Shown one piece after another: positions 1-64,000 of a stretch of DNA of 64,000 bases. This stretch comes from Orbicella franksi. Taxonomy: Eukaryota. Under the pieces are notes generated by a model. That model searched no databases. It saw only the letters and a program-made list of their open reading frames with translations, and was not told the DNA's origin. The stretch covers positions 6,324,001-6,388,000 of the forward strand of contig OZ116708.1 of NCBI GenBank assembly GCA_964199315.1, given 5' to 3'. How positions within the stretch are numbered: the first letter of the stretch is position 1; each line of letters opens with the position of its first letter. Position numbers and translations under genes: made by a program.

Positions 1-147
1 GTGACCAAAGAAGCATATGCTATCGTGTTGGTCACTGACACGTTCAAAAATAAAAGACAAGACACATCAATTAATAGAAACAATGCAATAAAGGAAGTAA
101 AATGTGAATAACAAAAGTATTCGAAATAAACAAGTTAAATGAATAAA

Positions 148-3100
148 TCATAATGCTGAAGAGTAATATTGAGTATTTAAAAGGTATAGTTTATATTGCT
201 TATAAAAGGAAGTGTAAGGCAGTTTTTTAAATTCTGTTGGAATAATTTCCCAAAGTTTTGATGTAACAAAAGAGAAAGTAGAGGACCCATAGTTATCATT
301 TACTTTTGGCCTATGAAAATTCAAATTCACAGCAAATCTTGTATTGTAGGCATGGACTTCAGATGCCTGAGTAAGGGTTCTATGGAATATAGTTGGAATA
401 TTTGTTGAGTCATTTAAAATTTTATGAGTAAATAAAGCCACTTTTAATTTGTACACATTTTCAAATTTGAGAATTCCTAAAAGACTGTAATATGGTGAAG
501 CATTTTCCCTGCTATAAGCAAAGAATATGCTTCGGACACATTTATTCTGCTTAGTTATGATTTTACGTAGATTAGTTTTACATGCACTACCCCAACTTAT
601 GATAGCATAGGATAAGTATGGATATATGAAAGAATAATACAATTGTTTCAATGTATGAAGATCAACAAAATATCGTAATTTATTAATAATTGCTATATTT
701 TTTGCTAATTTATTATTAATGTGCTGGATCTGCGGTCCCCATTGTAAATTTTGATCCATATAAATACCTAAATACTTAATTTGACTTTTATGTGCAATGT
801 TAGGAATATGTATATACGGTCTTAGTCTTGTAGATGAAATTATCATGTAATTAGTCTTGGTAAGATTTATAGATAGTTTGTTGATGATACAATATTTAAA
901 ACCTAATTTCAATTCCTCATTCATGACATACTCAAGCTGATGCAGATTACCACTTGTATAAAACATATTTGTATCATCAGCAAATATACGGAAGGATAGC
1001 TTTTTTGAGCAGTTAGGTAAGTCATTAATATAAAGCAGGAATAGAAGAGGACCCAAAGTGGATCCCTGTGGTATTCCACAAGTAATGGTTTCAGGACTAG
1101 ATTGGATGCTACCAATCTTAACAAACTGAGTGCGATTATGTAAATAATTTTCAAACCAGTTAAGGGTTATTCCTCGTATGCCATAGTGGTAGAGTTTAGA
1201 TAAAAGAATATTATGGTTCACAGTATCAAATGCTTTAGAAAAATCTAAAAAAACACCACAGGTAACCAGCTTTTTATCCATTGTTTGTTTGAGAGTGTCA
1301 GTGATCTCAAAAATGGCTTGCTCTGTTGAGTGCCCTTTCCTAAAACCAAACTGATATCTATACAGAATGTTGTGTTTTTCCAGAAAATCATATAGTTGAT
1401 TAGAAATTAATTTTTCAAGTACCTTACTGAAAGGTGAAAGAGTTCAAATGGGCCTATAGTTTCCTGGGTCAGTTACATCACCACTTTTGTAAACCGGAGT
1501 AACTTGAGAGGCTTTCAAAATATTTGGTACAACACCAGTTTGTATTGATTGATTATAGATTTGAGTGAAAGGTACTGATAAAGGTTCAGCTGCTATTTTT
1601 ATTAAATTATTAGGTATATCAATTGATGATTTGTTCTTATCTAATGTCTTAAACAAGTTTGAAACCTGGGTTTCTGTAACAGTGGACATAACAAAACCAA
1701 TATCTGGAGATGACGGGATATATTGTGTAGGGTTTTCAAAGCTATCTTCAATTCTGCTGGCCAACCTTGGGCCAACATTGACAAAATGTTTATTAAACTG
1801 ATCAGCAATATCTTCATTACTAGTGAAAGTCTTGTTGTTCCTTACTATTCTTTGAGGTGAGGTCTGTCCCTTTGTTTTCCTTTTAATTAAATTACCAATT
1901 ATTTTCCATGTAGCCTTTAAGTTATTTTTTCATAAGTCAATTTTTTTACAAAAATAGGCTTTCTTATTAATGTTTTTAAGATGGTTTAATCTATTTGAGT
2001 ATTTTTTAAATTCACAAATTTTGACTGGGTCATTGGATAGATAATGGGTTTTGTACATAGCATGTTTAGTTTTAATGGATTTGAGCATTCCCTTTGAGAT
2101 CCAAAGTTTTCTTAATTGCTTTTGTTTATTTCTAGACACTTGTTTTAGGGGTGCATGCTTATTGACAATTGATTTGAGTGTATTAATAGTTCTAGCTGTT
2201 GTTTCATGCAAATTATTACATTTACCACAGATGAAATTCCAATCCACAGCACTGATGTCTTGAAGATATGATTCAGGGTTGAACTTACTGTAGTCTCTGA
2301 AGTAAAGTTGCCCATTTTGTTTTCTAAGTGATGTTTCGACTGTGCAGAAAATTGGTAAATGATCTGAGATATCAACGGCTATAACCCCTGAGATCAACCT
2401 GTTAACTGTATTTGTATAAATATGATCAATTAAGGTTGCAGTATGACTGGTGATTCTAGTGGGTTTTGTTATGACTGGTAATAGATTGTGGGAATAAATC
2501 ATGTCAAGGTATCTACCTGTTTGCAGGTGTGTGTGATGTTTTAAAAGGTCAATATTCATATCCCCTAACATATATACTTCATATCTGTTCATATTTAATT
2601 CTTGCAGAAATTCATTGAGTATCGATGTGAATTCATCCACATTGCAGATGGGTGCTTATAAATGCAGCCAATCATAATATGCTTCTTATTGTTACCAGGG
2701 TCAATTTCAACCCAACAGGATTCTACTGATGAAAGATCTATTATCAAGTCAGGCCTGGGGATAGTTTTAAGAGCATCATTGACATAAATAGCTGTGCCTC
2801 CTGCAAGTTTTGGTGAATCACTATGAAAAAAATTGTAATTTGATAGGTCTACATTTGAGATCGAATTAGGATTTAGTCTGATTTCTGTGACAGCAATTAT
2901 GTCTGGCCTTGAATCAATAGAGTATAGCATGTCATTCAGTAAGGTCAAGTTTTTTGGTAAACTTCTAATATTACAATGGAAAAGAGAAATACCTTTACCT
3001 TGAGCGTTACATAGGATATTATCAAGCTTAGGGATATCATAGTACTCAGACTGAGTATTTATAAACATTAAATCAGGGTCAGCTTCATCATTTTTATCTG

Positions 3101-3230
3101 GATTTGGTAGAAAGTTGGTAGAAAGCTCGATTAATTGATTTATATTCCTAGACCAATTACTAATAGCAAAGCTAAATTCCCTGTCGTCTAAATTATAGAA
3201 GGGAAGAAATTGCAGAGTGTTTACGACATA
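148..3230 (-). pseudogene. LINE ORF2 (APE endonuclease + reverse transcriptase), inactivated
   Basis: APE motifs LFHCNIRSL, IAVTE, IGCIYKHP, GDMNIDLL, TLIDHIY, SDHLPIF. RT motifs FLDFSKAFDTVNH, GIPQGSTLGPLLFLLYINDL, FADDT, KYLGI. Lesions: one frameshift near 2645, and in-frame TGA codons at 1930-1932 and 1444-1446 with the frame continuing across both. Confidence 0.95.
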
Positions 3231-3270
3231 GAATTTGACAATTTAGAGCGGTACATTAAGAGATTATTTT

Positions 3271-3811
3271 CTAAGTATTGCTTATCTGGTCGAGGTAGTC
3301 CTCAAATTCCTCATGCGTAGTAAAAGCTTCTGTGGCAGACGTTTCACTAACTTTCAGCATGATCTTGCCATTACTGGTCCACAGGAACTTGACATTGTTC
3401 TTCCTCTTGTATTCCTTGATTCGTCCAAAGAGCCTTTTACGGTAGCCGGTCAAGGATTCGTTTATGTAGATCTTGTTACTTCGAGAGATGGATTCGCCTA
3501 TTTCAGTTTGTAAAGAAGGCAAATGTCGAATATTCTTTCCAACAAAATGTTTGCGTTTCTTAAATACTTCTTCTCTCTTGTCCCTTTGGAGAAATTTAAC
3601 AATCATTCGATTTTTTACATTTTTCGAGTCTGGAAGCCTGTGAGCATATTCGTCGTAGTATAGGGTTATCAAGACTAGTTTTCGGGACACCAGTGATCTC
3701 TAAGCAATCCCTTCTCAAGTACTGTTGTGTTTCGTCGAGCGAACATTCGATTCGATATAAAGACTCTGCAGTCTTGTCAGCCATGTCCGCCATCTTTGTT
3801 TGTTTCGCTTC
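3271..3811 (-). pseudogene. LINE ORF1, 3' portion (with an internal deletion/frameshift near 3645-3665)
   Basis: QQYLRRDCLEITGVP...AHRLP...IVKF...YINESLT...KFLWTSNGKI motif series typical of ORF1 of this LINE group; split over two frames. Confidence 0.85.
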
Positions 3812-4340
3812 CACTGGAAAAATTGGCAAATTTCCCAATTGGAATTTTGTATGGATATTGTATGGAATTTGTGTGGAAATTGAATATTTTCCAAACATGG
3901 AAATAGTACAAGTTTTCCAAACATGGATTTCGTCCGAATACCAATTTGGATTCTCAAGATACCAAACATGGATTTCCGAAATTTGTGCGAGAACATCATA
4001 CTTGGAAATAAACAAAACCTCATGTGGATTTTATGGCAACAGGTCAACATACTGGGATTTTCCTTTTCCCAAACATGGATTTTCTTTTCCCATACCTGGA
4101 TTTTAACAGAACCCACTGTGTAAAGTAAGAAAACCACACTAGAATTTGCTACTAAATACATGTTTGGATTTGTATCTAAACAAATTTGGTTTCTAACCAC
4201 TTTCCCTATTTTGGAAAAATGGAAAACCATAATGGAAATTAATGTAATTCCAGGGTTGGTATTCAACATACCAAACTTGGTTTTTGGAGTTTTCTGTTTT
4301 GGGATTTGCAGCCTTCCCGCCTGGGAAATTTTAATAGCCA
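3812..4340. repeat. Left TIR and subterminal motif array of the CACTA element
   Basis: CCAAACATGGA occurs at 3891, 3917, 3962 and 4069, a variant at 4090, and an inverted copy near 4159. Confidence 0.85.
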
Positions 4341-5426
4341 ATCGATATCTACACCACAGCTGCACACAATTTAGCAATTAATATATGTGCAACACCCCAG
4401 CTGTCCATTTGTTGGGTCAAGACCAGTGTAATGTAATTTATCTTACAGAGGTGAAAACTAAACAGATAGAGCTTAATTTTAGCATACTCTCTGGTAATTT
4501 TTTATTGTTACTACAAAAATATCATCTGTTTTTGCATCTAAGTCAATAAAATTGATGCAAATTAACAATTAGATTAATTAAATTACAAAGTTGCTGACAA
4601 TAACTACAACTGAACTGCTACATGCTTATGCATGTGACAGCGTTGTTTGTTTCAGGTAAAGAAGTACAAAGTTAAAAGACTTCTGCCTTTCACTACTAAG
4701 TTATTTTGAACTGGGCTTACAGATACATCATGAAGTTAAAAACTGTCCACACTTGATGTACCATAAAAGACAGTAGCAAAAAAAACTAAAAAAGAAAGAA
4801 CTATCCTCAAATAGAATGCTCTCTATTGCATTGTGGAAAAAAAACATAGCTATTAATACAGGTAAAGCCTTTTGTTCTTTAAAAAGGATTCACTCAATTT
4901 TATGCCTTGATTATAATCTTTGTCAGTGATAAATTACAAATCTGAACTGACAGTATGCTTAGAATAATGATAATTATTAACAGTTTCGGGGTGCTTCTGC
5001 TGGGGCCCAAAAGTATATGTCATGCTCTTATTTTTTATTTTATTGGTCCAGCTTTGGCTAAACTGGAAATGTTTTCAGACAAACATGGGAATATAAAAAT
5101 AGATATATATTTTATACTTTTAAGCCCCGCTAATGCACTTTCAGCTTCAAATTCAACAGTTAACTCTCTGGTCTCGAAGGAGTACCCTGCTTCACAGAAA
5201 TCTTACAGAATGTGAACATTTTCACCAACTTGTAGCTGCAAGACTATTTAAACATAGAATACATCCAGCATATATTTTAAGAAAATACTGCTAAGAACAC
5301 TTGAACCGTAAATTTCAACAGTAAACTATCTGGCCTTGCAAAAGTGTGTTGTGGAATTGGTACACAATACCACCTACTTGTTATGGCAAGTCTACTTAAA
5401 CATCCAGTTAAGTACATACTCAGAAA

Positions 5427-8400
5427 TTAAGAGTCCTTTGCTGTAGACTCTTCCAGAATAATCTCCTTGACTACTTTAACATCATCACGAGTCAGTGATC
5501 CCTGATCTTCCTCCTTAGAGTCATGTATGGTAATATAGCCCTCCTTGCGGAGTAAATTTGCAATTGCTCTAATGTGTGTCATCTTGTCCTTGCCTCGTAA
5601 AAGGCCAAGGTTGAAGATTTTTTTCATCTTTTGTAATTGATCCATCTTCACTTCTTTTATGGATGGTTTTCCTAGAACCACCATGACAATTAAATCTGCT
5701 GTGGTCTGAGTCATGTCTAGGATAAAAATAAACAAAATGTTAAAAGAAAGGCTATATTCACATAGTATACATTCAAACCAGGCCACTTGACCATTTAAAT
5801 GTTAATTGAGAACAATGGATAGGCCCCTTTTTTACAAACAGACCAATAGCATTAAAAATACATTTTGTAACCAAGCATAGGCAAATAAATCCTTCTTTAT
5901 CTTAATTTGTTACCTAACCAAGACAAGTCGCTGCGACAAGTCCCCTTGTCTGTTCTGACCTTTAAGAATGCATTCTTGGCAGCAAAATATAATTATTGTC
6001 ATTAGTGTGGTGTTCCAGGAAATATCCATTCCTCTCTCAGGGAAGGTTTTTAGGTTTGAATTTCCAAACCCCAACAGAAATTCCAGTTCATACATCAAAC
6101 TTTCCTTTAAAAATTTTGGCTATTAAGATCCCCCCCCCCCCCCCCTTCCCCACTAGAATTTCCAATGACCTTACATGGACATTTTCTGGCACTCCATACT
6201 CTAAACTAAATACAATTATAATGAAATCATGTTTTACAAACCCATCCCACATTGAGGTTTGAAAACATAACAAAATTAGCCTTGCTTTGTCTCATAAGCT
6301 ACATTTAAGTATAGTTTTTTGGTTCTCAAGATCATGGAACAAAAAAACTGGAAGTCAATATTTATTGGCAGCAATAACTTCTGTAATTCCCTCACCTTCA
6401 TCAAAATAAAGGTTGTACGTTTTCACACGTTGCAACTGAGATGCATATCTGGGTGGACTAGGACTTCCACTACTGGACCCGGCTGACTCGGTTGACTCAG
6501 ATGCACTGTCTGTTGACAGCACTTCTTCTCTGGTAAGGGGTAATTCTTTGTGATGGCATCTCTGCTCCCTGATTTTCTTTAAAACTGTTTCCAGGACTGC
6601 TTCTTTACCTAATCCACACTCTGGAAAAAGATGAGTGTCATCTTCGACCAATTTTGCCACAAACTTGTCTACTTGGATAGCATCTGCCTTATTTCTATAA
6701 ACTGGTAAGGTACTTCCATGTGACCATCTTTTCTCTACTTCCTTTGTAATCTTTTTTTTCCTGGTAAAGGAAATTATTTATTAACAACTGTTTGATCTTA
6801 TTATATTTTTTCTGTTAGACACAGGACCACAAAGTCATCAGAACTTAAGTTGACCATCAAGTGTTACTATAACAATTTGGAAGAGAAATTCAACTCATAA
6901 CATAAAATCATCTTAAATTTTCATCTTTGTGTAATGTTCCAAGTGGTGAGAAGCTCTTGGCATTACAAGTAATCAAGTTAGTTTCATAAAAGCACAAGAT
7001 AAAAATTATGTAAACATGATCCTTAGGTTAACTACCAGAATGGCACACAGAAGACTTTGCATTACTTTTTAGATTAATACCTACTTTGTATTGTAAATGC
7101 TCTTTTCCTTGCAATTTAAGTACTGTCTTTCTTCTGTTGTAAGCAGCCTGTCATAATCCTTGAATGATGATCTTTCAATCTTCTTTCTTTTGTGACCACT
7201 ACCAAAAGGGTGGGAGGTATCTAGAAAAAAAGCAATCAAATAATATTGACAGTTCTGAGATTACATGTGGTTTCCAGTTGTAAGAGTGATTTTATACTCT
7301 GTGTGATGAAGAAGAATACCTCATACACGTAATGCAGAAAAATTTAGATTACTGCAACGATTTGACCCGTCTCCCCCACTCCCCAAAATTTCTTGAGGAT
7401 GGCCTAATCTTGGCAATGCTCTCGTTAAAACTAGAGTTAAATAATAGGTTTGGAAAGAACTTGGCCAAGGAAGAATATTTACCATTCACAACAGGTTTAA
7501 TAGCCATGAGCTCCCTTGAGAAGCGTTCTTTCTTCCCAATTGTAGTCACCCCTAGTTTTTCAAGTGTCGTATCCTCTTCCAGGCGTTTGCTTAATAATGC
7601 TTTTCCATCTATCTCTTCTTCAACAAATTTTTGACCAACAGACTCGCCAAAAAAACTACAAATCCACGTTTTTACTTGTTCTGGTGTCCAGCCTGCAAAT
7701 AAAAAAAGTATCATAACTAGTTCCACAGAAATGGAAGAAACTTACGAGAATAATTCTTGCATAATTCTAAGTTTAAACTAACCATTCTCAACTTGCATTG
7801 TTATGAACAAATGCATTAATAAACAGACTGTGATTAGAAAATTCTTCCGAGAAAAACAGCTCGAACAAGTGAGTTGGAGGTAGCTGAGAAACAGGATGGA
7901 ACGCAACGAGTTCATAAAAAGTACTTCAAATTTATTCACTGATCGTAGCCGCTTCCTAGACTTTGGTCTATAATATGCTATCTTACTCTAACATTTAATA
8001 AAAGCAAGCTTCGACTTGAAAAGTGGGAAGTGATGTTGGACTTTGTCGGTTTAAATTAAATTCGAAGATATTTATATTATCAAGCGAATCCCCCATTTTG
8101 CAATTCGATTTAATTTCGCATTCCATCCAAGTAAACGCACGAAAAAATACTACAGAACAATTTTTTTGGCCTGCCACTTAAGCATTTAACTTGGGTTTCA
8201 CTTCTGCGAAATCGTCGGTAGATTAGAAGCGAAAACAGACCATATAAAACTTACCAACAATGTTCGCGGGTTCAGTTGAAGACACATCTGTTTCCCGCCT
8301 TTCGTTCTGTGGAAATGCAATCATCTTCTCCTTGCGCGCTTCTTTTGCGACTCTTACTTTGACTTTGGGATAAAATTTGCTCCACCTCTTCGTCATTCTC

Positions 8401-8469
8401 AGAAACAGAATCGCCTGCTTGTTGACTGCATAAAGGCGAGGATCGAAAAGCCTTTCCTTTCGACGCCAT
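5427..8469 (-). CDS. Transposon-borne SAM (sterile alpha motif) domain protein, 5 exons, about 380-400 aa
   Basis: Exons 8255-8396 (or 8255-8469 with a frameshift), 7483-7692, 7085-7220, 6396-6760, 5427-5716; all GT-AG with compatible phases. Exon 2 reads WTPEQVKTWI...FVEEEIDGKALL...LEKLGVTTIGKKERF, a SAM pattern. The start codon is ambiguous. Confidence 0.8.
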
Positions 8470-8667
8470 AAATCTGAACACGCTCCCTCACAACGCCCGC
8501 CCAGCTCAGCACGTAAATTCGGCGAAGAGGGCGGGAAAATGGTTGCACAGTCCTTTATACCAAGACTGCTCCCATCTGATTGGTTGCTGAAGCTTTCCGT
8601 CCATTTGATTGGTTCCAACGAAACCGGTTGGACGCTGTCCTGTCGGACTGACTGCTCATATGACAAG
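8470..8667. promoter_or_regulatory. Putative bidirectional promoter inside the transposon
   Basis: 198 bp, CpG-rich, between divergent ATGGCG starts (8469 minus, 8668 plus). GGGCGGG at 8529; GATTGGTT (inverted CCAAT) at 8578 and 8607. Confidence 0.6.
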
Positions 8668-11600
8668 ATGGCGGATCTTGCAGCCGCTTCTTTGTGTTTC
8701 TGTACTGAAAGAAATTCCGTTCATGTTCATTGCCCCTGCCAAGAATGCCGTGGAAAACCTGTAAATTATAAAACTCAGGAAAGACATCTTTCAGCCTTGA
8801 GACTGTTGCAACAAGAAAACAGTAAGTTTATTTTACTGTCGAATGTTTAGAAACGCCTCTACAAATTAACTGAGTTCTCGATCGATCCGTCGGAGCAGCT
8901 AGCTAGACGTGCACATTATGGACATAAAATAGGTATAGGCTTACAATTTGAAACATGTTTCTATATTTTTTGGTTAACGGAGGTAAATAAGTACTGCTTT
9001 ACTGATAAACGTAACGACAAGCAACGTAAAAACAGCCCTATTCAACTAGTAGTTTCCATGTTTTTTATTAACCAAGTTTTTGCAACTGGTGTGACAAATC
9101 TTCAACTATCCTCATGCAGGGTGGCAGTTTAAATTTGTTTTGGATATAAAAAATATAAATAGAAAAAGATGTTGTGTCTGTCAAATAATTATTAGGAATC
9201 TCACACAAAGAAAACCAAAGACTAAACTAGTTTTTAACTATTTCTATTATATAATTACCAGCTTCAGGGATTAGTTCAATGTTACCGGAAACCAGTCTCC
9301 CTGAAAGTCACCTGGATAACTCAGCTGTTCCAAGTTGTTCTGAAGATTATGTGGAAGGGAATGAATGCTCTTCATCATTAAGTGGCTGTGGTAGCTTTGA
9401 CAATTATGATGGCACTGTTTTTAGTGGAACCTATACAGAGTTTGGTTCCCATAGTTCAAGCAATTTAAGAGGGAATCCAGAGGAAGCTGAAGAAGGTGTA
9501 ATTGAGGATGACACATTGGAAGACAAACTCAGAGATGCCATTGTATGTGCCATATTTGAAGCACTTGATCTTTTGCATGAGACAAAGGGATCTTTGAAAA
9601 ACTTTGAGGAGCTATTAACAATGGCTAGACACATGTACTGCAAGGGAGCTGGTTTGGGGGAAGATGATGAAACAGTCAAGAAAAAATGGCCCAATAACTG
9701 GACTGCTGCGAGGCAAATGCTAATTGCAGAAGGTTATGAAGATGCTAAAGAGTACTTCATATGTTTCAGTGATGTATATCCACAACATTGGGACATTTTA
9801 GAATCTCAGTCAGATTTATGCCGCCATTGTGGAGAAAAAGGTGCCATTCCCTATTATTATTTGGGTCTCAAAGGAAAGATTAAGCGCTGGTGTCACATCT
9901 GGATATGTGTTACAAACTCTTATCACACTGGAGAGAAAAAGAACATTGGCTGAATAGAAATGAAGGCTGGCATACAAAGAAAGAACTATGGGATGGGAAG
10001 CGATTTGCAGAATTATCATGGTTCTGGGATTCCAATACTGAGTATTGCCTGCCGGTCCGATGTCAGTATCCTGGATGTAGCAATATAATTTCAGCTGAGA
10101 CAGTTTTAGCAGCTGATGAAAATGAAGATGGATACCATAAAGTGAGATGTGATTGCCGTCATAGTACCTTCCATGTTCAAGCAAAATATGTTAGAGGAGA
10201 TCCTCGAAACATTGCTTTTGTGGGTGAGTTACAGTGCAGATAGAACTGTTGTAAGTTCAGGGAAGGTTTTTGTGTTATTGTGTTTTTGAAATTGGCAAAG
10301 TAAAAACAGTGGTTAATTATTTGGCACATCTTAAGGGCAGTGTAATACTGTCTGACTTGTGGTCACAATCCACCAACAGCAGTCACCTAACAGTACAGAA
10401 AGTGATCTTTTTTTGCTATAGTGAAGATAATTTGAATTAGCTGTCACATTAAGTATACATTTAGACAATTGTTAAAATATTTTCTTTACATTTTTTTGAT
10501 GTTTGTTTAATAGCTCACTGGGACGGGTTTCAACTGTTTGGATCAAGCCACAGATCAACAGGTTATGCTTCTCAATTTTAGTGGTTGGTTTACACATGAT
10601 ATATATTAAAGTACACACTGAAATATTATTTATATTTATGGACTTACAGTTTCCTATACAGTTATTCCATTGTACAGTGTAGATCAACATGTATTCTACA
10701 ATAAAAGTCTATTGTCTTTTTGAATGCTTTTAGAAGTCTTCACAAGAAAACAATAACAGCAAAACCATTTCTTTCCCACTAACATTTTATTTTTATCCTG
10801 ATGAGTTTTAACCTTAAAAAGGTAAGTGTACTGGAACATTATTCATCTGTTTATTTTGTGCCATATTTGTAGGAACAATTGATGTTCAAGTTGCAACAGT
10901 TTCAAAGCAAGATAGACAACACACAGTTGAAGTGTACACTGTTGGATTTGTACCATCATACCTATTGCCTGATTCACGACCTGTTAGCCTGGATCCCTTT
11001 CTTGATCCACTTGTAAGAGACTTTGAAGATGGATTCATTGAAGGTTATTTATATTTATATTTACTATGGTTTTATTAGGAAGATAAGTAGCAAGATTTGG
11101 CTTTGTGCAGGTTGTACATTTTGACTAATTAAAATTAGGGTTTGGGGATAGATCAAGATAAGTAATACCATTGATCTTAAAGATCTTTAGTGAAGGTATT
11201 TACTAGTCAATATTATTCTTCAGTCAATATTTAATTCTCAATTAAATTGATATAAAAAAGTGATAACTTGTGTCAATTTGACTCCTTATTAAATTGTGTT
11301 AGAGGGTGTTAAAATGTTAACTTTTCAAATAAACAGTTAAACATTGGTTTAAATTTATCTTTGGTTTGAAATTTTTCAAACCAGTTTAAATTTGAACCAC
11401 AACATCTACATTAAGGCAATTAAATTAGAAGCTAAAATACTTTTAATTACTTTTTACTTTTAGGTATAGAAGTTGACTATAAATTAAAGGTTGATTGTTT
11501 TTCTGAGGGAAAGATGATTATTCGACATTTGCTGTTATTGTGGACAGGAGACCACCCTGCACAATGTGAGGTGTGCAAATCAAAGTCATCTGGTGGTAAG

Positions 11601-14600
11601 AAGGACTGCAGAAGATGCAAGTTGGAAGGTGATTACTTTGAGGTGTCTCGTGTTCAGCTATGTAATAACTGTGAATCATTAGTTATTGTAGAATTCTACT
11701 AGTATGATATGATATACTTTCTTTCAGTACTGTGGTATGTTTCAGTTGAATGCAACTGTTTTGATTATAGATAGTACAGTAAATTATTGATGTTACTAAT
11801 TGTTAATTTTGTGACAATAAATTTAAATTTATTAAGTTAATTTCAATATAGGATTAATTAAATTTATTTTAATTTTTTCTGTTAATGTTACTAAAGAGAT
11901 TCACCAAAAGAAAGGATTTAAGTGCAATAAAGGGTGAATTTTTGTGCTGTTACTTTGTGCATAGAAGTGACGCACAATCATATAACTATGTACAGTATGA
12001 ACTATCAACTACGTAGTACAAATATGTTTGTCCCTAGACATTCAGCTGAGTGATTGAAAATCTTGGACTTGTCAGCATATGTACCATGACCTTTCATGTT
12101 GTGTATAAGAGCACAACATGTGTAGCCTTAAACAGTTTCAATTGGCTGTAAATCTTGTCTATTATTTCTTGTTGTTTTATTTCTAATTATTTATTTTTTC
12201 ATTTCAATTACAGGAGTTTATCTGCCAGATCAGAGACATTACTATTACACTTGATTTAGGGAGCATTATAGGTTCCCTTGGGAGAAAAGGGATTTGAAGG
12301 ATGAAATTCCAAAAATGACTGAAGTTGAGCAGGAAGAACGAAAAACAGTGTTTGAAAACCTTTCAAGGGAGATTGGCTTTCTTGGAGTATCACTGCTTCA
12401 CAGGTTGAATGCATTGTATGGTTTCGATGTACTACAGGATCTTGTTTTTGATGCCATGCACCTTGTTTCACTCAACATTGTAAAGAGAAGAGTGCAGTAC
12501 TGGCTATCAAATGGTATTCTTGACAAGGAGGAGTTTGGAGAAAGACTGAAGAGGATGCCATGGTCCAAAGGTACAGTTTATGTTGCTTGTTTTGTCTTTT
12601 ATCTGCTACAACCAAAACAAGTGCAAGTTTATCTGTGATTTCTTTAAACATTAATTTAGAAACAGGATGTGTAGTACATGGCAATAATAAATCAGAGCCT
12701 AGCAGTGAGTGTAATCCAGAGCCTGTAGATAATTTTACTTTGTTGCATTAAATGTCAAACCTTAAAAAGCAGGTCTCATTACTGTTTTTGTTACAGTCAT
12801 CTTGAACACCAAACCACATCCCCTGATATAAAATAATTTCTGCAATGATCATACTAATTGTTTTGATTACCTTCATGGTGCCAAGCCAATAGTCTGTTCA
12901 TTTGGTACTTGTTTTCTTAGATTTCCCATTCAGAAGTTTCATCTTTATCTTCTTCTTTTTTTTCAGGATACAAAGTCAGTAGAATCCCAAATGATATAAC
13001 AAAGATGGGATTCTGGAAAGGTGAAGCTTTTGTCCATTCTTGCATGTTTACAATAATAATGAGTTAGTTTTAGTTTTTTTAGTTTAGTCAGGGGTATGAT
13101 ATCAAAATATTGCTACTCTGCTTGACTTACTTGGGAAGCCAGTATATATAAGTATTTTGAGATAATTTGAGCCCAGTACAGTGTAGCTGCAAAATTTTAT
13201 TAAAAATCATATCTTCGCATTATTTTGTTCAATAGCTGAGGAGTACCAGAAGCTAGCATTTCCTGCATCAGAGTTTGTATTGGAAGGACTTCTTCCTGCA
13301 GAAGAATATGAGGTGTGGGCACCAATCCCTCGTATTGTGGAGCTCATTTTCAATTGTGGAAGAAATGGTTGGACTAGTGAAACAATTGCACATCTGAAAG
13401 CCCTCAGCTGGAGACACTGTATCCTTGTAGAAGACAGATATGGTCCTTCGGAATGTGTCATTACCCTACACAGCCTCACTCATCTACATGAAGACATATC
13501 AAGGTTTTCATCACCTGATAACTTTTGGTGCTTCCAGTTTGAGAAGGCAGTTGAAAGGTAAAGTTAACATAGAGTTTACAAATTAACCTCAATAAATTGG
13601 CAAAGATAAATGCATACAATAATAAGGGACCTAAAACTTTCAATTGATTATTACACAAACATACATGTAGACTTCACTTATACTCGAACTTCAAGAGTAG
13701 CTTTTCTGGTAATTTTTTCAAGCAAACTACTGTTGAGAAGAAAGCAAGGAATAAAAAATTTAATTAGTGAAAAAGCATGCAGACAAATTTATGCAAGATT
13801 ATTATAGGACAAAGTTAGCTTTCAGAAGGAGTTGAAATGCATGGTACTGCATTAGTGATTAGGAAGTGACTGTTCCAGAATTTGGCTGCTAACGACAGAG
13901 AACACAGTCAAAATATCTAAAACATAGAAAATCTAAAATAAATGCTAGAATGTTTATCTTCATGTGCTACTTAATTATCTTGTAAGGTATGTTAAACAGA
14001 CAAGCAACCGAAAAGGAGTAGAAAAAACTTTCGCACGCAAGGAGTGGAGAGTTCCTGCAGATTTGGAGACTTGGTAACAAGGGATTAAGAGCTGCAACGA
14101 CAGAAAAGTCAGGAAAATATAGCAGACAAAAGGTACTATTTATTAGTGTCATAAAATTTACTGGTTCCTACTTTTTACAGCTTTTTGTTTTGTGTGTGTG
14201 TGTGTGGGGGGGGGGGGGCTGTGTGTGTGTGTTTGTGTTCAGAAAACATGTAAGATCATAAATAGCTAATTTCAGTTATATGGGTTAAACTTTACAAATC
14301 CTTTGAGATTTGAATGAATGACCAGGTACCTTCTTAACCAGGTACTTTCTTATTTTAGATGGTGGCCTCTTCTCTAGAATCTGCAAAGGACCTTATTAAA
14401 GAATGTGCATGTGGCAGAGATGAAGCTCGAGCTAACAAAGGAATACTCACTGGAAGTGGCAACATTGAGCAGTTGCAAAGAGATCAAGGAATAGCAATTC
14501 ATGCCTATAACAATCAAACTCTAACTCCTGAGGTGGCTCATTCATTCCGTAGTGCCTATCTACCATTACACAATGAAGGTGCAGGAGGAACTCTTTATCG

Positions 14601-15174
14601 CACTGGAGATGACATCATAGCCTTGCAGGGGAACCAAGAGATTTGCCTCAAAGTCATAAAATTCTACTTAGTGGAACATGAGAATCTTTTCACGCCATTT
14701 GCTATTTGTGACGCCTTTCAGTATATCTTGGATGATGATGGCCATCCATTGAGACATCAGCTCAGTGATACTATCTATGTCAAGCCTTTTCAGACATGCA
14801 CTTGTATTGGCTTAAATGACATTGTAAGGCCAATCATGTTGTGGTTGGAACCTGATGGAAAATGCGCAGTTGTGGATCATTCCAGAGCAACCATCCCCCT
14901 TCCCAAGGTTATTGTCCCTGCTTATCCCCAACCTGGTGACATGGTCAGTGTGAAAGGAGAGCGGGATGAATCATGGCATGCGGAAGTTCGACAGGTTGAT
15001 GCTGAACAAAAGAGAGTGAAAGGATATTTCTTTGTGAAGCATTTACACTGGGAGAGAAATCACTTGTGGGTTAGGGAATCAAGTGCACGAGCTATGGACA
15101 GTATAAGCTACAAAAGTATTATTGATATTTTGCCAGGGATATGGCATGGTCCAAACTGGCAAGAACAAATCTAA
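8668..15174 (+). pseudogene. CACTA/EnSpm-type DDE transposase, 10 exons, about 1065 aa if repaired
   Basis: Exons 8668-8821, 9262-10223, 10514-10561, 10873-11043, 11464-11628, 12214-12570, 12967-13020, 13236-13557, 13987-14132, 14359-15174. Motifs HCPCQEC, HWDG, TGDHPAQC...CRRC, DAMH, GFWKAEEY, HSLTHL...WCFQFEK. Lesions: 1-nt deletion near 9895, TGA at 12252-12254, frameshift near 14045. Confidence 0.9.
14181..14237. repeat. (TG)n/poly-G microsatellite in a transposase intron
   Basis: Seen directly in the sequence. Confidence 0.9.
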
Positions 15175-15419
15175 CATTGATATGCCTTATCATAAGTTGG
15201 TAAGCAGAAAAAGAATTCTAAATAGTTCATTCCAGCTATAGATGTGCCAGCTCCTTGGAGGAATTCAATAATTAATTTATATATTAATTTCTTTCTTCAA
15301 TTCAAAGTACAATAATATATTGGTACAGTGTTCTAAAACAGTGTATTTAGAAAGTAAACGTTTCTTTGTAGAAATACAGTTTGCATGCCAACAGTAGTTT
15401 GGCAATCAAAAACCCCTAT

Positions 15420-16166
15420 AAGGAAATTTAGGATTTTCCATGTTATCATGTCAATTACATGTGTAAATTTAGTTTTTTTTCTTGATGAACAAAAATACAT
15501 ACTTGGAAAATATAAATTTCTCTGTGGAATTGCAATTTTCCAAGTGAAGACTGGAAAATAAAATTTCCTTGTTTGTTTTGATTATGGAAAACTTAACTTG
15601 GGTGTTTTATCCAACAATTTTCCATACCATAACCAAGTATGGAAACTGAGTAGATGTGGATTTATATTTTACATGCAAAATACACATGTGGAAATTTGGT
15701 ATTTACTTTTTGATCGACAAAAATACATATCTGGAAAAAAAAATTCTCTGTGGAAATACAATTTTCCAAATAAAGATTGGAAAATAAAATTTCCATGTTT
15801 GTTTTAAATATGGAAAACTAAAGTGAAATATTTCATCCAAAAAATTTCCATACAAGAACCAAGTATGGAAACGGAATGGATGTGGAGTATTTATTTTACA
15901 TACAAAATACAAACGTGGAAATTGGGAGTTTTTTTAATGAACAAAAATACATACGTGGAAAATAAAAAATTATCTGTGGAAATGTAATTTTCCATGTTAG
16001 GATTGGAAAATGAAATTTCCATGGTTGTTTTTTATATGGCAAACTAAATTGGAGTATTTTATCCAACAATTTTCCATACAATAACCAAGCATGGAAACTG
16101 AGTAGGTGTGGATTTTCTATTTTACATACAAAATACGCATGTGGAAATTTGGTATTTTTTCCAGTG
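15420..16166. repeat. Right subterminal higher-order repeat: three ~226-bp units plus a partial one, ending in the TIR
   Basis: ACAAAAATACAT recurs at 15489, 15717 and 15941. Each unit contains CCAAG(T/C)ATGGAAAC and ends in a GTGGAAATT(T/G)GG motif. Confidence 0.92.
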
Positions 16167-16415
16167 TTCGACCGAGCCAATAGCTTCCTTGTATTTCTTA
16201 TCAAGCTTAGTTGCCTGTTCTTTGACGTTTTGCAAAGTTTGCACAACGGTATCATATTTGTTTGATAGAAACTGCTGGGATTTCTCCAAAGTATTGCATC
16301 TTTCTGTTAGCAAGACGATACTTGCTTTCAGCGACTGCATTTCCATCTTGATTTCTTGCCTAATACTTGGTAAAAACTCTTCATTCCATATTCGTCGTAG
16401 TTCATCTACCTGCAT
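16167..16415 (-). pseudogene. LINE ORF1, 5' portion (coiled-coil region)
   Basis: MQVDELRRIWNEEFLPSIRQEIK...KYKEAIGSVE joins in frame to AKQTKMADMADK (from 3808 downward) once the insertion and one TSD copy are removed. Confidence 0.88.
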
Positions 16416-17957
16416 GATCTTATCCTCCCTAGTCCCTTGGTAGGGTGATTAGTCTCTAGCAGCGTAATTTAGTGTCTTAGTCTCTGTTTCATTCAAACTT
16501 CATCAGCGCGCCAAAATGAACGGCGGCCATGATGACGTTAATAATCAATTATTAACGAATGGTTATCCGTTATCGTCTAGGATTCTGAATATACCAGTAC
16601 TTAATATTTGAACATAATATCTTGCAGCAGGTAAGCTAAACGTAACTTTTCTGTTAACTTTTGTGTTCCATAGCAGGTATGTTTCTCAATGCGTTCTCTG
16701 TTCTTCCCCTTACGTCCTACCCGAAATATCTCTGAGTTGTTTCTTCAGCTCATACCCCGCCTTCTCCACAAGCTAAAAATCCCTAGGGATTGTGCTAACA
16801 CGGGAACTGGCGCGCAAACTCTAACGAGGCGAGCCGGAAACCACCTGAGAGAGTGTTAGAAAGGTCGAGGCTTTCCTTCTATTTTCTCCGTTCGTCCCCA
16901 GTGGTTTCCCAGATGACAATTGGTCTATTTCTACACCGTGTGTTTCTTTATGCCTACTTACGATTAATTTAGACATAGTTAGCCTTTTCTTTTCCTCTAC
17001 ATTCTTTGTGGATTTACTAAGAATTTCGTTATCTGTTACACCGTGTGCTCCCTTTGCATTCCCTTGCGTCCTCCCTGCGTGCCTTACACATGAACAACGT
17101 CTGACCAAATGTAAGAGCAAATTATAGCGCGACTACTCGAACAAGGCCACCCAGAAGGAAGCTAATCAGTCAAAATGTGAACTGAAAACAATAGACTTGT
17201 AGCTTTCTCGAGTCAGCAGGTAATGTGGATCTGATCTGTTTGACATGAAAACATTAACAATATCCATTGTTCCCAATCGACGTTCTGGTTGGTTTTTTTA
17301 ACTCTCATCCAGGTGGCCTGGCTTGAGTATTCGCACTGTAAGGGAGCGCATTGGGTAACAGACGAATAAATGCAGCAAGGAATCGACAGCGTATGCACGT
17401 GCTCCAATTACTCTGCAACGTGCCATTAATGTTGGGGCGTGTACAGCGAAACAAGCGAGCGAAAAAATGCAAGAGCTATTACTACAATGCTATTGCTAAA
17501 ACTTGAATTGGTTTCGCTACTGATTGATTCAGATGAATACCGAAAGGGAATCAAAATTCGCTCAAACTACTACGTTTGGAGCCGACCTTTTCCCGAGCTT
17601 ATAAGACAACGGAAAAGGCGGGCGAATAGGGTGGGAAATCGAGGGGAAAAAAGAAAGAAATCAGACTAGATAATATGCATTGTTTGGGTGCAAAACGAGA
17701 GGATATATTTCGAAGTTTACAACCTCAATAAAATATTTATCTAAGCTTCCTCTGATCTTTGGAATTTCAATTGTATTTTTAACATGTAAAATGGTTACAG
17801 AACATTGTATTGGAATATTGTAATAGAACTCAGTTCCGTTTACCTACATATCACGGTAATCAAAGTCTCAATTCTTCTTAAAATGTCACACCAAAGTCAA
17901 GCGAGTGAAATTACTAACCCATATATTCGTCGTTAATCCCCCTGCGCAAGTCGCGGG

Positions 17958-18203
17958 CGTAAGATTCTACATATACGCTCGGACGTTAACACAATTTTTG
18001 AATTTTTTGCTTGGAATATAATGTCTCGCAATACGTTCTCCTGGTAAAGAACTCTTAGAAAATCATACGTAAGATTTTACATATACGCTCGCACGTTAAC
18101 ATAATTTTTAATCTATACCACGTATGATACATATTGGTATATTTCTTGGAATATAATGTCTCGCAATACGTTCTCCTGGTAAAGAACTCTTAGAAAATCA
18201 TAC
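17958..18203. repeat. Imperfect two-unit direct repeat just downstream of the minus-strand receptor stop codon (probable 3' UTR)
   Basis: CTTGGAATATAATGTC...AGAAAATCATAC (59 bp) is identical at 18010-18068 and 18145-18203. The CGTAAGATT...GTTAAC block is also duplicated. Confidence 0.9.
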
Positions 18204-18215
18204 TCTATATCCAGT

Positions 18216-18496
18216 CTATGCTTCTGACTGACTGCCAATGGGACCACTAAAATTAAGTCCTTCGTATACATTATCAGGTCCTCCATTTACATTATCTAGT
18301 GCTTGATAATGATCTCCGGGTTCAAAATTTTGGTTCGGAACACTGGGCTGCTGTAATTGCTCAATTTCCACATATTCGGGCTCGTTGCCCTGGATGCTGT
18401 TTGTTTGCCCATATGCCTGGTTGTCAAATCCCATATTCCCCTCCGTGCCGTAGTTGTCTGATCGACGATGGTGGGTCGATCGTCTGCTACCACTGC

Positions 18497-18527
<31 letters not shown>

Positions 18528-18743
18528 TAATAGTAATAAATAACAATAATAGTAATAAATAACAATAATAGTAATAAATATTAATAATAATACAATGAAC
18601 TTTATTGAGTATTTCTTCACACAAACTTGAATCTTACATATATCTGGTAAAATTTTAGAAATTCTGTTGTTCTGTAAGTTTTTCCCTAAAATATTTTCTC
18701 TAAAAATTTCAATAGCCTTCCCACATGGTTATAATAAATAATA

Positions 18744-18786
<43 letters not shown>

Positions 18787-21700
18787 CACATACATTGATC
18801 TCTGGCGAGTAAAAAACAACAACAACAATTGTTGAATTTTCGCATAGTGGATAATTGCTAACGACGAAAACCTGATGTGAATTAGTAATTACATTTGCTA
18901 ATCAATCACAATATTCCATAGACCCCTTTCTAAAGAACATAAAAAATACGTCCGTTTAAAGCCCTGTAGGGAAACAACTCCGGATCCGTTTGACTATAGT
19001 TCCATGAACTCTTTGATGTCATTCCTACGTCCAAAAGTGTGCTGACCAGAAAATGCGCTAAATGTGCTAAAAAAAAAAAACTTACAGACGGCGTTTCCGC
19101 AGACAGAAGATGGCGACAAAGATTACTGCAATAACCAGGACAGATGCCAAAGCTATGACTGGATAAAGAATCATCGCAGGAATGCCTTGTTTTTCAGTCC
19201 CGGATGGGCTGGGAATTTCTAGGAAAATGCAAAAACCTACATTATCAGCAAATTCAAAACCGGTATATATATTCCAGGTTGATTAAAATTGGAAGACCAT
19301 ACAAGGTTGATGGAATACTTTGTGGCAAAAAAAAAAAAAAAGAAAAGAAAGAAACATGCTTTTTTGAAATATAACTTAAATATTGATTAAAAGCGTTGGA
19401 CTGTTATTGGAAAACCGAAGAATCAAGCAAACAGACAAACAAACCAACAACCAGACCACCAAGAAAAAAACAACCGACAAAAGAATCAACAAAGCAACCA
19501 AACCAATAAACAGATAAGTAGACAAACAAACAAAACAAACAATTTCAACTTACCTTGACAGTCTTTGCTCCATTTTGATCCCGTTTGTCCAAAGGTCGAT
19601 GTCCCGGAAGGACACGAAACACATTCACTTTGGGCCTCTTGGTCCTGGTATTTGTCATTTGCGCATGCCTGGCAACCACTAGAGTTGAAGAAGTATCCAA
19701 GTGGGCAATTGACTAATACAAAGAAAAAAGAAATAAAAAGCAAAAGTTAGTAAGTTAAGTTCAAGTCCTTGATGTAATTCAAGCCAAGGGTAGATATGCA
19801 ATTTAGGCCATTAGTACATTCCCTCTGGCACAATCCCATACAGCTTGTGTTTATATATGGGAGTATCCCTCCCCGGGATGCGAGCTACGTTATGTAAAAA
19901 GCCAAAAACGTCTTTCATATGAACTTAACAAAAACCCGGTGTGCTGCCATTGTTGGCTTCGAGATTTTGTCTGTGCTACAATATCTAATACTTTTGTTCG
20001 TCTCTTGATCAAGAACAGTATATCATAACATGTTCAAATGAAAACAGTCAAGTGTTATGCTTGCTTATATTCAGGTCTTACCACATTTTGTCCCTTTAAG
20101 AATTTGCCCTTTGTCACAAACAAAACCAACTATGCGTACTACCGGGGGTCTTGTTTCGTCATATTCCAAAACAACTCCACTAACGTTCAGAGTTAAGTCT
20201 GTTTCGTTCAGGGACGCTAAGATGTCACTTGATATCTGTTGAGTTGTTTGGTTTAGATCATCCACGGAGGCATTGCTTGGCAGTGGGACTTTTACAGCGA
20301 ATCTCACAGTAAGAGGAACTTTAGAAGCCTGTTCGCTATCGGCTATGTCCCTTCTGCGAAGAGTTCCACTCTGTTCTCCGCATTCTACTTCGACGTTTTC
20401 AATCGTGCATTCTACATCCCCATCACAACCTCCGATAGTTCCCAAGTACAGTGTATAGAGCGCGATGAAGTTTCTGGCGATCCTGGCATGCATTCCTTCT
20501 GTGCACTGGTCAGCTAAATAATGAAGTTCTGAAGCAAGCCAAGCCTTTGCTTGGCGTGTTTCTAGACAGATAAATCAGAAATAAATATTTGGTTAATACC
20601 TGATAAGCAGACAAACTAATATTAACTTACAGCTGAAAAACATGGCTTGGAAAGCTCGTTCATATAGTCTAAAATGTGAATATATATTGGGTATGCCACT
20701 GAAGAGAAACATTCACGAGTGTCAAGATCTGAGCAATCATTAACAAAGACGATTATCTGCAGGGCAACTTTTAGCTTTGTTTTTGTTGGTTATGAGAAAA
20801 TTCATGTCAGAGTTTTGCATGAGGTTACCTGACAAATTATTTTCTCGGGGCAGTTAAGATTTTGATGGTTCATTCGTGAAAAGACGTCGATAGACTGAAA
20901 GCTTTTTTCCCAGTTTACCTCCCTGTGCCATTCTGTCCTAGCTGCTCGAATATAATTAAACGTTCAATTTAGATTACTCTGTTATTTATTATTATTATTA
21001 TTATTATTATTTTATTTTTTTTTTCATTTTTAGAACCTACATCGCATCATCTATGAAATAGATTGCTTTTCTCAACCTTCTAACGGGATAATGCACTAGC
21101 TGACCATTAGCAAACTTCACCCTTTAATGGGCCTTTAGATAACGCACTCAGATTCTCTTACAGCGTGGCCTGAAAAAGATTTTAACGATCTTCCTTGTTT
21201 AATGGATCATATTTCTACAGATACCATGAAAATACCCTAGCAAACAGTCGCATTTCGATATTTGGTCTTACTAGAGCAGTCTGGCACTGCGTCACCCGGA
21301 AGCCATTTCCCTCCAGCAACGCATGCATAGAACGTTGGTGGCTGGTTGGCAAAGTCATATCCCACATTGCAGTGTAGTGTGCAAATCTTCCCGCTGTTTA
21401 GCCACTGGTCACAGGCTTTCGCTCCATTTTGCGGTGTTGGTAAATCATCACATGGTTTAGCTTTTCATAGGGAAAAAAAGAAAACTTTCCTTCATCATAA
21501 GATTCTAAAGGCTTGTTAGAGCTACCTTTTTACCTCACGATTAATTAATTTCAAATTGTTTCAAGCCACACAAATCGTCTAGGTATTAAGTGATTTGACT
21601 TCATTCCAATAACCCATCAGGTACTTCTTCCGTGTTTGGATGGGCACTGCGGATCTAGGACTATTTGCATTTGTTGGCACTGCATGGAATGATATTCAAT

Positions 21701-24700
21701 GTGTCTGAATTTCCAAGTACGAAATGGGTAGTGCTCAGCGCAGTGGCCTATACAGCCACTGCCTTAGGGCCTGTTCTTATGTCGAGCCCGGGTGACAGGG
21801 CTCACCTGGTTACCGAGTGTGGAAGCTTACGAGAAGTATTGTGATTGATGTGAACAGTTCCTTGAAGTTCACGGGTGTTAAAATGGTCGTGTTATGCCTT
21901 CGAGTCCCAAATCGTTTTAGAAAGCCTCCAAACGGCCGTACATACCTACAATAACGACTTGAAAATGGCACTTGGCAGTATTTCCTGCTTTATCTGATGC
22001 AGAATAAGTCACGTTATGTTCTCCCCATGTGAAGTCGCTTCCATTTTTTCTGCTTGTTGTAAGTAAGTGAACGCCGACATTATCTGTGACAGTGACTCCA
22101 GGAAAAAAGATCTTGGTCCATTTCTCTTTAGACGTCTCGTGGATGTCATCAGGGCATTTTGCAATCTTAGGGGGCTCTAGATCTGTCAGGTACCGGTTTT
22201 TTTTTTTTAATTAAAATATATATATATAAAAAAAAAAACAAATAAATAAAAATATAAAGCAGTTTTTCTCCACGCTTCATACAAAATTGACATTTTAACT
22301 GGATCATTTATTTACCAAACTCAAAATTTGCCATCTTTCATAATCTATCACACTCATGATGCTCATTCTAGCAGTATGCAGTAACATGTGAAGCTATTAA
22401 ATATGGCCCAGATGGGATACATGCAATCGTGAGTTTCTACGCAGGTCAGTAAATAGAGCACCAAACTGGTATTTAAGAGGTCACATTACCAAATTGACGT
22501 CAGTTTTTCATGCGTCTGTCCTCTTATTGGTCATGAATTTCGTCATAATATTGTCAAAGTAGCTGTGGTTCCGTAGACTACTTTGACGATGTTAGGATGA
22601 AATTCATTGCCAGTAACAGGACAGACGCATGAAAAACTGACGTCAATGTGTACCTTTGACATGAATAAAAAAGACACAGCTTCTACTCAGACCAGATGAG
22701 TCGGTGACTTTGTATGTAATGTGCGTTTTACCAACATCCAGCTTTTGCGGTGGTCGCAAACCATTGAGAGTCAGGGTCTCGTTAGAGTTGTCGGTGGGGA
22801 CTGGTACCTGCCACTTTACGCTTGCATATGATTGGCCAGGCCCTGTGGGAATATTGTCCATATCAGGTGGACATGTAATGCTGGGAGCCTGGATATCTGT
22901 CGAGGAAACAAATTGCTTGAAATAAATACTGAATTAAGAAATGATAATACGAGAGGAAAACGGACGAGTTGATGGGATAGAATTTAACATTGTGCATGAA
23001 CCTGTTTTGTTTGAAGTATCTCGGCTATCCCGACACCTATCCCATTAAAAATTCAGCAAGTTAAAACAAAAATCATAACCGTGATGGAGGTTTGGACACC
23101 CGTCTTAATTAGCATACATTTTAAGGACTTTACCTCTCCGTTTACGCCTCAGCTTTTGTTTCGATTGAGAAAATTTATCAAACACTCAAGACACTGTTTC
23201 ATCGGCTATCCCAATACCTCGAACTTCATCAAAAATACTTCGCTGCGCGTCGTATTTTTAACTGTTCTCTCGGTGTTTGGATATCCCGATGAAACACTGT
23301 CTCTTGTGTTTGATATGCTCATGGCGAAATAAAGTAACGTTTGCATGCATTAAGTTTTCTGCAGTATTTCCCCGGTTCCCTCAGTCGTGTTCTTTGCTCC
23401 ATAAAATTAAACCAGGAAAAATAATTTCGTTTTCTTGAGTTTTATAAACACCGAGAAACAACAATAATATGTACCCTGTCGATCGCACTTTCACTTATCT
23501 CATTCTAGTAGTTCTATACATACGCAACACATGTTACCTCTGCAGATGGTCTTTGTGGTATCATCACTCCAAGATCCACTCTCAAGGCAGGATACTTTCG
23601 ACGCGCCCTCAAGTTGATAACCGACCGTAACATTGCACATGAAAAAGCACTCAGATTTATAAAGGACACCAGAGGGTATCCGGCAAGTACTTGGAAAAAC
23701 CGTTCCGTGAGATGGGGCTACAATGCTTGGGCACTTGACGACTGATTGAAGAGGATAAAAGAAAACAAACACCTTAAAGAATCGTTGAAATTAAACAGCT
23801 GGATAGGACGCAAGGCCATTGTTTTTGTTGGGGGTGGGAGTGGAGGGTGGGGAAATGTACATTTCATATAGTAAGCAAAAATCTCCAGTTAACAACAAAA
23901 CACTTAAAAACTTAGCAATCGTGGTTATCCCATTACAGGTTTATTAAGCTGTGCAAATTGACAAAACTAAACTGACTCATGATATTAACGGTTCACATTG
24001 AAAAATACGACTTGTTAAAACAATTGTTGCGCATAGGTTACTTACTGTTGCATGTTGTCACGTTGCCTGACCATGTTCCATCTGTTCTACATGAGCGCAA
24101 AGGCGATCCAGCCATTCGGTATCCTGTGTTACAAGCAAGGGAGGCCTGGGAACCAAATGCGGATCCGCATGAAAGAGAGGTTATGGATCCATGAATTGGT
24201 GGCTGGAGTATTTGGCATGATTTTCCTAAAGAATGAAACAGATTTTTCTTTAATGAAATGTTTAGCTTAGAAAAAGACATCGTGTTAGATTTATAATTAA
24301 TAAAATCTTAAATCGTGCTATTTGTCTAAATCTTTAGTGCCCTGGTGTATGTGCATGTGCTCAGCGCTAGTTCGTCTTTTCAACAAACTTAGTTACTGCT
24401 TCCCTGCTTTTGAATAAAGCACCTTCATGCAGTAGCAATAGCCCTTTTCACGGTTAATTGTTGTCATTTGCATTACAATGTAATCCAACGTGGATGCGAG
24501 GCAATTTCGGGCTAAAACTACAAAATAGCCCGAAATTGCCTCAGATACATGCTAGATTTTATTGTAATGCAAATGAGCAAAGGTAACCGTGAAAAGGGCT
24601 GTTTGCTATATAAATTATGATAATTATGAATATTCTTAGTCATCATGATAATTATTGTTAACATTTATTACCATTTATTTCTGTTACCTTATACAAGTGT

Positions 24701-27700
24701 GGTGACCTACTTGCAACTTGCACAATGAAAGTGCAGTTAGCTCGGTTTCCACTGCTGTCTATTGCGGAATACAGTACATTGTACAGACCGATACTGAGGT
24801 TGACAGGAGGACGACTGGCAGGGTAGCTGATAGACACGTGACCAGAGTTGTCAGTCGCCCTTGGCTCAGTCCAGGTGAGTGAAGCACTAGACAAACACTC
24901 CGTGGCATAGAACACCATATTGCCGGGACATGTGTCATTGAAGGAAGGTGGAGTGTTATCTGTATTAAAAACATTGTCAAATGTCTCCAATGGAACTACA
25001 CATTCAAATTAATTTAGTTGATGAACGGAACCAAATTGAGCAAGGATTTTGAGTGAGGGATAACAGCATTAATTAATGGAAATGTATTATATATCAAATT
25101 TGATCTTTTGTGACAGGATATCGAGATCAAAAATGCCAATGTGGCAAAATTTTGAATTTTGTATTAACTGATATTTATTTTCTTTACCACGTTTTTTGTA
25201 CTTTTTTTTTATGTCGCGATAATGAAGAAATCTAATATTAGACCTTCGGGCATACAACTTACATATTTAAAATACGATGTATCAGCCGAGTCTTTTGTTA
25301 CAATGCAAAAGAACACCTTCAGTTGGAAGGAAACTGATATTAAACAGTGAACCAAAAGGAATCAATGATGGCTCGAAGAATCCACGATTTAAACAAATAC
25401 GAACAAGGAAATTGGTGAACACTTTTTCTAACTTTTGAAATCAGTAAAACAAAGCGTTCGACACACTCAGTACGTTATCGTTGCTTTTTCCACTTTAATA
25501 TCACGGGTGGCAAGTTTCCCCTTAATCTTGGCGCTAAATTTCAGTGTTGACTTATAATTTCACATGTGAAAGTACAGAATTGACATGGCAGCGTTTGGTG
25601 TGACATTTCTCGATACAATAAACAAGTCAAAACATATATATTTTTTTGATGGATTAATTAATTAATTAATTAATTAATTAGTTTAAAATATTTAATTAAT
25701 TGATTAAAATTCTAACTTCACCCGTCAACATTTGGCTACGCATACTAGTGATCAGTTTTGGCTTTTTTTCATTTCAAGTGGTCTCTAGGCCTAGCCCCAA
25801 CAAGTATGCTGGTTGACATGTAATCGAAGCTAGGAGCGCGAAAACTCGGCGCAAACGGATTTTGAAGGACTTCCGTGATGGTAGCCGAAGTAATAAATGG
25901 TAGTCAACGGTTGTGAAATAGACTCTCGTCTGCCGCAACCATTTCAAAGAATGAAATGACCAGTAAATTTTCGAAGAAAAGAGAAACCATTCCCAAATTT
26001 AGTTAAGCCACATAATCATACCTCTACAATTTGTATTGTTCGACCCAGTCCACTGCCCGTCATTACCACATACTCGCACAGATGTCCCTTCAAGGACATA
26101 TCCTGGTCTTTGACAAGTGAAAATGCATGTCTGGCCATACGGACTGCTCAACAGACACGATGATGGAGATACACGTACAACATCATCGGTTGGAGGGACG
26201 AGTGGACCACACGTGATTACTAGACATAATGAAAGTTGACGGATAAATATCAGTTAATATGCAATGCAACGCTTTCTCGTGGTCTACCATGGAATTAATA
26301 TCCCACTTGCCACTTAGCTTACATTTTCTTGATATACACTCGCTTTTATTTTATACCATGTCTTAGAAATTACAGTGGCTAACACCATCAATGCGAAAAA
26401 CGTGCAACCCACGATGGAAAGGTCGGGTGCAATATCGTCTTGTATACAATGGCTTTGCTGTATTCTGATTGGCTGTATTTTCTAAAGCAAGGTAAAACTT
26501 ATTTTATACAGCTGGACTCTCCTAATTCGAACTTGATAATTTAGAAGCTCCCCGCTTTTTCGAACTCAAAACCACTTTGCTTGGAGTTTCCCTTGTTTGC
26601 TTCTCGGTCATTTACTGTCGGGTATTTGTAAGTAATTTCGAACCTCCGTTATTTTGAAACAATTTCCTTTTTCCGTCTGAAATTTAATTTCGTTGCTCTT
26701 TAGTTTCTGATGTAAATAGTTTTCATCTGTTACCTTGACAGTAAGAAGTTTCTCCACTCCAAGTCCCGTTCACCAGACATCGCCTTACTGAAGAACCGAT
26801 CATATTGTAGCCAACATTGCATGAAAAGCTGCAGTGTGTATCATAAGGTTCCCATGCGACATTAGTACAGCCGGTCTTAACTCCATTTGTTGGAGTAGAA
26901 AGAGGAGGACATCTTATAACTGTAGAGATATGAGTGAAAAAAAAAAAAATGACTGCAAGGCTTCGAAAAAATAATTTTGTTATTAGCATACCAGTAAAAA
27001 TTTGGCAGAAACGATTGCAGAGACTCTAGTACTTAGCGTAGCCTTGTGGCTAGGACGCTGGATTTAAAATCAGATATGGTCCTGGGTCAAGACTCTTCTC
27101 ACTTCCGTTAGATATCAATAGAGGAGTTGTGGTCATTGATGAATTGAACTCATTCATGTTTCGTAAAAACATGTAACCAACTGGTCGGCCTCCAACCAGT
27201 AGGGATATTTAACAAGGCTTCAGTTCTATCTATAATATGTGTTTCTTGATCTAAAGTATCTCCAATCAGTACAACAGAGCTTAACACACGACACATATTG
27301 GGTCTTTCTAGTATGATTAAAAGCATTAAAGGGGAACTAACTAGAAGCTAGCTTGTGTTTATTCTTTCGCACCTTGACAGTTAGGTAAAGGATTGTCCCA
27401 ATATCCTGGAGGTTTATTGCCAGGGGCAACACACGTGACCGTTGACGAGCCATTCAGATGATAACCAGTCGTGCAAGAAAAGTTGCACTGTCCTCCAAAA
27501 TGATTACCGCAGCTGCTCAGCCTTAGTGCACCTCCTGAATCGACTGTCAGTGACGTACAATTGATAACTGATAACATTAAAAACAATAAAGCTGGTTAGT
27601 ATATCGTATGATAAACACCTTGTTGTGACAACCATCAAGAAATAACTTTTTATACCTATTACTTTAATAGTGAAGATACAAGTAGCCCTGTTTCCTGATT

Positions 27701-28455
27701 GGTCCACTGCAGTGTATGTGATCACGTGGGTTCCCTGACTGAATCGTTGAGGTGGTTTGTAATTTGACGACAGTGACGGCGCGGCCCCTGAGTTGTCAGT
27801 AGCATTCGGTCTGTTCCAGTTTACTTGGGCTGAAAACATACCACGCTCTGCAAACACTAGCAATGGGCTCGTTGGACACGTGACACCGAATGTTGGAGGA
27901 AGAACGTCTACAAAAAGAACGAGTGTTGCATTAGACCTTTTCTTTCAACAACAGAAAAAGAAGTCAGTTGATGAAGTGTTAGTGTGCCACCATTTGGATA
28001 AAAATATATAGCAGTAATTTCATGGGGTACTGTTTATTGTGATGTGCATGGACCCAACTTTTAATCTGTGTGTGAAAGCTTAGAGTTCGTTTCTTTGGCA
28101 AAATCCAAGATTTAGCTTTAAAATATTACGACACAACCTTTCTTAACAACATTTAAGACATTTTTTAAACTGTTCAAAAAATACACGACGTTTGTTTTCG
28201 AACGTCATCACCAAGTAAAAAAAAAAAAAAAAAACAGTATGAATATTCTATAAATACAAGAAAAACAATAGTTAATTAAAAACAAAAGTAACATAAAAAT
28301 ATGCTACAAGCTAAACAAAGAGTTTAGCCATTTTTTGCATGGGATTCTTAAATCCAGAAACGGATTTTTCGTTTCTTTACTTAAAAGCCTAATCCAAGAT
28401 CACTCGGTTCATGGATCATAAAAGTAGCCGAAGAAACCTAGCCCAGAGTGGATCC

Positions 28456-28499
<44 letters not shown>

Positions 28500-31400
28500 T
28501 ATTTTTATTTTTATTTTTCTTGATGCAGCATGATCCGAATGATCTTGGAATGAATTGTTTAGTAAAGAAACGCACCCTTAGCCCAGAGTGCAACGTTTGA
28601 AATGAAGGTTTTTGAGTAATACTTTTATGCGGTACTATTTATTATTGTGTACAAGGTGGTTTCAACTTTTAAGTCTCTGTCTGTTAAAAAAAAAACAAAA
28701 AAACAAAGCAAACAAAAACAAACTTTTCCGTCTGTGGATGGAACTCTCGTGTGTAACCATTCAAATGAAAGCTACTTAGCATTAATTTTATGAGTTACTA
28801 TTTATCATCTTGTGCAAAGTCGTTCTAATTTCTTTGTCCATGGATGAGCACTTGCTTGTTATGCTGTTTGATATGGTGCTCAAAGTGTTGTTATGTAACA
28901 TTATTAGGTAAGTGGATTAAACCCGAGTGCAAGATGAGAGCTTTGGTCTACAACATTTACCTAATTGAGGTCAATGAAAGAAAACCCTATTTTCTGTTAT
29001 ACTGTACACATTTACCTGTGCAATTGATGGGATTTCTACTCCATTGTCCAGTCCGCAAACATGTTCTGGTCACATTTCCGGCAACACTGCCATATCCACT
29101 CTGACAGCCAAATACACAGCTGGATCCATACGTATTACCACAGGAAACAGTCAACAGAATGGCCCTTGAAGGGATGCTCAAAGGCACACAGGAAACGGCT
29201 TTGAAAAGAACGAATAAATTATCACTTTTAGACAAGTTATCAATTGAATGCCAATAACAAACCAATTACTTATCAATAAGACTACTTAGCCAATCCCAAA
29301 CTGTGGTAAAGCAAAATTCAGGCCAAATCAAAGTAATAGGCCATTTTACAGTTGTGTGTTTAGTTACCTGGCTTGTGAATGCAACCGAGGCTGGAGGTGA
29401 CCTTGCTTTGATACAGAACTCGCTGCGTTACTCATTTAAATGCGAACTAGTCAGCATTAGAACAATTTGATTTACACAACAGAAGGAGTGAGGTTTGTAT
29501 CATACCAAGTAATCTCCGGTCTCGTTGTTATTCAAAGCCCAGGCCACTAATCGGACAACAACAAAAAGGGTCTAAAAAAACCGCTCTAAAAGGGATCTCA
29601 ATTAATTAAGTCCTCTAGTGTGAGCGTCTGTACGGTGATGAGTAATAATCTATTTCACCTTGGCAAAGGAAATCTTGGCCACTCCAGGTTCCGTTATCGA
29701 GACATCTTCTTGATGGCGAACCAATTGCATTAAACCCACCATTGCAGGAAAACAAACAAACAGTGTTGTAATCCTCTGATCTTGTTCCTGTGCAGCTCTG
29801 ACGAATGCCATTGGGTGGGGCTAGTAGAGCTGGACACGTAACAGCTGAAAAGACAAAATGTTACACATTTCGGTTATATGGAAGGTGAAGGCCTTATACG
29901 CCGCTCCAGTGCAAGGCGGTTAGGTGAAGGCGAAGCACATGCTGGTTTTTATGCCATTCTAGATTTCTTAAAGTTATGTTCGGCGCCGACTGGGAAGGCT
30001 ACGGCTATGAATTGCCTCGGGTGTTTCTCTCTCTCTCTGACTTCTGAAATGAAATCCAGTTAACGGAAAACCATGCGTAATATGTTCTAAACTTTGCTGT
30101 TAAGCAACGAAAGAATATTTATCCTAACATATTCGAGTGCTTTGCCGTGTACTCATTACAATTCGTGGACGTGGGAAAAACTTCCCAATCCCGTTTATCA
30201 ATCAATGTAATCGAGTTTCAACCAAGAGCAGGTTTGACACCTCACCATTACACCGAGGTTGTGTTCCACTCCATACTCCATTGCTATCACATGTGCGAGT
30301 AGCTGACCCAATCAGGACGTACCCAATGTCACAGGAAAACCGACAGTTGTCCCCTGGGAAACTATTACACGGCGCTAAGCTTCCATGAAGAGGGGCTGTC
30401 AATTGAGGACAGCTAGTCACTATTTCATGAAAAAAAATAACACAATTTAGACTTCTGAAGGGAATGAGTTGCTCCTGAAGTCTGTAGCTATTTTTTATGA
30501 CTCCTAACCATAAACACAGTCCTTTGTATTATTCCCACGGCCCTTTTCCGCGCTGTTTCTTTGCTAACCGAACGCAGAGACGCGGCCAGTCTTATAGCGA
30601 AGACAGAATTTTATTTTACACTGTAGTAGAGCTTCACCTGCTTCACCTTACTTTTGTGACAGAGTATTTTGAAGATCTCAGAATACCGCCAATTCGTCCT
30701 CTCAGAAGTAAAAAGAAAAACAAAATACTAGACTAAAAACTCAGAAACCATCGACGCAGGTGTGTGTGTATATTTATTTTGACCTGTGGACTAAAAGTTA
30801 TATTCGCCAAAAGAATCATTAAATTGGATATTCCTATTTTTCTTGGAAATAAGATCTTAGATCAACGGGACCTAGTTTCTTTTGAAACTGCCACAACAAT
30901 GCCATATATAATTACCTCCTTCGCATGTAAAAGCATCACCAGGCTTCAACTGTACTCCCTCAGGGCAAAAACACTGATGACCGGAAGGATTTGGAAGGCA
31001 AAGGTGACTGCAGCCCCCATTCAACTGCGAACAACTAGTGGATCCTATAAGGCGCAAGGGAGAGGTATCTTGTTAATTATTATTGTATTGCGAATCCAAT
31101 TAATTTATGTTCAATTCAGCTCTCTTTTTAAGTTTGATTGGGTTGAGCCATGTTGTTGCTAGCCAGTTTCCAAAACTAGGATCGACCAGTGTCGTTCAGT
31201 CCATGTTAAAGTACGATTCGTGGTATACACAGCTTTTACGGCGAAGAGGAGTTGTTTTCTTTGAACATTTCTTGTCTCATTGACCTAGCCGACAGTTTTC
31301 GATAGATATACATACAGGATTTTCTCCGGCCTCTTACACATCTACAATACAAGATAAAATGATTACTGATTGTGATGACCGTGGCTACTGATATATGACA

Positions 31401-34400
31401 GTATATAGGATTATTTTGGCCGCTTCGTAGCTAGTTTTCAAATAACTTACCAAAATAATTCGTGTGCAGTACATATTTTCAATGATGTGTATTATTAGTA
31501 TAATCTGTCGTCTATGTTAGGCATCTGTAAGAGGCTAGTTAAAACTTAGGCCACCATGAAATCAACATGTTTCGGCACAATCAAATCAACTGACAAAAAT
31601 ACAATGCTAACCAGTAAATAGTTTGGACTGATCATAAATATGTAATTCCATTGGTCGGCCCATTCCGTGAACAACGACTTCCTTCAAAGAAGTTGTCATG
31701 TTGTACTCGTGAATACTTCGACTATTCCAGTCAGACCAGAAGAGAACGTCACCATATAGTGCGAGTCCGAATGGGTGCATAGAATCCAGTGATAAATCTA
31801 GTATCACCACGCGATTATTTCCTTGTAGGTCCACCCTCTCAATTTTATCATGGTACCCATCGCACCAGTACAGGAGTCTACTTTGGTAATCCATTGCGAG
31901 CGAGTTCACCCACGTAAGTCCGAAACTAACAAGAGTTGCCCTGGCAGAACCGTCCATGTTGGCTTGTTCGATTTTTAGCGATACTCCTCTGCCACCCCAA
32001 TACATCTTTCTAAAAGGATAGTGTTGCAAATGAGCATAAAGCGGTAACAAAAGTAAACGTTGGTGAGAACATTGTCTTACAATGATAGCTTTTTTTCCCG
32101 GAAAAAGCAGAATTATTTCTAAACAGACTGACCCCTTTCCGAAGATTTGTTAACATTCTCGAACATTATAAAGCATTGTTGAAGATGACCATATGTCTCA
32201 AAAACGTCGAGAACGATCGTTAAAAGAAATAGAAGAGTGACTGAACTTCAAAATATTAATTTGCATAGATATCTGATAGTTTGCATAGATATTCGATAGA
32301 ATGTCAGCAGAATTAAACGCCATGTAATTGCATAGTGCTTTTTTAAAGTTTGGATTACCTTTCTCCAATATCAAGCAGTATGGCTCTTGGCTTTTCGATG
32401 TTTGATGTGACTAGACTCCTTCTAGATGACCCATCCATCCTTGCGACCTCAATTCTATTATTTGCCTCATCTGTCCAATAAATATTACGTCCAACATAAT
32501 CTACTGCCAGTCCTTCCGGGGTAATAACATTATTATACGCAATAACTTCAACAGAGGACTCGTTAGGAAATGCTCTGGCCACTAATCCCAATGTCACGTC
32601 ACTCCAATAAATTTTTCCTTCGACTGGATCGTAATCAACGGCCACGGGTCTTGAGATGTTTGTGCTGATTTCCAGAGGATAGCAAGGGATCTCGGGCACT
32701 TCCAGAGGTACTTTGTAAATTTCTCCAGTGTCTGCTTCAGCAAAAATTATGAATTTGTCCGAGCTTGTTTTGTCGAACATACCTTGAACATTAAACAAAT
32801 AAATCCATGAGAATCGAACTGATCTTCATATTTCACAGAAGTACATAAAGACTTCCTTACTATTGGTGATGCCGCTCTCAGTATTCACCTGCTATTATAA
32901 CGAATGTCGACAACTTAAAAATCTCAAGTAAGTAGACCTTACAATGAATCAAAAGGAGATCAGACCTGTTTCATTCACAGAGCATTTTTTTTCAGCCAAC
33001 GTTATATCTATCGACATCACTTATTTTAACCTCTGAGTAGTAAATAATGTTAGCGTGCTTTCGCTCTATTCTTTTTTGTTCTTTACAAGGTGCCTTTGTC
33101 CTCACTGATTCCACGACTTAAAGCCAAATCTGCAAAGCCATATGTTACAAGGAGCGTCTGAACTACCAAGGAGTACACACAATCTAACCAAACTGCTGTG
33201 CTGTTGTCCCTAGGAAGGGTAAAGCTCAATCTATCAACTTTTTAAACTTGCTCAACTCGTTATATTGTTTACGGAGGCGATGTTATCACTGTACTATGAA
33301 AACGGTGTTCAATCGGGTCCCTTTTTGTAACGTCTTTTTTGTTGTTGTTGTTTTTACCCTAGTTATTAGTGTTTCACAAGTCAAGACGTGCAACACGCGA
33401 CTCAACATTACGATGTAATCCACGTCATATAAGATATGTTACAAAGAGAGGGAAGATGATCCGTACAGTAACCGAATACAGACAAGTCAGCTATAGTGGT
33501 ACTGATTGAAAAGATTGAAGCAAATTAACCTATTGATTTCTCACCATGGTCACAGGTTTTCCCATCAGATTTCAGGGCAATACCCGTCGGACATGCGCAC
33601 TGGTATCCTCCTGGCTTCAGAAGGCAGAAATCGCTACAGAGTCCATTGTTCTGAGAACAATTATGAGAACCTGACAAAAGTCAATCGAAATGAGTAATTT
33701 CCAGCAATAGATATTTTCAAATGTTTCGTATCTTGTGTATGTTATTTTTTTAATCAAAGTTCATCATGCACTATGACTATACATCTTGTGATTTACTGTT
33801 GCTTATTTCTTTTTTAAATATATTTTTTAACAAAATCGGACTGGCAAAGAACCATTCTTTGCGACAACAGAGTTCAATAAGTGTTTCACCATCTGATGAC
33901 TGATATATTTTCCCAGAGTTGTTGTCGAGTGTTAGCGAGGAAGAGGAGCGTTGCTTAGCTTGTGTGATACTTGATAACTTTTGCATCCACAGATTAAATA
34001 CAAAACTTGGTTTATTGCAGGACTGTACGACAATNNNNNNNNNNNNNNNNNNNNNNNNNNNNNNNNNNNNNNNNNNNNNNNNNNNNNNNNNNNNNNNNNN
34101 NNNNNNNNNNNNNNNNNNNNNNNNNNNNNNNNNNNNNNNNNNNNNNNNNNNNNNNNNNNNNNNNNNNNNAATATCAAGGTTGGATTAAATACGTGAATGT
34201 CCATCGGCTTCTGGAGGCCATTAACTACGATTTCCTGGTTCCCATTGCTTACGTTTACACGTGAAATACTCTTGGTGTTCCAATCTGTCCAGTATAGCAT
34301 ATCCTGATACACAGCCAGTCCGAAAGGATGGATATTAGCCCCAGATGACATTATTAACTGTCTGTTTCCTCCATTGAGGTCTGATACTTCAATTTGATCA

Positions 34401-37400
34401 AGTTTAGCATCAACCCAAAACAGTCGATTTGTTGGTTGATCGATAGTGAGCCCATTTGGCCAGCCGAGGTTTCCCGTTGCTATGGTTCGTCTCGCTGAAC
34501 CATCCATCTCAGCCCGTTCAATCTTCGGATTAGCGCCCCAGTCTGTCCAGTACATTATGCTGAAAGCAACAACAAACACAAAAGGGTTTTAAAATTATTA
34601 TCATGGACGGCTAGCCGATGCAAAGGTACCGGCAGCCATTCAGTTTAATTGCCTCTTTTTGTCAAGCCGCTGTTTAATTAACTGGGAATGCGCATTAACT
34701 CAAAGCTGTTAATTGCGATGCTATTTTATGCAGAAACCATACCACTTGCTCACTTAGATGCAAAAGCCACGTGCAAAGGTCACGGTTGCAATTCTAAACT
34801 TACTGTTTGTTGAGGGACGTTCCCATTTTAGTATGTCTCACTCTAAACCAACGAGGTGATAAGCTGCAGCTATGCTTGTAATATCGCTGATTTCCACAGT
34901 CAACATCATAAAATGACTAGCTATTAATACAACTATAATGAAAAATATCGTAGTCTTATACAGTAGTGAATGCATCTTACCCATTTCTCTCATCAAGTAC
35001 TATGGCCCTTGGCTCATCAAGTCCATCTTTGATCAGCAGTTTCCTCCCAGTTCCATCAAGCAATCCTACTTCAATCCTATTGGCTCCTGTATCTGTCCAA
35101 TAAATGTTTCTTCCCACGTAGTCAATAGCTAAGCCGTCTGGCGTCTCAACATTGCAGCGAAACAAATTCTTCACTGACGTGGCATTGAAAAACGCGCTGA
35201 TGATTCGACCTTGAGCAATGTCCGACCAGTACACTCGATCTTCGACAGGGTCATAGTCCAATGCGATTGGGCGCTGGGTCCCAAGATGGTAAAACAAAGT
35301 CTGGGAGGCGAAATAGTTCGTGTCCAAGGAAACAAATTGGGTGGATTTGTCATCAGCGTCGGCAAAAAGAATAAACTTTTTGACTTCTGTAATAAAGATG
35401 AGAAGGATTTGGTCAGCTTTGCTACTCAAAAACGCAAAGGAAGTTGTGGGCTTTCTTTCATAAAAAGAAAATGTTGTTCTAGGCGTTTTGCGTTTTAGCT
35501 CCAAGGCTAGGCGCTATGACGCAACCCATTCCATTCCACTGTTGACAACACAATCGGAAGAGAGAAGATGACTTTTGGGGGAAATAAGTCCGTAATGATT
35601 GTGCGTAACTGGAGACTTGTAGTTAGAATCCATTTTAGTGTTGCTATTTAGTGAATGGAACTTTTTAAGTTACCGGTTCCTTATCGACCACATGTGTTTC
35701 GGTAAACACAAATTATAGTGTGTGTAACCAAGAAAAAGAAACGAAAAATTTTCACTAAAATACACCGAACATGTTCTGTCATATTTTGTTTAAACCATTG
35801 AACTTTATTCTTCGTCCGGAAGGATTTACTCTAGATCCCCTACGAGTTATTTTCTCGCGTCATATTGGCTCATAAACGGTTAAATTGAATGGGATCACGT
35901 CATAGCATGCATTGAGTCATAAAACTACTCATCTAATATTTTGGAATGCGACACACAAAGTCCTGCACATTACTCGCGCCTGTTCATACAAGGGAAACAC
36001 TCGTTACCATTGTTCATGTCATTTGAGCATGTGACCTTTTAAGCCAGCCATTATGCGATGTGCATGTAACTACTCGAAACAGCTCGATACCACCCTAGCT
36101 ATTCAAAAGACAAATGACTTACTGTCTTCGCATGTCTTGCCATCTTGTTTCACAGCTATTCCAGTTGGGCAAACACACTCATAACCGGATGATTTTGTTA
36201 CACAGAAATGGCTGCATCCTCCATTGTTTACAGCACAAGGATTAGAAGCTTTAAAAAAATACGTTAAAAATATTGTGAGACTACCGACAACAAAGACGGA
36301 GATATATATTACTACCATTGTTAGAAATATCAGACAAAATTGTCAGGTTTAGGCAGCGTCCACACAACGGCGGAAAAAAAGGAACCTGACAGCTTTATCT
36401 AGTTTTAGATTAGGCGTTTCGGAAATGCTCTTCAAACCGGAGGAATTTTAAAAGCTGTTCTCTGATGTGAACGGAAAACATTTTGGAAACGGAGCTTTAC
36501 GAACGATAACGTCACTGACATCATGTCAACTGATTTCCTGACCGAGTTTTCCTCAAACACAAATTCAAATGACCGGTGATTGATGCGTTTTTACTTTCCT
36601 CCGGCGTAGTACGAGTGTGGACGAGTGCTGTAGTGTTAATATAAAAATTAAAGAGACCAAGCCACTATCTACAGCAGCGTAAAGTCGTTGGTGACAGCGT
36701 GAACACGTGACTTTGTTGGTTTCCTGTCCTAAAGAAACACAACATAAACATATATATTATGACCTTTTTAATTAATTAATTAATTTATCTTTTCATTTTT
36801 ATTATTTTTTATTAGTTTTTGCACTTTTAAAGGCGGATTTAGAAATTACGGTATTCGCTTACCACTAAACGAAATTTAGGGGAAAAATATCAAAATTTTT
36901 AAATCAAATTTACAATTGGCTTTAGATTGTCGGCCAAAGTTGCGAGGTTAATGGAAAGTAAGACGCAAGTCAAGCCGAAAAATTGTCACCCACGTTTGCA
37001 TATACAGCCCTGGTCTGCAAAATCTGCCTTTAAATACCTGCAGGTTGCCGAGAAGCATCGTACGCTACAATGCCCATGGGTTGCCCGCCGTTGACACTGT
37101 ACTTGCGGATCACTTTTCCAGTGGCAGCATCCAGCTGATGGATGTCTTCAGCTGTAAGCCAATCGGTAAAAAACAAGAAAGGTGGGATGAGTGCCAGTCC
37201 AAATGGATGCAAACCACTGAGTTGATAAAGCAGCTTCCTATTGCTGCCATTGTAATCGACGGACTCCACTCTATCATTTCCTGCATCCACCCAAAAGATA
37301 CGCTTATTTCCTTTGTCAAGCTCAATACCATTAGGCCAGTTGAGATTAGCTGTCACGATGGCGTTTCTTTGGCTACCAATAAGCGAAGCTCTTTCGATTT

Positions 37401-40400
37401 TTTTATTGCTCCCCCAGTCAGTCCAGAACATTAAGCTGTCGTGATCAAAAAAAACAAAACAAAACAAAAAACAAAACAAAAACAAAAACAAAAACAAAAA
37501 ATATGCGTCATACTTATGTGATATACATGAATTCCCTGATGGGATGGTTAGATGTTTTGTCCGACCCTCTTTTAAAACAAAGTTATGTCGTAACGGTCTA
37601 TATCAGGCGCTGCTAAATGCATTCATATAATTATAGCCTAATTAATGTAAACATTCTCGTAAAAACCTTGTGTACATTAAAGAAAGGCGTCTAAGGTCTT
37701 ACTAACTATTCTCGAAAATAAACCGGCCGCCAAATGTCAAACGAAAAGTGTCTTTTAGAACTCAATTTGTATTTAACAAATAAAGAAGCCTCGACTGTTC
37801 TCTGTTCTGTTGTAAAGCACGCAGGAAGCGGTAGGGAACAAAAGTTGTGTAGAAGGAAACACGAGCGGTAGTCGAGTGTTTCTCCCTACTTCACGAGTGC
37901 TCTACCGCTTCCTAAGTGCTCTACAGCAGAACAAAGCACAGTCGAGGGTTCTTTATTAGTTTTATGATAAGCGTGCATCTGTTCTCTGATAAAGCAAGCT
38001 AAAATAAGCCAATCACTATCCTTGTTAGAAATGTTCAAATGATTTGATTGGCTAACGAAACAACAGCTGTTAATCATAAACTGAACTTCACTGAGCTAAC
38101 CTTCAACGATTGGCTTTTGAGAGAAGAACGATCGTTTCAAAGGTTCGCTTTTTAGTTTATTATTATTATTATTATTATTATTTATTATTTTTTTTAATGA
38201 AGATCTGAATCTTTCTAGTCAAGAGGAATCAAGCCGCATTGTGTCTAATGAAAACGTGCACTTTTCCGATGGAAATTACAAAACAAGGAGCTTAAAGCTT
38301 GCGAATGAAAATGCGAAATCCTGAGTTGCATTTGAAAGGAGCTACAACGGATTGCAGCCGCTTGCAGCAAGATTGCCCGAACCAGCGTCAAAGTTGGAAA
38401 GACTAGACTGTTCCCACCGGTTTTACTCCGAGTCATTTCTTGGTTTTATCTTCAATGATTATCAATTACACGAATTTTCTTTAATATCCTTTCATTCAGC
38501 GATTTTTTCTTGAGAAATTTATGCTTTTTAAAAAAGCGAACGGCACTTGCTAAATGATTTGTGTATTTTGTTCGTGGAGATTCCCTTGTTTTGTTTGTTC
38601 AATTCATTCGATTTGGTTAAATGCCTATTGGTGAATTAAGGTTATTGTGTTGAGTATGAAAATGATTAGAATTTTTTGGTAGCTCTGCTTTTTAGGCTTG
38701 GCTAAGGCTCTATATTAATCAATGTCATTGTGAATACCTGTTATCTAGGTCCAGAGCTATTGCTCTGGGTTTCGCAAGGCCCGAAGAAATTAGAACACGT
38801 TGGTTATTGCCATCTAGGTCTGATACTGATATGGTATCTTTGGTCGTATCAGTCCAGTACAGCTGTGATGCCCTCCAGTCCACCGCCAGTCCATCGCAAA
38901 CACCGATGCCTGTGATAATTGTTGTCGTGCTTGCAAAGCTAATGCGGAAACGTTTGATGTTTAAATCTGTTACATCACTCCAGAATATGTAACCCAAGCT
39001 GAAATGAACGTCTATAGCAACAGCTCTTGATAAACCTGAAACAACTGAACTTAGGGCGCCAGTGTTATAATCCATGGTGACAATATCTGATGTGTTTGCT
39101 ACCAGCAAACATGGTGGACTGCACAAAGTGGCTAGGGACCAAAAAAAAATGAACGAGAAGTGAATTACTAAAGTGTATCTGTGTGAGAAAAATAAAATTA
39201 CTTGATATTGATATAGCTTGCAATTCAAAAAAGAAGACTAGGGATGAATCAAAACCGTTGAAGTCATCGTCCCCCCTCTTAAGGTAACTTCTCGTCAGGT
39301 AGATTTTAGCCCAAAACCAGCAGTTAAATGTCCTAATTGCCTATTTCCAGGCAAATCTCTTGTTTCGAGTATACCAGACTAACATTTCCTTGCACTTTGG
39401 GTTAGATGATTTCAAAAAAGCAAATTGAGTTTTTATTCTTAATTCGTGCGGAGCGCATCATGATGTAAGTCGTTTACTCCAAGTCGATTCAGTTTCTTTG
39501 CGGGTTCCCTAGCCCTCCTCCTCCGCCCCCCCCCCCCAGCCCCCTTCTCCCCTGCCCCGTCATAAAATTTTCACTCTCTACCGTGCATCATCGAGTAAGC
39601 ACATCGTATAGGTTTCGCATCCAATTGGGTTTACCCCTGGGAGTAGCAATTTACATCTATTACATATCTAAAAGGCACTCACACCTCATGAGCTTACACG
39701 CATCACCAAGGTGAACTAAAAAAAAGACTAGAAGCAATGCAGCCACATAACTAAACCGAAACCCCGCTATTCTCCCACCAAAAACCGAAAAACCGAATCG
39801 CAAACAAGAAAAAAAATGAAAAGAAAAAATCGTTAAAAAAGCAACAGATATCAAGTATTTTAAGTGCAAAAACCGTAAAATAATAATAATAAAAAAACGA
39901 CCCATAAACCGACAACACCCAGTCTTATAGGGCACGCTTGAAATTCGTAGCTTTTACTTTGCGTATATTAATATGGAGCCAAGAGGCTGTTAGGTAGGTC
40001 AGGAGATGTCTTAATTTTAAATGTTTTGCTAACTGAAGAGTTCTTGAATTAGGCAAAGTAATAATAGTTTCAATGTTTCGGTGTTCTAGAGAAATACATT
40101 CCTGTTCTCATAGCAAAATTTTAAAGACAGCTTTATAATTTGTTTGGGTAAAACAGAGTGAAAGCTTTTCTCTGAACATAAACGCGCGTACTAGTCTACT
40201 ACTGGATGTATGGAAAAAAAAAAAACGAAAAAAAAAATGCACAAACCTTATTAGTAAATATTGCCAATTGAGCTTGTTTACACATCAATCATCAACCCAC
40301 ATTTTTTACTTTATCTATTGAATGGTTACGACCTTTTTCGTTTTTACTTTTGATGGTAAGACAGTGAAAACCAGCAAGAAGGATCGTCATGCTCAGTTAC

Positions 40401-40698
40401 ATGCTCTCGAACAAAGAACAAAGAAAAATAAACAAAACATAACGTGTGCATGCTTTACATAACAAATTATAAATAAACCGACAGGTTGGGGGCTTAACTT
40501 GCGTGAATCGTGCATTAGAGTGGCCTGTGTTGCAGACAGAAATTTAACCCAGTAAATGCTCTTGGAAGTTAGCAGAGAAATGGCAAAAATTAGTGGCACC
40601 ATAGCTACTATAGTTTTACCTGCACAAACGTTAAGACTTTGCCCATAAATCAGCGCCAAGAAGAGCAGCAGACGAATCGACCATCGGATGACACTCAT
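18216..40698 (-). CDS. Type I membrane protein, about 2180 aa: SP-(YWTD propeller-EGF)x3-CCP3-HYR-CCP3-HYR-CCP2-HYR2-CCP-membrane-proximal domain-GCC2/3-TM-Tyr-motif tail (LRP-like head, SVEP1-like stalk)
   Basis: 27 GT-AG exons with consistent phases: 40620-40698, 38738-39131, 37038-37435, 36123-36248, 34981-35386, ~34162-34559 (end in N gap), 33545-33670, 32359-32782, 31612-32009, 30916-31044, 30246-30419, 29659-29844, 29016-29198, 27656-27907, 27373-27567, 26734-26919, 26022-26219, 24711-24959, 24046-24225, 23538-23741, 22654-22896, 21946-22182, 21272-21460, 20082-20513, 19554-19712, 19086-19218, 18216-18492. Confidence 0.92.
18523..18790. repeat. (AAT)n-type microsatellites in the last intron
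   Basis: Seen directly, including a pure run at about 18743-18784. Confidence 0.85.
19086..19218 (-). CDS. Sub-region: transmembrane exon (absent from the ORF track)
   Basis: Translates [45 protein letters not shown]: a hydrophobic helix followed by a basic stop-transfer sequence, with canonical splice sites. Confidence 0.92.
22493..22647. mobile_element. Palindromic MITE, 155 bp
   Basis: ATTGACGTCAGTTTTTCATGCGTCTGTCCT ... AGGACAGACGCATGAAAAACTGACGTCAAT is a perfect 30-bp inverted repeat; the internal part also pairs. Confidence 0.88.
23176..23315. mobile_element. Palindromic MITE
   Basis: TATCAAACACTCAAGACACTGTTTCATCGG pairs imperfectly with CCGATGAAACACTGTCTCTTGTGTTTGATA. Confidence 0.75.
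24433..24608. mobile_element. Palindromic MITE
   Basis: AGCCCTTTTCACGGTTA pairs with TAACCGTGAAAAGGGCT; inner GAGGCAATTTCGGGCTA pairs with TAGCCCGAAATTGCCTC. Confidence 0.82.
26348..26497. mobile_element. Degenerate MITE
   Basis: TTTATACCATGTCTTAGAAATTACAG pairs imperfectly with CTGTATTTTCTAAAGCAAGGTAAAA. Confidence 0.55.
27036..27290 (+). mobile_element. tRNA-derived SINE, degenerate copy
   Basis: A-box-like and B-box-like head; the body AACTGGTCGGCCTCCAACCAGTAGGGAT is shared with the 58047 copy. Confidence 0.65.
28010..28900. repeat. Degenerate ~100-bp repeat units (GTACTxTTTATT...ACAAGGTGGTT...CCATTCAAATGAAAGCTA type) interleaved with a MITE remnant and (ATT)n
   Basis: Similar blocks at about 28012, 28600 and 28745. 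The family resembles one I recall from stony-coral genomes (not verified). Confidence 0.55.
29335..29560. mobile_element. Degenerate palindromic MITE
   Basis: GTTGTGTGTTTAGTTACCTGGCTTGTGAAT pairs imperfectly with ATTCAAAGCCCAGGCCACTAATCGGACAAC. Confidence 0.6.
30916..39131 (-). CDS. Sub-region: three LDLR class B (YWTD) beta-propellers, each followed by an EGF domain
   Basis: Repeated YWTD/YWSD/FWVD, GLAVDW, PRAIALD and HPFGLA motifs. EGF exons of the CxxxNGGCSHxC...CxCPxG type at 36123, 33545 and 30916. Confidence 0.93.
34035..34169. other. Assembly gap (135 N) hiding the 3' end and donor site of a YWTD exon
   Basis: N run seen directly. Confidence 0.98.
36352..36625. mobile_element. Non-autonomous DNA element remnant (CGTCCACAC...GTGTGGACG ends); related copy at about 49300-49560
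   Basis: Inverted terminal CGTCCACAC / GTGTGGACG; similar GGAAACGGAG and GAGTGTGGAC blocks near 49410-49525. Confidence 0.55.
37779..37957. mobile_element. Palindromic MITE
   Basis: AATAAAGAAGCCTCGACTG...GGAAGCGGTAG pairs with CTACCGCTTCC...CAGTCGAGGGTTCTTTATT. Confidence 0.8.
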
Positions 40699-40724
40699 GG
40701 TTACCGGAAATAGTCTAGTCCCTG

Positions 40725-43233
40725 CTTGAGATAATAATAAAAATAATAATAATGAAAACGAGAAACAATGTTAACAAACGACTGACAATGCCAATAGTGC
40801 ACAGCCATTAATTTGACTCAAAAATATAAGTCTTACCAAATAGAAACGCAACCCAAACAGCGTTTTGCAAGAATCGCGGCCGAAGGACAAACACAATACT
40901 TGACTTGTGTCGTAATCGCGCTAGATCCGCAGGTCACTCAGTTCGAGAGTCTGGTTATGTCCGATGATGTTCTAAACGTCTTCTACAATCGCAAGACGAA
41001 ACGTTTGCGACTAGTGCAGAAAAAAAAACAATGATTAAACAAAGAAACGACTAACTTAAATGACACGCACAGCTTTTCGTTAATAGTCAAATGTCATATA
41101 CGCGAAGACTGGTGTACAGAATTTCGCGCATGCGAAGCTGTGTCATTTCAGGGACTTCCCCTTTTCTTTGGTTTTCATGTATTTAGAGATAATGAAAGAT
41201 TGATCTGAAAGTCGATGTCAGTTTCATCTACTTCGTCACATCACTTCTTCCACAAAGAGAGAAACGTAAAGAACAGACAAATCCCGGAAATATGTCGTAG
41301 GATTAAGAAAGAAATGAATTAAATTTCGAGAAAAGCGTGCCAGGCACCAGAAACCCCCTCCCCTAGGGGGGATGGGAAAACTACCTTATAAAAGAGAGGG
41401 GGTGCCCGTAGAAAATTTTCAGAAGAACCTCTTGAAGGCGCCAAAGATTCGTTTTGTGAACGTTGCCTTAATTCACTTTCACTGCAAACAGCACATTTAC
41501 GAGCACCTTCCTTCCCCCCTCAGTAGCCAAAATCGTGCTTGTGGCCATCAATGAGACCCCAAGTTGACCCCGTTTCAACCATGAAGCCAAATAAAGCGAA
41601 AAGGAAACACAAACAAACTAGCAGACAAGCGATATTGTTCTCACTTTATGCCTGCAAATAAACTAAAGGTTAGGGGTTAGTTCAATGCAGTGTAAATGGC
41701 ACGCGGTAAATAAACGAGAAGTTATTTTTCTTGCATAGAAGCTACTTCTGAAATAGTCTGATGTCCTCTAGACTGTTGATTTGTTTTAAGCCATTGTATT
41801 AAGCTGTGCATGCATAAAAGTTGTTCGCATCCCCGACAATGAAGTATTTCTGCTACTCGAAGTAATTGCATATCATGCTGAGACCGAGACCTGCTGTCGG
41901 TAAATTAAAGGTAAGTAGAATATAAATGTCACTCAGAAACTGGTTTCAGTGGCGGATCCTGACACAACCTGACGTTTTACGGCGAATATATCTTTATACG
42001 ATTGAGAAAATAGCTTCGATAATCCCGTGGGCAACAGCGCGATAAACATGCTGTATTCCCTCGATCGTAAAGCAATTGAGACGCAGCGTGAGTTAAAAGT
42101 AAGACTTGAACGATTTGAAAACATTTTGTTCGACTTCCTCTCCGTTTGATTCCGTTAAAATACTAATTTGACCCTTGCATGGCCGTTTTTAACTTGTTAA
42201 GAGTTTTCTTAATTAACACCAGACGTTGTTTCGGCGGATTGTGTGCTCTCTCATCGTTATAAACAGAATCTTTGCCTTTAAGTATTTTCTCTGGGGCAGT
42301 GCACCCCACTGAATAATTGGTCAGTTATTTTAACGCTGAAAATCATCTGGTCCATTATATTGCAAAATGCACATTTCTGTTCTCTGGGATGGAGAGTAGG
42401 AGGCTGCGTATCTAAACTGTAACTTCTCCAGAGGCACTAGAATTTCGCTATCAAGACTGGTTTTAAAACAGGTTTGAATGCGTTACTGTGGACTTTCAAT
42501 GGGTCGCAATAAACAGAGGATACCAACTAGGATGAATAGACGCAATTACAGTTCTCAATTTGGAAAGTTTCTGTTGCGTGACGGCGAAAGTTAATTGTAA
42601 GGAAATGCTGAAAGACAGACAAGAAGTTGTTTTGCGAGCTATACACTTGTATATTGTATAATATAAACCTGCCTAAATTAAACTTGTATCGTACCTACTG
42701 AAATTGCTGTGAAAGCATTCCTAATAACACTAAATGGTTTGTATCTTGCAGTTGTTTCGGGCTGATCATGTGCACAGCACCTGATTACTGATTTAGTTTG
42801 AAGTATTCGCAACCTTAAGCAACTGTCATTTGCAATGCAAATTAATAAATCTTAGGAGCTTTCTCAGCAAAACGTTATTGTAACTGGTTTCTTGGTTACA
42901 ACATCCACATCAAATCAAATTTGTATCCTATCTATTCCATCTATGTTTAGACTTGACGTTTTTTCATAATAGTTAACACGCAGTATACTACTATATATTG
43001 TATAATGTATACTCACAATGTTTGAAATCGCAGCTTATAACTCTATCCAGATCGAAAGCACTTTGACATTAATGACAAACATCTACTTTGACGCATACTT
43101 AAAAATAGCTCCGTTTAAGCGGGGATTTCCCTTTTCAGAACAAAGAACCAATCCGACCGCTCCAAGCAGAAGACCTTAACAGACCGCCTTGTTATTTATT
43201 TCAGCATTCCAAGCCACCTGAGGCTTCGGTAAT
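40725..43233. promoter_or_regulatory. Divergent intergenic/promoter region with two kappaB-consensus sites
   Basis: GGGACTTCCC at 41151-41160; GGGGATTTCCC at 43121-43131; CGCGCATGCG at about 41125; CCAAT at about 43147. A probable 5' UTR intron of the minus gene spans about 40725-40836. Confidence 0.55.
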
Positions 43234-46200
43234 ATGGACTCTTTTACCAAGTTCCTCATTTTAGTGTTAGCATTTAGTGTCAGCCAATATGGCGTCGATG
43301 CTTGCGGAGGCTGCGGTCCTTGTAAGTATTCTTGTTAATCTTTCCTTTGCTTATTTACTGAACCGATGGGCTTGAAGTAATTTATTGCTTCCATAAGCAC
43401 AATTTCTTGTTCGGTGTTTTTAACGGCATGAAAGCCCTATCTCGATGAAGATATTAAGCTGTACTGTAGTATCACCTCCCGTTTGAACTATCTATTGTTA
43501 TTTGTTCTCCATGAAACATGTAGCTGGGAAACACGGTTTTGGCTATGGATCAGAAGAGTTATAAAATAAGTTGGGGTAAAAAATATATTTCTGTGGTCAG
43601 GATATATCACCTGGTACATCCAGATCCGCTTTTGCAACTCGATGCTGGTAGATCATTAACCCAGTGTTACCTTATCATAAGCTATATGAAGACAGTGTCT
43701 GTCATTGAGCAGAATTCCTTTCAATCCGTGGTTGCTCTGCGTTCACAAAAACATCTGGCGAGTCATAAGGAAGTTTCTCAACAGACACAAGCCCGAGGCA
43801 GTTCGTTCACTGATGATCGATGATACGCAAAATGCTGAATTCACCCTCAACAGTGCTTTATTTTGGCTATGAAGGTTTCCTACGCGTTTAGAATATTATT
43901 TGTAGTTTTACAAAATTAATGAGGAGACCATAGGTGATAATTTGCGAAGGCCCAATCGAAATTCCGGTCTTTCTGGGAAATCTAAATTTGTTTCACTTCC
44001 TCGTCACAAAATGGAATTGTTTGTGTCAACGTTGCTCATAGAAACTCAAGCTGTCTTTTATTAGAAGGACACTGAACAAAATAATGCTCGCCACGTATCA
44101 GTCAGATGTGTGAGAAATCGATCTTTTGTTAGGAGTGTAAGAAACAAACACGTTAGATATGAAACCTCAGTGCATTCGACCAACGCATAGATCAGATCTA
44201 TTCAGCAAATAAAGAAAGGGACAAATCCCGTCAGAAGGGACAAAACCCTGTTTCATGAAAGGGTCTTTGTGTCGTGTGGCACACCTTCATAAACAAATTT
44301 AGCGTGAAAACCGTACGTAAGTTTCTAACTTTAGCAAGTCGCAATCGACCTTGTCCGCAATCTAACCATTTTGATTGCCTTGCTATGAGCTCTTTGGCGT
44401 TTTTCTTTGCTTATTTTAAGGTATTGTTTTGAATTCTTTCAATCTGCAGTATTATTTTGCATACAGCTAGCGTGACAGCGTTATGTTTGGAAATTTTGGT
44501 CGTCCCATCTCATAAGTGCAGTTTAATCAAATGATGTTCAGTAGAAACTTGCAGTATCACTGAAGCAAACAAATCACTTAAAAACCTGAGAAAAATGATA
44601 GCATTTCCGCATATTTCGTTCAAAGTAGTACATATATCATCAAACAAGCACAAACATATTCCGAAATATTAAGCAAATTAACCCGCATATAAATTGCTTG
44701 TTTTCCTGTGAAGATTAGGGGAAGTTTGCTAAGGACTTTGAGGTTATTTCGTGTTCGCTAAAAAGTTAATTGAAATGCTGTATAATACATTGTATACTCA
44801 ACTCGCAACCGGCGTTTGGTGCACTTTATGGTTTGAAAGACCGCGACAAGGTAAACTAAAAAACAAAAATATTATTCAGTCTGTTAAATGCACGCGTCAT
44901 TTAACAGATTTAAGAGTAATTGCCACTAAAAATCAAAGAAATCGTGGCCACGGTCGAAAAATCGATTTGCTCATAATTTGCCAGTCTGAAGGCCTAGGTA
45001 AGTAACTGAAGGAAATCAAGTTAGTTTTTTGAAATATCCAATATAACGGCAGAAATTCACGAAAAACGGTTATCGCACCGAAAGCTCAGATTTCACTTCG
45101 CGATAATCCGAAATTTTACACTTTTCAGCTTCTTGCTACACAGTCGTTTACATCGCTGTAAAACGTTCTCAACTTTAAATGTATACATTGATTCTTCCTT
45201 AATCAAGAGATAGTGATAATTTTTATTTCTTGTGTTTTCTGGCCGAACTGAGCCCCGATTAAGTAGACATACTTTTCTAATTAAAACAAAACTCAAAAGT
45301 TATGTAAATTCAGTGAGGAAAAACGCTGACCGGTAGTGCTTCAAATCGTCTGATATTCTAGCAAAAGACAGTTCAGTCGATGAATTTTAGGCTTACGGAT
45401 TCATTTTTGTGGGATCTACTAGCAATTTTGCATGAACGCCGATCAAATATCGAGAAAATTGCAATTCAGCCCCTTTGAAATTTGCAATGTAACGCAACAC
45501 TCTAAAATAGGTAAAAATCTTTTGTTGGCTTGAGTCAGGACAATCGAAGCCTATTAATGTCTTTTAACGTTTGAAACGCTTTAGAAATAGTATTTAACTT
45601 AGAAATTGCCTGTAATAGCGAAAAAACACGAGTAGAACCAAACTTAATCACTCCCTAACTCTCCCTGTTTTGTGTCACGCATGAAATGACAATCTGTGGC
45701 GAAGGTCAAGTAATTTATGCAGCTTCGGGATAAGTGACGGAGTGTTTGAAGCGTTCAAAGTATTTCCCCACCAGTTGCTCTTAGATTCCCTTTGCGCTTA
45801 GATAACTCCTCCCAGAAGCAATTCAAATCTACAGGAGCAAGGATATTCGGGACGGCTAAAACGCACTGTTCAGCTTTCTCAAATAACAACGCGTCAGTAG
45901 AGCTTTACACTGCAGTCCACGGTGCTACTATGCAGCGAGTACGTGACGGACTTGGCAGATGCGTCAAATCTGCAAAAGATGATGGAGCTTTCTCCAGAAC
46001 TCAACCTTCAATTGCTTTTTCAAATTATGCGATATTTAGCTATCAGTTTGCTTTCATTTGAAGCTTCGTCCAGTACAAAAAGCCTACCTTTGCATTCAGC
46101 TCATTGATCGGGGTGGAAAAAGAGACGTCAGTATCAGTTTCATGATCAACTTGCAGGGTGAGAAAGGAAGAGGAAAGAGTTGAATTACATTGACAACGCT

Positions 46201-49200
46201 GGGGTGGGGATGAGAAATAACTCCTGATAAAAATTGCCTTGTCTACAAACCAAATTTGTGACGCCACGGTTGGTTTTCATTGCTATTTAGCACTGAAGCA
46301 TGAAGCATTTTTGTAGTCAATGACATGTCGGTATATCTTTAACCTACGTTGTGGTTTACACTTCTGAAAAAGTTAGTGCTACCTACTCTTTATCATGCTT
46401 TATCATGTAGTCTTGTGGATCGTTTTATACCACCAACTACTGCCTCATTCAGTTGACGAGCCTTTCTTCGACCCTGGTTTAACAAGCTTTTCAGTTCAAA
46501 TAAGTTAACAAGAAATAATTCGAAAACACTAGTATCCTGTGAGATGTTGGATGTGGCAACAAGGTGGCCAAACGTAATTAAGCAAATTGCGTGTGTGCAA
46601 CATTGGTGATATTCTTGCGCGCGTCAATTTTTTTTCCTTGCTTCTAGTCCAGTTCTGGCCCTTTCTCTGTCGCGAAACGTCGGGAGAGAGCCGAGAGAGA
46701 GGGACCCTCCCTCTCGACGTTGCGTGACATGGAGAGGGCCAGAACAGGACTATCTTGCTTCTGGCTAGTCATTGAGGGTGTGACCGTTAAAACTACGGAA
46801 ATTATTTATTTATTGTTCCTAAAGTATTTGCTTACCTCGACTTCCTTCAATGATGACAACTTTTAGCACAAGGACTGGCGTGTTGGTTTTTATCTGGTTA
46901 GACTGATTTTAAAGTACAAGCCGGCAGGTGCAAGTCAAGGCGGAATATGCGTTGTTATCATTGAGGAGAGTTTCTGGTTCTTTGTTCATCAAAGACTTCA
47001 GTCGTCACTGGCGCGCCTGAGCCCACAAGGAAGAACTGTTCTGAATCTTCTAGTAAACTTAGGGAATTGAATAAATTTCCATTTGCCGTGTGTGTAATTT
47101 CCACAGATCCTTGAGTGACATGAATCAACTTCTGGACCTGTACCTAATCAGGAGCCGGTCATGGGCTCCTGACCTAATCAATGAGATTGTCGATTCCAAG
47201 AAGTTTCTCGGTTTCTCAAAACGCACACGTTCGCCAAAAATATTCTTCACGTATGTCTCAATGCGATAAAATCTGAAGGACTTGGTGGCTTTTGATATCC
47301 TTGTTACACTGTATGAGCGGTATGACCGTAACTGCGTGCCGGCACAAATTCCACCGTATTGAAGAACGAACTCGCGCGGGGCGTCTCTAACTCATTCAGC
47401 TTACTTCGATTCTTCTTTGGTAAGTGCGTTGTTTGCTTGGTTATCGATACAACATTAACTTTTCGTGGAAATAGATAGCCTCCTACTGGCTAGCGACGGC
47501 ATAAAGCTTGTAATCCCTAACATCGTTCCAATATGTATATACTATTGGGACCTTTTATGCTTCGTTCGGCGGGTTAACTGGGCAATCTTCTCTTATTAAT
47601 GTATTATTTCGCACATCAGCAACAAAGATCTTGTTATTAAAATTTGACTCATTTTGAGCGGTGAAAAAATGGTTTTAAATTTGTTTCCCTTGAAAATCGC
47701 TCGAGCGTGACATTGGGCAGCGAGAAAATGGAGAGTGCGATTTAAAAGTTTGGTGTTTCTTTTTCTCTTTTTTTAAACTCTTGTCGGCGATTTTTTAAGT
47801 TAAATACTACTTTTAAAGCTTTTCAAATGTAAAAGACATTAATAGGCTTTGATTGCCCTGTCTCAAGCCAACAAGAATGGCTTACCTATTTTAGCGTGTT
47901 GCGTTACATTGCAAATTTCAAAGGGGCTGAATTGCAATTTTCTCGATTTTTGATCGGCGTTCATGCAAAATTGCTAGTAGATCCCACAAAAATGAATCCG
48001 TAAGCCTAAAATTCATCGACTGAACTGTCTTTTGCTAGAATATCAGACGATTTGAAGCACTACCGATCAGCTTTTTGCCTCACTGAATTTACATAACTTT
48101 TGAGTTTTGTTTTAATTAGAAAAGTATGTCTACTTAATCGGGGCTCAGTTCGGCCAGAAAACACAAGAAATAAAAATTATCACTATCTCTTGATTAAGGA
48201 AGAATCAGTGTATACATTTAAAGTTGAGAACGTTTCACAGCGATGTAAACGACTGTGTAGCAAGAAGCTGAAAAGTGTAAAATTTCGGATTATCGCGAAG
48301 TGAAATCTGAGCTTTCGGTGCGATAACCGTTTTTCGTGAATTTCTGCCGTTATATTGGATATTTCAAAAAACTAACTTGATTTCCTTCAGTTACTTACCT
48401 AGGCCTTCAAACTGGCAAATTATGAGCAAATCGATTTTTCGACCGTGGCCACATTTTTAGAATTTTCTTTGATTTTTACTGACATTTACTCGTAACCTTT
48501 TGATGAGGTGTACTTTAAATGTTTCGCACCGTTTATTTCGGTGTTTAAATTAAGTGAAATTATATCTGAATGAGTTTAAGTCTCCAAAACCATTTTTAGC
48601 ACTGATTCCGAAAATCTGAAAGATTTTTTTTTTTTTCGTTCACAGTTTTAGGTTGCGTCTCTTTGAGGTGGTCTGGATTTGGATCAATGATCCAAGATCA
48701 TTATGAGCATGGTAGATCAAATTGAAGGGACGGATGAATTTCACTCTAGTCTTGGATTCATAGCGTCGTGATCCGAGTGATGTTGGATCACTGATGACCC
48801 TGATTATATTAAGATCGTTCCGAAAATTAAAAGAATCACAAGAGTTAAAGCGACACCACACTTAAAAGTACGTACTGAGGCCTTATGTGTCATCCTGGCG
48901 CGAGGAGTTAGGCGAAGGTGAAGAAGTAAAATATTAAGATACTCGTTGCAAGAAAATTATGATACACTAAAGATTTCCCAACAAGTCTTGCAACAATGAT
49001 CAGCTGGTACCAAAAATCGACTTTTTGCTGACTACCCTACTGCTGTCTTATTTGTTTTGAAGATCGAAAGAGTGCTTTGTGCGGTCCTTGTTTGTTTTTC
49101 CTAATGTAATAAATTCGGTTCACGCAGGCTCGAAACTCGCGTTTAAACCAAACCAAAACTTAAAGCGAAATAGCTTATTCCAATATAGCACAGAAAATCT

Positions 49201-52200
49201 AATTCTCAACCTAGAGTAGATGATCCGAAGTCAAACACACTCAAAGGTGTCGCATCCATAACAAACTTCTCGAAAGTGATTAGTTCTTAACACACACAAT
49301 TGGAGTGAAAGCATCCGTTTTCTTAGCGTTAAGTGGATGGTAGCTATTTTACGGTGAGAACTTAATCTTTGCGTCTCTTTCGAGTTTCACTTTTTTGGTG
49401 GTTTCGGGAAACGGAGGCTTTCGAAAGCACTGACGTCAGTCACATCCCGTGCAAATCAGTGAATCATAGTTTTTTTTTTTTCCTCATAACGTGTCAGCGT
49501 TTTTGAGCGTTCTGAGTGTGGACAGTGATAACCCTGTGAAGGCGGTAGTGCGGATGTAAAGTGCGAGTTTAAATCAGTGCTTCTCATAATAAACACAGCA
49601 CGATCTAGAAACCTTCTTTTACTTCATATACTCGGTTATATCTTACAGCTCTATCTTACATGGCTAAGGCCATTTTGCAAAGTAAAAACTGCCATCAAAC
49701 AAACCTATTATAAAACAAATAAAAGGAACAAGAATGGTTCAGGTCTGGAAAGATTGAAACGAATTACGAACAAAGGGCTTCAATCCTGAAACTCAAAATC
49801 CGACATAAATCTGGATGGAGGTGATTAAATCTCACTATCAGCTAAATTTTTGGAGATTTCTCAGCTATCGGTTAAAATTTAAGCCCGTTTCATTTGTCAG
49901 CTGCCAGTAAATTTTGCGGATCCCAGATCTCAGCTGCCAGTTCAATAAAAACGTGTCATCTCTCAGCTGACCATTTTCATCTTTTCTCAGCTCACGACCC
50001 TCACGTCTAATTGTTATTCGTTCGCTCGCACTGCTAGGTGTCTAGTTAATGATTAACAAGGATCTAAACAACAACAATGTTGGCTGGAGAACTAAAGCGC
50101 AAACATGTATTCTCTCTTTTCTAGCGCCGAGACATGGCGGATGGGGCCGATGGCAGCCAGTTAGCTGGCAGGAAACCCAGTGCTCAAATGGATATAAAAC
50201 CAGATACCGCTATTGCAACGATCCTTCCCCAGCTCACGGTGGGCATGGCTGCAGCGGAAGTAGTAGCAAGCGGATAGACTGCAATGAATGTGACTACGGC
50301 AACGGAGGATGCGAACATATATGTGTAAACTATGTTGGTAGTCACAGCTGTAGATGCTATCCTGGTTATGAGCTTTACTCGGGAAAGAGATGCAGACGTA
50401 CGTGATTTCGGCTTTTTTGGGGAAGTGTTGGTTAACAACATTTAGACAGTTAAACGCGCAGTAAATGCTCCTTGATCACATTAAAATGTATTCCATTATT
50501 TAGCTACAAACAGGTGCTACATTAAGGGTGGTTCTCATCAACGCAGAAACATTATTATATTTAAGCACCGTTAACTTACAGTCATTTTTGTTGACCAAAG
50601 GCGCATCTTATTACACATCTTATTACGTCGCACGTGTGCTGCCGCCAGTGGTAAATTCTCCGCTACCCATTTATACATAGTGCTAACCCGAATGTTCAAT
50701 CTACATCTTGGCGCCCTTACTATTTGGCCACCGCGCCTCCTTCTACGATGCGAAAAGAAACGATCTTTTCAAATTAGTTTGCACGTTGTGAAAACAAGGC
50801 GTTGATGGTTTTGCTTACGTTTTTTAGGAATCTCTTGTCACACAAGCGATTGGCCGCCGCCAAGTAATGGACAGATATCGTCACCTTGTAACAGTAATTC
50901 ACAGGTGCACTCTGGCACTTATTGCACGGTCACTTGTAATAATGGATATAAATTAGACGGACCTTCAAGCTCTGTTTGTGGCAGCGACGGCGAGTGGGAT
51001 CCAAGATCAACCCCAAACTGTCGAGGTAAAAGGAATGTTTCTGGGCAGTTTGGGCTCGGGTTCTTGACGAAAGAAAAGAAATAATTACGATGCATGGGAC
51101 TAAGCAAAGACAAAGCGGCCAGAGACATTGCCTTTTCAGTCACATGTGACCAAATGCTTTACTGCCTTGCGCTCTAGGTGAAATCAAGTGTCAGAACTAG
51201 AAAAATCATGTTTCCAGTTTGATTGCATACATGCGTCAAATTTCGTTTATGGCTTTCAAAAATGCAACGAAAAACCGAACGCTGTGATTAAAATTGACTC
51301 ATCTTCCGATCAGGTCTCAATTCTATGTGCTGAACAAAACGATCGAGGCCTTTGGCGGAAGGATTTAATTAAGATTTTCATGCACGACAGTGCAACTGCA
51401 CGACAATGGTGTTTGACAACAGAAGTTTACAATAAGATAACTTAGTCTTAAAGGGCTGCTGATCCGCTTTGGCGAATATTCTATAAAAATTACTTACGGA
51501 TGGTTCTTTTTTCAGTGTTCGAGTGTCAAGCCCTAAGTGCCCCGGACCATGGTCAGATCACTCCTGATATTTGCAAAACAAAACCTCTCCATGGTCAAGT
51601 ATGTTCTTACGAATGTAGCGCAGGCTACGCACGCACTGGGCCTAGTTCGAACACGTGTAACAATGGCTTCTGGACACAAGGAGGATTTCACTGTCAGGGT
51701 AAATCTTTACATCATACGTAGAGCTTTGTTAATTGCAAAGTACTGGTTGATGCTGCATAGTTACGCATAAACAGCACCAGACGAAGGAAAATGCAGTTAG
51801 AGGGTCTGAGTGACTGAGTTATTGAGTGACAGAGCTTCTGGGCGACTAAGCGACTAAGCGACTNNNNNNNNNNNNNNNNNNNNNNNNNNNNNNNNNNNNN
51901 NNNNNNNNNNNNNNNNNNNNNNNNNNNNNNNNNNNNNNNNNNNNNNNNNNNNNNNNNNNNNNNNNNNNNNNNNNNNNNNNNNNNNNNNNNNNNNNNNNNN
52001 NNNNNNNNNNNGGCTGAGCGGCTGAGCGGCTGAGCGGCTGAGCGGCTGAGCGGCTGAGCGGCTGAGCGGCTGAGCGGCTGAGCGGCTGAGCGGCTGAGCG
52101 GCTGAGCGGCTGAGTGGCTGAGTGGCTGAGTGGCTGAGTGGCTGAGTGGCTGAGTGGCTGAGTGGCTGAGTGGCTGAGTGGCTGAGTGGCTGAGTGGCCG

Positions 52201-55200
52201 AGTGGCCNNNNNNNNNNNNNNNNNNNNNNNNNNNNNNNNNNNNNNNNNNNNNNNNNNNNNNNNNNNNNNNNNNNNNNNNNNNNNNNNNNNNNNNNNNNNN
52301 NNNNNNNNNNNNNNNNNNNNNNNNNNNNNNNNNNNNNNNNNNNNNNNNNNNNNNNATGAGTGACTGATCATGAGTGACTGATCATGAGTGACTGATCATG
52401 AGTGACTGATCATGAGTGACTGATCATGAGTGACTGATCATGAGTGACTAATCATGAGAGACTGAGTGACTGAGTGACTGAGTGACTGAGTGACTGAATG
52501 CCTTGCTATATCTATATGCGTCAATAGCTGCAAGTCAGGTAACATGCAATTAAATCCAATATTGTTTTTTTTCTGTTTAAAGACAATGAATCGCCTTCAT
52601 TTGGCGAAACCTGTCCATCTGCACAAAGTGTTTTCGCGGATGAAGGAAAATCTTCAGCCACAGTGAGCTGGGGACCAGTTACAGCTACAGATAACGATCA
52701 AGCTAGCGTTACTGTGTCCCCTAAAGTGACGTCACCACACGTTTTTTCTGAGGGAAGCCATACCGTGGTCTACACTGCTACAGATCCGTCGGGAAACACG
52801 AAACTCTGTTACTTTCGAATTACTGTTCAAGGTAAGAATGTCTTGGCGTATATGAAAACAACAACAACAACAACAATTAATCAACCAATCAAGGCATGTA
52901 TGCTAATAATCTAATTGTGGGAAAATGGCTCTCGTTCCTTTGAATTTATTTAAATAAATGAACGGTTTTTTCATGTGAAACATATAGTTGAAAAAAAAAA
53001 CGTTAAAAAGAAGAGTTAGCATTATATAATTGAGAACAGAAAAATAATACTGTCTATCAAAAGGTATATCTTAAAATGAAGGCCATTTTACACAGCGTGG
53101 CTCCTTCAGGTTTATCAATAATGGGACCTGGATCTAAAAAAAATAAGGAATTAAACTTCAAAAGCAAAGTATAATGCTAAAGAAATGATTGTTGTGAAGA
53201 GATCAAGTGAACGCGCGGAGAAACAATTCAGTTTTTCGTTGAATGAAATAGTCTTCTCGGAGGTGTTAGCATTCTTTGTAGAAACTACCTTTGTTACATT
53301 CTATCCGTCAGTATCAACAAATTTGATTAGGAATAAGTCGTTGTTATTTAATAACTTCTCAAACCCAATGCCCCAGGACGGTTAATTCACCTAATCATAT
53401 TTCATTTTAGCTCTTCGATGTTCTGTACTGTTCGCACCTGCAAACGGCAGACTGGAGAATGCGGCCTGTGGAAATGTCTATGGAAGCTTATGCCGACTGA
53501 CCTGCTACAAGGGGTATGAATTGAAAGGATCTGTTGAGAGAAAGTGCGACAAGATAGCAGGGACAAATGTGGCCCAATGGACAGGAAATACAACATCCTG
53601 TGAAGGTAAGTATGGGCATGTTTTGTCCATTCCTTCATAATGTGTGGTAAACTAAGAAACATTCTTGACAAGATGGCTTGCATAGAACCATACTTTCTTT
53701 GAACATGCCAAAGAAGCTCTAGTTGAATTTTTTTTTTCCTATTGTTTTGCAAAAAAAAAAAAACAAAACAAAACAAAACAAAAAACAAAAAAAACAACAA
53801 CAACAAAAAAAGCAGATTTGAAGGAGTCTTGCTCCCCCCTGGATGAGATGCTAGTCTATCGCAGCTTTCTCCTCGGCATTCAGACAGGAATTTGCCCCGT
53901 CGTGGTTTCTCTCCATCAGTACCTCTAGTGCTTTCGAACTAATCGTTTGCTATTTGTCTTAGCTATCCACTGTCCATCTCTAAACACTCCCGATCACGCT
54001 ATTCAGTCCGGGTACGGCTGCGGTGGTCCGAGCTCTAGCTACAGCACATCCTGCTATTTCAGTTGCATGTTGGGATACGAGGCTGTAGGAGGATCACAGA
54101 AAAGAACTTGTCTGGAAACTGGACAGTGGAGTGGAACCGAACTTCAGTGCCAAGGTAAGGAAATGATATCCACGTTTATGGGAAACGGGATTGCTGTTTG
54201 TCGTCGATGTAGATTAAGAAAAAAAAAAACTCTAAACGCAGGTAAATACAGTTTCGAAAGGAGAAAAACAACGTGTTTTTTAACCTGTGTGAAGTAAATG
54301 ACCTCCTCCCTATCTTTAATCTTCTGGGCCGTTTTTTTCAAAACCCCGGTTGACACAAACTCAGAGTTAAAAATTAACTTAAGTATTATTTTTTTCTTGT
54401 ATGTTTTTTACTTCCTTTGTTTTGTTTAGTTTGAGATTACCCCATCTCAAAACTAAAGGCCAAACGATATAAGAAGAAAACTTCACCGAAATGTTGCAAA
54501 ACCATTGACATCAAAATTTAGGTCAATCCTGGGTTAGCTTAATTGGGCTTTGAACATCTCCGAACACAAGGTTAAGGCCCTAGTGTTTTCTCGTAAGGCA
54601 ACTCTACTGGGCAGAATTACCTATCAAGACCTATTCACAAATTTTATTTTAGTTTTTTTTTTTTTTTTTAATAAAAATGACTTTAGATTTCTTGTCTCGT
54701 TATAAATTGTCACCAGGCTTAAAGCTTAGGTTGCGCCAAATGACGTAAGAAATGATCCATCAATAATGTTGTGTTGCCTTGCAGCGATCACCTGTCCTTC
54801 AATCACTATTACGTCGAAAGGACTGGACATCACCCCCTCATTCTGCACCAATGCAAGCGCTGTCATTCATTACGCAACAGATTGCCGGTTCACCTGCAGG
54901 AGCGGATATCAACACCATGGGCCTGGGCTTAAGACTTGTAACCAGCAGAAGACCTGGTCTCCATTAGGGAATCCATGGTGCAAGGGTGAGTTGGTAACTT
55001 TACGAAACTCAGCTTACGACATGGTAACACCTACTGTGAATCGTCATGTTTCAAATATAGATTTTTACCAAGCTAATTATGAAGCCTTTAATATTAGAGA
55101 AGTGCAGTAGGACAAGTAGCGCTTAAATGAAATGTGGTTTAAATTGAAAACAGAGCAGATTAAAGAAAAATAACATTGTAGATGTTGTCGTTGTTGTTCT

Positions 55201-58200
55201 TAACGATAGTAACGATGATGGTAAGGGGGAATATGAGGAAGATGATGAGGAAAAGTAGTAGTAGCAGGAGCAGCAGGAGGAGCAGGAGAAATATCAAAGA
55301 GAGGGAGGTGGGGAGAATGTGATGATAAGTCTTTTGCTGCTGTCTATGATGCTGTTTGGCTTTGTTAGTCTCTTCGTATAACAGTCGAGGTTCAACAATG
55401 ACTTGTGTATAGTTTCGTCTTCTTGTTGTAAAGGATATATTCTTTTCGTTTATAGATGTCTCGGCACCAGTATTTTCAAACTGCCCATCAAATATTGTAG
55501 CCACCGCTGACAGAGGTACAACGTCGACACAGGTCACTTGGTCTCATCCTTCAGCTACAGACAACTCCGGCCTCATTCCCAACATAACACGCTATGGGAA
55601 ACTACCTGGGGACTTATTTCATGCTGGAGAACACAACATCCGGTACGTGGCTTTAGACAAAACAGGGAACGTTGCCGAATGCAAATTTAAAGTCTTCGTT
55701 TCAGGTAATTTGCATATGTCCCGCGCGGGAATATTTGTTTGCAGCATTTGCCTCATCAGAATAAGCGCTTGTGATCGAGCTATGAAAAATATCAGCTCTG
55801 ATTGAAAGAACATGCATGGATAAAAGATTTTTCCCCTTCTACTATGCATGGAGCATGACATTATGTTTGCGTAGAGTTAAAAAAGTCAAAATTTTACAAC
55901 GATTATTTAGGCGCATTAAGGGCTTTTGGCACTAACATATCTCGAAGGTTTTTTCGTTTTTTTCTCTTTTTTTTAATCATTTTAGTATATACCTGATAAG
56001 TGAATAGTACCTATCACATGTTCGATCTGATTGGTTAACTCGGGGTTGACTAAAATTTTCCGACCATTTGTCGGTTTGTTGTTAGAACTAAGACACTTTT
56101 TTGGTCCATTAGTTACCTCATAGCCTGTCTCTTTCCGTAAGGGCGGCTGTGATCATGAACAGGCTAGTTACCTCAGTGTCCGTGAAAGTGGTTGCGCACT
56201 ATTCACCTCCGCTTCAGTGAATAAGTGTTATTTAGTATGAGCGCACTCAGTGATCTTAGTGTTTCAAGCAATCTGATTGGTTCGCTATCTCGGGCTAATG
56301 AGTATTATTCACTTCCTAAAGAATACCTGTTAAATATGCCATGCAAAGCACGAAATCGATTCAATGTTCATCGTTCGTCACCCTCGTTTGCTAACATCCT
56401 TTAATATGCGTCCATGCACTCGGACGAAATCACAATTTTGTACTATTGTTACCTTTTTAAGTGGTCCGCTGCCTGCCAAAGTTGTATTCCCCAGCTGGAG
56501 GTTCCTTACAGTGTACCAAAGACAATCAGTACGGATCTGAGTGCTCCTTGGCTTGTCAGGATGGCCACACCATGAGTGGCTCTGACCGCAGAGTCTGCGA
56601 GAAAGATCCAGTTACGTCCGTGGGTGTCTGGACGGGAAATGAGACGAAATGTGAACGTATGTAAAAAAAAAAAAACAACAATATTTAAGTTCATGTCAGA
56701 TTCCCCACCCCCCCCCCCCCCATACCTAGAAAAAGAAACAACAACAACGACAACGAAACTAACAAACAAACAAACATACTTAAGGTATTCAATTTTCAGA
56801 TTTACCTTATTTGCTCTTCTTACAGCCTCCGCCTGAAATCAATAGACCTTCAAAGCAGTAATGAAACATTTCCACGCAAGTTAATCTTTGCCTATTTGTA
56901 TTTCTTTTACCAAGCAACTTTCATTCCTAGTAAGCTGGAAGTAAAAATCGCCTTTAATTTGATGGCAGGGAAAAGGAAAGCACCATGAAAATGGTTAATA
57001 GCCTTTTGCAATCTTACTGGAAACTTCTGCACAAGTGGTTCATATTTTCTGAATACCTTTATAGACAGAATTTTGACTGTATAAAAAAAGAAAAGTGCTT
57101 CGTCGATGTTTAAAAGTCGATCTTTCTAGCTCGTAAGTCCACCAAGGGCACAAAGTAATAAGTCACGTTAATTTATCTTTCCTTAGTGGTGAAGTGTGCT
57201 AGACTCTTCCCCCCTCCTCACAGCATACAGTCTGGCTGCGGAGGCGGTTCCTTGTTCAACGTTTTTGGTGACAAATGCCTTTTATACTGCTCCCGTGGCT
57301 ACCACCGGGTTAACGGCTCGACTGAGAGGGTCTGTCTAGCAAATGGCACCTGGTCTGGTGAAGAGCCGTACTGTCAAGGTAAGGGAAGCAGCAAGAAAGA
57401 GGAATAGTTGCGACAAGCCTTTACAGAACACATTTACGCCGATACGCAGGAGGCGAAACTTTATTGATGCTATAAAATCGGTATTCTAAGTCTGAAAGTG
57501 TGGTTAGGATTAGCACGCAACCCTTTCTTTTTTGTTCAGTCTTAGCAGCTAGGTATAGAGGAGAAAAGAGAGATGAGAAGAGAGATATATGTGTGAACTA
57601 TTTCAGGGTCGATTTGTTAAAAGTTTATAGTTTCAGAGAAGTAAACAAATAACTTTTTGTCCGCAAGCGTTTGATCAGGAATTCTCATGTCAGCAAAAAA
57701 TTCCTAAAATATTTACTGAATAAGATTTTACTTGTTTTATTTTTTTGGTACAGTTGTCCGCTGTAAGGTTCTTCTGCCTCCAACGGATGGTCAGGTGACA
57801 CCACACTCCTGCACGACTTCTCCTGAATACGATACTACATGCCACTTTTCTTGTCCCAAAGGCTACAGGCTGCATGGAGAACCAATAGCGACATGCCTTA
57901 GCGACGGTCAGTGGTCGAAAAACACCACTTCTCTTTGCAAAGGTTGGTTTATCTTCCAAGAAGTTAATTTTTTCTTTGTCTTTGTATTACGGCCTGGTGT
58001 GGGGCAGAAAAAAAGACCTTGCAGTTGTTTTATTCCGAGAGCTTTTGGGAGGCAGCATGGCCGATTGGTCTAGGGCGTCGGATTTGAAATCTGAAGGTCC
58101 CTGGTTCAATCCTCACCTTACCGTTATCTGGATTTGCTATTGATAGTCTCGAGTTCAAGCGCTTGACCGACTTTCGTAAATAGCTAACTGGTCAGCCTCC

Positions 58201-61200
58201 CACCAGTTGAGATTATTCATTATTTATGTTCTATTTGCAAGCTGTGTTTGTTTGTTTGCGGAGTCCTCAATTAGCACAACAGTGTTAAATACATTTTAGA
58301 ATTAAATAAAATTAATCATCGATTGATTGATTTGTTTATTTATTTATTTATTTATTTTTATTTAGTTATTTTAAAACCGACCGAGTGTTCTTCATCTGTG
58401 ATATTGCTCGTTCAAGCTGTTGACTTCGTTAATTATTCTACTGTTAATTGATATATTTAAATACTTGCAGACGTGGAAAGACCCTCCTTTGGCGTTACTT
58501 GCCCCAGTGATATCAAACGTTACGCAGACAGGGCTAACAATTATACCACAGTAAACTGGGCACCAGTGGTTGCCACTGATAACTCTGGCGTGGTAACGAG
58601 TGTGACCAAATATGGTGTGCCTACCGTAAATAGATTCTACCAAGGACGACACCGGGTCACTTACAACGCCAGCGACGCAGCAGGGAATTACAAAGTCTGC
58701 ACGTTTTTCGTGACAGTCGAGGGTAAGCCATTTGCGAACGGCACTGAAAGTGCAGATTAGACATCCTGTAAAGCAATGGCAATTGCGTATTGTTAACAAA
58801 CCTCAGCATCAAATACGAAAGGCCTTTTTAAGACAGTCTCTATAGACATAGCTGACAACTCAACAGTTGTTTAAATTGAGCGCTAATTTGCAGGCCCTGC
58901 CTCTTGTAACTTGAAAAAAAAAAGATAACTGTTTTTGGCAACGTTCATTTGCAACAAATTGGTCACATAATGGTTTGAATGCATTTTTCTCTGAAAAAAA
59001 AAAACGTGTGGTTACAATTTAATATTACGTGTCAAAATTGTGCGACATATGGACATTTAATGAGTATTGATTATTTTTATTATTGTGATTATTTTATGCG
59101 CTTTCTAAGTTAGCCAGTGAATACAAAATTGATGACCGTTGCTGAATAATCGTTCTAACATGTCATATTTTCCGTTCGTCTATAGTTTTACGATGCCAAA
59201 CGTTGTTTCCTCCACTGAACGGCTTTGTAGAGGGAGAATGTGATAACACCTACGGCTCCACATGTAAAATGACGTGCAACGATGGGTACAACTTGCTCGG
59301 GTCTGACATTCTTACCTGCCTTAAGAAACCGGGCCATATTACAGGATACTGGGACGAACCAGTACCAGTCTGTAAAAGTAAGTGGCAAATATGTTTGTTA
59401 ACCATCATGTCACGCTGCTAGTATGCACACCCATTTGGCTTTGTATTCATTTTGAGAAAGAAAAGTTATTCAAGTTTATCAGTTATATAGGCCCTGGTCA
59501 ATAACGGTGCACGATAGTTGACGATATTTGATAGCATCCTAACTATTATCGACTATCATAACGTGGTGAAACGGGAAAAAAAAAAAACTATCATTGACTA
59601 TCAAGAAGAGTCTGAACAAGCTCAACGTAAATGATAGTTGATGATAGTCGGAGGTAGGGTGCGGGAGTAAGTAGTCAAACGAAAGCGCGCGGTACAGCTA
59701 TCATCAACTATCATCGTCTTCATTACCAGTGCTTGAAAATTCAGAGTATTCCTAGTTTCTTACTATCTGAGGACGTTTCTATATATTGCAAATACTGATT
59801 TTATTCTTGGGGAAAAAGCCTCCTTAATGTGTCTATATAGAGTCTAAATATAAGGCTGCAAAAGATCTTTAAAGGGTCAAATAGTAGCGTATACTAGGCG
59901 TTTTAGGCTTAACACTTCTCCGGTATGTGAAAAGACTTGGTTCCATCTATATCATAACGTGTATATCATTAAGCTCTATAAGTCTATAACATTAACCTAT
60001 TCATATAGTTTTCGTGTACATTGTTGTAATTAGAATAGAACCACTAACATGGCTATTGTTAAAAACTAAAGACACGACACGGCTATTTACATTTAGCTAT
60101 TTTCTCTATTGATTTTTTTTTTTTTTCAGTACGGTCATGTTCTTCCCTAAATGCACCTCGGTATGGTTTTATTTATCCGCACATGTGTACGTCTTTCCCA
60201 GTCAGCGGAACCATCTGCTATTTCGAATGCAGACATGGTTTCCTTGGAAACGGTGGAACTACTGAGATTCTTTGTGGGAATGATGGAAAGTGGAGCAAAA
60301 ATGAATCGTCAATTTTGCAATGCCTTGGTAAGGGCTTTGGAAAACACATGCCCCAAGATATGTTGTATATGCCATATAACTTAAAGTATTAATCGGGATA
60401 CGATGTATAATTATCATTCTTAAATATCGTTTGTAACTGCAACTAGGTGGAGATTCATCGTATCATCTCGCCCAGGTGTAAATACATTTAGATTTTGTAA
60501 CGTGTCTCTTCGGCCTCAGTAAGCTTCGTTAGAATGGTAACAACCGCCAACATGGCCAGATACACAAACAGCTTCAAGTTGTTTACAACGACAGTCTTCT
60601 CTAAAAACTAGATCATCTCAACCATTGAAATTCGGTCCAGCTCTAGACATCCTGTAGACACATATAAGTATAGTATCTATAGAAAAGAACTAGCAATGAC
60701 TGTAACAGTCTTCCATCTGATTACTTATCGGACGACTCCTCCACAAAATTTGAGGCCTCTATCTCTGAACACGTTTATTTGTTGTAATTGTTTGAGCTTT
60801 CCCTATTTATTTTTGTGTTTATATTTTGTCTTGTTTAATCTTGCACTCACGTCACTATAATTGACTTTGCAAGAATCAAATGTAAATATAATTGTTTGGT
60901 TCGCTAGTACTTATTCGATTCTTGTGCAGTGTGATTATACGTATTTTGTTGTAAATGTGAAGTAGTATTATTTTAGTTATACCTGTATGGCTGTGTGGGA
61001 AGTCTATAAGAATACGTTTATCATCAGCAATACTTTATGACACTTTCCATTGGTGAAATGACCATTTATATCTAATCAAATATCTTTTTTTTCTTTGAAA
61101 TTTTGTGCAATTTCGTATGTCCATAAGAACTAGTAAAAGTTCATTGTATTATCCAGAAGCACGAATGAATGAGTGGCTTGACGTAAAAAAAAAAAAAAAA

Positions 61201-62230
61201 AAGTGTCGCTCTCCCAAATTTTCAGGAGTATTTCTAGAGAAAAACTCCACGGGTCGAAAATGTTCCCCCATTTATTTAAAGACAGAAATGCGGCGTTTAG
61301 CCCATCAGAGTGCATGCATTTCAACACGCGAAGATAACGCGTTAAGTGTTTAGGAAGAGCTTACGGCTCTTTGGATTTCGTTTCCCATAATATGCCTTAT
61401 GTTGGTATATTCGTATAGATGTTACTGCACCAGTGTTCATGAGGTGTCCTTCAGATATTCGTGCAAACATCAATGCAAATTCTACAGCATTGGTTAACTG
61501 GACCCTACCCGTCGCGCTGGACAACAGCAATCTAGCTCCACAATTGACGGTATTTCCACCAGGGATTAGCCCCCCACAGATCTTTAACGGAACTGCTTTA
61601 GTTGTGTACACTGCTAGGGATGCAAGTGGGAACAAGAAAGAGTGCTCGTTTAGAATTATATTAGAAGGTCAGTCTTAATTAGATGTTATTAAGTGTATCG
61701 TGGATTATGTCAAATTGAGTATCCAGCCCCTGTTCAATCTTGCGAAATTACGTGGTGTCATCGTGTCCTCCTCTCTGTCTTGATAACAGGGTCTGAAATT
61801 TTAGTGCTGCAATATACTGTGTCCTCTGCCACCCACCATGCCTCGGTCCACAAGAGAAGACTCACCACCCTTTCTCCTTCTCCACGGTCATTGAGTGATT
61901 TGACATTGACAAATTTTGGCAGGTAGGACGACCTCAATCCAATAGCATATATTGACACAAGTCCTTCATTTATTTTCGTCGCAGACAATTTAGGTCCCCA
62001 GGTGGTATATTGTCCCCCAGACCAAAACATCACCGCTACGAAGACGAGAACAAGAGTAACGTGGAATGACCCTCAGTTTAAAGACAACAGCAACAGTCCA
62101 TTGGTGATAACATGCAGTCATCAAAGTGGAACTGAGTTCTACTGGGGGACCTGGAATATACATTGTACAGCCTATGATAATAATCCCAACAACAAGCCTG
62201 CTGTTTGCCAGTTTTCACTAACAGTTAAAC
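43234..62230 (+). CDS. Secreted or membrane protein, 5' part (about 1180 aa in window): SP-TSP1-CaEGF-CCP2-HYR-CCP3-HYR-CCP3-HYR-CCP2-HYR2..., continuing past the window (SVEP1/polydom-like stalk)
   Basis: 17 GT-AG exons, all with phase-1 junctions: 43234-43321 (MDSFTKFLILVLAFSVSQYGVDACGGCGP), 50125-50397, 50828-51025, 51516-51698, 52583-52831, 53411-53605, 53963-54154, 54785-54985, 55456-55704, 56462-56656, 57187-57378, 57754-57942, 58471-58722, 59186-59377, 60130-60327, 61419-61667, 61985-62230. No stop codon is seen. Linking exon 1 across the 6.8-kb intron is an inference from phase and the signal peptide. Confidence 0.9.
44884..48518. mobile_element. Long-inverted-repeat (foldback-like) element in intron 1, arms about 800 bp, spacer about 2 kb
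   Basis: 44945-45500 is nearly identical to the reverse complement of 47890-48452, and homology fades outward and inward. TTAA lies at both presumed outer ends (44884, 48515). No transposase is recognisable. Confidence 0.85.
46645..46752. repeat. Small hairpin element nested in the spacer of the long inverted repeat
   Basis: TAGTCCAGTTCTGGCCCT pairs with AGGGCCAGAACAGGACTA (17/18); CTTGCTTCT occurs on both flanks. Confidence 0.7.
51805..52500. repeat. Tandem array of 8-mer variants (GACTAAGC, GGCTGAGC, GGCTGAGT, GACTGAGT) and a 14-mer (ATGAGTGACTGATC), with two N gaps (51864-52011, 52208-52355)
   Basis: Seen directly in the sequence. Confidence 0.95.
54326..54560. mobile_element. Degenerate MITE
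   Basis: GGGCCGTTTTTTCAAAACCCCGGTT left end; ATCCTGGGTTAGCTTAATTGGGCTTTGAACA right end. Resembles a common coral MITE from memory. Confidence 0.5.
58047..58300 (+). mobile_element. tRNA-derived SINE
   Basis: A box TGGCCGATTGG, B box GGTTCAATCC (58103-58112), followed by a non-tRNA body and an AT-rich tail. Confidence 0.8.
59490..59720. mobile_element. MITE-like repeat with GATAGTTGA/TCAACTATC inverted motifs
   Basis: Multiple GATAGTTGA(C/T)GATA and CTATCATCAACTATC motifs in opposite orientations. Confidence 0.5.
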
Positions 62231-62689
62231 GTAAGTAGCAAGTAGATTAACTAAAGATCTTAGACCTAAACTTCAATAGTAAAAAAAAGGACAGAAACTT
62301 AAAAAAAAACATCTTTGTAAGACTTTCCGTGAGTTGTGATACCCTCCGTGCACACATAGATACAACCCATTAGCTTAAACTAATCAAACAGGTTGGTATT
62401 AAAGTTAAACTCGACTCATACGGCTGGCAGTCTGTTTTTCTCTCGAAATTCAGCAGGGGATATGAGGTAAGACACCTTAGCCTTGTCTGTGCTTCTTCTT
62501 TTGTTCTCTACTCTTCCCTACTCGGTCACGCTTAACACTCGTCTAAGTGAACTGTAAGGAGAAAAAAGAAAAAAAAAACCGCTGCCAGCAGGCTAAACTC
62601 AACTACCTTTTTGTTTTTTTTGGTAGGGTGGTTTTGCCTCCTTCCTTTGCTCGTACATGAGAAATTACGGTGATTTCTTCAGAATTCCA

Positions 62690-63610
62690 TCAGTTCAACG
62701 ATAATTGCCCATCTAACAACTATATTCCATGTTGCTGTGCGTCTGTTTTGTAATAGATCACAGTGCGGTCAAAGTGCGGCAAGTTCTTACCACATTTTGA
62801 CGTCTTCTAAGATCCATTACTAAACAGACGCACGGGAACACGGAATTTGTTTATATGATATAGAGACAAACTGCTACAGACACAGCTTTTTTTTATTCCA
62901 AAATCTTTCAACATAACTCAAAAGCCGGCCTTTGCCCACTTTGGCAAACACAGAAAAAGCCCTTCGACGTAATCTATTGTCTAAACAAAATCAAGCAATC
63001 TCATTGGTTGCTATGCGTAGCAAAGAATTTTGATTGGTCCAGGAAAATCACGCCACTGTCAAACTTGACTCGAAAGTCGCTTCTCGTCGGAATGAAACTT
63101 ACAGCGAAAGCTGAAGTGAACTACGAGATCTATAAATCTTAAAGAAAATGCTGAAAAAGTCAAGTCAGTTTTTCAAATCAGAGTAGCGCTGTGAGCCGAA
63201 AAGCTTGGAAATTGCCTTGATAAATGCAGGAGTTGAAAAAATACGCTTGGAAAACTTGCGGTTGCGGTCAACACTGGACGCCATTGGATTCGAGTTTTGA
63301 ACGAAAATAGTGTTAAGGGTGACAGTGGAAGTTTGTGTCCTCTGTGGTTGGGGATTCTCAAATCAGTTTGACATAGTGTAAGATAACCATATATCTGCGA
63401 TACAGTTGGCCGTGAGCTGTAGAGCTATACTTTGTTCGCTGCTGTGCCCTGAAACGGACTGGAACATTCGCGTCGGAAAGCAAGGTTATGTGGTTATTTT
63501 AATTGACGTGTCAACAATGATTTTGAGACTGAGAATTTTTTTAATAAATTAATGTCATATTTTTTTCTTTTGTTTTTACATTGGGTCTTTTAAGCAATGG
63601 TTTCTTACCT
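62690..63610. mobile_element. Dispersed non-coding repeat, probable non-autonomous DNA element in an intron of the plus-strand gene
   Basis: No domain exon is found here. The sequence (AAGCAATCTCATTGGTTGCTATGCGTAGCAAAGAA...) resembles a high-copy coral repeat from memory; not verified. Confidence 0.45.
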
Positions 63611-64000
63611 TGACCAATTTTGTGTTTGGTTTAGTCTCGCTCGACTGCCGAGGGAGACTACCTGAGTATTTTTTCTGCGTCATTTTTGCTAAAAAAGAAG
63701 CATTTTATATCTTCTTCCTGCCTCTCGTACCTGTCCAATGCCTCGTCAAGACTTTCGTGCACCTACCTTATCTTTCACCCGGTCACGTAAAATGTTATCT
63801 AAATTCTCAAAAATTTCCGCCATTTTAAAACAAAGAGGGAAAAACGTTTTAATGATGATGTCAATCGCGCGTATGTCCTCTAATAGGTCACCCGCGAGAA
63901 CCAATCAAAATGCGAGAATAATTTGCGTTATTATATAAATTTGCATAATGTATAAGACATTGAGTTGCTTGCGACAATGTGATAAATTAAATGATTATGA

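What the first reader, a model, noticed from the sequence alone, without database searches (positions are those of the whole stretch)
3812..16166. Complete two-gene CACTG-ended EnSpm-like element in an animal genome
It has 24-bp imperfect TIRs starting CACTG, a 3-bp TSD, subterminal repeats, a 10-exon transposase and a divergent accessory gene. CACTA/G termini, a 3-bp TSD and a transposase plus accessory protein are established for En/Spm, but there the two products come from one spliced transcript. Here they are head-to-head genes. I cannot tell whether this family is catalogued.
Basis: partly seen in the sequence, partly recalled or inferred. Interest (0 to 1): 0.7.

Follow-up and report, generated by a model that had tools for sequence, protein, structure and literature searches.

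The report
Two-gene EnSpm-like transposon in coral
This is a real 12.4-kb cut-and-paste DNA transposon of the EnSpm/CACTA group in a stony coral. It carries a transposase gene and a back-to-back SAM-domain helper gene, a layout shared with relatives in other corals and sea anemones, but this copy has disabling mutations in both genes.

Summary
- CACTGG...CCAGTG ends, with a 24-nt core TIR (21/24) that extends to 42 nt at 81%.
- A TTC duplication, shown to be an exact 3-bp TSD by three paralogous empty sites.
- TGGAAA-rich subterminal repeats.
- A 10-exon transposase on the + strand.
- A 5-exon SAM-domain gene on the - strand.
The two start codons lie 198 bp apart, across a CCAAT/GC-box region.

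Poly(A) RNA contigs carry canonical splice joints for all four accessory introns and the first four transposase introns.

The transposase has the CMC signature: HWDGF, WTGDHPA, CRRC, HSLTH and HLHED. It aligns colinearly with Transposase_21 ORFs.

"Complete" holds for structure only. This copy has a 1-nt deletion, an in-frame TGA and a 5-nt deletion in the transposase, and a 1-nt insertion in the accessory gene. The two other close copies (97-98% identical) are also broken.

The head-to-head layout, CAC(T/A)GGAAAAA ends and 3-bp TSDs recur in diverged relatives in this genome, in other coral assemblies and in the anemone Exaiptasia. There NCBI annotates both genes as uncharacterized.

I file it as a variant of a known kind. 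Repbase and Dfam could not be checked. The scan also noted this kind of element on another piece of this genome (s1-223768).

The parts
3809..3811 (.). Left copy of the 3-bp target-site duplication (TTC)
   Evidence: empty paralogous sites have a single TTC.
3812..3853 (+). Left terminal inverted repeat, starting CACTGGAAAAAT (24-nt core, 42 nt at 81%)
   Evidence: The same 24-mer lies at the ends of the C5, C10, C2 and C15 elements.
3854..4290 (.). Left subterminal region with CCAAACATGGA / TGGAAA-core repeats
   Evidence: families D3, D4; enrichment against the interior.
5427..5716 (-). Accessory gene exon 5 (stop codon at 5427-5429): conserved C-terminal domain of about 80 aa. The 3' UTR runs to about 5290. 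This copy lacks 118 nt there that the other copies and the RNA have.
   Evidence: RNA joint 5716/6396. 89 and 119 relatives. Model pLDDT 82.6. The 118-nt difference is shown.
5983..6210 (.). Nested small high-copy repeat inside accessory intron 4
   Evidence: at least 30 other places in the genome at 70-83% identity.
6396..6760 (-). Accessory gene exon 4: conserved three-helix region followed by an acidic, Ser-rich linker
   Evidence: RNA joints, paralogues, alignment A3, model.
7085..7220 (-). Accessory gene exon 3 (basic linker)
   Evidence: RNA joints.
7483..7692 (-). Accessory gene exon 2: SAM domain
   Evidence: Pfam SAM_1, 26.7 bits (cut-off 23), E 7.5e-6. dN/dS is 0.06 against the element of another coral.
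8255..8469 (-). Accessory gene exon 1 (ATG at 8469-8467). It has a 1-nt insertion near 8313-8315 that shifts the frame in this copy.
   Evidence: RNA joint. The extra base is absent from the C5 and C10 copies, from the RNA contigs and from L060.
8470..8667 (.). 198-bp region between the two start codons: a putative bidirectional promoter with two inverted CCAAT boxes and GC boxes
   Evidence: The spacing is similar in the C2 relative (about 210 bp). In Exaiptasia the two called genes lie 240 bp apart.
8668..8821 (+). Transposase exon 1 (ATG at 8668): a CPC..C zinc-type motif with a weak Transpos_assoc match
   Evidence: RNA joint 8821/9262. Pfam PF13963 E 0.038.
9262..10223 (+). Transposase exon 2. 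It has a 1-nt deletion near 9888 that shifts the frame in this copy.
   Evidence: RNA joints. The extra G is present in the C5 and C10 copies and in the X14 contigs. The frame is continuous in the C2 relative.
10514..10561 (+). Transposase exon 3: first catalytic Asp (HWDGF)
   Evidence: RNA joints; translation.
10873..11043 (+). Transposase exon 4
   Evidence: RNA joint and a loose end that continues into exon 5. BLASTP to PF02992-positive ORFs.
11464..11628 (+). Transposase exon 5: second catalytic Asp (WTGDHPA) and the C(2)C motif (CRRC)
12214..12570 (+). Transposase exon 6, with an in-frame TGA at 12252-12254. Relatives have Gly at that position.
   Evidence: The TGA is shared with the C5 copy.
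12967..13020 (+). Transposase exon 7
   Evidence: GT-AG sites, phase and colinearity with the C2 relative.
13236..13557 (+). Transposase exon 8: H(3)H motif (HSLTH) and catalytic Glu (HLHED)
13987..14132 (+). Transposase exon 9. It has a 5-nt deletion near 14047 that is private to this copy and shifts the frame.
   Evidence: the C5 copy, the diverged C4 copy and L060 all have the five bases.
14359..15174 (+). Transposase exon 10 (C-terminal 271 aa plus stop)
   Evidence: dN/dS is 0.27 against L060.
15474..16160 (.). Right subterminal tandem array (3 x about 226 bp) rich in TGGAAA cores
   Evidence: families D1, D2.
16125..16166 (-). Right terminal inverted repeat, ending CCAGTG
16167..16169 (.). 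Right copy of the TSD (TTC)

Best explanation
Window 3812-16166 is one copy of a low-copy, recently mobile cut-and-paste DNA transposon of the CMC (CACTA/EnSpm-Mirage-Chapaev) group in a stony coral.

Shown:
- A DDE transposase gene of 10 exons (about 1066 codons when read as in the other copies) on the + strand.
- A 5-exon gene (about 404 codons) on the - strand. It encodes an N-terminal acidic stretch, a SAM domain, a three-helix region, an acidic/Ser linker and a conserved C-terminal domain of about 80 aa.
- The two start codons are 198 bp apart, across a CCAAT/GC-box region.
- Both genes give spliced poly(A) RNA.
- Insertion duplicates 3 bp.
- The same architecture, CAC(T/A)GGAAAAA termini and 3-bp TSDs define a clade in stony corals and sea anemones.
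- Both genes evolve under purifying selection between species.

Inferred:
- The transposase cuts at the CACTG ends.
- The accessory protein plays the part that TnpA/ORF2 plays in plant CACTA elements. It would bind the TGGAAA-rich subterminal repeats, perhaps through its winged-helix-like C-terminal domain, and self-associate through the SAM domain to bring the two ends together.
- The short shared promoter couples the expression of the two proteins.

This copy cannot supply either full-length protein as assembled. It would have to be mobilised in trans.
For: Ends, TSD and empty sites:
-.
- Other copies and relatives each have their own 3-bp TSD: ATT, TCA, TAT, TTT, TTT, AAA, TAG, TTT.

Splicing of both genes in poly(A) RNA contigs:
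-. The joints are GT..AG for the + gene and CT..AC for the - gene.

Transposase:
- The CMC motifs HWDGF, WTGDHPA, CRRC, HSLTH and HLHED are present, as the group is defined in PMC12730594.
- Exons E4, E5, E6 and E8 give colinear BLASTP matches to PF02992-positive ORFs of the same genome; E7 adds only a marginal match, E 0.08.
- The full-length Exaiptasia relative hits Transposase_21 at E 1.1e-5, and many relatives carry precomputed PF02992.

Accessory gene:
- SAM_1 scores over its cut-off.
- It lies inside the TIRs, head to head with the transposase, in G000 C2 and C15, in L060 and L063, in Exaiptasia L064 and in L065 and L067.

Selection: dN/dS is 0.06-0.34 for T_E1, T_E10, A_E2 and A_E5.

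Subterminal repeats: 19-fold TGGAAA enrichment.

Lesions in this copy.
Against: - No biochemical evidence links the accessory protein to DNA binding or to transposition.
- Its C-terminal domain gives only weak structural matches. Foldseek E is 0.46 or worse, although the top rows are mostly winged helices. The best Z is 4.7. Atlas TM is 0.40-0.42 to PadR/MarR-type winged helices.
- The middle domain matches nothing.
- Window exons alone do not reach any Pfam transposase threshold.
- Introns 5-9 of the transposase are not confirmed by reads, because the single read-laying run covered 5200-11199 only.
- Transcription start sites and strandedness were not resolved. Expression is low: 20 reads in X23 and none in X21.
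- The two 1-nt indels lie in short homopolymer runs and could be assembly errors.
Confidence: 0.85

Rival explanations
1. The SAM-domain gene is a passenger. On this reading it is a host gene or gene fragment captured once by the element (transduplication) and has no role in transposition.
For: - SAM domains are common host modules.
- NCBI annotates the Exaiptasia homologue as an ordinary uncharacterized gene.
- No DNA-binding fold could be shown convincingly.
Against: - The gene sits inside the TIRs in the same head-to-head position in relatives whose transposases are only 38-66% identical, in corals and in a sea anemone.
- The deletion derivatives C15 and L060 keep it while losing most of the transposase.
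- dN/dS is 0.06 for the SAM exon and 0.34 for the C-terminal domain.
- Outside such elements only 119 clusters in 1.84 billion representatives match, nearly all of them short fragments.
Confidence: 0.07
2. The element is a member of Chapaev or Mirage, or of a separate CMC lineage, rather than of EnSpm/CACTA proper.
For: - CAC...GTG termini and 3-4-bp TSDs are also the hallmarks of Chapaev (PMC4079192).
- The Transposase_21 score of the best full-length relative is below Pfam's cut-off, 25.1 against 28.6 bits.
- The clade is well separated from the other, strongly PF02992-positive EnSpm ORFs of the same genome.
- The anemone relatives end in CACAG, not CACTA or CACTG.
Against: - The CACTG terminus, subterminal repeat arrays, the presence of a second gene and the large size (8-12 kb) are the classical EnSpm traits.
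- The nearest named relatives outside Cnidaria are fern proteins at 27-30% identity. One unnamed Logan protein of that branch (P0267) carries PF02992.
- No Mirage or Chapaev reference sequences were on hand, so this was not tested directly.
Confidence: 0.15
3. The window copy is in fact intact and autonomous, and the apparent lesions are assembly errors.
For: The 1-nt differences near 9888 (GG against GGG) and 8313-8315 (AAA against AA) are homopolymer-length changes, typical of long-read consensus errors.
Against: - The TGA at 12252-12254 is a substitution shared with the independently assembled C5 copy.
- The 5-nt deletion near 14047 is not a homopolymer change and is absent from three other sequences.
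- Either one truncates the transposase. The TGA lies before the catalytic Glu.
Confidence: 0.03

Closest known systems
Plant CACTA / En-Spm elements (maize En/Spm with TnpA and TnpD; grass CACTAs with transposase plus ORF2)
   Same: - CACT(A/G) termini, a 3-bp TSD and arrays of short subterminal repeats.
- Large size.
- A multi-exon DDE transposase with a Transposase_21-type core and a CxC-type N-terminal motif.
- A second protein encoded between the TIRs.
   Different: - The second gene is on the opposite strand and starts about 200 bp from the transposase start. It is not an alternative splice product (En/Spm), and it is not a second ORF as described for grass CACTAs (PMC4158355); that ORF's usual orientation was not checked here.
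- Its product has a SAM domain and gives no Pfam match to TnpA-type families.
- The host is an anthozoan.
- The transposase is only distantly similar, with Pfam scores below the cut-off.
Animal CACTA-related elements (SmTRC1 of Schistosoma mansoni and the TRC families; PMC1636069)
   Same: Animal hosts, a Transposase_21-like core and spliced transcripts.
   Different: - SmTRC1 has 54-bp perfect TIRs that do not start with CACTA, and a 2-bp duplication.
- Its protein variety comes from alternative splicing of one unit.
- A divergent SAM-domain gene is not described for it.
Chapaev transposons of animals (PMC4079192)
   Same: CAC...GTG termini, 3-4-bp TSDs and the CMC-type DDE signature.
   Different: I did not check Chapaev gene content or TIR structure in the paper. 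My recollection, untested here, is that they are usually single-gene and lack long subterminal arrays. The phylogenetic relation was not tested here.
Exaiptasia diaphana gene pair LOC110235289 / LOC110235292 (XP_020896398.2, XP_020896399.1)
   Same: - Same clade and same architecture.
- A 1064-aa Transposase_21-type protein and a SAM-domain protein, head to head and 240 bp apart.
- Both lie inside CACAGGAAAAAATCAC... TIRs with a TTT TSD.
   Different: - They are annotated as ordinary uncharacterized genes, not as a transposon.
- The transposase is almost intronless (one 1012-aa open frame).
- The termini read CACAG.
- Window exons E2, E4, E5, E6 and E8 are 39-51% identical to it; E10 is only 26% identical.

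Membership tests
CMC (CACTA/EnSpm-Mirage-Chapaev) DNA transposons | Termini 5'-CAC...GTG-3' in terminal inverted repeats | tested here: met
   CACTGG...CCAGTG in the window. The same is found in the C5, C10, C2, C15 and L060 copies, and CACAGG in L064-L067.
CMC (CACTA/EnSpm-Mirage-Chapaev) DNA transposons | Short TSD (2-5 bp; 3 bp for EnSpm) | tested here: met
   TTC is proven by three empty paralogous sites. Eight further elements each have a matching 3-bp TSD.
CMC (CACTA/EnSpm-Mirage-Chapaev) DNA transposons | [quoted passage not shown] | tested here: met
   HWDGF (E3), WTGDHPA and CRRC (E5), HSLTH and HLHED (E8) in the exon translations. They are conserved in the C2 and Exaiptasia relatives. 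They were read by eye, not from a reference alignment.
CMC (CACTA/EnSpm-Mirage-Chapaev) DNA transposons | Sequence similarity to Pfam Transposase_21 (PF02992) | tested here: inconclusive
   - Window exons: no hit.
- Exon of the C2 relative: E 0.015.
- Full-length Exaiptasia relative: 25.1 bits, E 1.1e-5, below the 28.6 cut-off.
- Precomputed PF02992 on many relatives.
- Colinear BLASTP of exons E4, E5, E6 and E8 to PF02992-positive ORFs; E7 only marginal.
EnSpm/CACTA sensu stricto | Terminal pentanucleotide CACTA or CACTG, and subterminal repeat arrays | tested here: met
   CACTG ends. TGGAAA-core repeats occur 25 per kb in the ends against 1.3 per kb inside. The anemone relatives have CACAG.
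EnSpm/CACTA sensu stricto | Second protein homologous to TnpA / plant ORF2 | tested here: not met
   A second gene is present, but Pfam finds only SAM_1/SAM_2 in it and in its full-length anemone homologue. No TnpA-type family is matched. Its orientation is opposite to the transposase.
EnSpm/CACTA sensu stricto | Transposase groups with EnSpm rather than Mirage, Chapaev, Plavaka or Transib in a phylogeny | not testable with these tools
   No Repbase reference sequences were on hand. The tree holds only cnidarian relatives, other coral EnSpm ORFs and fern proteins.
SAM-domain proteins | Match to Pfam SAM_1 / SAM_2 over the curated cut-off | tested here: met
   Window exon 2: SAM_1 at 26.7 bits against a cut-off of 23. 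Exaiptasia homologue: SAM_2 at 32.5-34 bits against 20.5.
Winged-helix DNA-binding domains (for the accessory C-terminal domain) | Three helices plus a beta wing, with a significant structural match | tested here: inconclusive
   - The model has pLDDT 82.6, with helices H3-14, H24-33 and H44-58 and two short strands.
- The Foldseek top rows are mostly winged helices, but E is 0.46 or worse.
- VIA-align best Z is 4.7, with mixed SAP, LEM and Rho-N matches.
- Atlas TM is 0.40-0.42 to PadR/MarR.
- Pfam HARE-HTH scores E 0.036 on the C2 paralogue.

The most novel reading that the evidence does not exclude
A clade of CMC/EnSpm transposons specific to Hexacorallia has replaced the TnpA-type helper by an unrelated protein, expressed from a compact bidirectional promoter. 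That protein would polymerise through a SAM domain and bind the TGGAAA subterminal arrays through a small winged-helix-like domain. This architecture would be undescribed in Repbase, Dfam and the literature. In Exaiptasia, the one named genome checked here, both genes are annotated as ordinary uncharacterized genes.
Probability: 0.35. Interest if true: 0.55.

Novelty: new variant of a known kind. Interest (0 to 1): 0.42.

Why it matters
Accessory proteins of CACTA/EnSpm elements are known almost only from plants. An animal clade with a conserved, selected and unrelated helper would show that the two-protein strategy arose more than once in this superfamily. This helper combines a SAM domain with a small helical domain and is transcribed divergently from a shared short promoter.

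It would also give a tractable case for asking what such helpers do, for example end synapsis by SAM polymerisation.

On the practical side, both genes are annotated as ordinary uncharacterized genes in Exaiptasia. A fragment of the accessory gene is likewise annotated as an uncharacterized protein in the coral Oculina patagonica. Recognising them as transposon genes improves cnidarian gene sets.

The low copy number, 97-98% identity between copies and spliced transcripts suggest recent activity in reef corals.

Tried and rejected
Steps that led nowhere:
- Pfam on window exons one by one gave only SAM_1 and a weak Transpos_assoc hit. Transposase_21 in the six-frame genome scan did not pick up this element, because its exons are short.
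- ESM Atlas feature search with accessory exons 4 and 5 gave nothing usable.
- Fold searches of the two accessory-domain models gave no significant match.
- The look-up of encoding contigs had no record for P0053 or P0183 and no DNA for P0067.
- Literature searches found no description of a SAM-domain ORF2 in CACTA/EnSpm, nor of this family in cnidarians.

Readings considered and rejected:
- The - strand ORF 8223-8666 (TTG start) as accessory exon 1. The RNA joints and the ATG at 8469 fit better.
- Splice routes that would bypass the TGA at 12252 (donors at 11621 or 11643 with acceptors at 12260 or 12264). They shorten the conserved C(2)C-to-PW spacing, and the C2 and Exaiptasia relatives read straight through with Gly at that position.
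- The TIR-like 24-mer in the subtelomeric arrays as further copies. It shares nothing else with the element.

Steps not done:
- The exons were never joined into a spliced protein. All searches used single exons by reference, or natural open frames of relatives.
- The N runs at 34035-34169, 51864-52011 and 52208-52355 lie outside the element and were left alone.

Full report
**1. The observation**

The element runs from 3812 to 16166 (12,355 bp).
- It begins CACTGGAAAAATTGGCAAATTTCC and ends with the inverted partner ...GGAAATTTGGTATTTTTTCCAGTG. The match is 21 of 24, and the complementarity extends to 42 nt at 81%.
- TTC flanks both ends.
- The element sits inside another repeat, an ORF1-like open frame of a retroelement. 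Three other copies of that repeat in the same genome (C4:279861, C7:25905394, C3:26185918) read ...GTTTCGCTTC|GAGCGAGCC... with one TTC and nothing in between. These paralogous empty sites show that the insertion is precise and the 3-bp TSD is real.
- Subterminal repeats are present on both sides: short CCAAACATGGA-type repeats at 3887-4103, and three tandem units of about 226 bp at 15474-16160.
- The hexamer TGGAAA, on either strand, occurs 35 times in the outer 1.4 kb and 14 times in the inner 10.96 kb. That is 25 against 1.3 per kb.

**2. Host and copies**

- Sequencing-run labels show that the host is a coral. The assembly has 497 Mb.
- Two further close copies exist at 97-98% identity.
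  - C5:14919296-14959841 has both ends and an ATT/ATT TSD. It is interrupted by insertions of about 21.7 kb and 7 kb.
  - C10:5850098-5859269 has the left end, with an ATA flank. It carries an internal deletion and is truncated after window position 13424.
- A copy on C4 (78-90% identical) keeps only the 3' half of the transposase.
- A search for the 24-nt terminus found only these elements, two relatives (below) and an unrelated subtelomeric sequence. The count was 24 matches against 2 for the control pattern.
- The family is therefore low-copy, with no MITE swarm.

**3. Gene models**

Poly(A) and other RNA-seq contigs (X14, X12), plus a few raw reads (X23), were laid on 5200-11199. After placing the cuts on GT-AG, the splice joints give these introns.
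- On the - strand: 5717-6395, 6761-7084, 7221-7482 and 7693-8254. All read CT..AC on the + strand.
- On the + strand: 8822-9261, 10224-10513 and 10562-10872. A loose end after exon 4 continues exactly into 11464.

The accessory gene (- strand) has these exons:

| Exon | Window position | Note |
|---|---|---|
| E1 | 8469-8255 | starts at the ATG at 8469 |
| E2 | 7692-7483 | SAM domain |
| E3 | 7220-7085 | |
| E4 | 6760-6396 | |
| E5 | 5716-5427 | ends at the stop codon |

The transposase (+ strand) has these exons:

| Exon | Window position |
|---|---|
| E1 | 8668-8821 |
| E2 | 9262-10223 |
| E3 | 10514-10561 |
| E4 | 10873-11043 |
| E5 | 11464-11628 |
| E6 | 12214-12570 |
| E7 | 12967-13020 |
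| E8 | 13236-13557 |
| E9 | 13987-14132 |
| E10 | 14359-15174 |

- Exons 5-10 rest on GT-AG sites, on phase arithmetic that closes exactly, and on colinearity with relatives. They were not confirmed by reads.
- Read as in the other copies, the transposase has about 1066 codons and the accessory protein about 404. The full-length Exaiptasia homologue of the transposase has 1064 aa.
All searches used single exons by reference, or natural open frames of relatives.

**4. This copy is not coding-intact**

Compared with the C5 and C10 copies, the RNA contigs, another coral's element (L060) and more distant relatives, the window copy carries these lesions.
- A 1-nt deletion in transposase exon 2 near 9888.
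- An in-frame TGA at 12252-12254 in exon 6. It is shared with the C5 copy. The C2 and Exaiptasia relatives have Gly there.
- A private 5-nt deletion in exon 9 near 14047.
- A 1-nt insertion in accessory exon 1 near 8313-8315.
- A 118-nt deletion in the accessory 3' UTR.

The TGA lies between the second catalytic Asp and the Glu. The two 1-nt changes sit in short homopolymer runs and could be assembly errors. The TGA and the 5-nt deletion cannot be explained that way. None of the three close copies is intact.

**5. What the transposase is**

- The exon translations show HWDGF (first D), LLLWTGDHPA (second D), CRRC, and HSLTHLHED (H(3)H followed by the E). This is the C(2)C and H(3-4)H signature that defines the CMC/CMCT group (PMC12730594, citing Yuan and Wessler 2011).
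- Exon 1 has a CPCxxC motif with a weak Transpos_assoc hit, E 0.038.
- The genome holds at least 37 Transposase_21 matches. Window exons E4, E5, E6 and E8 align colinearly at 25-46% identity to several of those long ORFs; E7 adds only a marginal match, E 0.08.
- The almost intronless Exaiptasia relative (a 1012-aa open frame) hits PF02992 at E 1.1e-5 and 25.1 bits, just below the cut-off.
- Its database relatives are mostly unnamed cnidarian-type sequences, many with precomputed PF02992. Then come fern proteins at 27-30% identity.
- In a tree of the E6-E9 block, the window exon groups with the C2 relative and an Actinostola protein (support 98/97). This lies within a large clade that is well separated from the other coral EnSpm ORFs.
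- No Mirage or Chapaev references were available, so the position within CMC is open.

**6. The accessory gene belongs to the element and is old**

The gene lies inside the TIRs and is retained in all close copies. The same architecture recurs in every relative examined: transposase and accessory gene head to head, within CAC(T/A)GGAAAAA termini and a 3-bp TSD.

| Element | Details |
|---|---|
| G000 C2 | 11.1 kb, TSD TCA; all exons open; fewer introns; 45-66% aa identity |
| G000 C15 | 7.6 kb, TSD TAT; keeps transposase E1 and E10 and the accessory gene |
| L060, another coral assembly | 84-89% nt identity, TSD TTT; transposase E2-E6 deleted; accessory gene in frame |
| L063 | transposase and accessory gene head to head; TIRs and TSD not examined |
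| Exaiptasia diaphana LJWW01000192.1 | 12.1 kb, CACAGG ends, TSD TTT; the two genes 240 bp apart; annotated as LOC110235289 and LOC110235292 |
| L065 | TSD AAA |
| L067 | TSD TTT |
| L066 | TSD TAG; only a weak SAM trace |

- Between the window element and L060, dN/dS is 0.08 (T_E1), 0.27 (T_E10), 0.06 (SAM exon) and 0.34 (A_E5). Only the short linker exon A_E3 is above 1.
- A profile of the C-terminal domain finds 119 clusters in 1.84 billion representatives. Nearly all are short fragments.
- Named hits are Oculina patagonica and Exaiptasia, and the full-length Exaiptasia protein has the same domain order.

**7. What the accessory protein may do**

- Pfam finds only the SAM domain.
- The C-terminal domain folds with confidence (pLDDT 82.6) into three helices and two short strands. 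Structural matches are weak. The Foldseek list is dominated by winged helices at E 0.46 or worse. The best Z is 4.7, with SAP, LEM and Rho-N motifs. Atlas TM is 0.40-0.42 to PadR/MarR.
- The middle region is a three-helix unit with no match.
- The proposed role is therefore an inference by analogy with TnpA. It would bind the TGGAAA subterminal repeats and bridge the ends through SAM self-association.
- The 198-bp region between the start codons has two inverted CCAAT boxes (GATTGGTT) and GC boxes, as TATA-less bidirectional promoters often do. Its activity was not tested.

**8. Comparison with what is known**

- CACTA-type elements in animals have been known since SmTRC1 (PMC1636069). Chapaev has CAC...GTG ends and 3-4-bp TSDs (PMC4079192).
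- Plant CACTA elements are described as having a transposase plus ORF2 (PMC4158355). Two genes as such are therefore not new.
- New relative to what I could search are the divergent arrangement with a shared short promoter region and a SAM-domain ORF2 conserved across stony corals and sea anemones.
- I found no paper describing this. Repbase and Dfam were not available.
- The scan's own notes describe the same kind of element on another piece of this genome (s1-223768). They also describe the split ORF1 host repeat and the SAM gene in this window.

**9. Verdict**

This is a genuine, recently mobile but now defective copy of a two-gene CMC/EnSpm-like transposon. It belongs to an anthozoan clade with a conserved SAM-domain helper gene. 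I file it as a new variant of a known kind, of moderate interest.

Noticed in passing
window 5983-6210: A small repeat with a poly-C run, found at 30 or more other places on all large contigs at 70-83% identity. It lies in accessory intron 4 and is present in all three close copies, so it was nested before they spread.
   Followed up: partly
G000 C11:14728 and 17246; C1:17677 and 20193; C3:33877 and 36395; C177:164569, 167086 and 169603; others (L068, L069): A 24-mer two mismatches from the element's terminus (CACTGGAAAATATCCCCAATTTCC) recurs every 2.5 kb or so near contig starts, inside satellite arrays with a period of about 210 bp. It shares nothing else with the element.
   Followed up: partly
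P0255 (Actinostola sp.) against L054:7028-8050: A sea-anemone protein is 76.6% identical over 264 aa to the coral C2 relative, while Exaiptasia is only 44% identical. This could be horizontal transfer between anemones and corals, or old paralogous subfamilies.
   Followed up: no
G000 C5:14919296-14959841 (L002-L006, L012, L013): The second full-length copy carries an insertion of about 21.7 kb in transposase intron 1, with a 10-bp overlap at window 8984-8993. It also carries an insertion of about 7 kb near the right end and lacks two of the 226-bp subterminal units.
   Followed up: no
G000 C10:5734077, 5759268, 5784459: Three identical Transposase_21 hits spaced 25,191 bp apart. This is a tandem segmental repeat holding another EnSpm-type ORF, in a region rich in such hits.
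   Followed up: no
window 3400-3811 and 16167-16580: The insertion target is an ORF1-like coiled-coil open frame of a retroelement. Four uninterrupted copies elsewhere match the left flank at 86-88% and the right flank at 97-99% identity. The element splits that frame.
   Followed up: partly
P0265, P0266, P0268 (Adiantum nelumboides): The nearest named relatives of the transposase outside Cnidaria are fern proteins at 27-30% identity. They form one long branch inside the cnidarian polytomy of the midpoint-rooted tree.
   Followed up: no

What the first reader, a model, noticed from the sequence alone, without database searches (positions are those of the whole stretch)
5427..8469. Transposon accessory gene encoding a SAM-domain protein
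The five phase-compatible exons encode an N-terminal SAM domain, a basic KRKK/KKKK region, a predicted helical region (KEVEKRW...EAVLETVLKKIREQR), a Ser-rich linker and a C-terminal helical region. SAM domains are established as polymerising or RNA-binding modules. A SAM plus putative DNA-binding protein could polymerise along the repeated subterminal motifs to pair the ends, or to repress the element. That mechanism is my inference; SAM-containing ORFs near CMC-type transposases may already be reported.
Basis: partly seen in the sequence, partly recalled or inferred. Interest (0 to 1): 0.75.

Follow-up and report, generated by a model that had tools for sequence, protein, structure and literature searches.

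The report
Coral transposon's conserved SAM-domain helper gene
A 12-kb cut-and-paste transposon in a stony coral carries, beside its transposase, a second conserved gene for a SAM-domain protein; the same gene pair occurs in corals and a sea anemone, so it is a real helper gene of a kind not reported before, though its action is still inferred.

Summary
The gene is real. On the minus strand, exon 7483-7692 encodes a SAM domain above Pfam's threshold. RNA contigs confirm three of the four introns at the predicted positions. The exon 4-5 junction has no RNA support but is backed by conservation. This copy has one extra T at 8313-8315, which puts ATG 8469 out of frame.

The gene lies inside a 12,355-bp element (3812-16166) with CACTG inverted ends, a 3-bp TTC duplication and TGGAAA-rich subterminal repeats. 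It sits head-to-head with a spliced CMC/EnSpm-like transposase gene.

The same gene pair recurs in six diverged lineages from coral assemblies, a Tara Pacific scaffold and the sea anemone Actinostola. Only exons, promoter and termini are conserved. dN/dS is about 0.14. An exhaustive search of 1.84 billion proteins found no host homologue. The accessory-gene reading is therefore strongly supported and the captured-passenger reading is rejected.

Beyond the SAM domain, closest to polymerising Polyhomeotic and SHANK domains, the protein has two basic domains with no sequence relatives. Their fold matches to DNA-binding domains are weak. A TnpA-like role in binding the ends is plausible but untested.

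The scan noted this element before, and a similar one on another piece of this genome. I rate it a new variant of a known kind.

The parts
3812..16166 (.). Whole CMC/EnSpm-like DNA transposon (12,355 bp), flanked by the 3-bp target-site duplication TTC (3809-3811 and 16167-16169)
   Evidence: Inverted repeat I1 of 42 nt, 81% complementary, CACTGGAAAAA.... Flanks read. The same terminus bounds copies L001, L004 and L006.
3812..3853 (+). Terminal inverted repeat on the SAM-gene side
16125..16166 (-). Terminal inverted repeat on the transposase side
3854..4400 (.). Subterminal repeat zone on the SAM side, with CCAAACATGGA / TGGAAA-core motifs
   Evidence: Direct-repeat families D3 and D4. TGGAAA/TTTCCA occur about 20 per kb at the ends against 1.4 per kb in the element body.
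15474..16124 (.). Subterminal repeat zone on the transposase side: three units of about 226 bp, rich in TTTCCA/TGGAAA
   Evidence: Families D1 and D2
8255..8469 (-). SAM gene exon 1 (acidic, Ser-rich N-terminus). ATG 8469 is the family start. This copy has one extra T in the run 8313-8315, so that frame stops at 8272-8274. ATG 8396 is in frame with the donor at 8255.
   Evidence: Joint 8255|7692 and 'left out 1' at 8313 in X1 and X2. Frames. Intact exon 1 in L004 and L010.
7483..7692 (-). Exon 2: SAM domain
   Evidence: Pfam SAM_1, 27.5 bits against cutoff 23. Family profile against PDB: PHC3 at 4e-5, then SHANK3, CNK2 and Polyhomeotic. RNA joints on both sides.
7085..7220 (-). Exon 3: basic KRKK stretch and the conserved D-R-L-L-T...I-Y-N-T-K motif
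   Evidence: RNA joints 7483|7220 and 7085|6760; alignment
6396..6760 (-). Exon 4: KKKK, a basic three-helix domain ending in an R-E-[QR]-R-R patch, then a disordered Ser-rich acidic linker and Y-N-L-Y-F-D-E
   Evidence: Alignment A2. AF2 helices 2-11, 24-39 and 52-72. 33 clusters in the exhaustive search. Net charge +5.
5427..5716 (-). Exon 5: C-terminal basic alpha/beta domain and stop codon. The junction with exon 4 is not seen in RNA but is conserved.
   Evidence: blastn footprint 5731-5465. pN 0.21 against pS 0.79. A1 and AF2 pLDDT 85.6. Homologues.
8470..8667 (.). 198-bp shared divergent promoter / 5' UTR region between the two start codons, with CCAAT-type boxes
   Evidence: Sequence. 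Region 8826-8524 is conserved with L004/L006. X1 contig 8268-8819 is continuous across it.
8668..15171 (+). Spliced transposase gene (CMC/EnSpm-like). Exon 1 is 8668-8821 and exon 2 starts at 9262. It has at least 10 conserved coding segments.
   Evidence: Joint 8821|9262 in X1 and in one poly-A read of X24. Coding segments. Homologous segments in L001, L006, L010 and L013. Sub-threshold Transposase_21 and Transpos_assoc matches.

Best explanation
Shown. The gene is a five-exon, spliced, transcribed gene inside a CACTG-ended transposon with a 3-bp target duplication. It is transcribed divergently from the transposase gene across a 198-bp shared region. The pairing is an ancestral, selected feature of a clade of hexacorallian CMC/EnSpm-like transposons, so this is an element-encoded accessory gene and not a passenger. 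The protein has an acidic N-terminus, a SAM domain closest to polymerising SAM domains, a basic linker, a basic three-helix domain with an invariant arginine patch, an acidic Ser-rich linker and a basic C-terminal alpha/beta domain. The copy in this window has a frameshifted exon 1 and is probably impaired.

Inferred. The protein most likely does the job that TNPA does for plant En/Spm. One or both basic domains would bind the many TGGAAA-core subterminal repeats. SAM-SAM self-association would then link bound proteins along and between the two ends, helping the transposase to assemble the ends and possibly also regulating the shared promoter. I put accessory-gene status at about 0.9 and this end-binding, oligomerising mechanism at about 0.4-0.45.
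For: Inside the element: TIRs and TSD.

Splicing and transcription: three canonical junctions, at depth 74-90 against about 10 for introns.

SAM domain: Pfam SAM_1 at 27.5 bits against cutoff 23. SAM_1 is found in 4 of 7 lineage members scanned. The profile hits PHC3, SHANK3, CNK2 and Polyhomeotic SAM domains at E 4e-5 to 1e-3.

Linkage: the same head-to-head pair occurs in L001 and L003 (same family), L004/L006, L007-9, L010 (Tara Pacific), L013 (Actinostola sea anemone) and L014. These are independent insertions with different flanks and 3-bp TSDs.

Selection: only the exons, the promoter and the termini align between lineages. L004 (444 aa) and L010 (387 aa) have intact five-exon genes with the same intron phases. 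dN/dS between window and L004 is 0.10-0.20 per exon and 0.14 overall. Identities are congruent for the SAM protein and the transposase.

No host homologue: 33 clusters in 1.84e9 representatives, all short ORF calls from coral or metagenome DNA.

Mechanism hints: net charge is +5 for the three-helix region and +3 to +6 for the C-domain in three lineages. The three-helix model matches the P-element transposase DNA-binding region and homeodomains at Z 5-6, rmsd 2-3 A. The C-domain matches SAP, LEM and Rho-N motifs at Z 3-4.6. TGGAAA/TTTCCA occur 8-19 times per 500 bp at the ends of three lineages against 0.44 in background. Plant precedent: TNPA binds subterminal repeats and is required together with TNPD (PMC2613891; PMC1636069).
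Against: No DNA binding, polymerisation or effect on transposition was measured. The fold matches are below the tool's confidence level (Z under 8), and Foldseek found nothing at E below 1. There is no sequence match to any solved DNA-binding domain. The TGGAAA core is also part of the TIR and could be the transposase's site. The exon 4-5 junction was not seen in RNA; the expressed X1 copy retains intron 4. Poly-A RNA-seq of the same species label gave almost no reads (X22 none, X24 18 reads). The L007-9 derivative spread to at least three sites with a frameshifted exon 3, so the protein is not needed in cis, although that is also true of TNPA. The transposase's CMC membership rests on termini, TSD, motifs and sub-threshold Pfam hits only.
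Confidence: 0.55

Rival explanations
1. The protein is an element-encoded regulator or chromatin-interaction factor, not an architectural end-binding factor. It would bind element DNA or the shared promoter. Its SAM domain would engage host SAM proteins of the Polycomb type (Ph, Scm, L3MBTL) or self-polymerise to repress or shield element copies, giving copy-number control or escape from silencing.
For: The nearest solved SAM domains are Polycomb-group PHC3 and Polyhomeotic. The gene shares a conserved bidirectional promoter with the transposase. Plant TNPA itself both represses and activates the element's promoter (PMC1636069). Fungal CMC and KDZ elements carry TET/JBP genes thought to counter silencing (PMC12730594).
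Against: Nothing distinguishes this reading from the end-binding model, and the two are not exclusive. No host partner was identified. The abundant subterminal repeats favour an end-binding role.
Confidence: 0.22
2. The protein binds RNA, as the SAM domains of Smaug/Vts1 do, or uses its basic domains to act on the element's transcripts (export, stability, splicing choice).
For: Some SAM domains bind RNA (established knowledge). Weak fold hits include the Rho N-terminal RNA-binding domain at Z 4.5. Intron 4 retention is seen in the RNA.
Against: The family's SAM profile hits protein-interaction SAM domains and not Smaug/Vts1. There is no RRM, KH or other RNA-binding signature.
Confidence: 0.07
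3. The gene is a captured host gene, a passenger or transduplicate with no function for the element, or a host gene that merely lies next to a transposase.
For: CACTA and Mutator elements are known to capture host gene fragments (established knowledge). Some loci (L002, L012) hold SAM-gene fragments without an adjacent matching transposase.
Against: The gene lies inside the TIRs in independent insertions. The same architecture is kept from corals to a sea anemone at 35-40% protein identity. dN/dS is 0.14. No host homologue turned up in an exhaustive search. L002 and L012 look like decayed fragments.
Confidence: 0.04

Closest known systems
TNPA of maize En/Spm (and TNP1 of Antirrhinum Tam1): the second, DNA-binding protein of plant CACTA transposons
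   Same: It is an element-encoded second protein in a CACT-ended transposon with a 3-bp TSD and many subterminal repeats. In plants it binds those repeats, self-associates and is required together with the transposase (PMC2613891, PMC1636069). TNPA-like proteins are non-homologous between families, so an unrelated fold doing the same job has precedent.
   Different: There is no sequence similarity; Pfam found no Transposase_24/TNP1 hit at E up to 1. Here the protein comes from a separate, divergently transcribed gene and not from alternative splicing of one transcription unit. It has a SAM domain. The host is an animal. Function is untested.
SmTRC1-PrA/PrB, accessory products of the Schistosoma mansoni CACTA element (PMC1636069)
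   Same: It is an animal CACTA-superfamily element that makes non-transposase proteins proposed to act like TNPA.
   Different: Those proteins arise by alternative splicing and have no detectable relatives in other animals. The coral protein is a separate gene with recognisable domains and is conserved across Hexacorallia.
Myb-like ORF2 protein of PIF/Harbinger transposons (my own knowledge, not checked here)
   Same: It is a two-gene DNA transposon in which a separate DNA-binding protein binds the ends and recruits the transposase.
   Different: It belongs to a different superfamily, uses a Myb/SANT-type domain and has no SAM domain.
SAM-plus-DNA-binding polymerising factors: ETV6/TEL and Yan (SAM + ETS), LEAFY, SAMD1 (winged helix + SAM), Polyhomeotic (my own knowledge for function; PDB hits)
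   Same: A SAM oligomerisation module is combined with basic, putatively DNA-binding domains. That logic gives cooperative spreading over clustered sites.
   Different: These are host transcription or chromatin regulators. There is no homology outside the SAM domain, and no polymerisation has been shown here.
Coral CACTA-type transposon with a BEN-domain accessory gene
   Same: It is a second conserved gene for a putative DNA-binding protein beside an EnSpm-type transposase in the same coral genome.
   Different: It carries a different accessory domain (BEN against SAM plus novel domains) and different end motifs. I did not re-test that note.

Membership tests
SAM domain (Pfam PF00536 SAM_1) | Profile score above the curated gathering threshold | tested here: met
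   27.5 bits against cutoff 23, E 4.2e-6, covering profile positions 3-64 of 64. 4 of 7 lineage members hit SAM_1 individually.
SAM domain (Pfam PF00536 SAM_1) | Similarity to solved SAM structures | tested here: met
   The family profile hits PHC3 (4e-5), SHANK3, CNK2 and Polyhomeotic SAM domains. The single sequence hits SARM1 and SHANK2.
Polymerising SAM (Ph / TEL / Shank type) | Head-to-tail self-association through mid-loop and end-helix surfaces | not testable with these tools
   Only nearest-neighbour similarity is available. There was no multimer modelling and no assay.
CMC / EnSpm (CACTA) DNA transposon | CACT(A/G) termini within terminal inverted repeats | tested here: met
   CACTGGAAAAA... 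42-nt TIR. The same termini occur in L001, L004, L006 and L007-9.
CMC / EnSpm (CACTA) DNA transposon | 3-bp target-site duplication | tested here: met
   Window TTC, L004 AAG, L007 ATA. L008 and L009 are ambiguous.
CMC / EnSpm (CACTA) DNA transposon | Transposase with the Tnp2 / Transposase_21 DDE domain | tested here: inconclusive
   The best result is PF02992 at 16.2 bits against cutoff 28.6, E 0.006, on L010:3211-3471. No hit was obtained on the window's single exons. The spliced protein could not be submitted because it has no reference.
CMC / EnSpm (CACTA) DNA transposon | [quoted passage not shown] | tested here: inconclusive
   C-x2-C pairs follow the W-T-G-D-H-P-A motif in window 11436-11699. 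The H(3-4)H motif and the catalytic E were not located.
CMC / EnSpm (CACTA) DNA transposon | Clustered subterminal repeats | tested here: met
   Families D1-D4. The TGGAAA core is enriched 20-40-fold at the ends of three lineages.
TNPA-like accessory protein of En/Spm | Second protein encoded within the element and conserved with it | tested here: met
   Six lineages have the pair. dN/dS is 0.14.
TNPA-like accessory protein of En/Spm | Sequence homology to plant TNPA/TNP1 (Pfam Transposase_24) | tested here: not met
   No Pfam family other than SAM matches any exon at E up to 1. The relation is therefore an analogy at most, not membership.
TNPA-like accessory protein of En/Spm | Made by alternative splicing of the transposase transcription unit | tested here: not met
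   The gene is separate and on the opposite strand, with its own spliced transcript.
TNPA-like accessory protein of En/Spm | Binds the subterminal repeats and is required for transposition | not testable with these tools
   Only indirect hints exist: basic domains and weak fold matches.
Homeodomain-like three-helix DNA-binding fold (exon 4 core) | Significant structural match to solved members | tested here: inconclusive
   6p5a_B Z 6.0, 4j19 Z 5.4, WUS Z 5.3, Engrailed Z 5.2 (rmsd 2.0, 51 aa). All are below the tool's Z 8 guide. Model pLDDT is 67.5.
Captured host gene (passenger) | A host orthologue outside transposons | tested here: not met
   The exhaustive HMMER search of 1.84e9 representatives gave 33 clusters, none a full-length or named host protein.

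The most novel reading that the evidence does not exclude
A clade of animal CMC/EnSpm transposons independently evolved a two-component transposition system. In it, a SAM-polymerising protein with two previously unseen basic domains coats the TGGAAA subterminal repeats and builds the paired-end complex for the transposase. It may also plug into host Polycomb-type SAM networks. That would be the first animal counterpart of plant TNPA and the first transposon use of SAM polymerisation.
Probability: 0.3. Interest if true: 0.8.

Novelty: new variant of a known kind. Interest (0 to 1): 0.6.

Why it matters
Two-protein CACTA systems are a classic of plant genetics, but how animal CMC elements recognise their long, repeat-rich ends is essentially unknown. 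This work defines a conserved, selected accessory gene with intact natural copies (L004, L010, the Actinostola locus), with recently mobile derivatives, and with a simple candidate binding motif. Together these make the question directly testable in vitro.

If SAM-driven polymerisation on subterminal repeats holds up, it links a common eukaryotic oligomerisation module to transpososome assembly. It would also add two new putative DNA-binding folds. For coral genome annotation, it explains a multi-copy family of orphan 'hypothetical' ORFs.

Tried and rejected
Pfam on the transposase's single exons and long ORFs gave nothing usable. Only L010 gave a sub-threshold Transposase_21 hit. The last word search, on a transposase ORF, returned relatives without names or Pfam labels, apart from one Actinostola hypothetical protein.

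I considered an alternative exon-1 donor at 8358, which would keep ATG 8469 in phase. I rejected it because RNA uses the donor at 8255.

I considered the 5678-to-4581 jump in X1 as a 3' UTR intron. I rejected it because the window has no AG acceptor there; it is a copy-specific deletion.

P0050 and P0055, long proteins with 14-16 matches, are a bacterial repeat protein and a chance match.

Foldseek against PDB found nothing for the exon-5 domain. Sequence profiles A1 and A2 against PDB found nothing.

The P0005 locus had no DNA. L011 and L015 were too short to show a transposase.

Poly-A raw reads were uninformative: X22 none, X24 18 reads.

The full-length spliced protein has no reference. 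I therefore made no full-length family scan, homology search or structure prediction, and analysed the domains exon by exon.

I met no human-like contig. I left the N runs alone (window 34035-34169, 51864-52011, 52208-52355, and one in an L010 intron).
Full report
**1. What is in the window**

The window comes from a eukaryote. The runs that hold it are labelled coral metagenome, and the closest named hit is Pocillopora damicornis.

The finding lies on the minus strand. Translating it gives five exons: 8469-8255, 7692-7483, 7220-7085, 6760-6396 and 5716-5427. The introns are GT..AG and the phases are 1/1/2/1.

Exon 7483-7692 is a SAM domain. Pfam SAM_1 scores 27.5 bits against a gathering cutoff of 23, E 4e-6, and covers the whole profile. 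The other exons match no Pfam family.

**2. RNA evidence**

In the metatranscriptome run X1, Logan contigs carry joints exactly at 8255|7692, 7483|7220 and 7085|6760. All three are CT..AC on the plus strand, which is GT..AG on the minus strand. Their depth is 74-90, against about 10 for the contigs that retain those introns. Three of the four predicted introns are therefore spliced as read.

Two corrections follow.

- First, the donor in use is 8255. In this window the frame from ATG 8469 meets TGA at 8272-8274 before that donor. Both RNA contig sets, X1 and X2, have one T fewer in the run 8313-8315. Intact relatives read from an M-[AS]-S-K-G-K-A-F-R-S-S-P-L-C start to the donor in one frame. 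ATG 8469 is thus the family's start, and this copy carries a one-base frameshift in exon 1. ATG 8396 stays in frame.
- Second, no joint 6396|5716 was seen. The X1 contig runs unbroken from 6760 to 5678 and then jumps to sequence matching about 4581. The window has no AG acceptor there, so this is a copy-specific deletion of about 1.1 kb that removes most of exon 5.

Poly-A raw reads were nearly absent: X22 gave none and X24 gave 18 reads.

**3. The gene lies inside a transposon**

A 42-nt inverted repeat starting CACTGGAAAAA bounds 3812-16166. A TTC duplication flanks it. The subterminal 500-700 bp are packed with repeats sharing a TGGAAA/TTTCCA core, about 20 per kb against 1.4 per kb in the element body.

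On the plus strand, 198 bp from ATG 8469, a spliced gene starts at 8668. Its joint 8821|9262 is seen in X1 and in one poly-A read. Its exons carry CMC-type motifs: W-D-G-F-Q-L-F, and W-T-G-D-H-P-A followed by C-x2-C. Exon 1 gives a weak Transpos_assoc-like match.

Pfam recognises the transposase only below threshold: Transposase_21 at 16.2 bits against 28.6, on the relative L010. The termini, the 3-bp TSD and the subterminal repeats fit the EnSpm definition quoted in PMC12730594. I call the element CMC/EnSpm-like and record the catalytic-domain test as inconclusive.

**4. Is the SAM gene part of the element family?**

The word search with exon 4 found 49 relatives. The exhaustive search of 1.84 billion representatives found only 33 clusters. 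All are short ORF calls on coral or metagenome DNA. None is a named full-length host protein. Two long hits are a bacterial repeat protein and spurious.

Genomic contexts were compared by tblastn and blastn:

- L001 and L003 (P. damicornis) are decayed copies of the window's own family. L001 ends at the same TIR.
- L004/L005 and L006 belong to a lineage about 65% identical in the SAM protein. L004 and L006 are independent insertions, and L004 has the TSD AAG.
- L007, L008 and L009 are three insertions, 99.1% identical, of a 3,819-bp derivative with 45-bp CACTGGAAAAAG TIRs. It holds only the SAM gene and a remnant of transposase exon 1.
- L010, a Tara Pacific scaffold, is 35-40% identical in the SAM protein and 45-64% in the transposase.
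- L013, from the sea anemone Actinostola sp. (GCA_033675265.1), has the transposase at 7233-11871 on the plus strand. SAM exons 2, 4 and 5 lie on the minus strand at 5256-1939.
- L014 is a further lineage and a deletion derivative.

In every locus long enough to judge, the two genes sit head-to-head.

**5. Selection**

Between the window and L004/L006, DNA similarity is limited to the five exons, the promoter with transposase exon 1, and the termini. The introns do not align.

L004 and L010 have intact five-exon genes of 444 and 387 aa. Their introns are GT..AG with the same phases as in the window.

Nei-Gojobori dN/dS between window and L004 is 0.10 for exon 2, 0.12 for exon 3, 0.20 for exon 4 and 0.14 overall. 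For exon 5, pN is 0.21 against a saturated pS of 0.79. Exon 5 is therefore a selected coding exon even though RNA support for its junction is missing.

Pairwise identities of the SAM protein and the transposase are congruent. Window-L006 gives 0.68 and 0.85. All other pairs give 0.35-0.41 and 0.51-0.55. That fits co-inheritance with a faster-evolving accessory protein.

**6. The protein**

- The SAM profile of seven lineage members hits PHC3 (E 4e-5), then SHANK3, CNK2 and Polyhomeotic. These are protein-interaction, mostly polymerising, SAM domains and not Smaug-type.
- The exon-4 family shares the pattern K-K-I..W-P..P-x-F-R..F-P-E-C-G-L-G..A-I..M-R-E-R-R-R, followed by a Ser-rich acidic stretch and Y-F. 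AlphaFold2 (pLDDT 67.5) gives three helices plus a disordered linker.
- Its best structural neighbours are the P-element transposase DNA-binding region and homeodomains, at Z 5-6 and rmsd 2-3 A. That is below the tool's confidence guide.
- The exon-5 domain folds confidently, with pLDDT 85.6 and pTM 0.76: three helices plus a hairpin. It has no significant neighbour. Foldseek found nothing below E 1, though its weak list is mostly winged-helix proteins. VIA-align gave Z of at most 4.6, with recurring SAP, LEM and Rho-N motifs.
- Neither domain has a sequence match in the PDB.
- The three-helix region carries net charge +5 and the C-domain +3 to +6 in three lineages. The SAM domain and the linker are acidic.

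**7. Mechanism**

Plant En/Spm needs both TNPD and TNPA. TNPA binds the subterminal repeats, and TNPA-like proteins are unrelated between families (PMC2613891; PMC1636069).

The coral element has the same cis-architecture and a second conserved protein that combines an oligomerisation module with basic domains. The TGGAAA core is enriched 20-40-fold at the ends of three lineages.

The best-supported inference is a TNPA-like factor that binds the ends and oligomerises. A regulator or chromatin-interaction role is the main rival, and the two are not exclusive. The captured-passenger reading is effectively excluded.

The L007-9 derivative shares an exon-3 frameshift across all three copies. The protein can therefore act in trans, as TNPA does.

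**8. Novelty**

Full-text searches found no paper combining SAM domains with CACTA/EnSpm transposases.

The scan had already noted this element (s1-228976, s1-229050) and a similar SAM-bearing element on another piece of this genome (s1-223768, not followed up). It had also noted a BEN-domain accessory gene in another coral CACTA element (s1-234104).

I rate the finding a new variant of a known kind.

**Limits**

- The full-length spliced protein has no reference, so all analysis was done exon by exon.
- The transposase's catalytic domain is not formally classified.
- No function was tested.

Noticed in passing
window 4581-5678 (seen in run X1): The expressed X1 copy joins 5678 directly to about 4581, with no AG acceptor in the window. 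This is a deletion variant of about 1.1 kb that lacks most of exon 5, and it also retains intron 4. A truncated isoform ending at the stop at 6355-6357 is possible.
   Followed up: partly
L007:8098-11916, L008, L009: A 3,819-bp non-autonomous derivative with 45-bp TIRs, holding only the SAM gene and a remnant of transposase exon 1. It occurs at three different sites at 99.1% identity, so it moved recently. All three copies share an exon-3 frameshift. The exon-4 donor is GC (GCAAGT).
   Followed up: partly
L004:11625-11802 and L006:11630-11807: A 178-bp partial duplicate of SAM exon 2, 76% identical, lies between exon 5 and the terminal repeat in this lineage.
   Followed up: no
window 151-3811 and 16167-16448, minus strand: The element interrupts a LINE-like retroelement. 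RT-like ORFs run at 151-3699, and an ORF continues at 16125-16448. I read only the ORF translations and the TSD.
   Followed up: partly
window 6130-6147: A G/C homopolymer in intron 4 is 9-10 nt shorter in both RNA contig sets, so its length varies between copies.
   Followed up: no
L004 vs L005: These are the same insertion on two contigs of one assembly, 99.9% identical over 20 kb. They differ by a 1,062-bp indel at L004:11727 and are probably haplotigs. I counted them as one insertion.
   Followed up: no
window 20000-64000: The rest of the window encodes exons with Sushi/CCP-like, HYR-like and LDL-receptor YWTD-like sequences on both strands. These appear to be large host extracellular-protein genes. 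I saw them only as ORF translations.
   Followed up: no
L013 (Actinostola sp. GCA_033675265.1) 1939-11871: The sea-anemone copy appears to have open exons for both genes. Its ends were not found, apart from CACTGGAAA-type strings at 8131 and 16649.
   Followed up: partly

What the first reader, a model, noticed from the sequence alone, without database searches (positions are those of the whole stretch)
18216..62230. Head-to-head paralogous pair: same stalk, swapped heads
The start codons are 2.5 kb apart and divergent. Minus gene: [YWTD-EGF]3 + CCP3-HYR-CCP3-HYR-CCP2-HYR2. Plus gene: TSP1-EGF-CCP2-HYR + CCP3-HYR-CCP3-HYR-CCP2-HYR2. In both, the last HYR carries the F-x-WG-x-x-N signature (FTWGEHN / FYWGTWN), and [14 protein letters not shown] resembles PGHITGYWDEPVP. 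This looks like an inverted duplication followed by head exchange, giving a co-regulated receptor pair (receptor/co-receptor, receptor/decoy, or paired recognition system). It predicts that the plus gene continues with CCP, the membrane-proximal domain and GCC2/3. The architecture is seen; the function is inference.
Basis: partly seen in the sequence, partly recalled or inferred. Interest (0 to 1): 0.82.

Follow-up and report, generated by a model that had tools for sequence, protein, structure and literature searches.

The report
Divergent pair of coral mosaic receptors
Two giant coral cell-surface proteins of the SVEP1/Polydom-like kind, one with an LDL-receptor-type head and one with a thrombospondin-type head, are read in opposite directions from one short shared promoter; the two-gene unit is old, recurs in a 2-Mb gene cluster and is kept in another coral, but it is not a recent mirror-image duplication.

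Summary
Both genes are real, intact apart from one assembly gap, and built as described. The start codons, 40698 (-) and 43234 (+), lie 2,536 bp apart.

RNA reads add a non-coding leader exon to the minus gene, ending at 43017. The two promoters are therefore about 100-200 bp apart.

The predicted continuation of the plus gene (CCP, membrane-proximal domain, GCC2/3) is present. The gene then continues as an SVEP1-like protein: three GCC domains, about 22 EGF domains, pentraxin, a second CCP-SEA-GCC module, a membrane span and a tail. The unnamed membrane-proximal domain has a SEA fold with a conserved polybasic loop.

The two stalks share 27-46% identity and are not colinear domain by domain, except HYR4-CCP9-SEA-GCC. 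The minus gene's nearest relatives (57-95%) are tandem genes on its own strand. A sea-anemone gene already has its architecture.

The head-to-head pairing of propeller-type and thrombospondin-type genes does recur at least eight times on this chromosome. It is also syntenic in another coral assembly.

Function as a receptor pair is untested. In the one informative RNA sample the minus gene was far more abundant. The scan noted neighbouring family members separately (s1-234109, s1-249497).

The parts
43017..43100 (-). Minus gene (M) non-coding leader exon. The 3' end at 43017 is exact; the 5' end (transcription start) is not mapped and lies at 43049 or beyond.
   Evidence: RNA joint 41010|43017 with GT..AG on the minus strand, 5 reads. 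Donor GTGAGT. Block 42986-43159 is 81% identical in L028 of another coral, with the donor kept.
43101..43233 (.). Shared promoter / 5'UTR interval between M's leader exon and P's start codon.
   Evidence: Inferred. A conserved ~45-bp block at 43117-43159 is also present in L028.
40620..41010 (-). M exon 1: 5'UTR, ATG at 40698, signal peptide ([19 protein letters not shown]...).
   Evidence: RNA depth 8-11 and joints at both ends. Sequence. Homologous exon in L028 and upstream of paralogues A and C.
38738..39131 (-). M exon 2, YWTD propeller 1, first half.
   Evidence: Joint 39131|40620 in 26 reads; the loose end at 38738 reads into exon 3. Pfam Ldl_recept_b.
37038..37435 (-). M exon 3, YWTD propeller 1, second half.
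   Evidence: Acceptor fixed by the RNA loose end. Pfam Ldl_recept_b 2.8e-18.
36123..36248 (-). M EGF1.
   Evidence: Pfam FXa_inhibition/EGF. Phase-1 splice sites.
34981..35386 (-). M YWTD propeller 2, first half.
   Evidence: ORF and splice sites. Paralogues 77-93% identical.
34170..34559 (-). M YWTD propeller 2, second half. Its 3' end and donor are lost in the assembly gap.
   Evidence: ORF runs into the N run. Acceptor.
34035..34169 (.). Assembly gap at the exon/intron boundary of M.
   Evidence: Not filled.
33545..33670 (-). M EGF2.
32359..32782 (-). M YWTD propeller 3, first half.
31612..32009 (-). M YWTD propeller 3, second half.
30916..31044 (-). M EGF3.
30246..30419 (-). M CCP1.
   Evidence: Pfam Sushi 3.1e-10. 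Splice sites.
29659..29844 (-). M CCP2.
29016..29198 (-). M CCP3.
27647..27907 (-). M HYR1.
   Evidence: Pfam HYR 1.4e-20. Splice sites.
27373..27567 (-). M CCP4 (carries [14 protein letters not shown]).
   Evidence: Groups with P CCP7 in the tree.
26734..26919 (-). M CCP5.
26022..26219 (-). M CCP6.
24711..24959 (-). M HYR2.
24046..24225 (-). M CCP7.
23538..23741 (-). M CCP8.
22654..22896 (-). M HYR3.
   Evidence: Pfam HYR 3.5e-13.
21946..22182 (-). M HYR4 (FTWGEHN).
   Evidence: Pfam HYR 5.4e-18.
21272..21460 (-). M CCP9: divergent membrane-proximal CCP-like domain with no Pfam hit.
   Evidence: Four Cys and the Trp are kept. Forms a clade with P CCP9 (support 96/96).
20082..20561 (-).
   Evidence: AF2 pLDDT 84.6. 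The top six VIA-align hits are all SEA domains, Z 7.4-9.3. R70 is nearly invariant in 30 homologues.
19554..19712 (-). M GCC2/GCC3 (Ephrin_rec_like) domain.
   Evidence: Pfam 6.1e-08.
19086..19218 (-). M transmembrane exon.
   Evidence: Hydrophobic span followed by RKRR.
18216..18492 (-). M cytoplasmic tail and stop codon: FDNQAY, YVEI, YQAL-x10-YEGL.
   Evidence: The motifs are kept in paralogues A and B (NPAY in A).
43234..43321 (+). Plus gene (P) exon 1: ATG, signal peptide, ...ACGGCGP; donor GTAAGT, phase 1.
   Evidence: Homologous exon with the same donor in L028. Only about 1 read per run, so splicing to exon 2 is inferred.
44910..48495 (.). 3.6-kb transposon with ~700-bp terminal inverted repeats, in P intron 1.
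   Evidence: Dozens of copies at 92-98%, with the ends matching in inverted orientation.
50125..50397 (+). P exon 2: TSP1-like repeat + EGF.
   Evidence: Pfam FXa_inhibition/EGF_CA; TSP_1 is below threshold. Phase-1 acceptor.
50828..51025 (+). P CCPa.
   Evidence: Pfam Sushi. Splice sites.
51516..51698 (+). P CCPb.
51864..52355 (.). Two assembly gaps (51864-52011 and 52208-52355) inside the CCPb-HYR0 intron.
   Evidence: The flanking exons are in phase. There is no intervening exon in L029.
52583..52831 (+). P HYR0.
   Evidence: Pfam HYR 2.6e-14.
53411..53605 (+). P CCP1.
53963..54154 (+). P CCP2.
   Evidence: Groups with M CCP3.
54785..54985 (+). P CCP3.
55456..55704 (+). P HYR1.
56462..56656 (+). 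P CCP4.
57187..57378 (+). P CCP5.
57754..57942 (+). P CCP6.
58471..58722 (+). P HYR2.
59186..59377 (+). P CCP7 (carries PGHITGYWDEPVP).
60130..60327 (+). P CCP8.
61419..61667 (+). P HYR3.
61985..62230 (+). P HYR4 (FYWGTWN). It is the last P exon in the window; the gene continues for about 16 kb beyond it (L004, L005).
   Evidence: Pfam HYR 2.8e-11. Continuation.

Best explanation
The window holds two intact genes for very large type-I membrane proteins of the cnidarian SVEP1/Polydom-like kind, whose core is Sushi-HYR-ephrin-receptor-like.

Gene M (minus strand, about 2,200 aa) puts three LDL-receptor-type YWTD-propeller/EGF units on a Sushi/HYR array. Gene P (plus strand, about 3,200 aa) puts a thrombospondin-like repeat plus EGF on a similar array. 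P then continues as an SVEP1-like protein (3 GCC, about 22 EGF, pentraxin) before its own membrane anchor.

Both end their array with the same module: HYR-HYR-CCP-SEA-GCC. The SEA-fold domain carries a conserved polybasic loop. I infer that a furin-type convertase cuts this loop, leaving a non-covalently held, sheddable ectodomain, as in other SEA or SEA-like receptors.

The genes are transcribed divergently from one interval of roughly 100-200 bp, because M has a non-coding leader exon that ends 217 bp from P's ATG.

The pair is an old two-gene unit, not a recent inverted duplication. M and P belong to two lineages that separated before corals and sea anemones split. The unit was later copied along a roughly 2-Mb cluster by tandem and segmental duplication, and several copies have lost one partner.

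Shown here: gene structures, the leader exon, the SEA fold, the paralogy map and synteny in another coral. Inferred: convertase cleavage, endocytic and tyrosine-motif signalling, and any cooperation between the two products.
For: Architecture.

RNA: the joints 39131|40620 (26 reads) and 41010|43017 (5 reads), both minus-strand GT..AG, define M's exons 1 and 2 and its leader exon. P exon 1 is conserved, with its donor, in L028.

SEA fold: AF2 pLDDT 84.6. MUC16 SEA Z 9.3, Gpr126 SEA 8.8, TMPRSS6 SEA 8.4. Foldseek places Gpr126 at probability 0.99. The polybasic loop is conserved.

Age of the split: M and P domains are 27-46% identical. M versus tandem paralogues A/B/C is 57-95% and colinear. Actinostola (GCA_033675265.1, identified) has a YWTD-EGF + CCP/HYR + SEA + GCC gene whose CCPs join M's by position.

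Recurrence: on C11, minus-strand TSP1-EGF genes are each followed by a plus-strand YWTD gene at 6.45|6.46, 6.52|6.54, 7.02|7.04, 7.12|7.15, 7.38|7.40, 7.47|7.49 and 7.56|7.58 Mb.

Synteny: ENA contig ctg51829 has the M-type and P-type signal-peptide exons 2,451 bp apart and divergent. TSP1-EGF lies on one side and five Ldl_recept_b exons on the other. The whole junction aligns at 74-81%. Its best DNA match to this genome is only 82-87%, which fits another species but does not exclude a paralogous pair.

Family context: an expanded Polydom family with a Sushi-HYR-TKE core and TSR additions is described in Nematostella (PMC12549020).
Against: P exon 1 is barely covered by RNA (about 1 read per run) and its splice to the TSP1 exon is not observed. 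In the same sample M is at least 20-fold higher, so equal co-expression is not seen.

Pairing is not obligatory. M-type genes A and C keep only orphan copies of P's first exon. Two 99-100% copies of P start at window position about 49382, without exon 1 or an M partner. The third type of P-like gene has no partner.

A two-gene segment copied in tandem keeps its arrangement without any selection.

The species of ctg51829 is unknown.
Confidence: 0.65

Rival explanations
1. A local inverted duplication of one gene created the pair, the heads were then exchanged, and the two products work together as receptor and co-receptor, receptor and decoy, or a paired recognition system under common control.
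For: The domain order of the arrays is the same. The terminal module HYR4-CCP9-SEA-GCC is shared, with reciprocal best hits. All domain exons are phase 1-1, which makes exon shuffling easy. The promoter interval is shared. The pair recurs and is syntenic. The tails carry different tyrosine motifs: ITAM-like YxxL-x10-YxxL in M, and SLYQEL / TIYGKI (ITIM/ITSM-like) in P.
Against: The stalks are not colinear. The best domain permutation is not the diagonal, and the tree joins M3 with P2 and M4 with P7.

M's closest relatives are same-strand tandem genes. M-type architecture already exists in a sea anemone.

Expression in the one informative sample is very unequal. Tails differ between paralogues, and short tyrosine motifs arise easily by chance. 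No binding test was run.
Confidence: 0.15
2. Incidental neighbours. The region is a fast-evolving tandem cluster shaped by unequal crossing-over. The head-to-head arrangement and shared promoter are passively inherited by-products of copying a two-gene segment, with no functional coupling between M and P.
For: Many broken or unpaired copies exist: orphan P first exons beside A and C, P copies without exon 1 or partner, and unpaired M-type arrays at 6.15-6.31 and 7.8-8.3 Mb. Expression is unequal. Such NAHR-driven clusters, with transposons hitch-hiking, are described in Acropora genomes (PMC12314368). The window's introns are full of young transposons.
Against: The junction, including the leader exon, its donor and P exon 1, is conserved at 74-81% in another assembly, with spacing kept at 2,451 versus 2,536 bp. 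Pairs persist between paralogues as diverged as 54-60% aa.
Confidence: 0.3

Closest known systems
SVEP1/Polydom and the expanded cnidarian Polydom-like family (Nematostella matrisome, PMC12549020)
   Same: The core is Sushi-HYR-ephrin-receptor-like (TKE/GCC2-3). P also has the EGF array and pentraxin in SVEP1 order. TSR-bearing short Polydom-like forms are described in Nematostella.
   Different: No vWFA domain was seen. Both proteins here are membrane-anchored, with a SEA-fold domain and cytoplasmic tyrosine motifs. A YWTD-propeller head (M) is not among the additions listed in the passages of that paper that I read. The head-to-head gene arrangement is not mentioned in those passages either.
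LDL-receptor / LRP family (YWTD propeller + EGF modules, NPxY tails)
   Same: M has three Ldl_recept_b propeller/EGF units. Its tail motif is FDNQAY; paralogue A has NPAY.
   Different: There are no LDL-A ligand-binding repeats: RNA shows the signal-peptide exon spliced directly to the first propeller. The rest of the ectodomain is Sushi/HYR/SEA/GCC. The NPxY motif is degenerate in M itself.
Type IV collagen gene pairs COL4A1/A2, A3/A4, A5/A6 (established knowledge, not tested here)
   Same: Paralogous extracellular-matrix genes sit head-to-head on a short bidirectional promoter, and the pair has been duplicated as a unit.
   Different: The collagen partners co-assemble into one molecule. No association of M and P is shown, and many copies here have lost a partner.
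SEA-domain receptors cleaved in the juxtamembrane region (MUC16, TMPRSS6, Gpr126/ADGRG6 SEA with its furin site)
   Same: Same fold: Z 8.4-9.3, rmsd 2.5-3.1 over 106-114 residues. The polybasic site lies in the loop between the second and third strands.
   Different: There is no Pfam SEA match and no GSVVV autoproteolysis motif. Cleavage is untested.
Botryllus fester / uncle fester (sushi-domain activating/inhibitory allorecognition receptors; PMC11507803 abstract)
   Same: Clustered, duplicated membrane receptors with sushi domains. Opposing signalling motifs are possible.
   Different: No homology beyond the sushi fold was tested. No polymorphism or allorecognition evidence exists here. This is an analogy only.

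Membership tests
SVEP1/Polydom-like (cnidarian sense: core Sushi-HYR-TKE) | Sushi/CCP repeats | tested here: met
   18 of 21 CCP exons match Pfam Sushi.
SVEP1/Polydom-like (cnidarian sense: core Sushi-HYR-TKE) | HYR domains | tested here: met
   9 of 9 exons match Pfam HYR.
SVEP1/Polydom-like (cnidarian sense: core Sushi-HYR-TKE) | Ephrin-receptor-like (GCC2/GCC3, TKE) domain after the HYR pair | tested here: met
   M: Pfam 6.1e-08. P: Pfam 5.8e-12, with four copies by homology.
Canonical SVEP1/Polydom | EGF array followed by a pentraxin domain | tested here: met
   Met for P only: 12 EGF repeats in one exon, and Pentaxin at 9e-11. M has neither.
Canonical SVEP1/Polydom | N-terminal vWFA domain and a long C-terminal Sushi tail; secreted | tested here: not met
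   No vWFA exon lies between the signal peptide and the TSP1-EGF exon in the ORF maps. P ends with CCP-SEA-GCC-TM-tail.
LDL-receptor family | YWTD beta-propeller + EGF modules | tested here: met
   Ldl_recept_b and FXa_inhibition/EGF. Three units.
LDL-receptor family | LDL-A (class A) ligand-binding repeats | tested here: not met
   The signal-peptide exon splices directly to propeller 1 (joint 39131|40620). No such ORF was seen.
LDL-receptor family | NPxY internalisation motif in the tail | tested here: inconclusive
   M has FDNQAY, paralogue A has DNPAY and B has DDPAY.
Bidirectional (head-to-head) gene pair | Divergent transcription with starts less than 1 kb apart | tested here: met
   M's leader exon ends at 43017 and P's ATG is at 43234. 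The exact transcription starts are not mapped.
Bidirectional (head-to-head) gene pair | Arrangement conserved in other genomes | tested here: met
   ctg51829 of ENA ERZ25878340. Only one other assembly was examined, and its species is unknown.
Bidirectional (head-to-head) gene pair | Correlated expression of the partners | tested here: inconclusive
   One informative run: M depth about 20, P exon 1 at 1 or less. Two runs had no reads at all.
SEA domain | Alpha/beta sandwich fold of SEA | tested here: met
   The top six structural matches are all SEA domains, Z 7.4-9.3. Model pLDDT 84.6.
SEA domain | Proteolytic processing in the loop between strands 2 and 3 | not testable with these tools
   The polybasic run is conserved in homologues. 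There is no GSVVV motif.
ITAM-bearing receptor (M tail) | YxxL/I - x6-8 - YxxL/I | tested here: inconclusive
   YQAL-x10-YEGL is kept in A and B with the same spacing. A spacing of 10 is outside the canonical 6-8.

The most novel reading that the evidence does not exclude
The cluster may encode a fast-duplicating system of paired surface receptors. In this reading a propeller-headed partner with an ITAM-like/endocytic tail and a thrombospondin-headed partner with ITIM/ITSM-like motifs are co-transcribed from one promoter and integrate opposing signals. That would make it a candidate coral self/non-self or symbiont-recognition locus, analogous in logic to Botryllus fester/uncle fester or to plant head-to-head NLR pairs.
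Probability: 0.08. Interest if true: 0.85.

Novelty: new variant of a known kind. Interest (0 to 1): 0.45.

Why it matters
Cnidarians are known to have an unusually expanded SVEP1/Polydom family, described so far as matrix proteins.

This locus shows membrane-anchored, SEA-containing versions with exchangeable heads. They are organised as divergently transcribed two-gene units in a roughly 2-Mb cluster of at least 30 genes.

That gives a concrete, testable case of head exchange by exon shuffling, since all exons are phase 1-1. It also shows a bidirectional gene pair copied as a unit, as in the type IV collagen genes.

If the partners prove to be co-expressed and polymorphic, the cluster would be a candidate recognition locus in corals, where no allorecognition genes are known.

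As it stands it is a well-documented gene-family and genome-organisation finding, not a new mechanism.

Tried and rejected
Those pairs are mapped only from exon hits.

2. A degenerate pattern for P's first-exon end found only the window's own copy. The first exons of the other P-like genes are therefore too diverged, or different.

3. The whole-library search with the SEA exon returned 44 mostly exon-sized fragments and no full-length annotated protein. Full-length architectures in other species had to be read from loci instead.

4. Foldseek against the PDB gave no hit at E <= 0.001. The SEA assignment rests on VIA-align and on AFDB hits.

5. RNA runs kept as contigs hold 40-73% of the words of stretches that are about 75% intron. 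They contain DNA or unspliced RNA and say nothing about expression.

6. Runs X21 and X22 gave no reads at all, so they are no test.

7. The DNA search with the junction found no match at the other pairs. This gives no evidence for or against conserved promoters there.

8. No complex prediction was run, because I do not claim that M and P bind.

9. Literature searches for coral + HYR/sushi/LDL receptor and for allorecognition + coral + sushi found no description of this locus.

Full report
**Setting.** The window is C11:6324001-6388000 of a 497-Mb assembly. RNA and DNA runs that hold the stretch are labelled coral. GC is 38%, and there are three N runs, at 34035-34169, 51864-52011 and 52208-52355.

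**Gene M (minus strand).** Stop-to-stop ORF maps show a chain of exon-sized ORFs from 40698 down to 18216.
- The order is: signal peptide, three units of two YWTD-propeller exons plus one EGF exon, then CCP3-HYR-CCP3-HYR-CCP2-HYR2.
- After the array come a divergent CCP, a 160-aa exon without a Pfam match, one GCC2/GCC3 (Ephrin_rec_like) exon, a transmembrane exon and a 91-aa tail.
- Pfam confirms Ldl_recept_b, EGF/FXa_inhibition, HYR and Ephrin_rec_like.
- Raw RNA reads (runs X24 and X23) give an exact joint 39131|40620 in 26 reads. A loose end at 38738 reads into the next propeller exon. The signal-peptide exon is therefore spliced straight to the first propeller, with no LDL-A repeats.
- With phase-1 sites for all domain exons, the model assembles into 597 aa before the gap and 1,602 aa after it, with only the terminal stop.
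- The gap clips the last few codons and the donor of exon YWTD2b. Continuity there cannot be shown, and I did not fill it.

**Gene P (plus strand).** ATG 43234 opens a classical signal peptide. It ends in ...ACGGCGP with a GTAAGT donor in phase 1.
- The next exon found is 50125-50397 (TSP1-like + EGF). Pfam TSP_1 scores 18.9 bits, below the 21.6 cut-off.
- Then come CCP2-HYR and CCP3-HYR-CCP3-HYR-CCP2-HYR2, up to 62230.
- Both N runs lie in the CCPb-HYR0 intron. A related Tara scaffold has those two exons adjacent.
- P's first intron holds a 3.6-kb transposon with ~700-bp inverted ends.
- It then goes on with two more GCC domains, about 22 EGF repeats, a pentraxin domain, EGF, a second CCP-module-GCC set, a transmembrane segment and a tail. 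P is thus an SVEP1-like protein with a membrane anchor, of roughly 3,200 aa.
- The part up to CCP9 assembles into 1,243 aa without stops.
- RNA support for exon 1 is about one read per run, so its splice to 50125 is inferred. The inference rests on phase, the consensus sites and conservation of the exon and its donor in another assembly.

**The junction.** The RNA reads show a second minus-strand intron, 41011-43016 (joint 41010|43017, 5 reads, GT..AG on the minus strand).
- Coverage is continuous from 41010 down into M's coding exon. M therefore has a non-coding leader exon ending at 43017.
- That is 217 bp from P's ATG, so the two transcription starts must lie within roughly 100-200 bp of each other.

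**The unnamed module is a SEA-fold domain.** An AlphaFold model built on 30 homologues has pLDDT 84.6 and pTM 0.79, with a beta-alpha-beta / loop / beta-alpha-beta-beta-beta layout.
- An exhaustive structural comparison puts six SEA domains at the top: MUC16 Z 9.3 and 8.8, Gpr126/ADGRG6 8.8, TMPRSS6 8.4, then 7.6 and 7.4.
- Foldseek agrees for Gpr126.
- The loop between strands 2 and 3 carries a polybasic run, conserved in the family: an RRRR consensus with one Arg nearly invariant. It reads RRRD in M, A and B, RRKRS in P and KRKRK in P's second module.
- Cleavage by a furin-type convertase is my inference.

**Is it an inverted duplication with swapped heads?** Domain by domain, M and P share 27-46% identity.
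Of the permutations, 2.9% do as well, and the best one is not the diagonal.
- In a maximum-likelihood tree of 43 CCP domains, every M domain pairs with the same position of tandem paralogue A. P domains pair with the same positions of a Tara-scaffold relative.
- In the same tree the Actinostola gene's CCPs join M's CCP4, CCP6, CCP7, CCP2/5 and CCP9.
- The only resolved M-P joins are CCP9 with CCP9 (support 96/96), M CCP3 with P CCP2, and M CCP4 with P CCP7.
- So only the terminal module HYR4-CCP9-SEA-GCC is positionally homologous. The arrays share a pattern but have been remodelled independently.

**M's real relatives.** The SEA exon has 18 copies on C11. None of these hits is P's module.
- The 190 kb to the left of the window hold same-strand M-type genes that are 57-95% identical and colinear with M.
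- These are a complex with three propeller blocks (A), a shorter gene (B) and a head-only unit (C).
- GCA_033675265.1 is the sea anemone Actinostola. It has a YWTD-EGF + CCP/HYR + SEA + GCC gene.
- The M/P split therefore predates the coral-anemone split. Nematostella's published Polydom family already includes TSR-bearing forms with the same Sushi-HYR-TKE core.

**Is the pair a unit?** Exon searches of the whole assembly show P-like genes (TSP1-EGF 56-60%, SEA exon 63-82%) on the minus strand. Each is followed within 11-26 kb by a YWTD-type gene on the plus strand (propeller exon 77-79%, SEA exon 54%).
- These pairs lie at 6.45|6.46, 6.52|6.54, 7.02|7.04, 7.12|7.15, 7.38|7.40, 7.47|7.49 and 7.56|7.58 Mb. 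Several are recent segmental copies of one another.
- P1, tail-to-tail with P, has the same EGF-pentraxin-CCP-SEA-GCC 3' half.
- In another assembly (ENA ERZ25878340, ctg51829) an M-type signal-peptide exon and a P-type one are divergent and 2,451 bp apart. TSP1-EGF lies 7 kb downstream on one side, and five Ldl_recept_b exons lie on the other.
- The whole junction aligns colinearly at 74-81%, including the leader exon and its donor. That contig matches this genome at no more than 82-87% outside a shared transposon.

Pairing is not obligatory, however.
- Upstream of genes A and C the junction was copied together with two or three orphan, partly decayed copies of P's first exon, but no P body.
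- Two 99-100% copies of P (+330 kb and +931 kb) begin at window position about 49382, without exon 1 or an M partner. One of them is 86% identical in the tail, so it is a true paralogue.
- A third P-like type has no partner.

**Function.** Nothing here tests function.
- M's tail keeps FDN(Q/P)AY, PEY(V/M)EI and YQxL-x10-YxxL in paralogues A and B, even though overall tail identity is about 50-60%.
- P's tail has SLYQEL, TIYGKI, two YxN motifs and a C-terminal SQV. That tail occurs only in P's own near copies.
- In the one informative RNA sample, M exon 2 had depth about 20 and P exon 1 had 1 or less. This does not support equal co-expression.
- I therefore read the locus as an old bidirectional two-gene unit of Polydom-like membrane receptors, multiplied by tandem and segmental duplication. 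Cooperation between partners is possible but unproven.

**Earlier notes of the scan.** Other notes describe M itself (s1-229008), its tail (s1-229007), kappaB-like sites in the intergenic region (s1-229051), the A complex (s1-234109) and the first plus-strand partner gene at about 6.459-6.481 Mb (s1-249497). They are consistent with the map above but are not independent evidence.

Noticed in passing
window 44910-48495: A 3.6-kb element with ~700-bp terminal inverted repeats sits in P's first intron. Dozens of copies at 92-98% identity are spread over all chromosomes, so it looks like a young DNA transposon family.
   Followed up: partly
window 63000-64000: This is repeat-family sequence in the intron after P's HYR4 exon. 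About 40 copies at ~80% identity occur genome-wide. Copies at 100% occur only inside the two segmental copies of P.
   Followed up: partly
C11:6703306-6733054 and 7304200-7334598 (outside the window): Two further copies of gene P, 98-100% identical in most exons (one is 86% in the tail). Their homology to the window starts at about 49382, so they lack P's first exon, the promoter and gene M. They may be recent segmental duplicates, and possibly truncated genes.
   Followed up: partly
C11:6209673-6212428 and 6318190-6323030 (L014-L015, L025): Orphan copies of P's signal-peptide exon lie on the plus strand, 2.4-7 kb upstream of M-type genes A and C. There are two or three in tandem; some have a stop or have lost cysteines. 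No P gene body follows them.
   Followed up: partly
window 43123-43133: GGGGATTTCCC, a kappaB-consensus-like 11-mer, lies inside the most conserved block of the shared promoter (42986-43159). The other coral contig has GGGGTTTTTCCC at the same place.
   Followed up: no
window 38772, 38937, 39055, 40665: The RNA reads of one individual show four apparently heterozygous sites in M's first two coding exons. Three are non-synonymous (K>E and F>L in propeller 1, L>F in the signal peptide).
   Followed up: partly
L028:9659-9841: In the other coral contig, a 62-aa stretch 85% identical to M's HYR4 lies on the P-type strand, 180 bp upstream of the TSP1-EGF exon. Nothing comparable is present at that place in the window.
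   Followed up: no
window 151-3242, minus strand: Long ORFs resembling the endonuclease and reverse transcriptase of a LINE-type retroelement. Further transposon-like ORFs lie at 9255-15171, as noted by the scan under s1-228976.
   Followed up: no
L027:10091-19202: In another assembly the SEA exon of an M-type gene is duplicated, with a reverse-transcriptase/GIY-YIG element between the two copies.
   Followed up: no
C11:6146688-6207248 (L008-L014): Gene complex A has three complete YWTD-EGF x3 blocks interleaved with CCP/HYR runs, but only one signal-peptide exon and one SEA-GCC-TM end. It is either one protein of more than 5,000 aa or a nested set of partial duplicates.
   Followed up: partly
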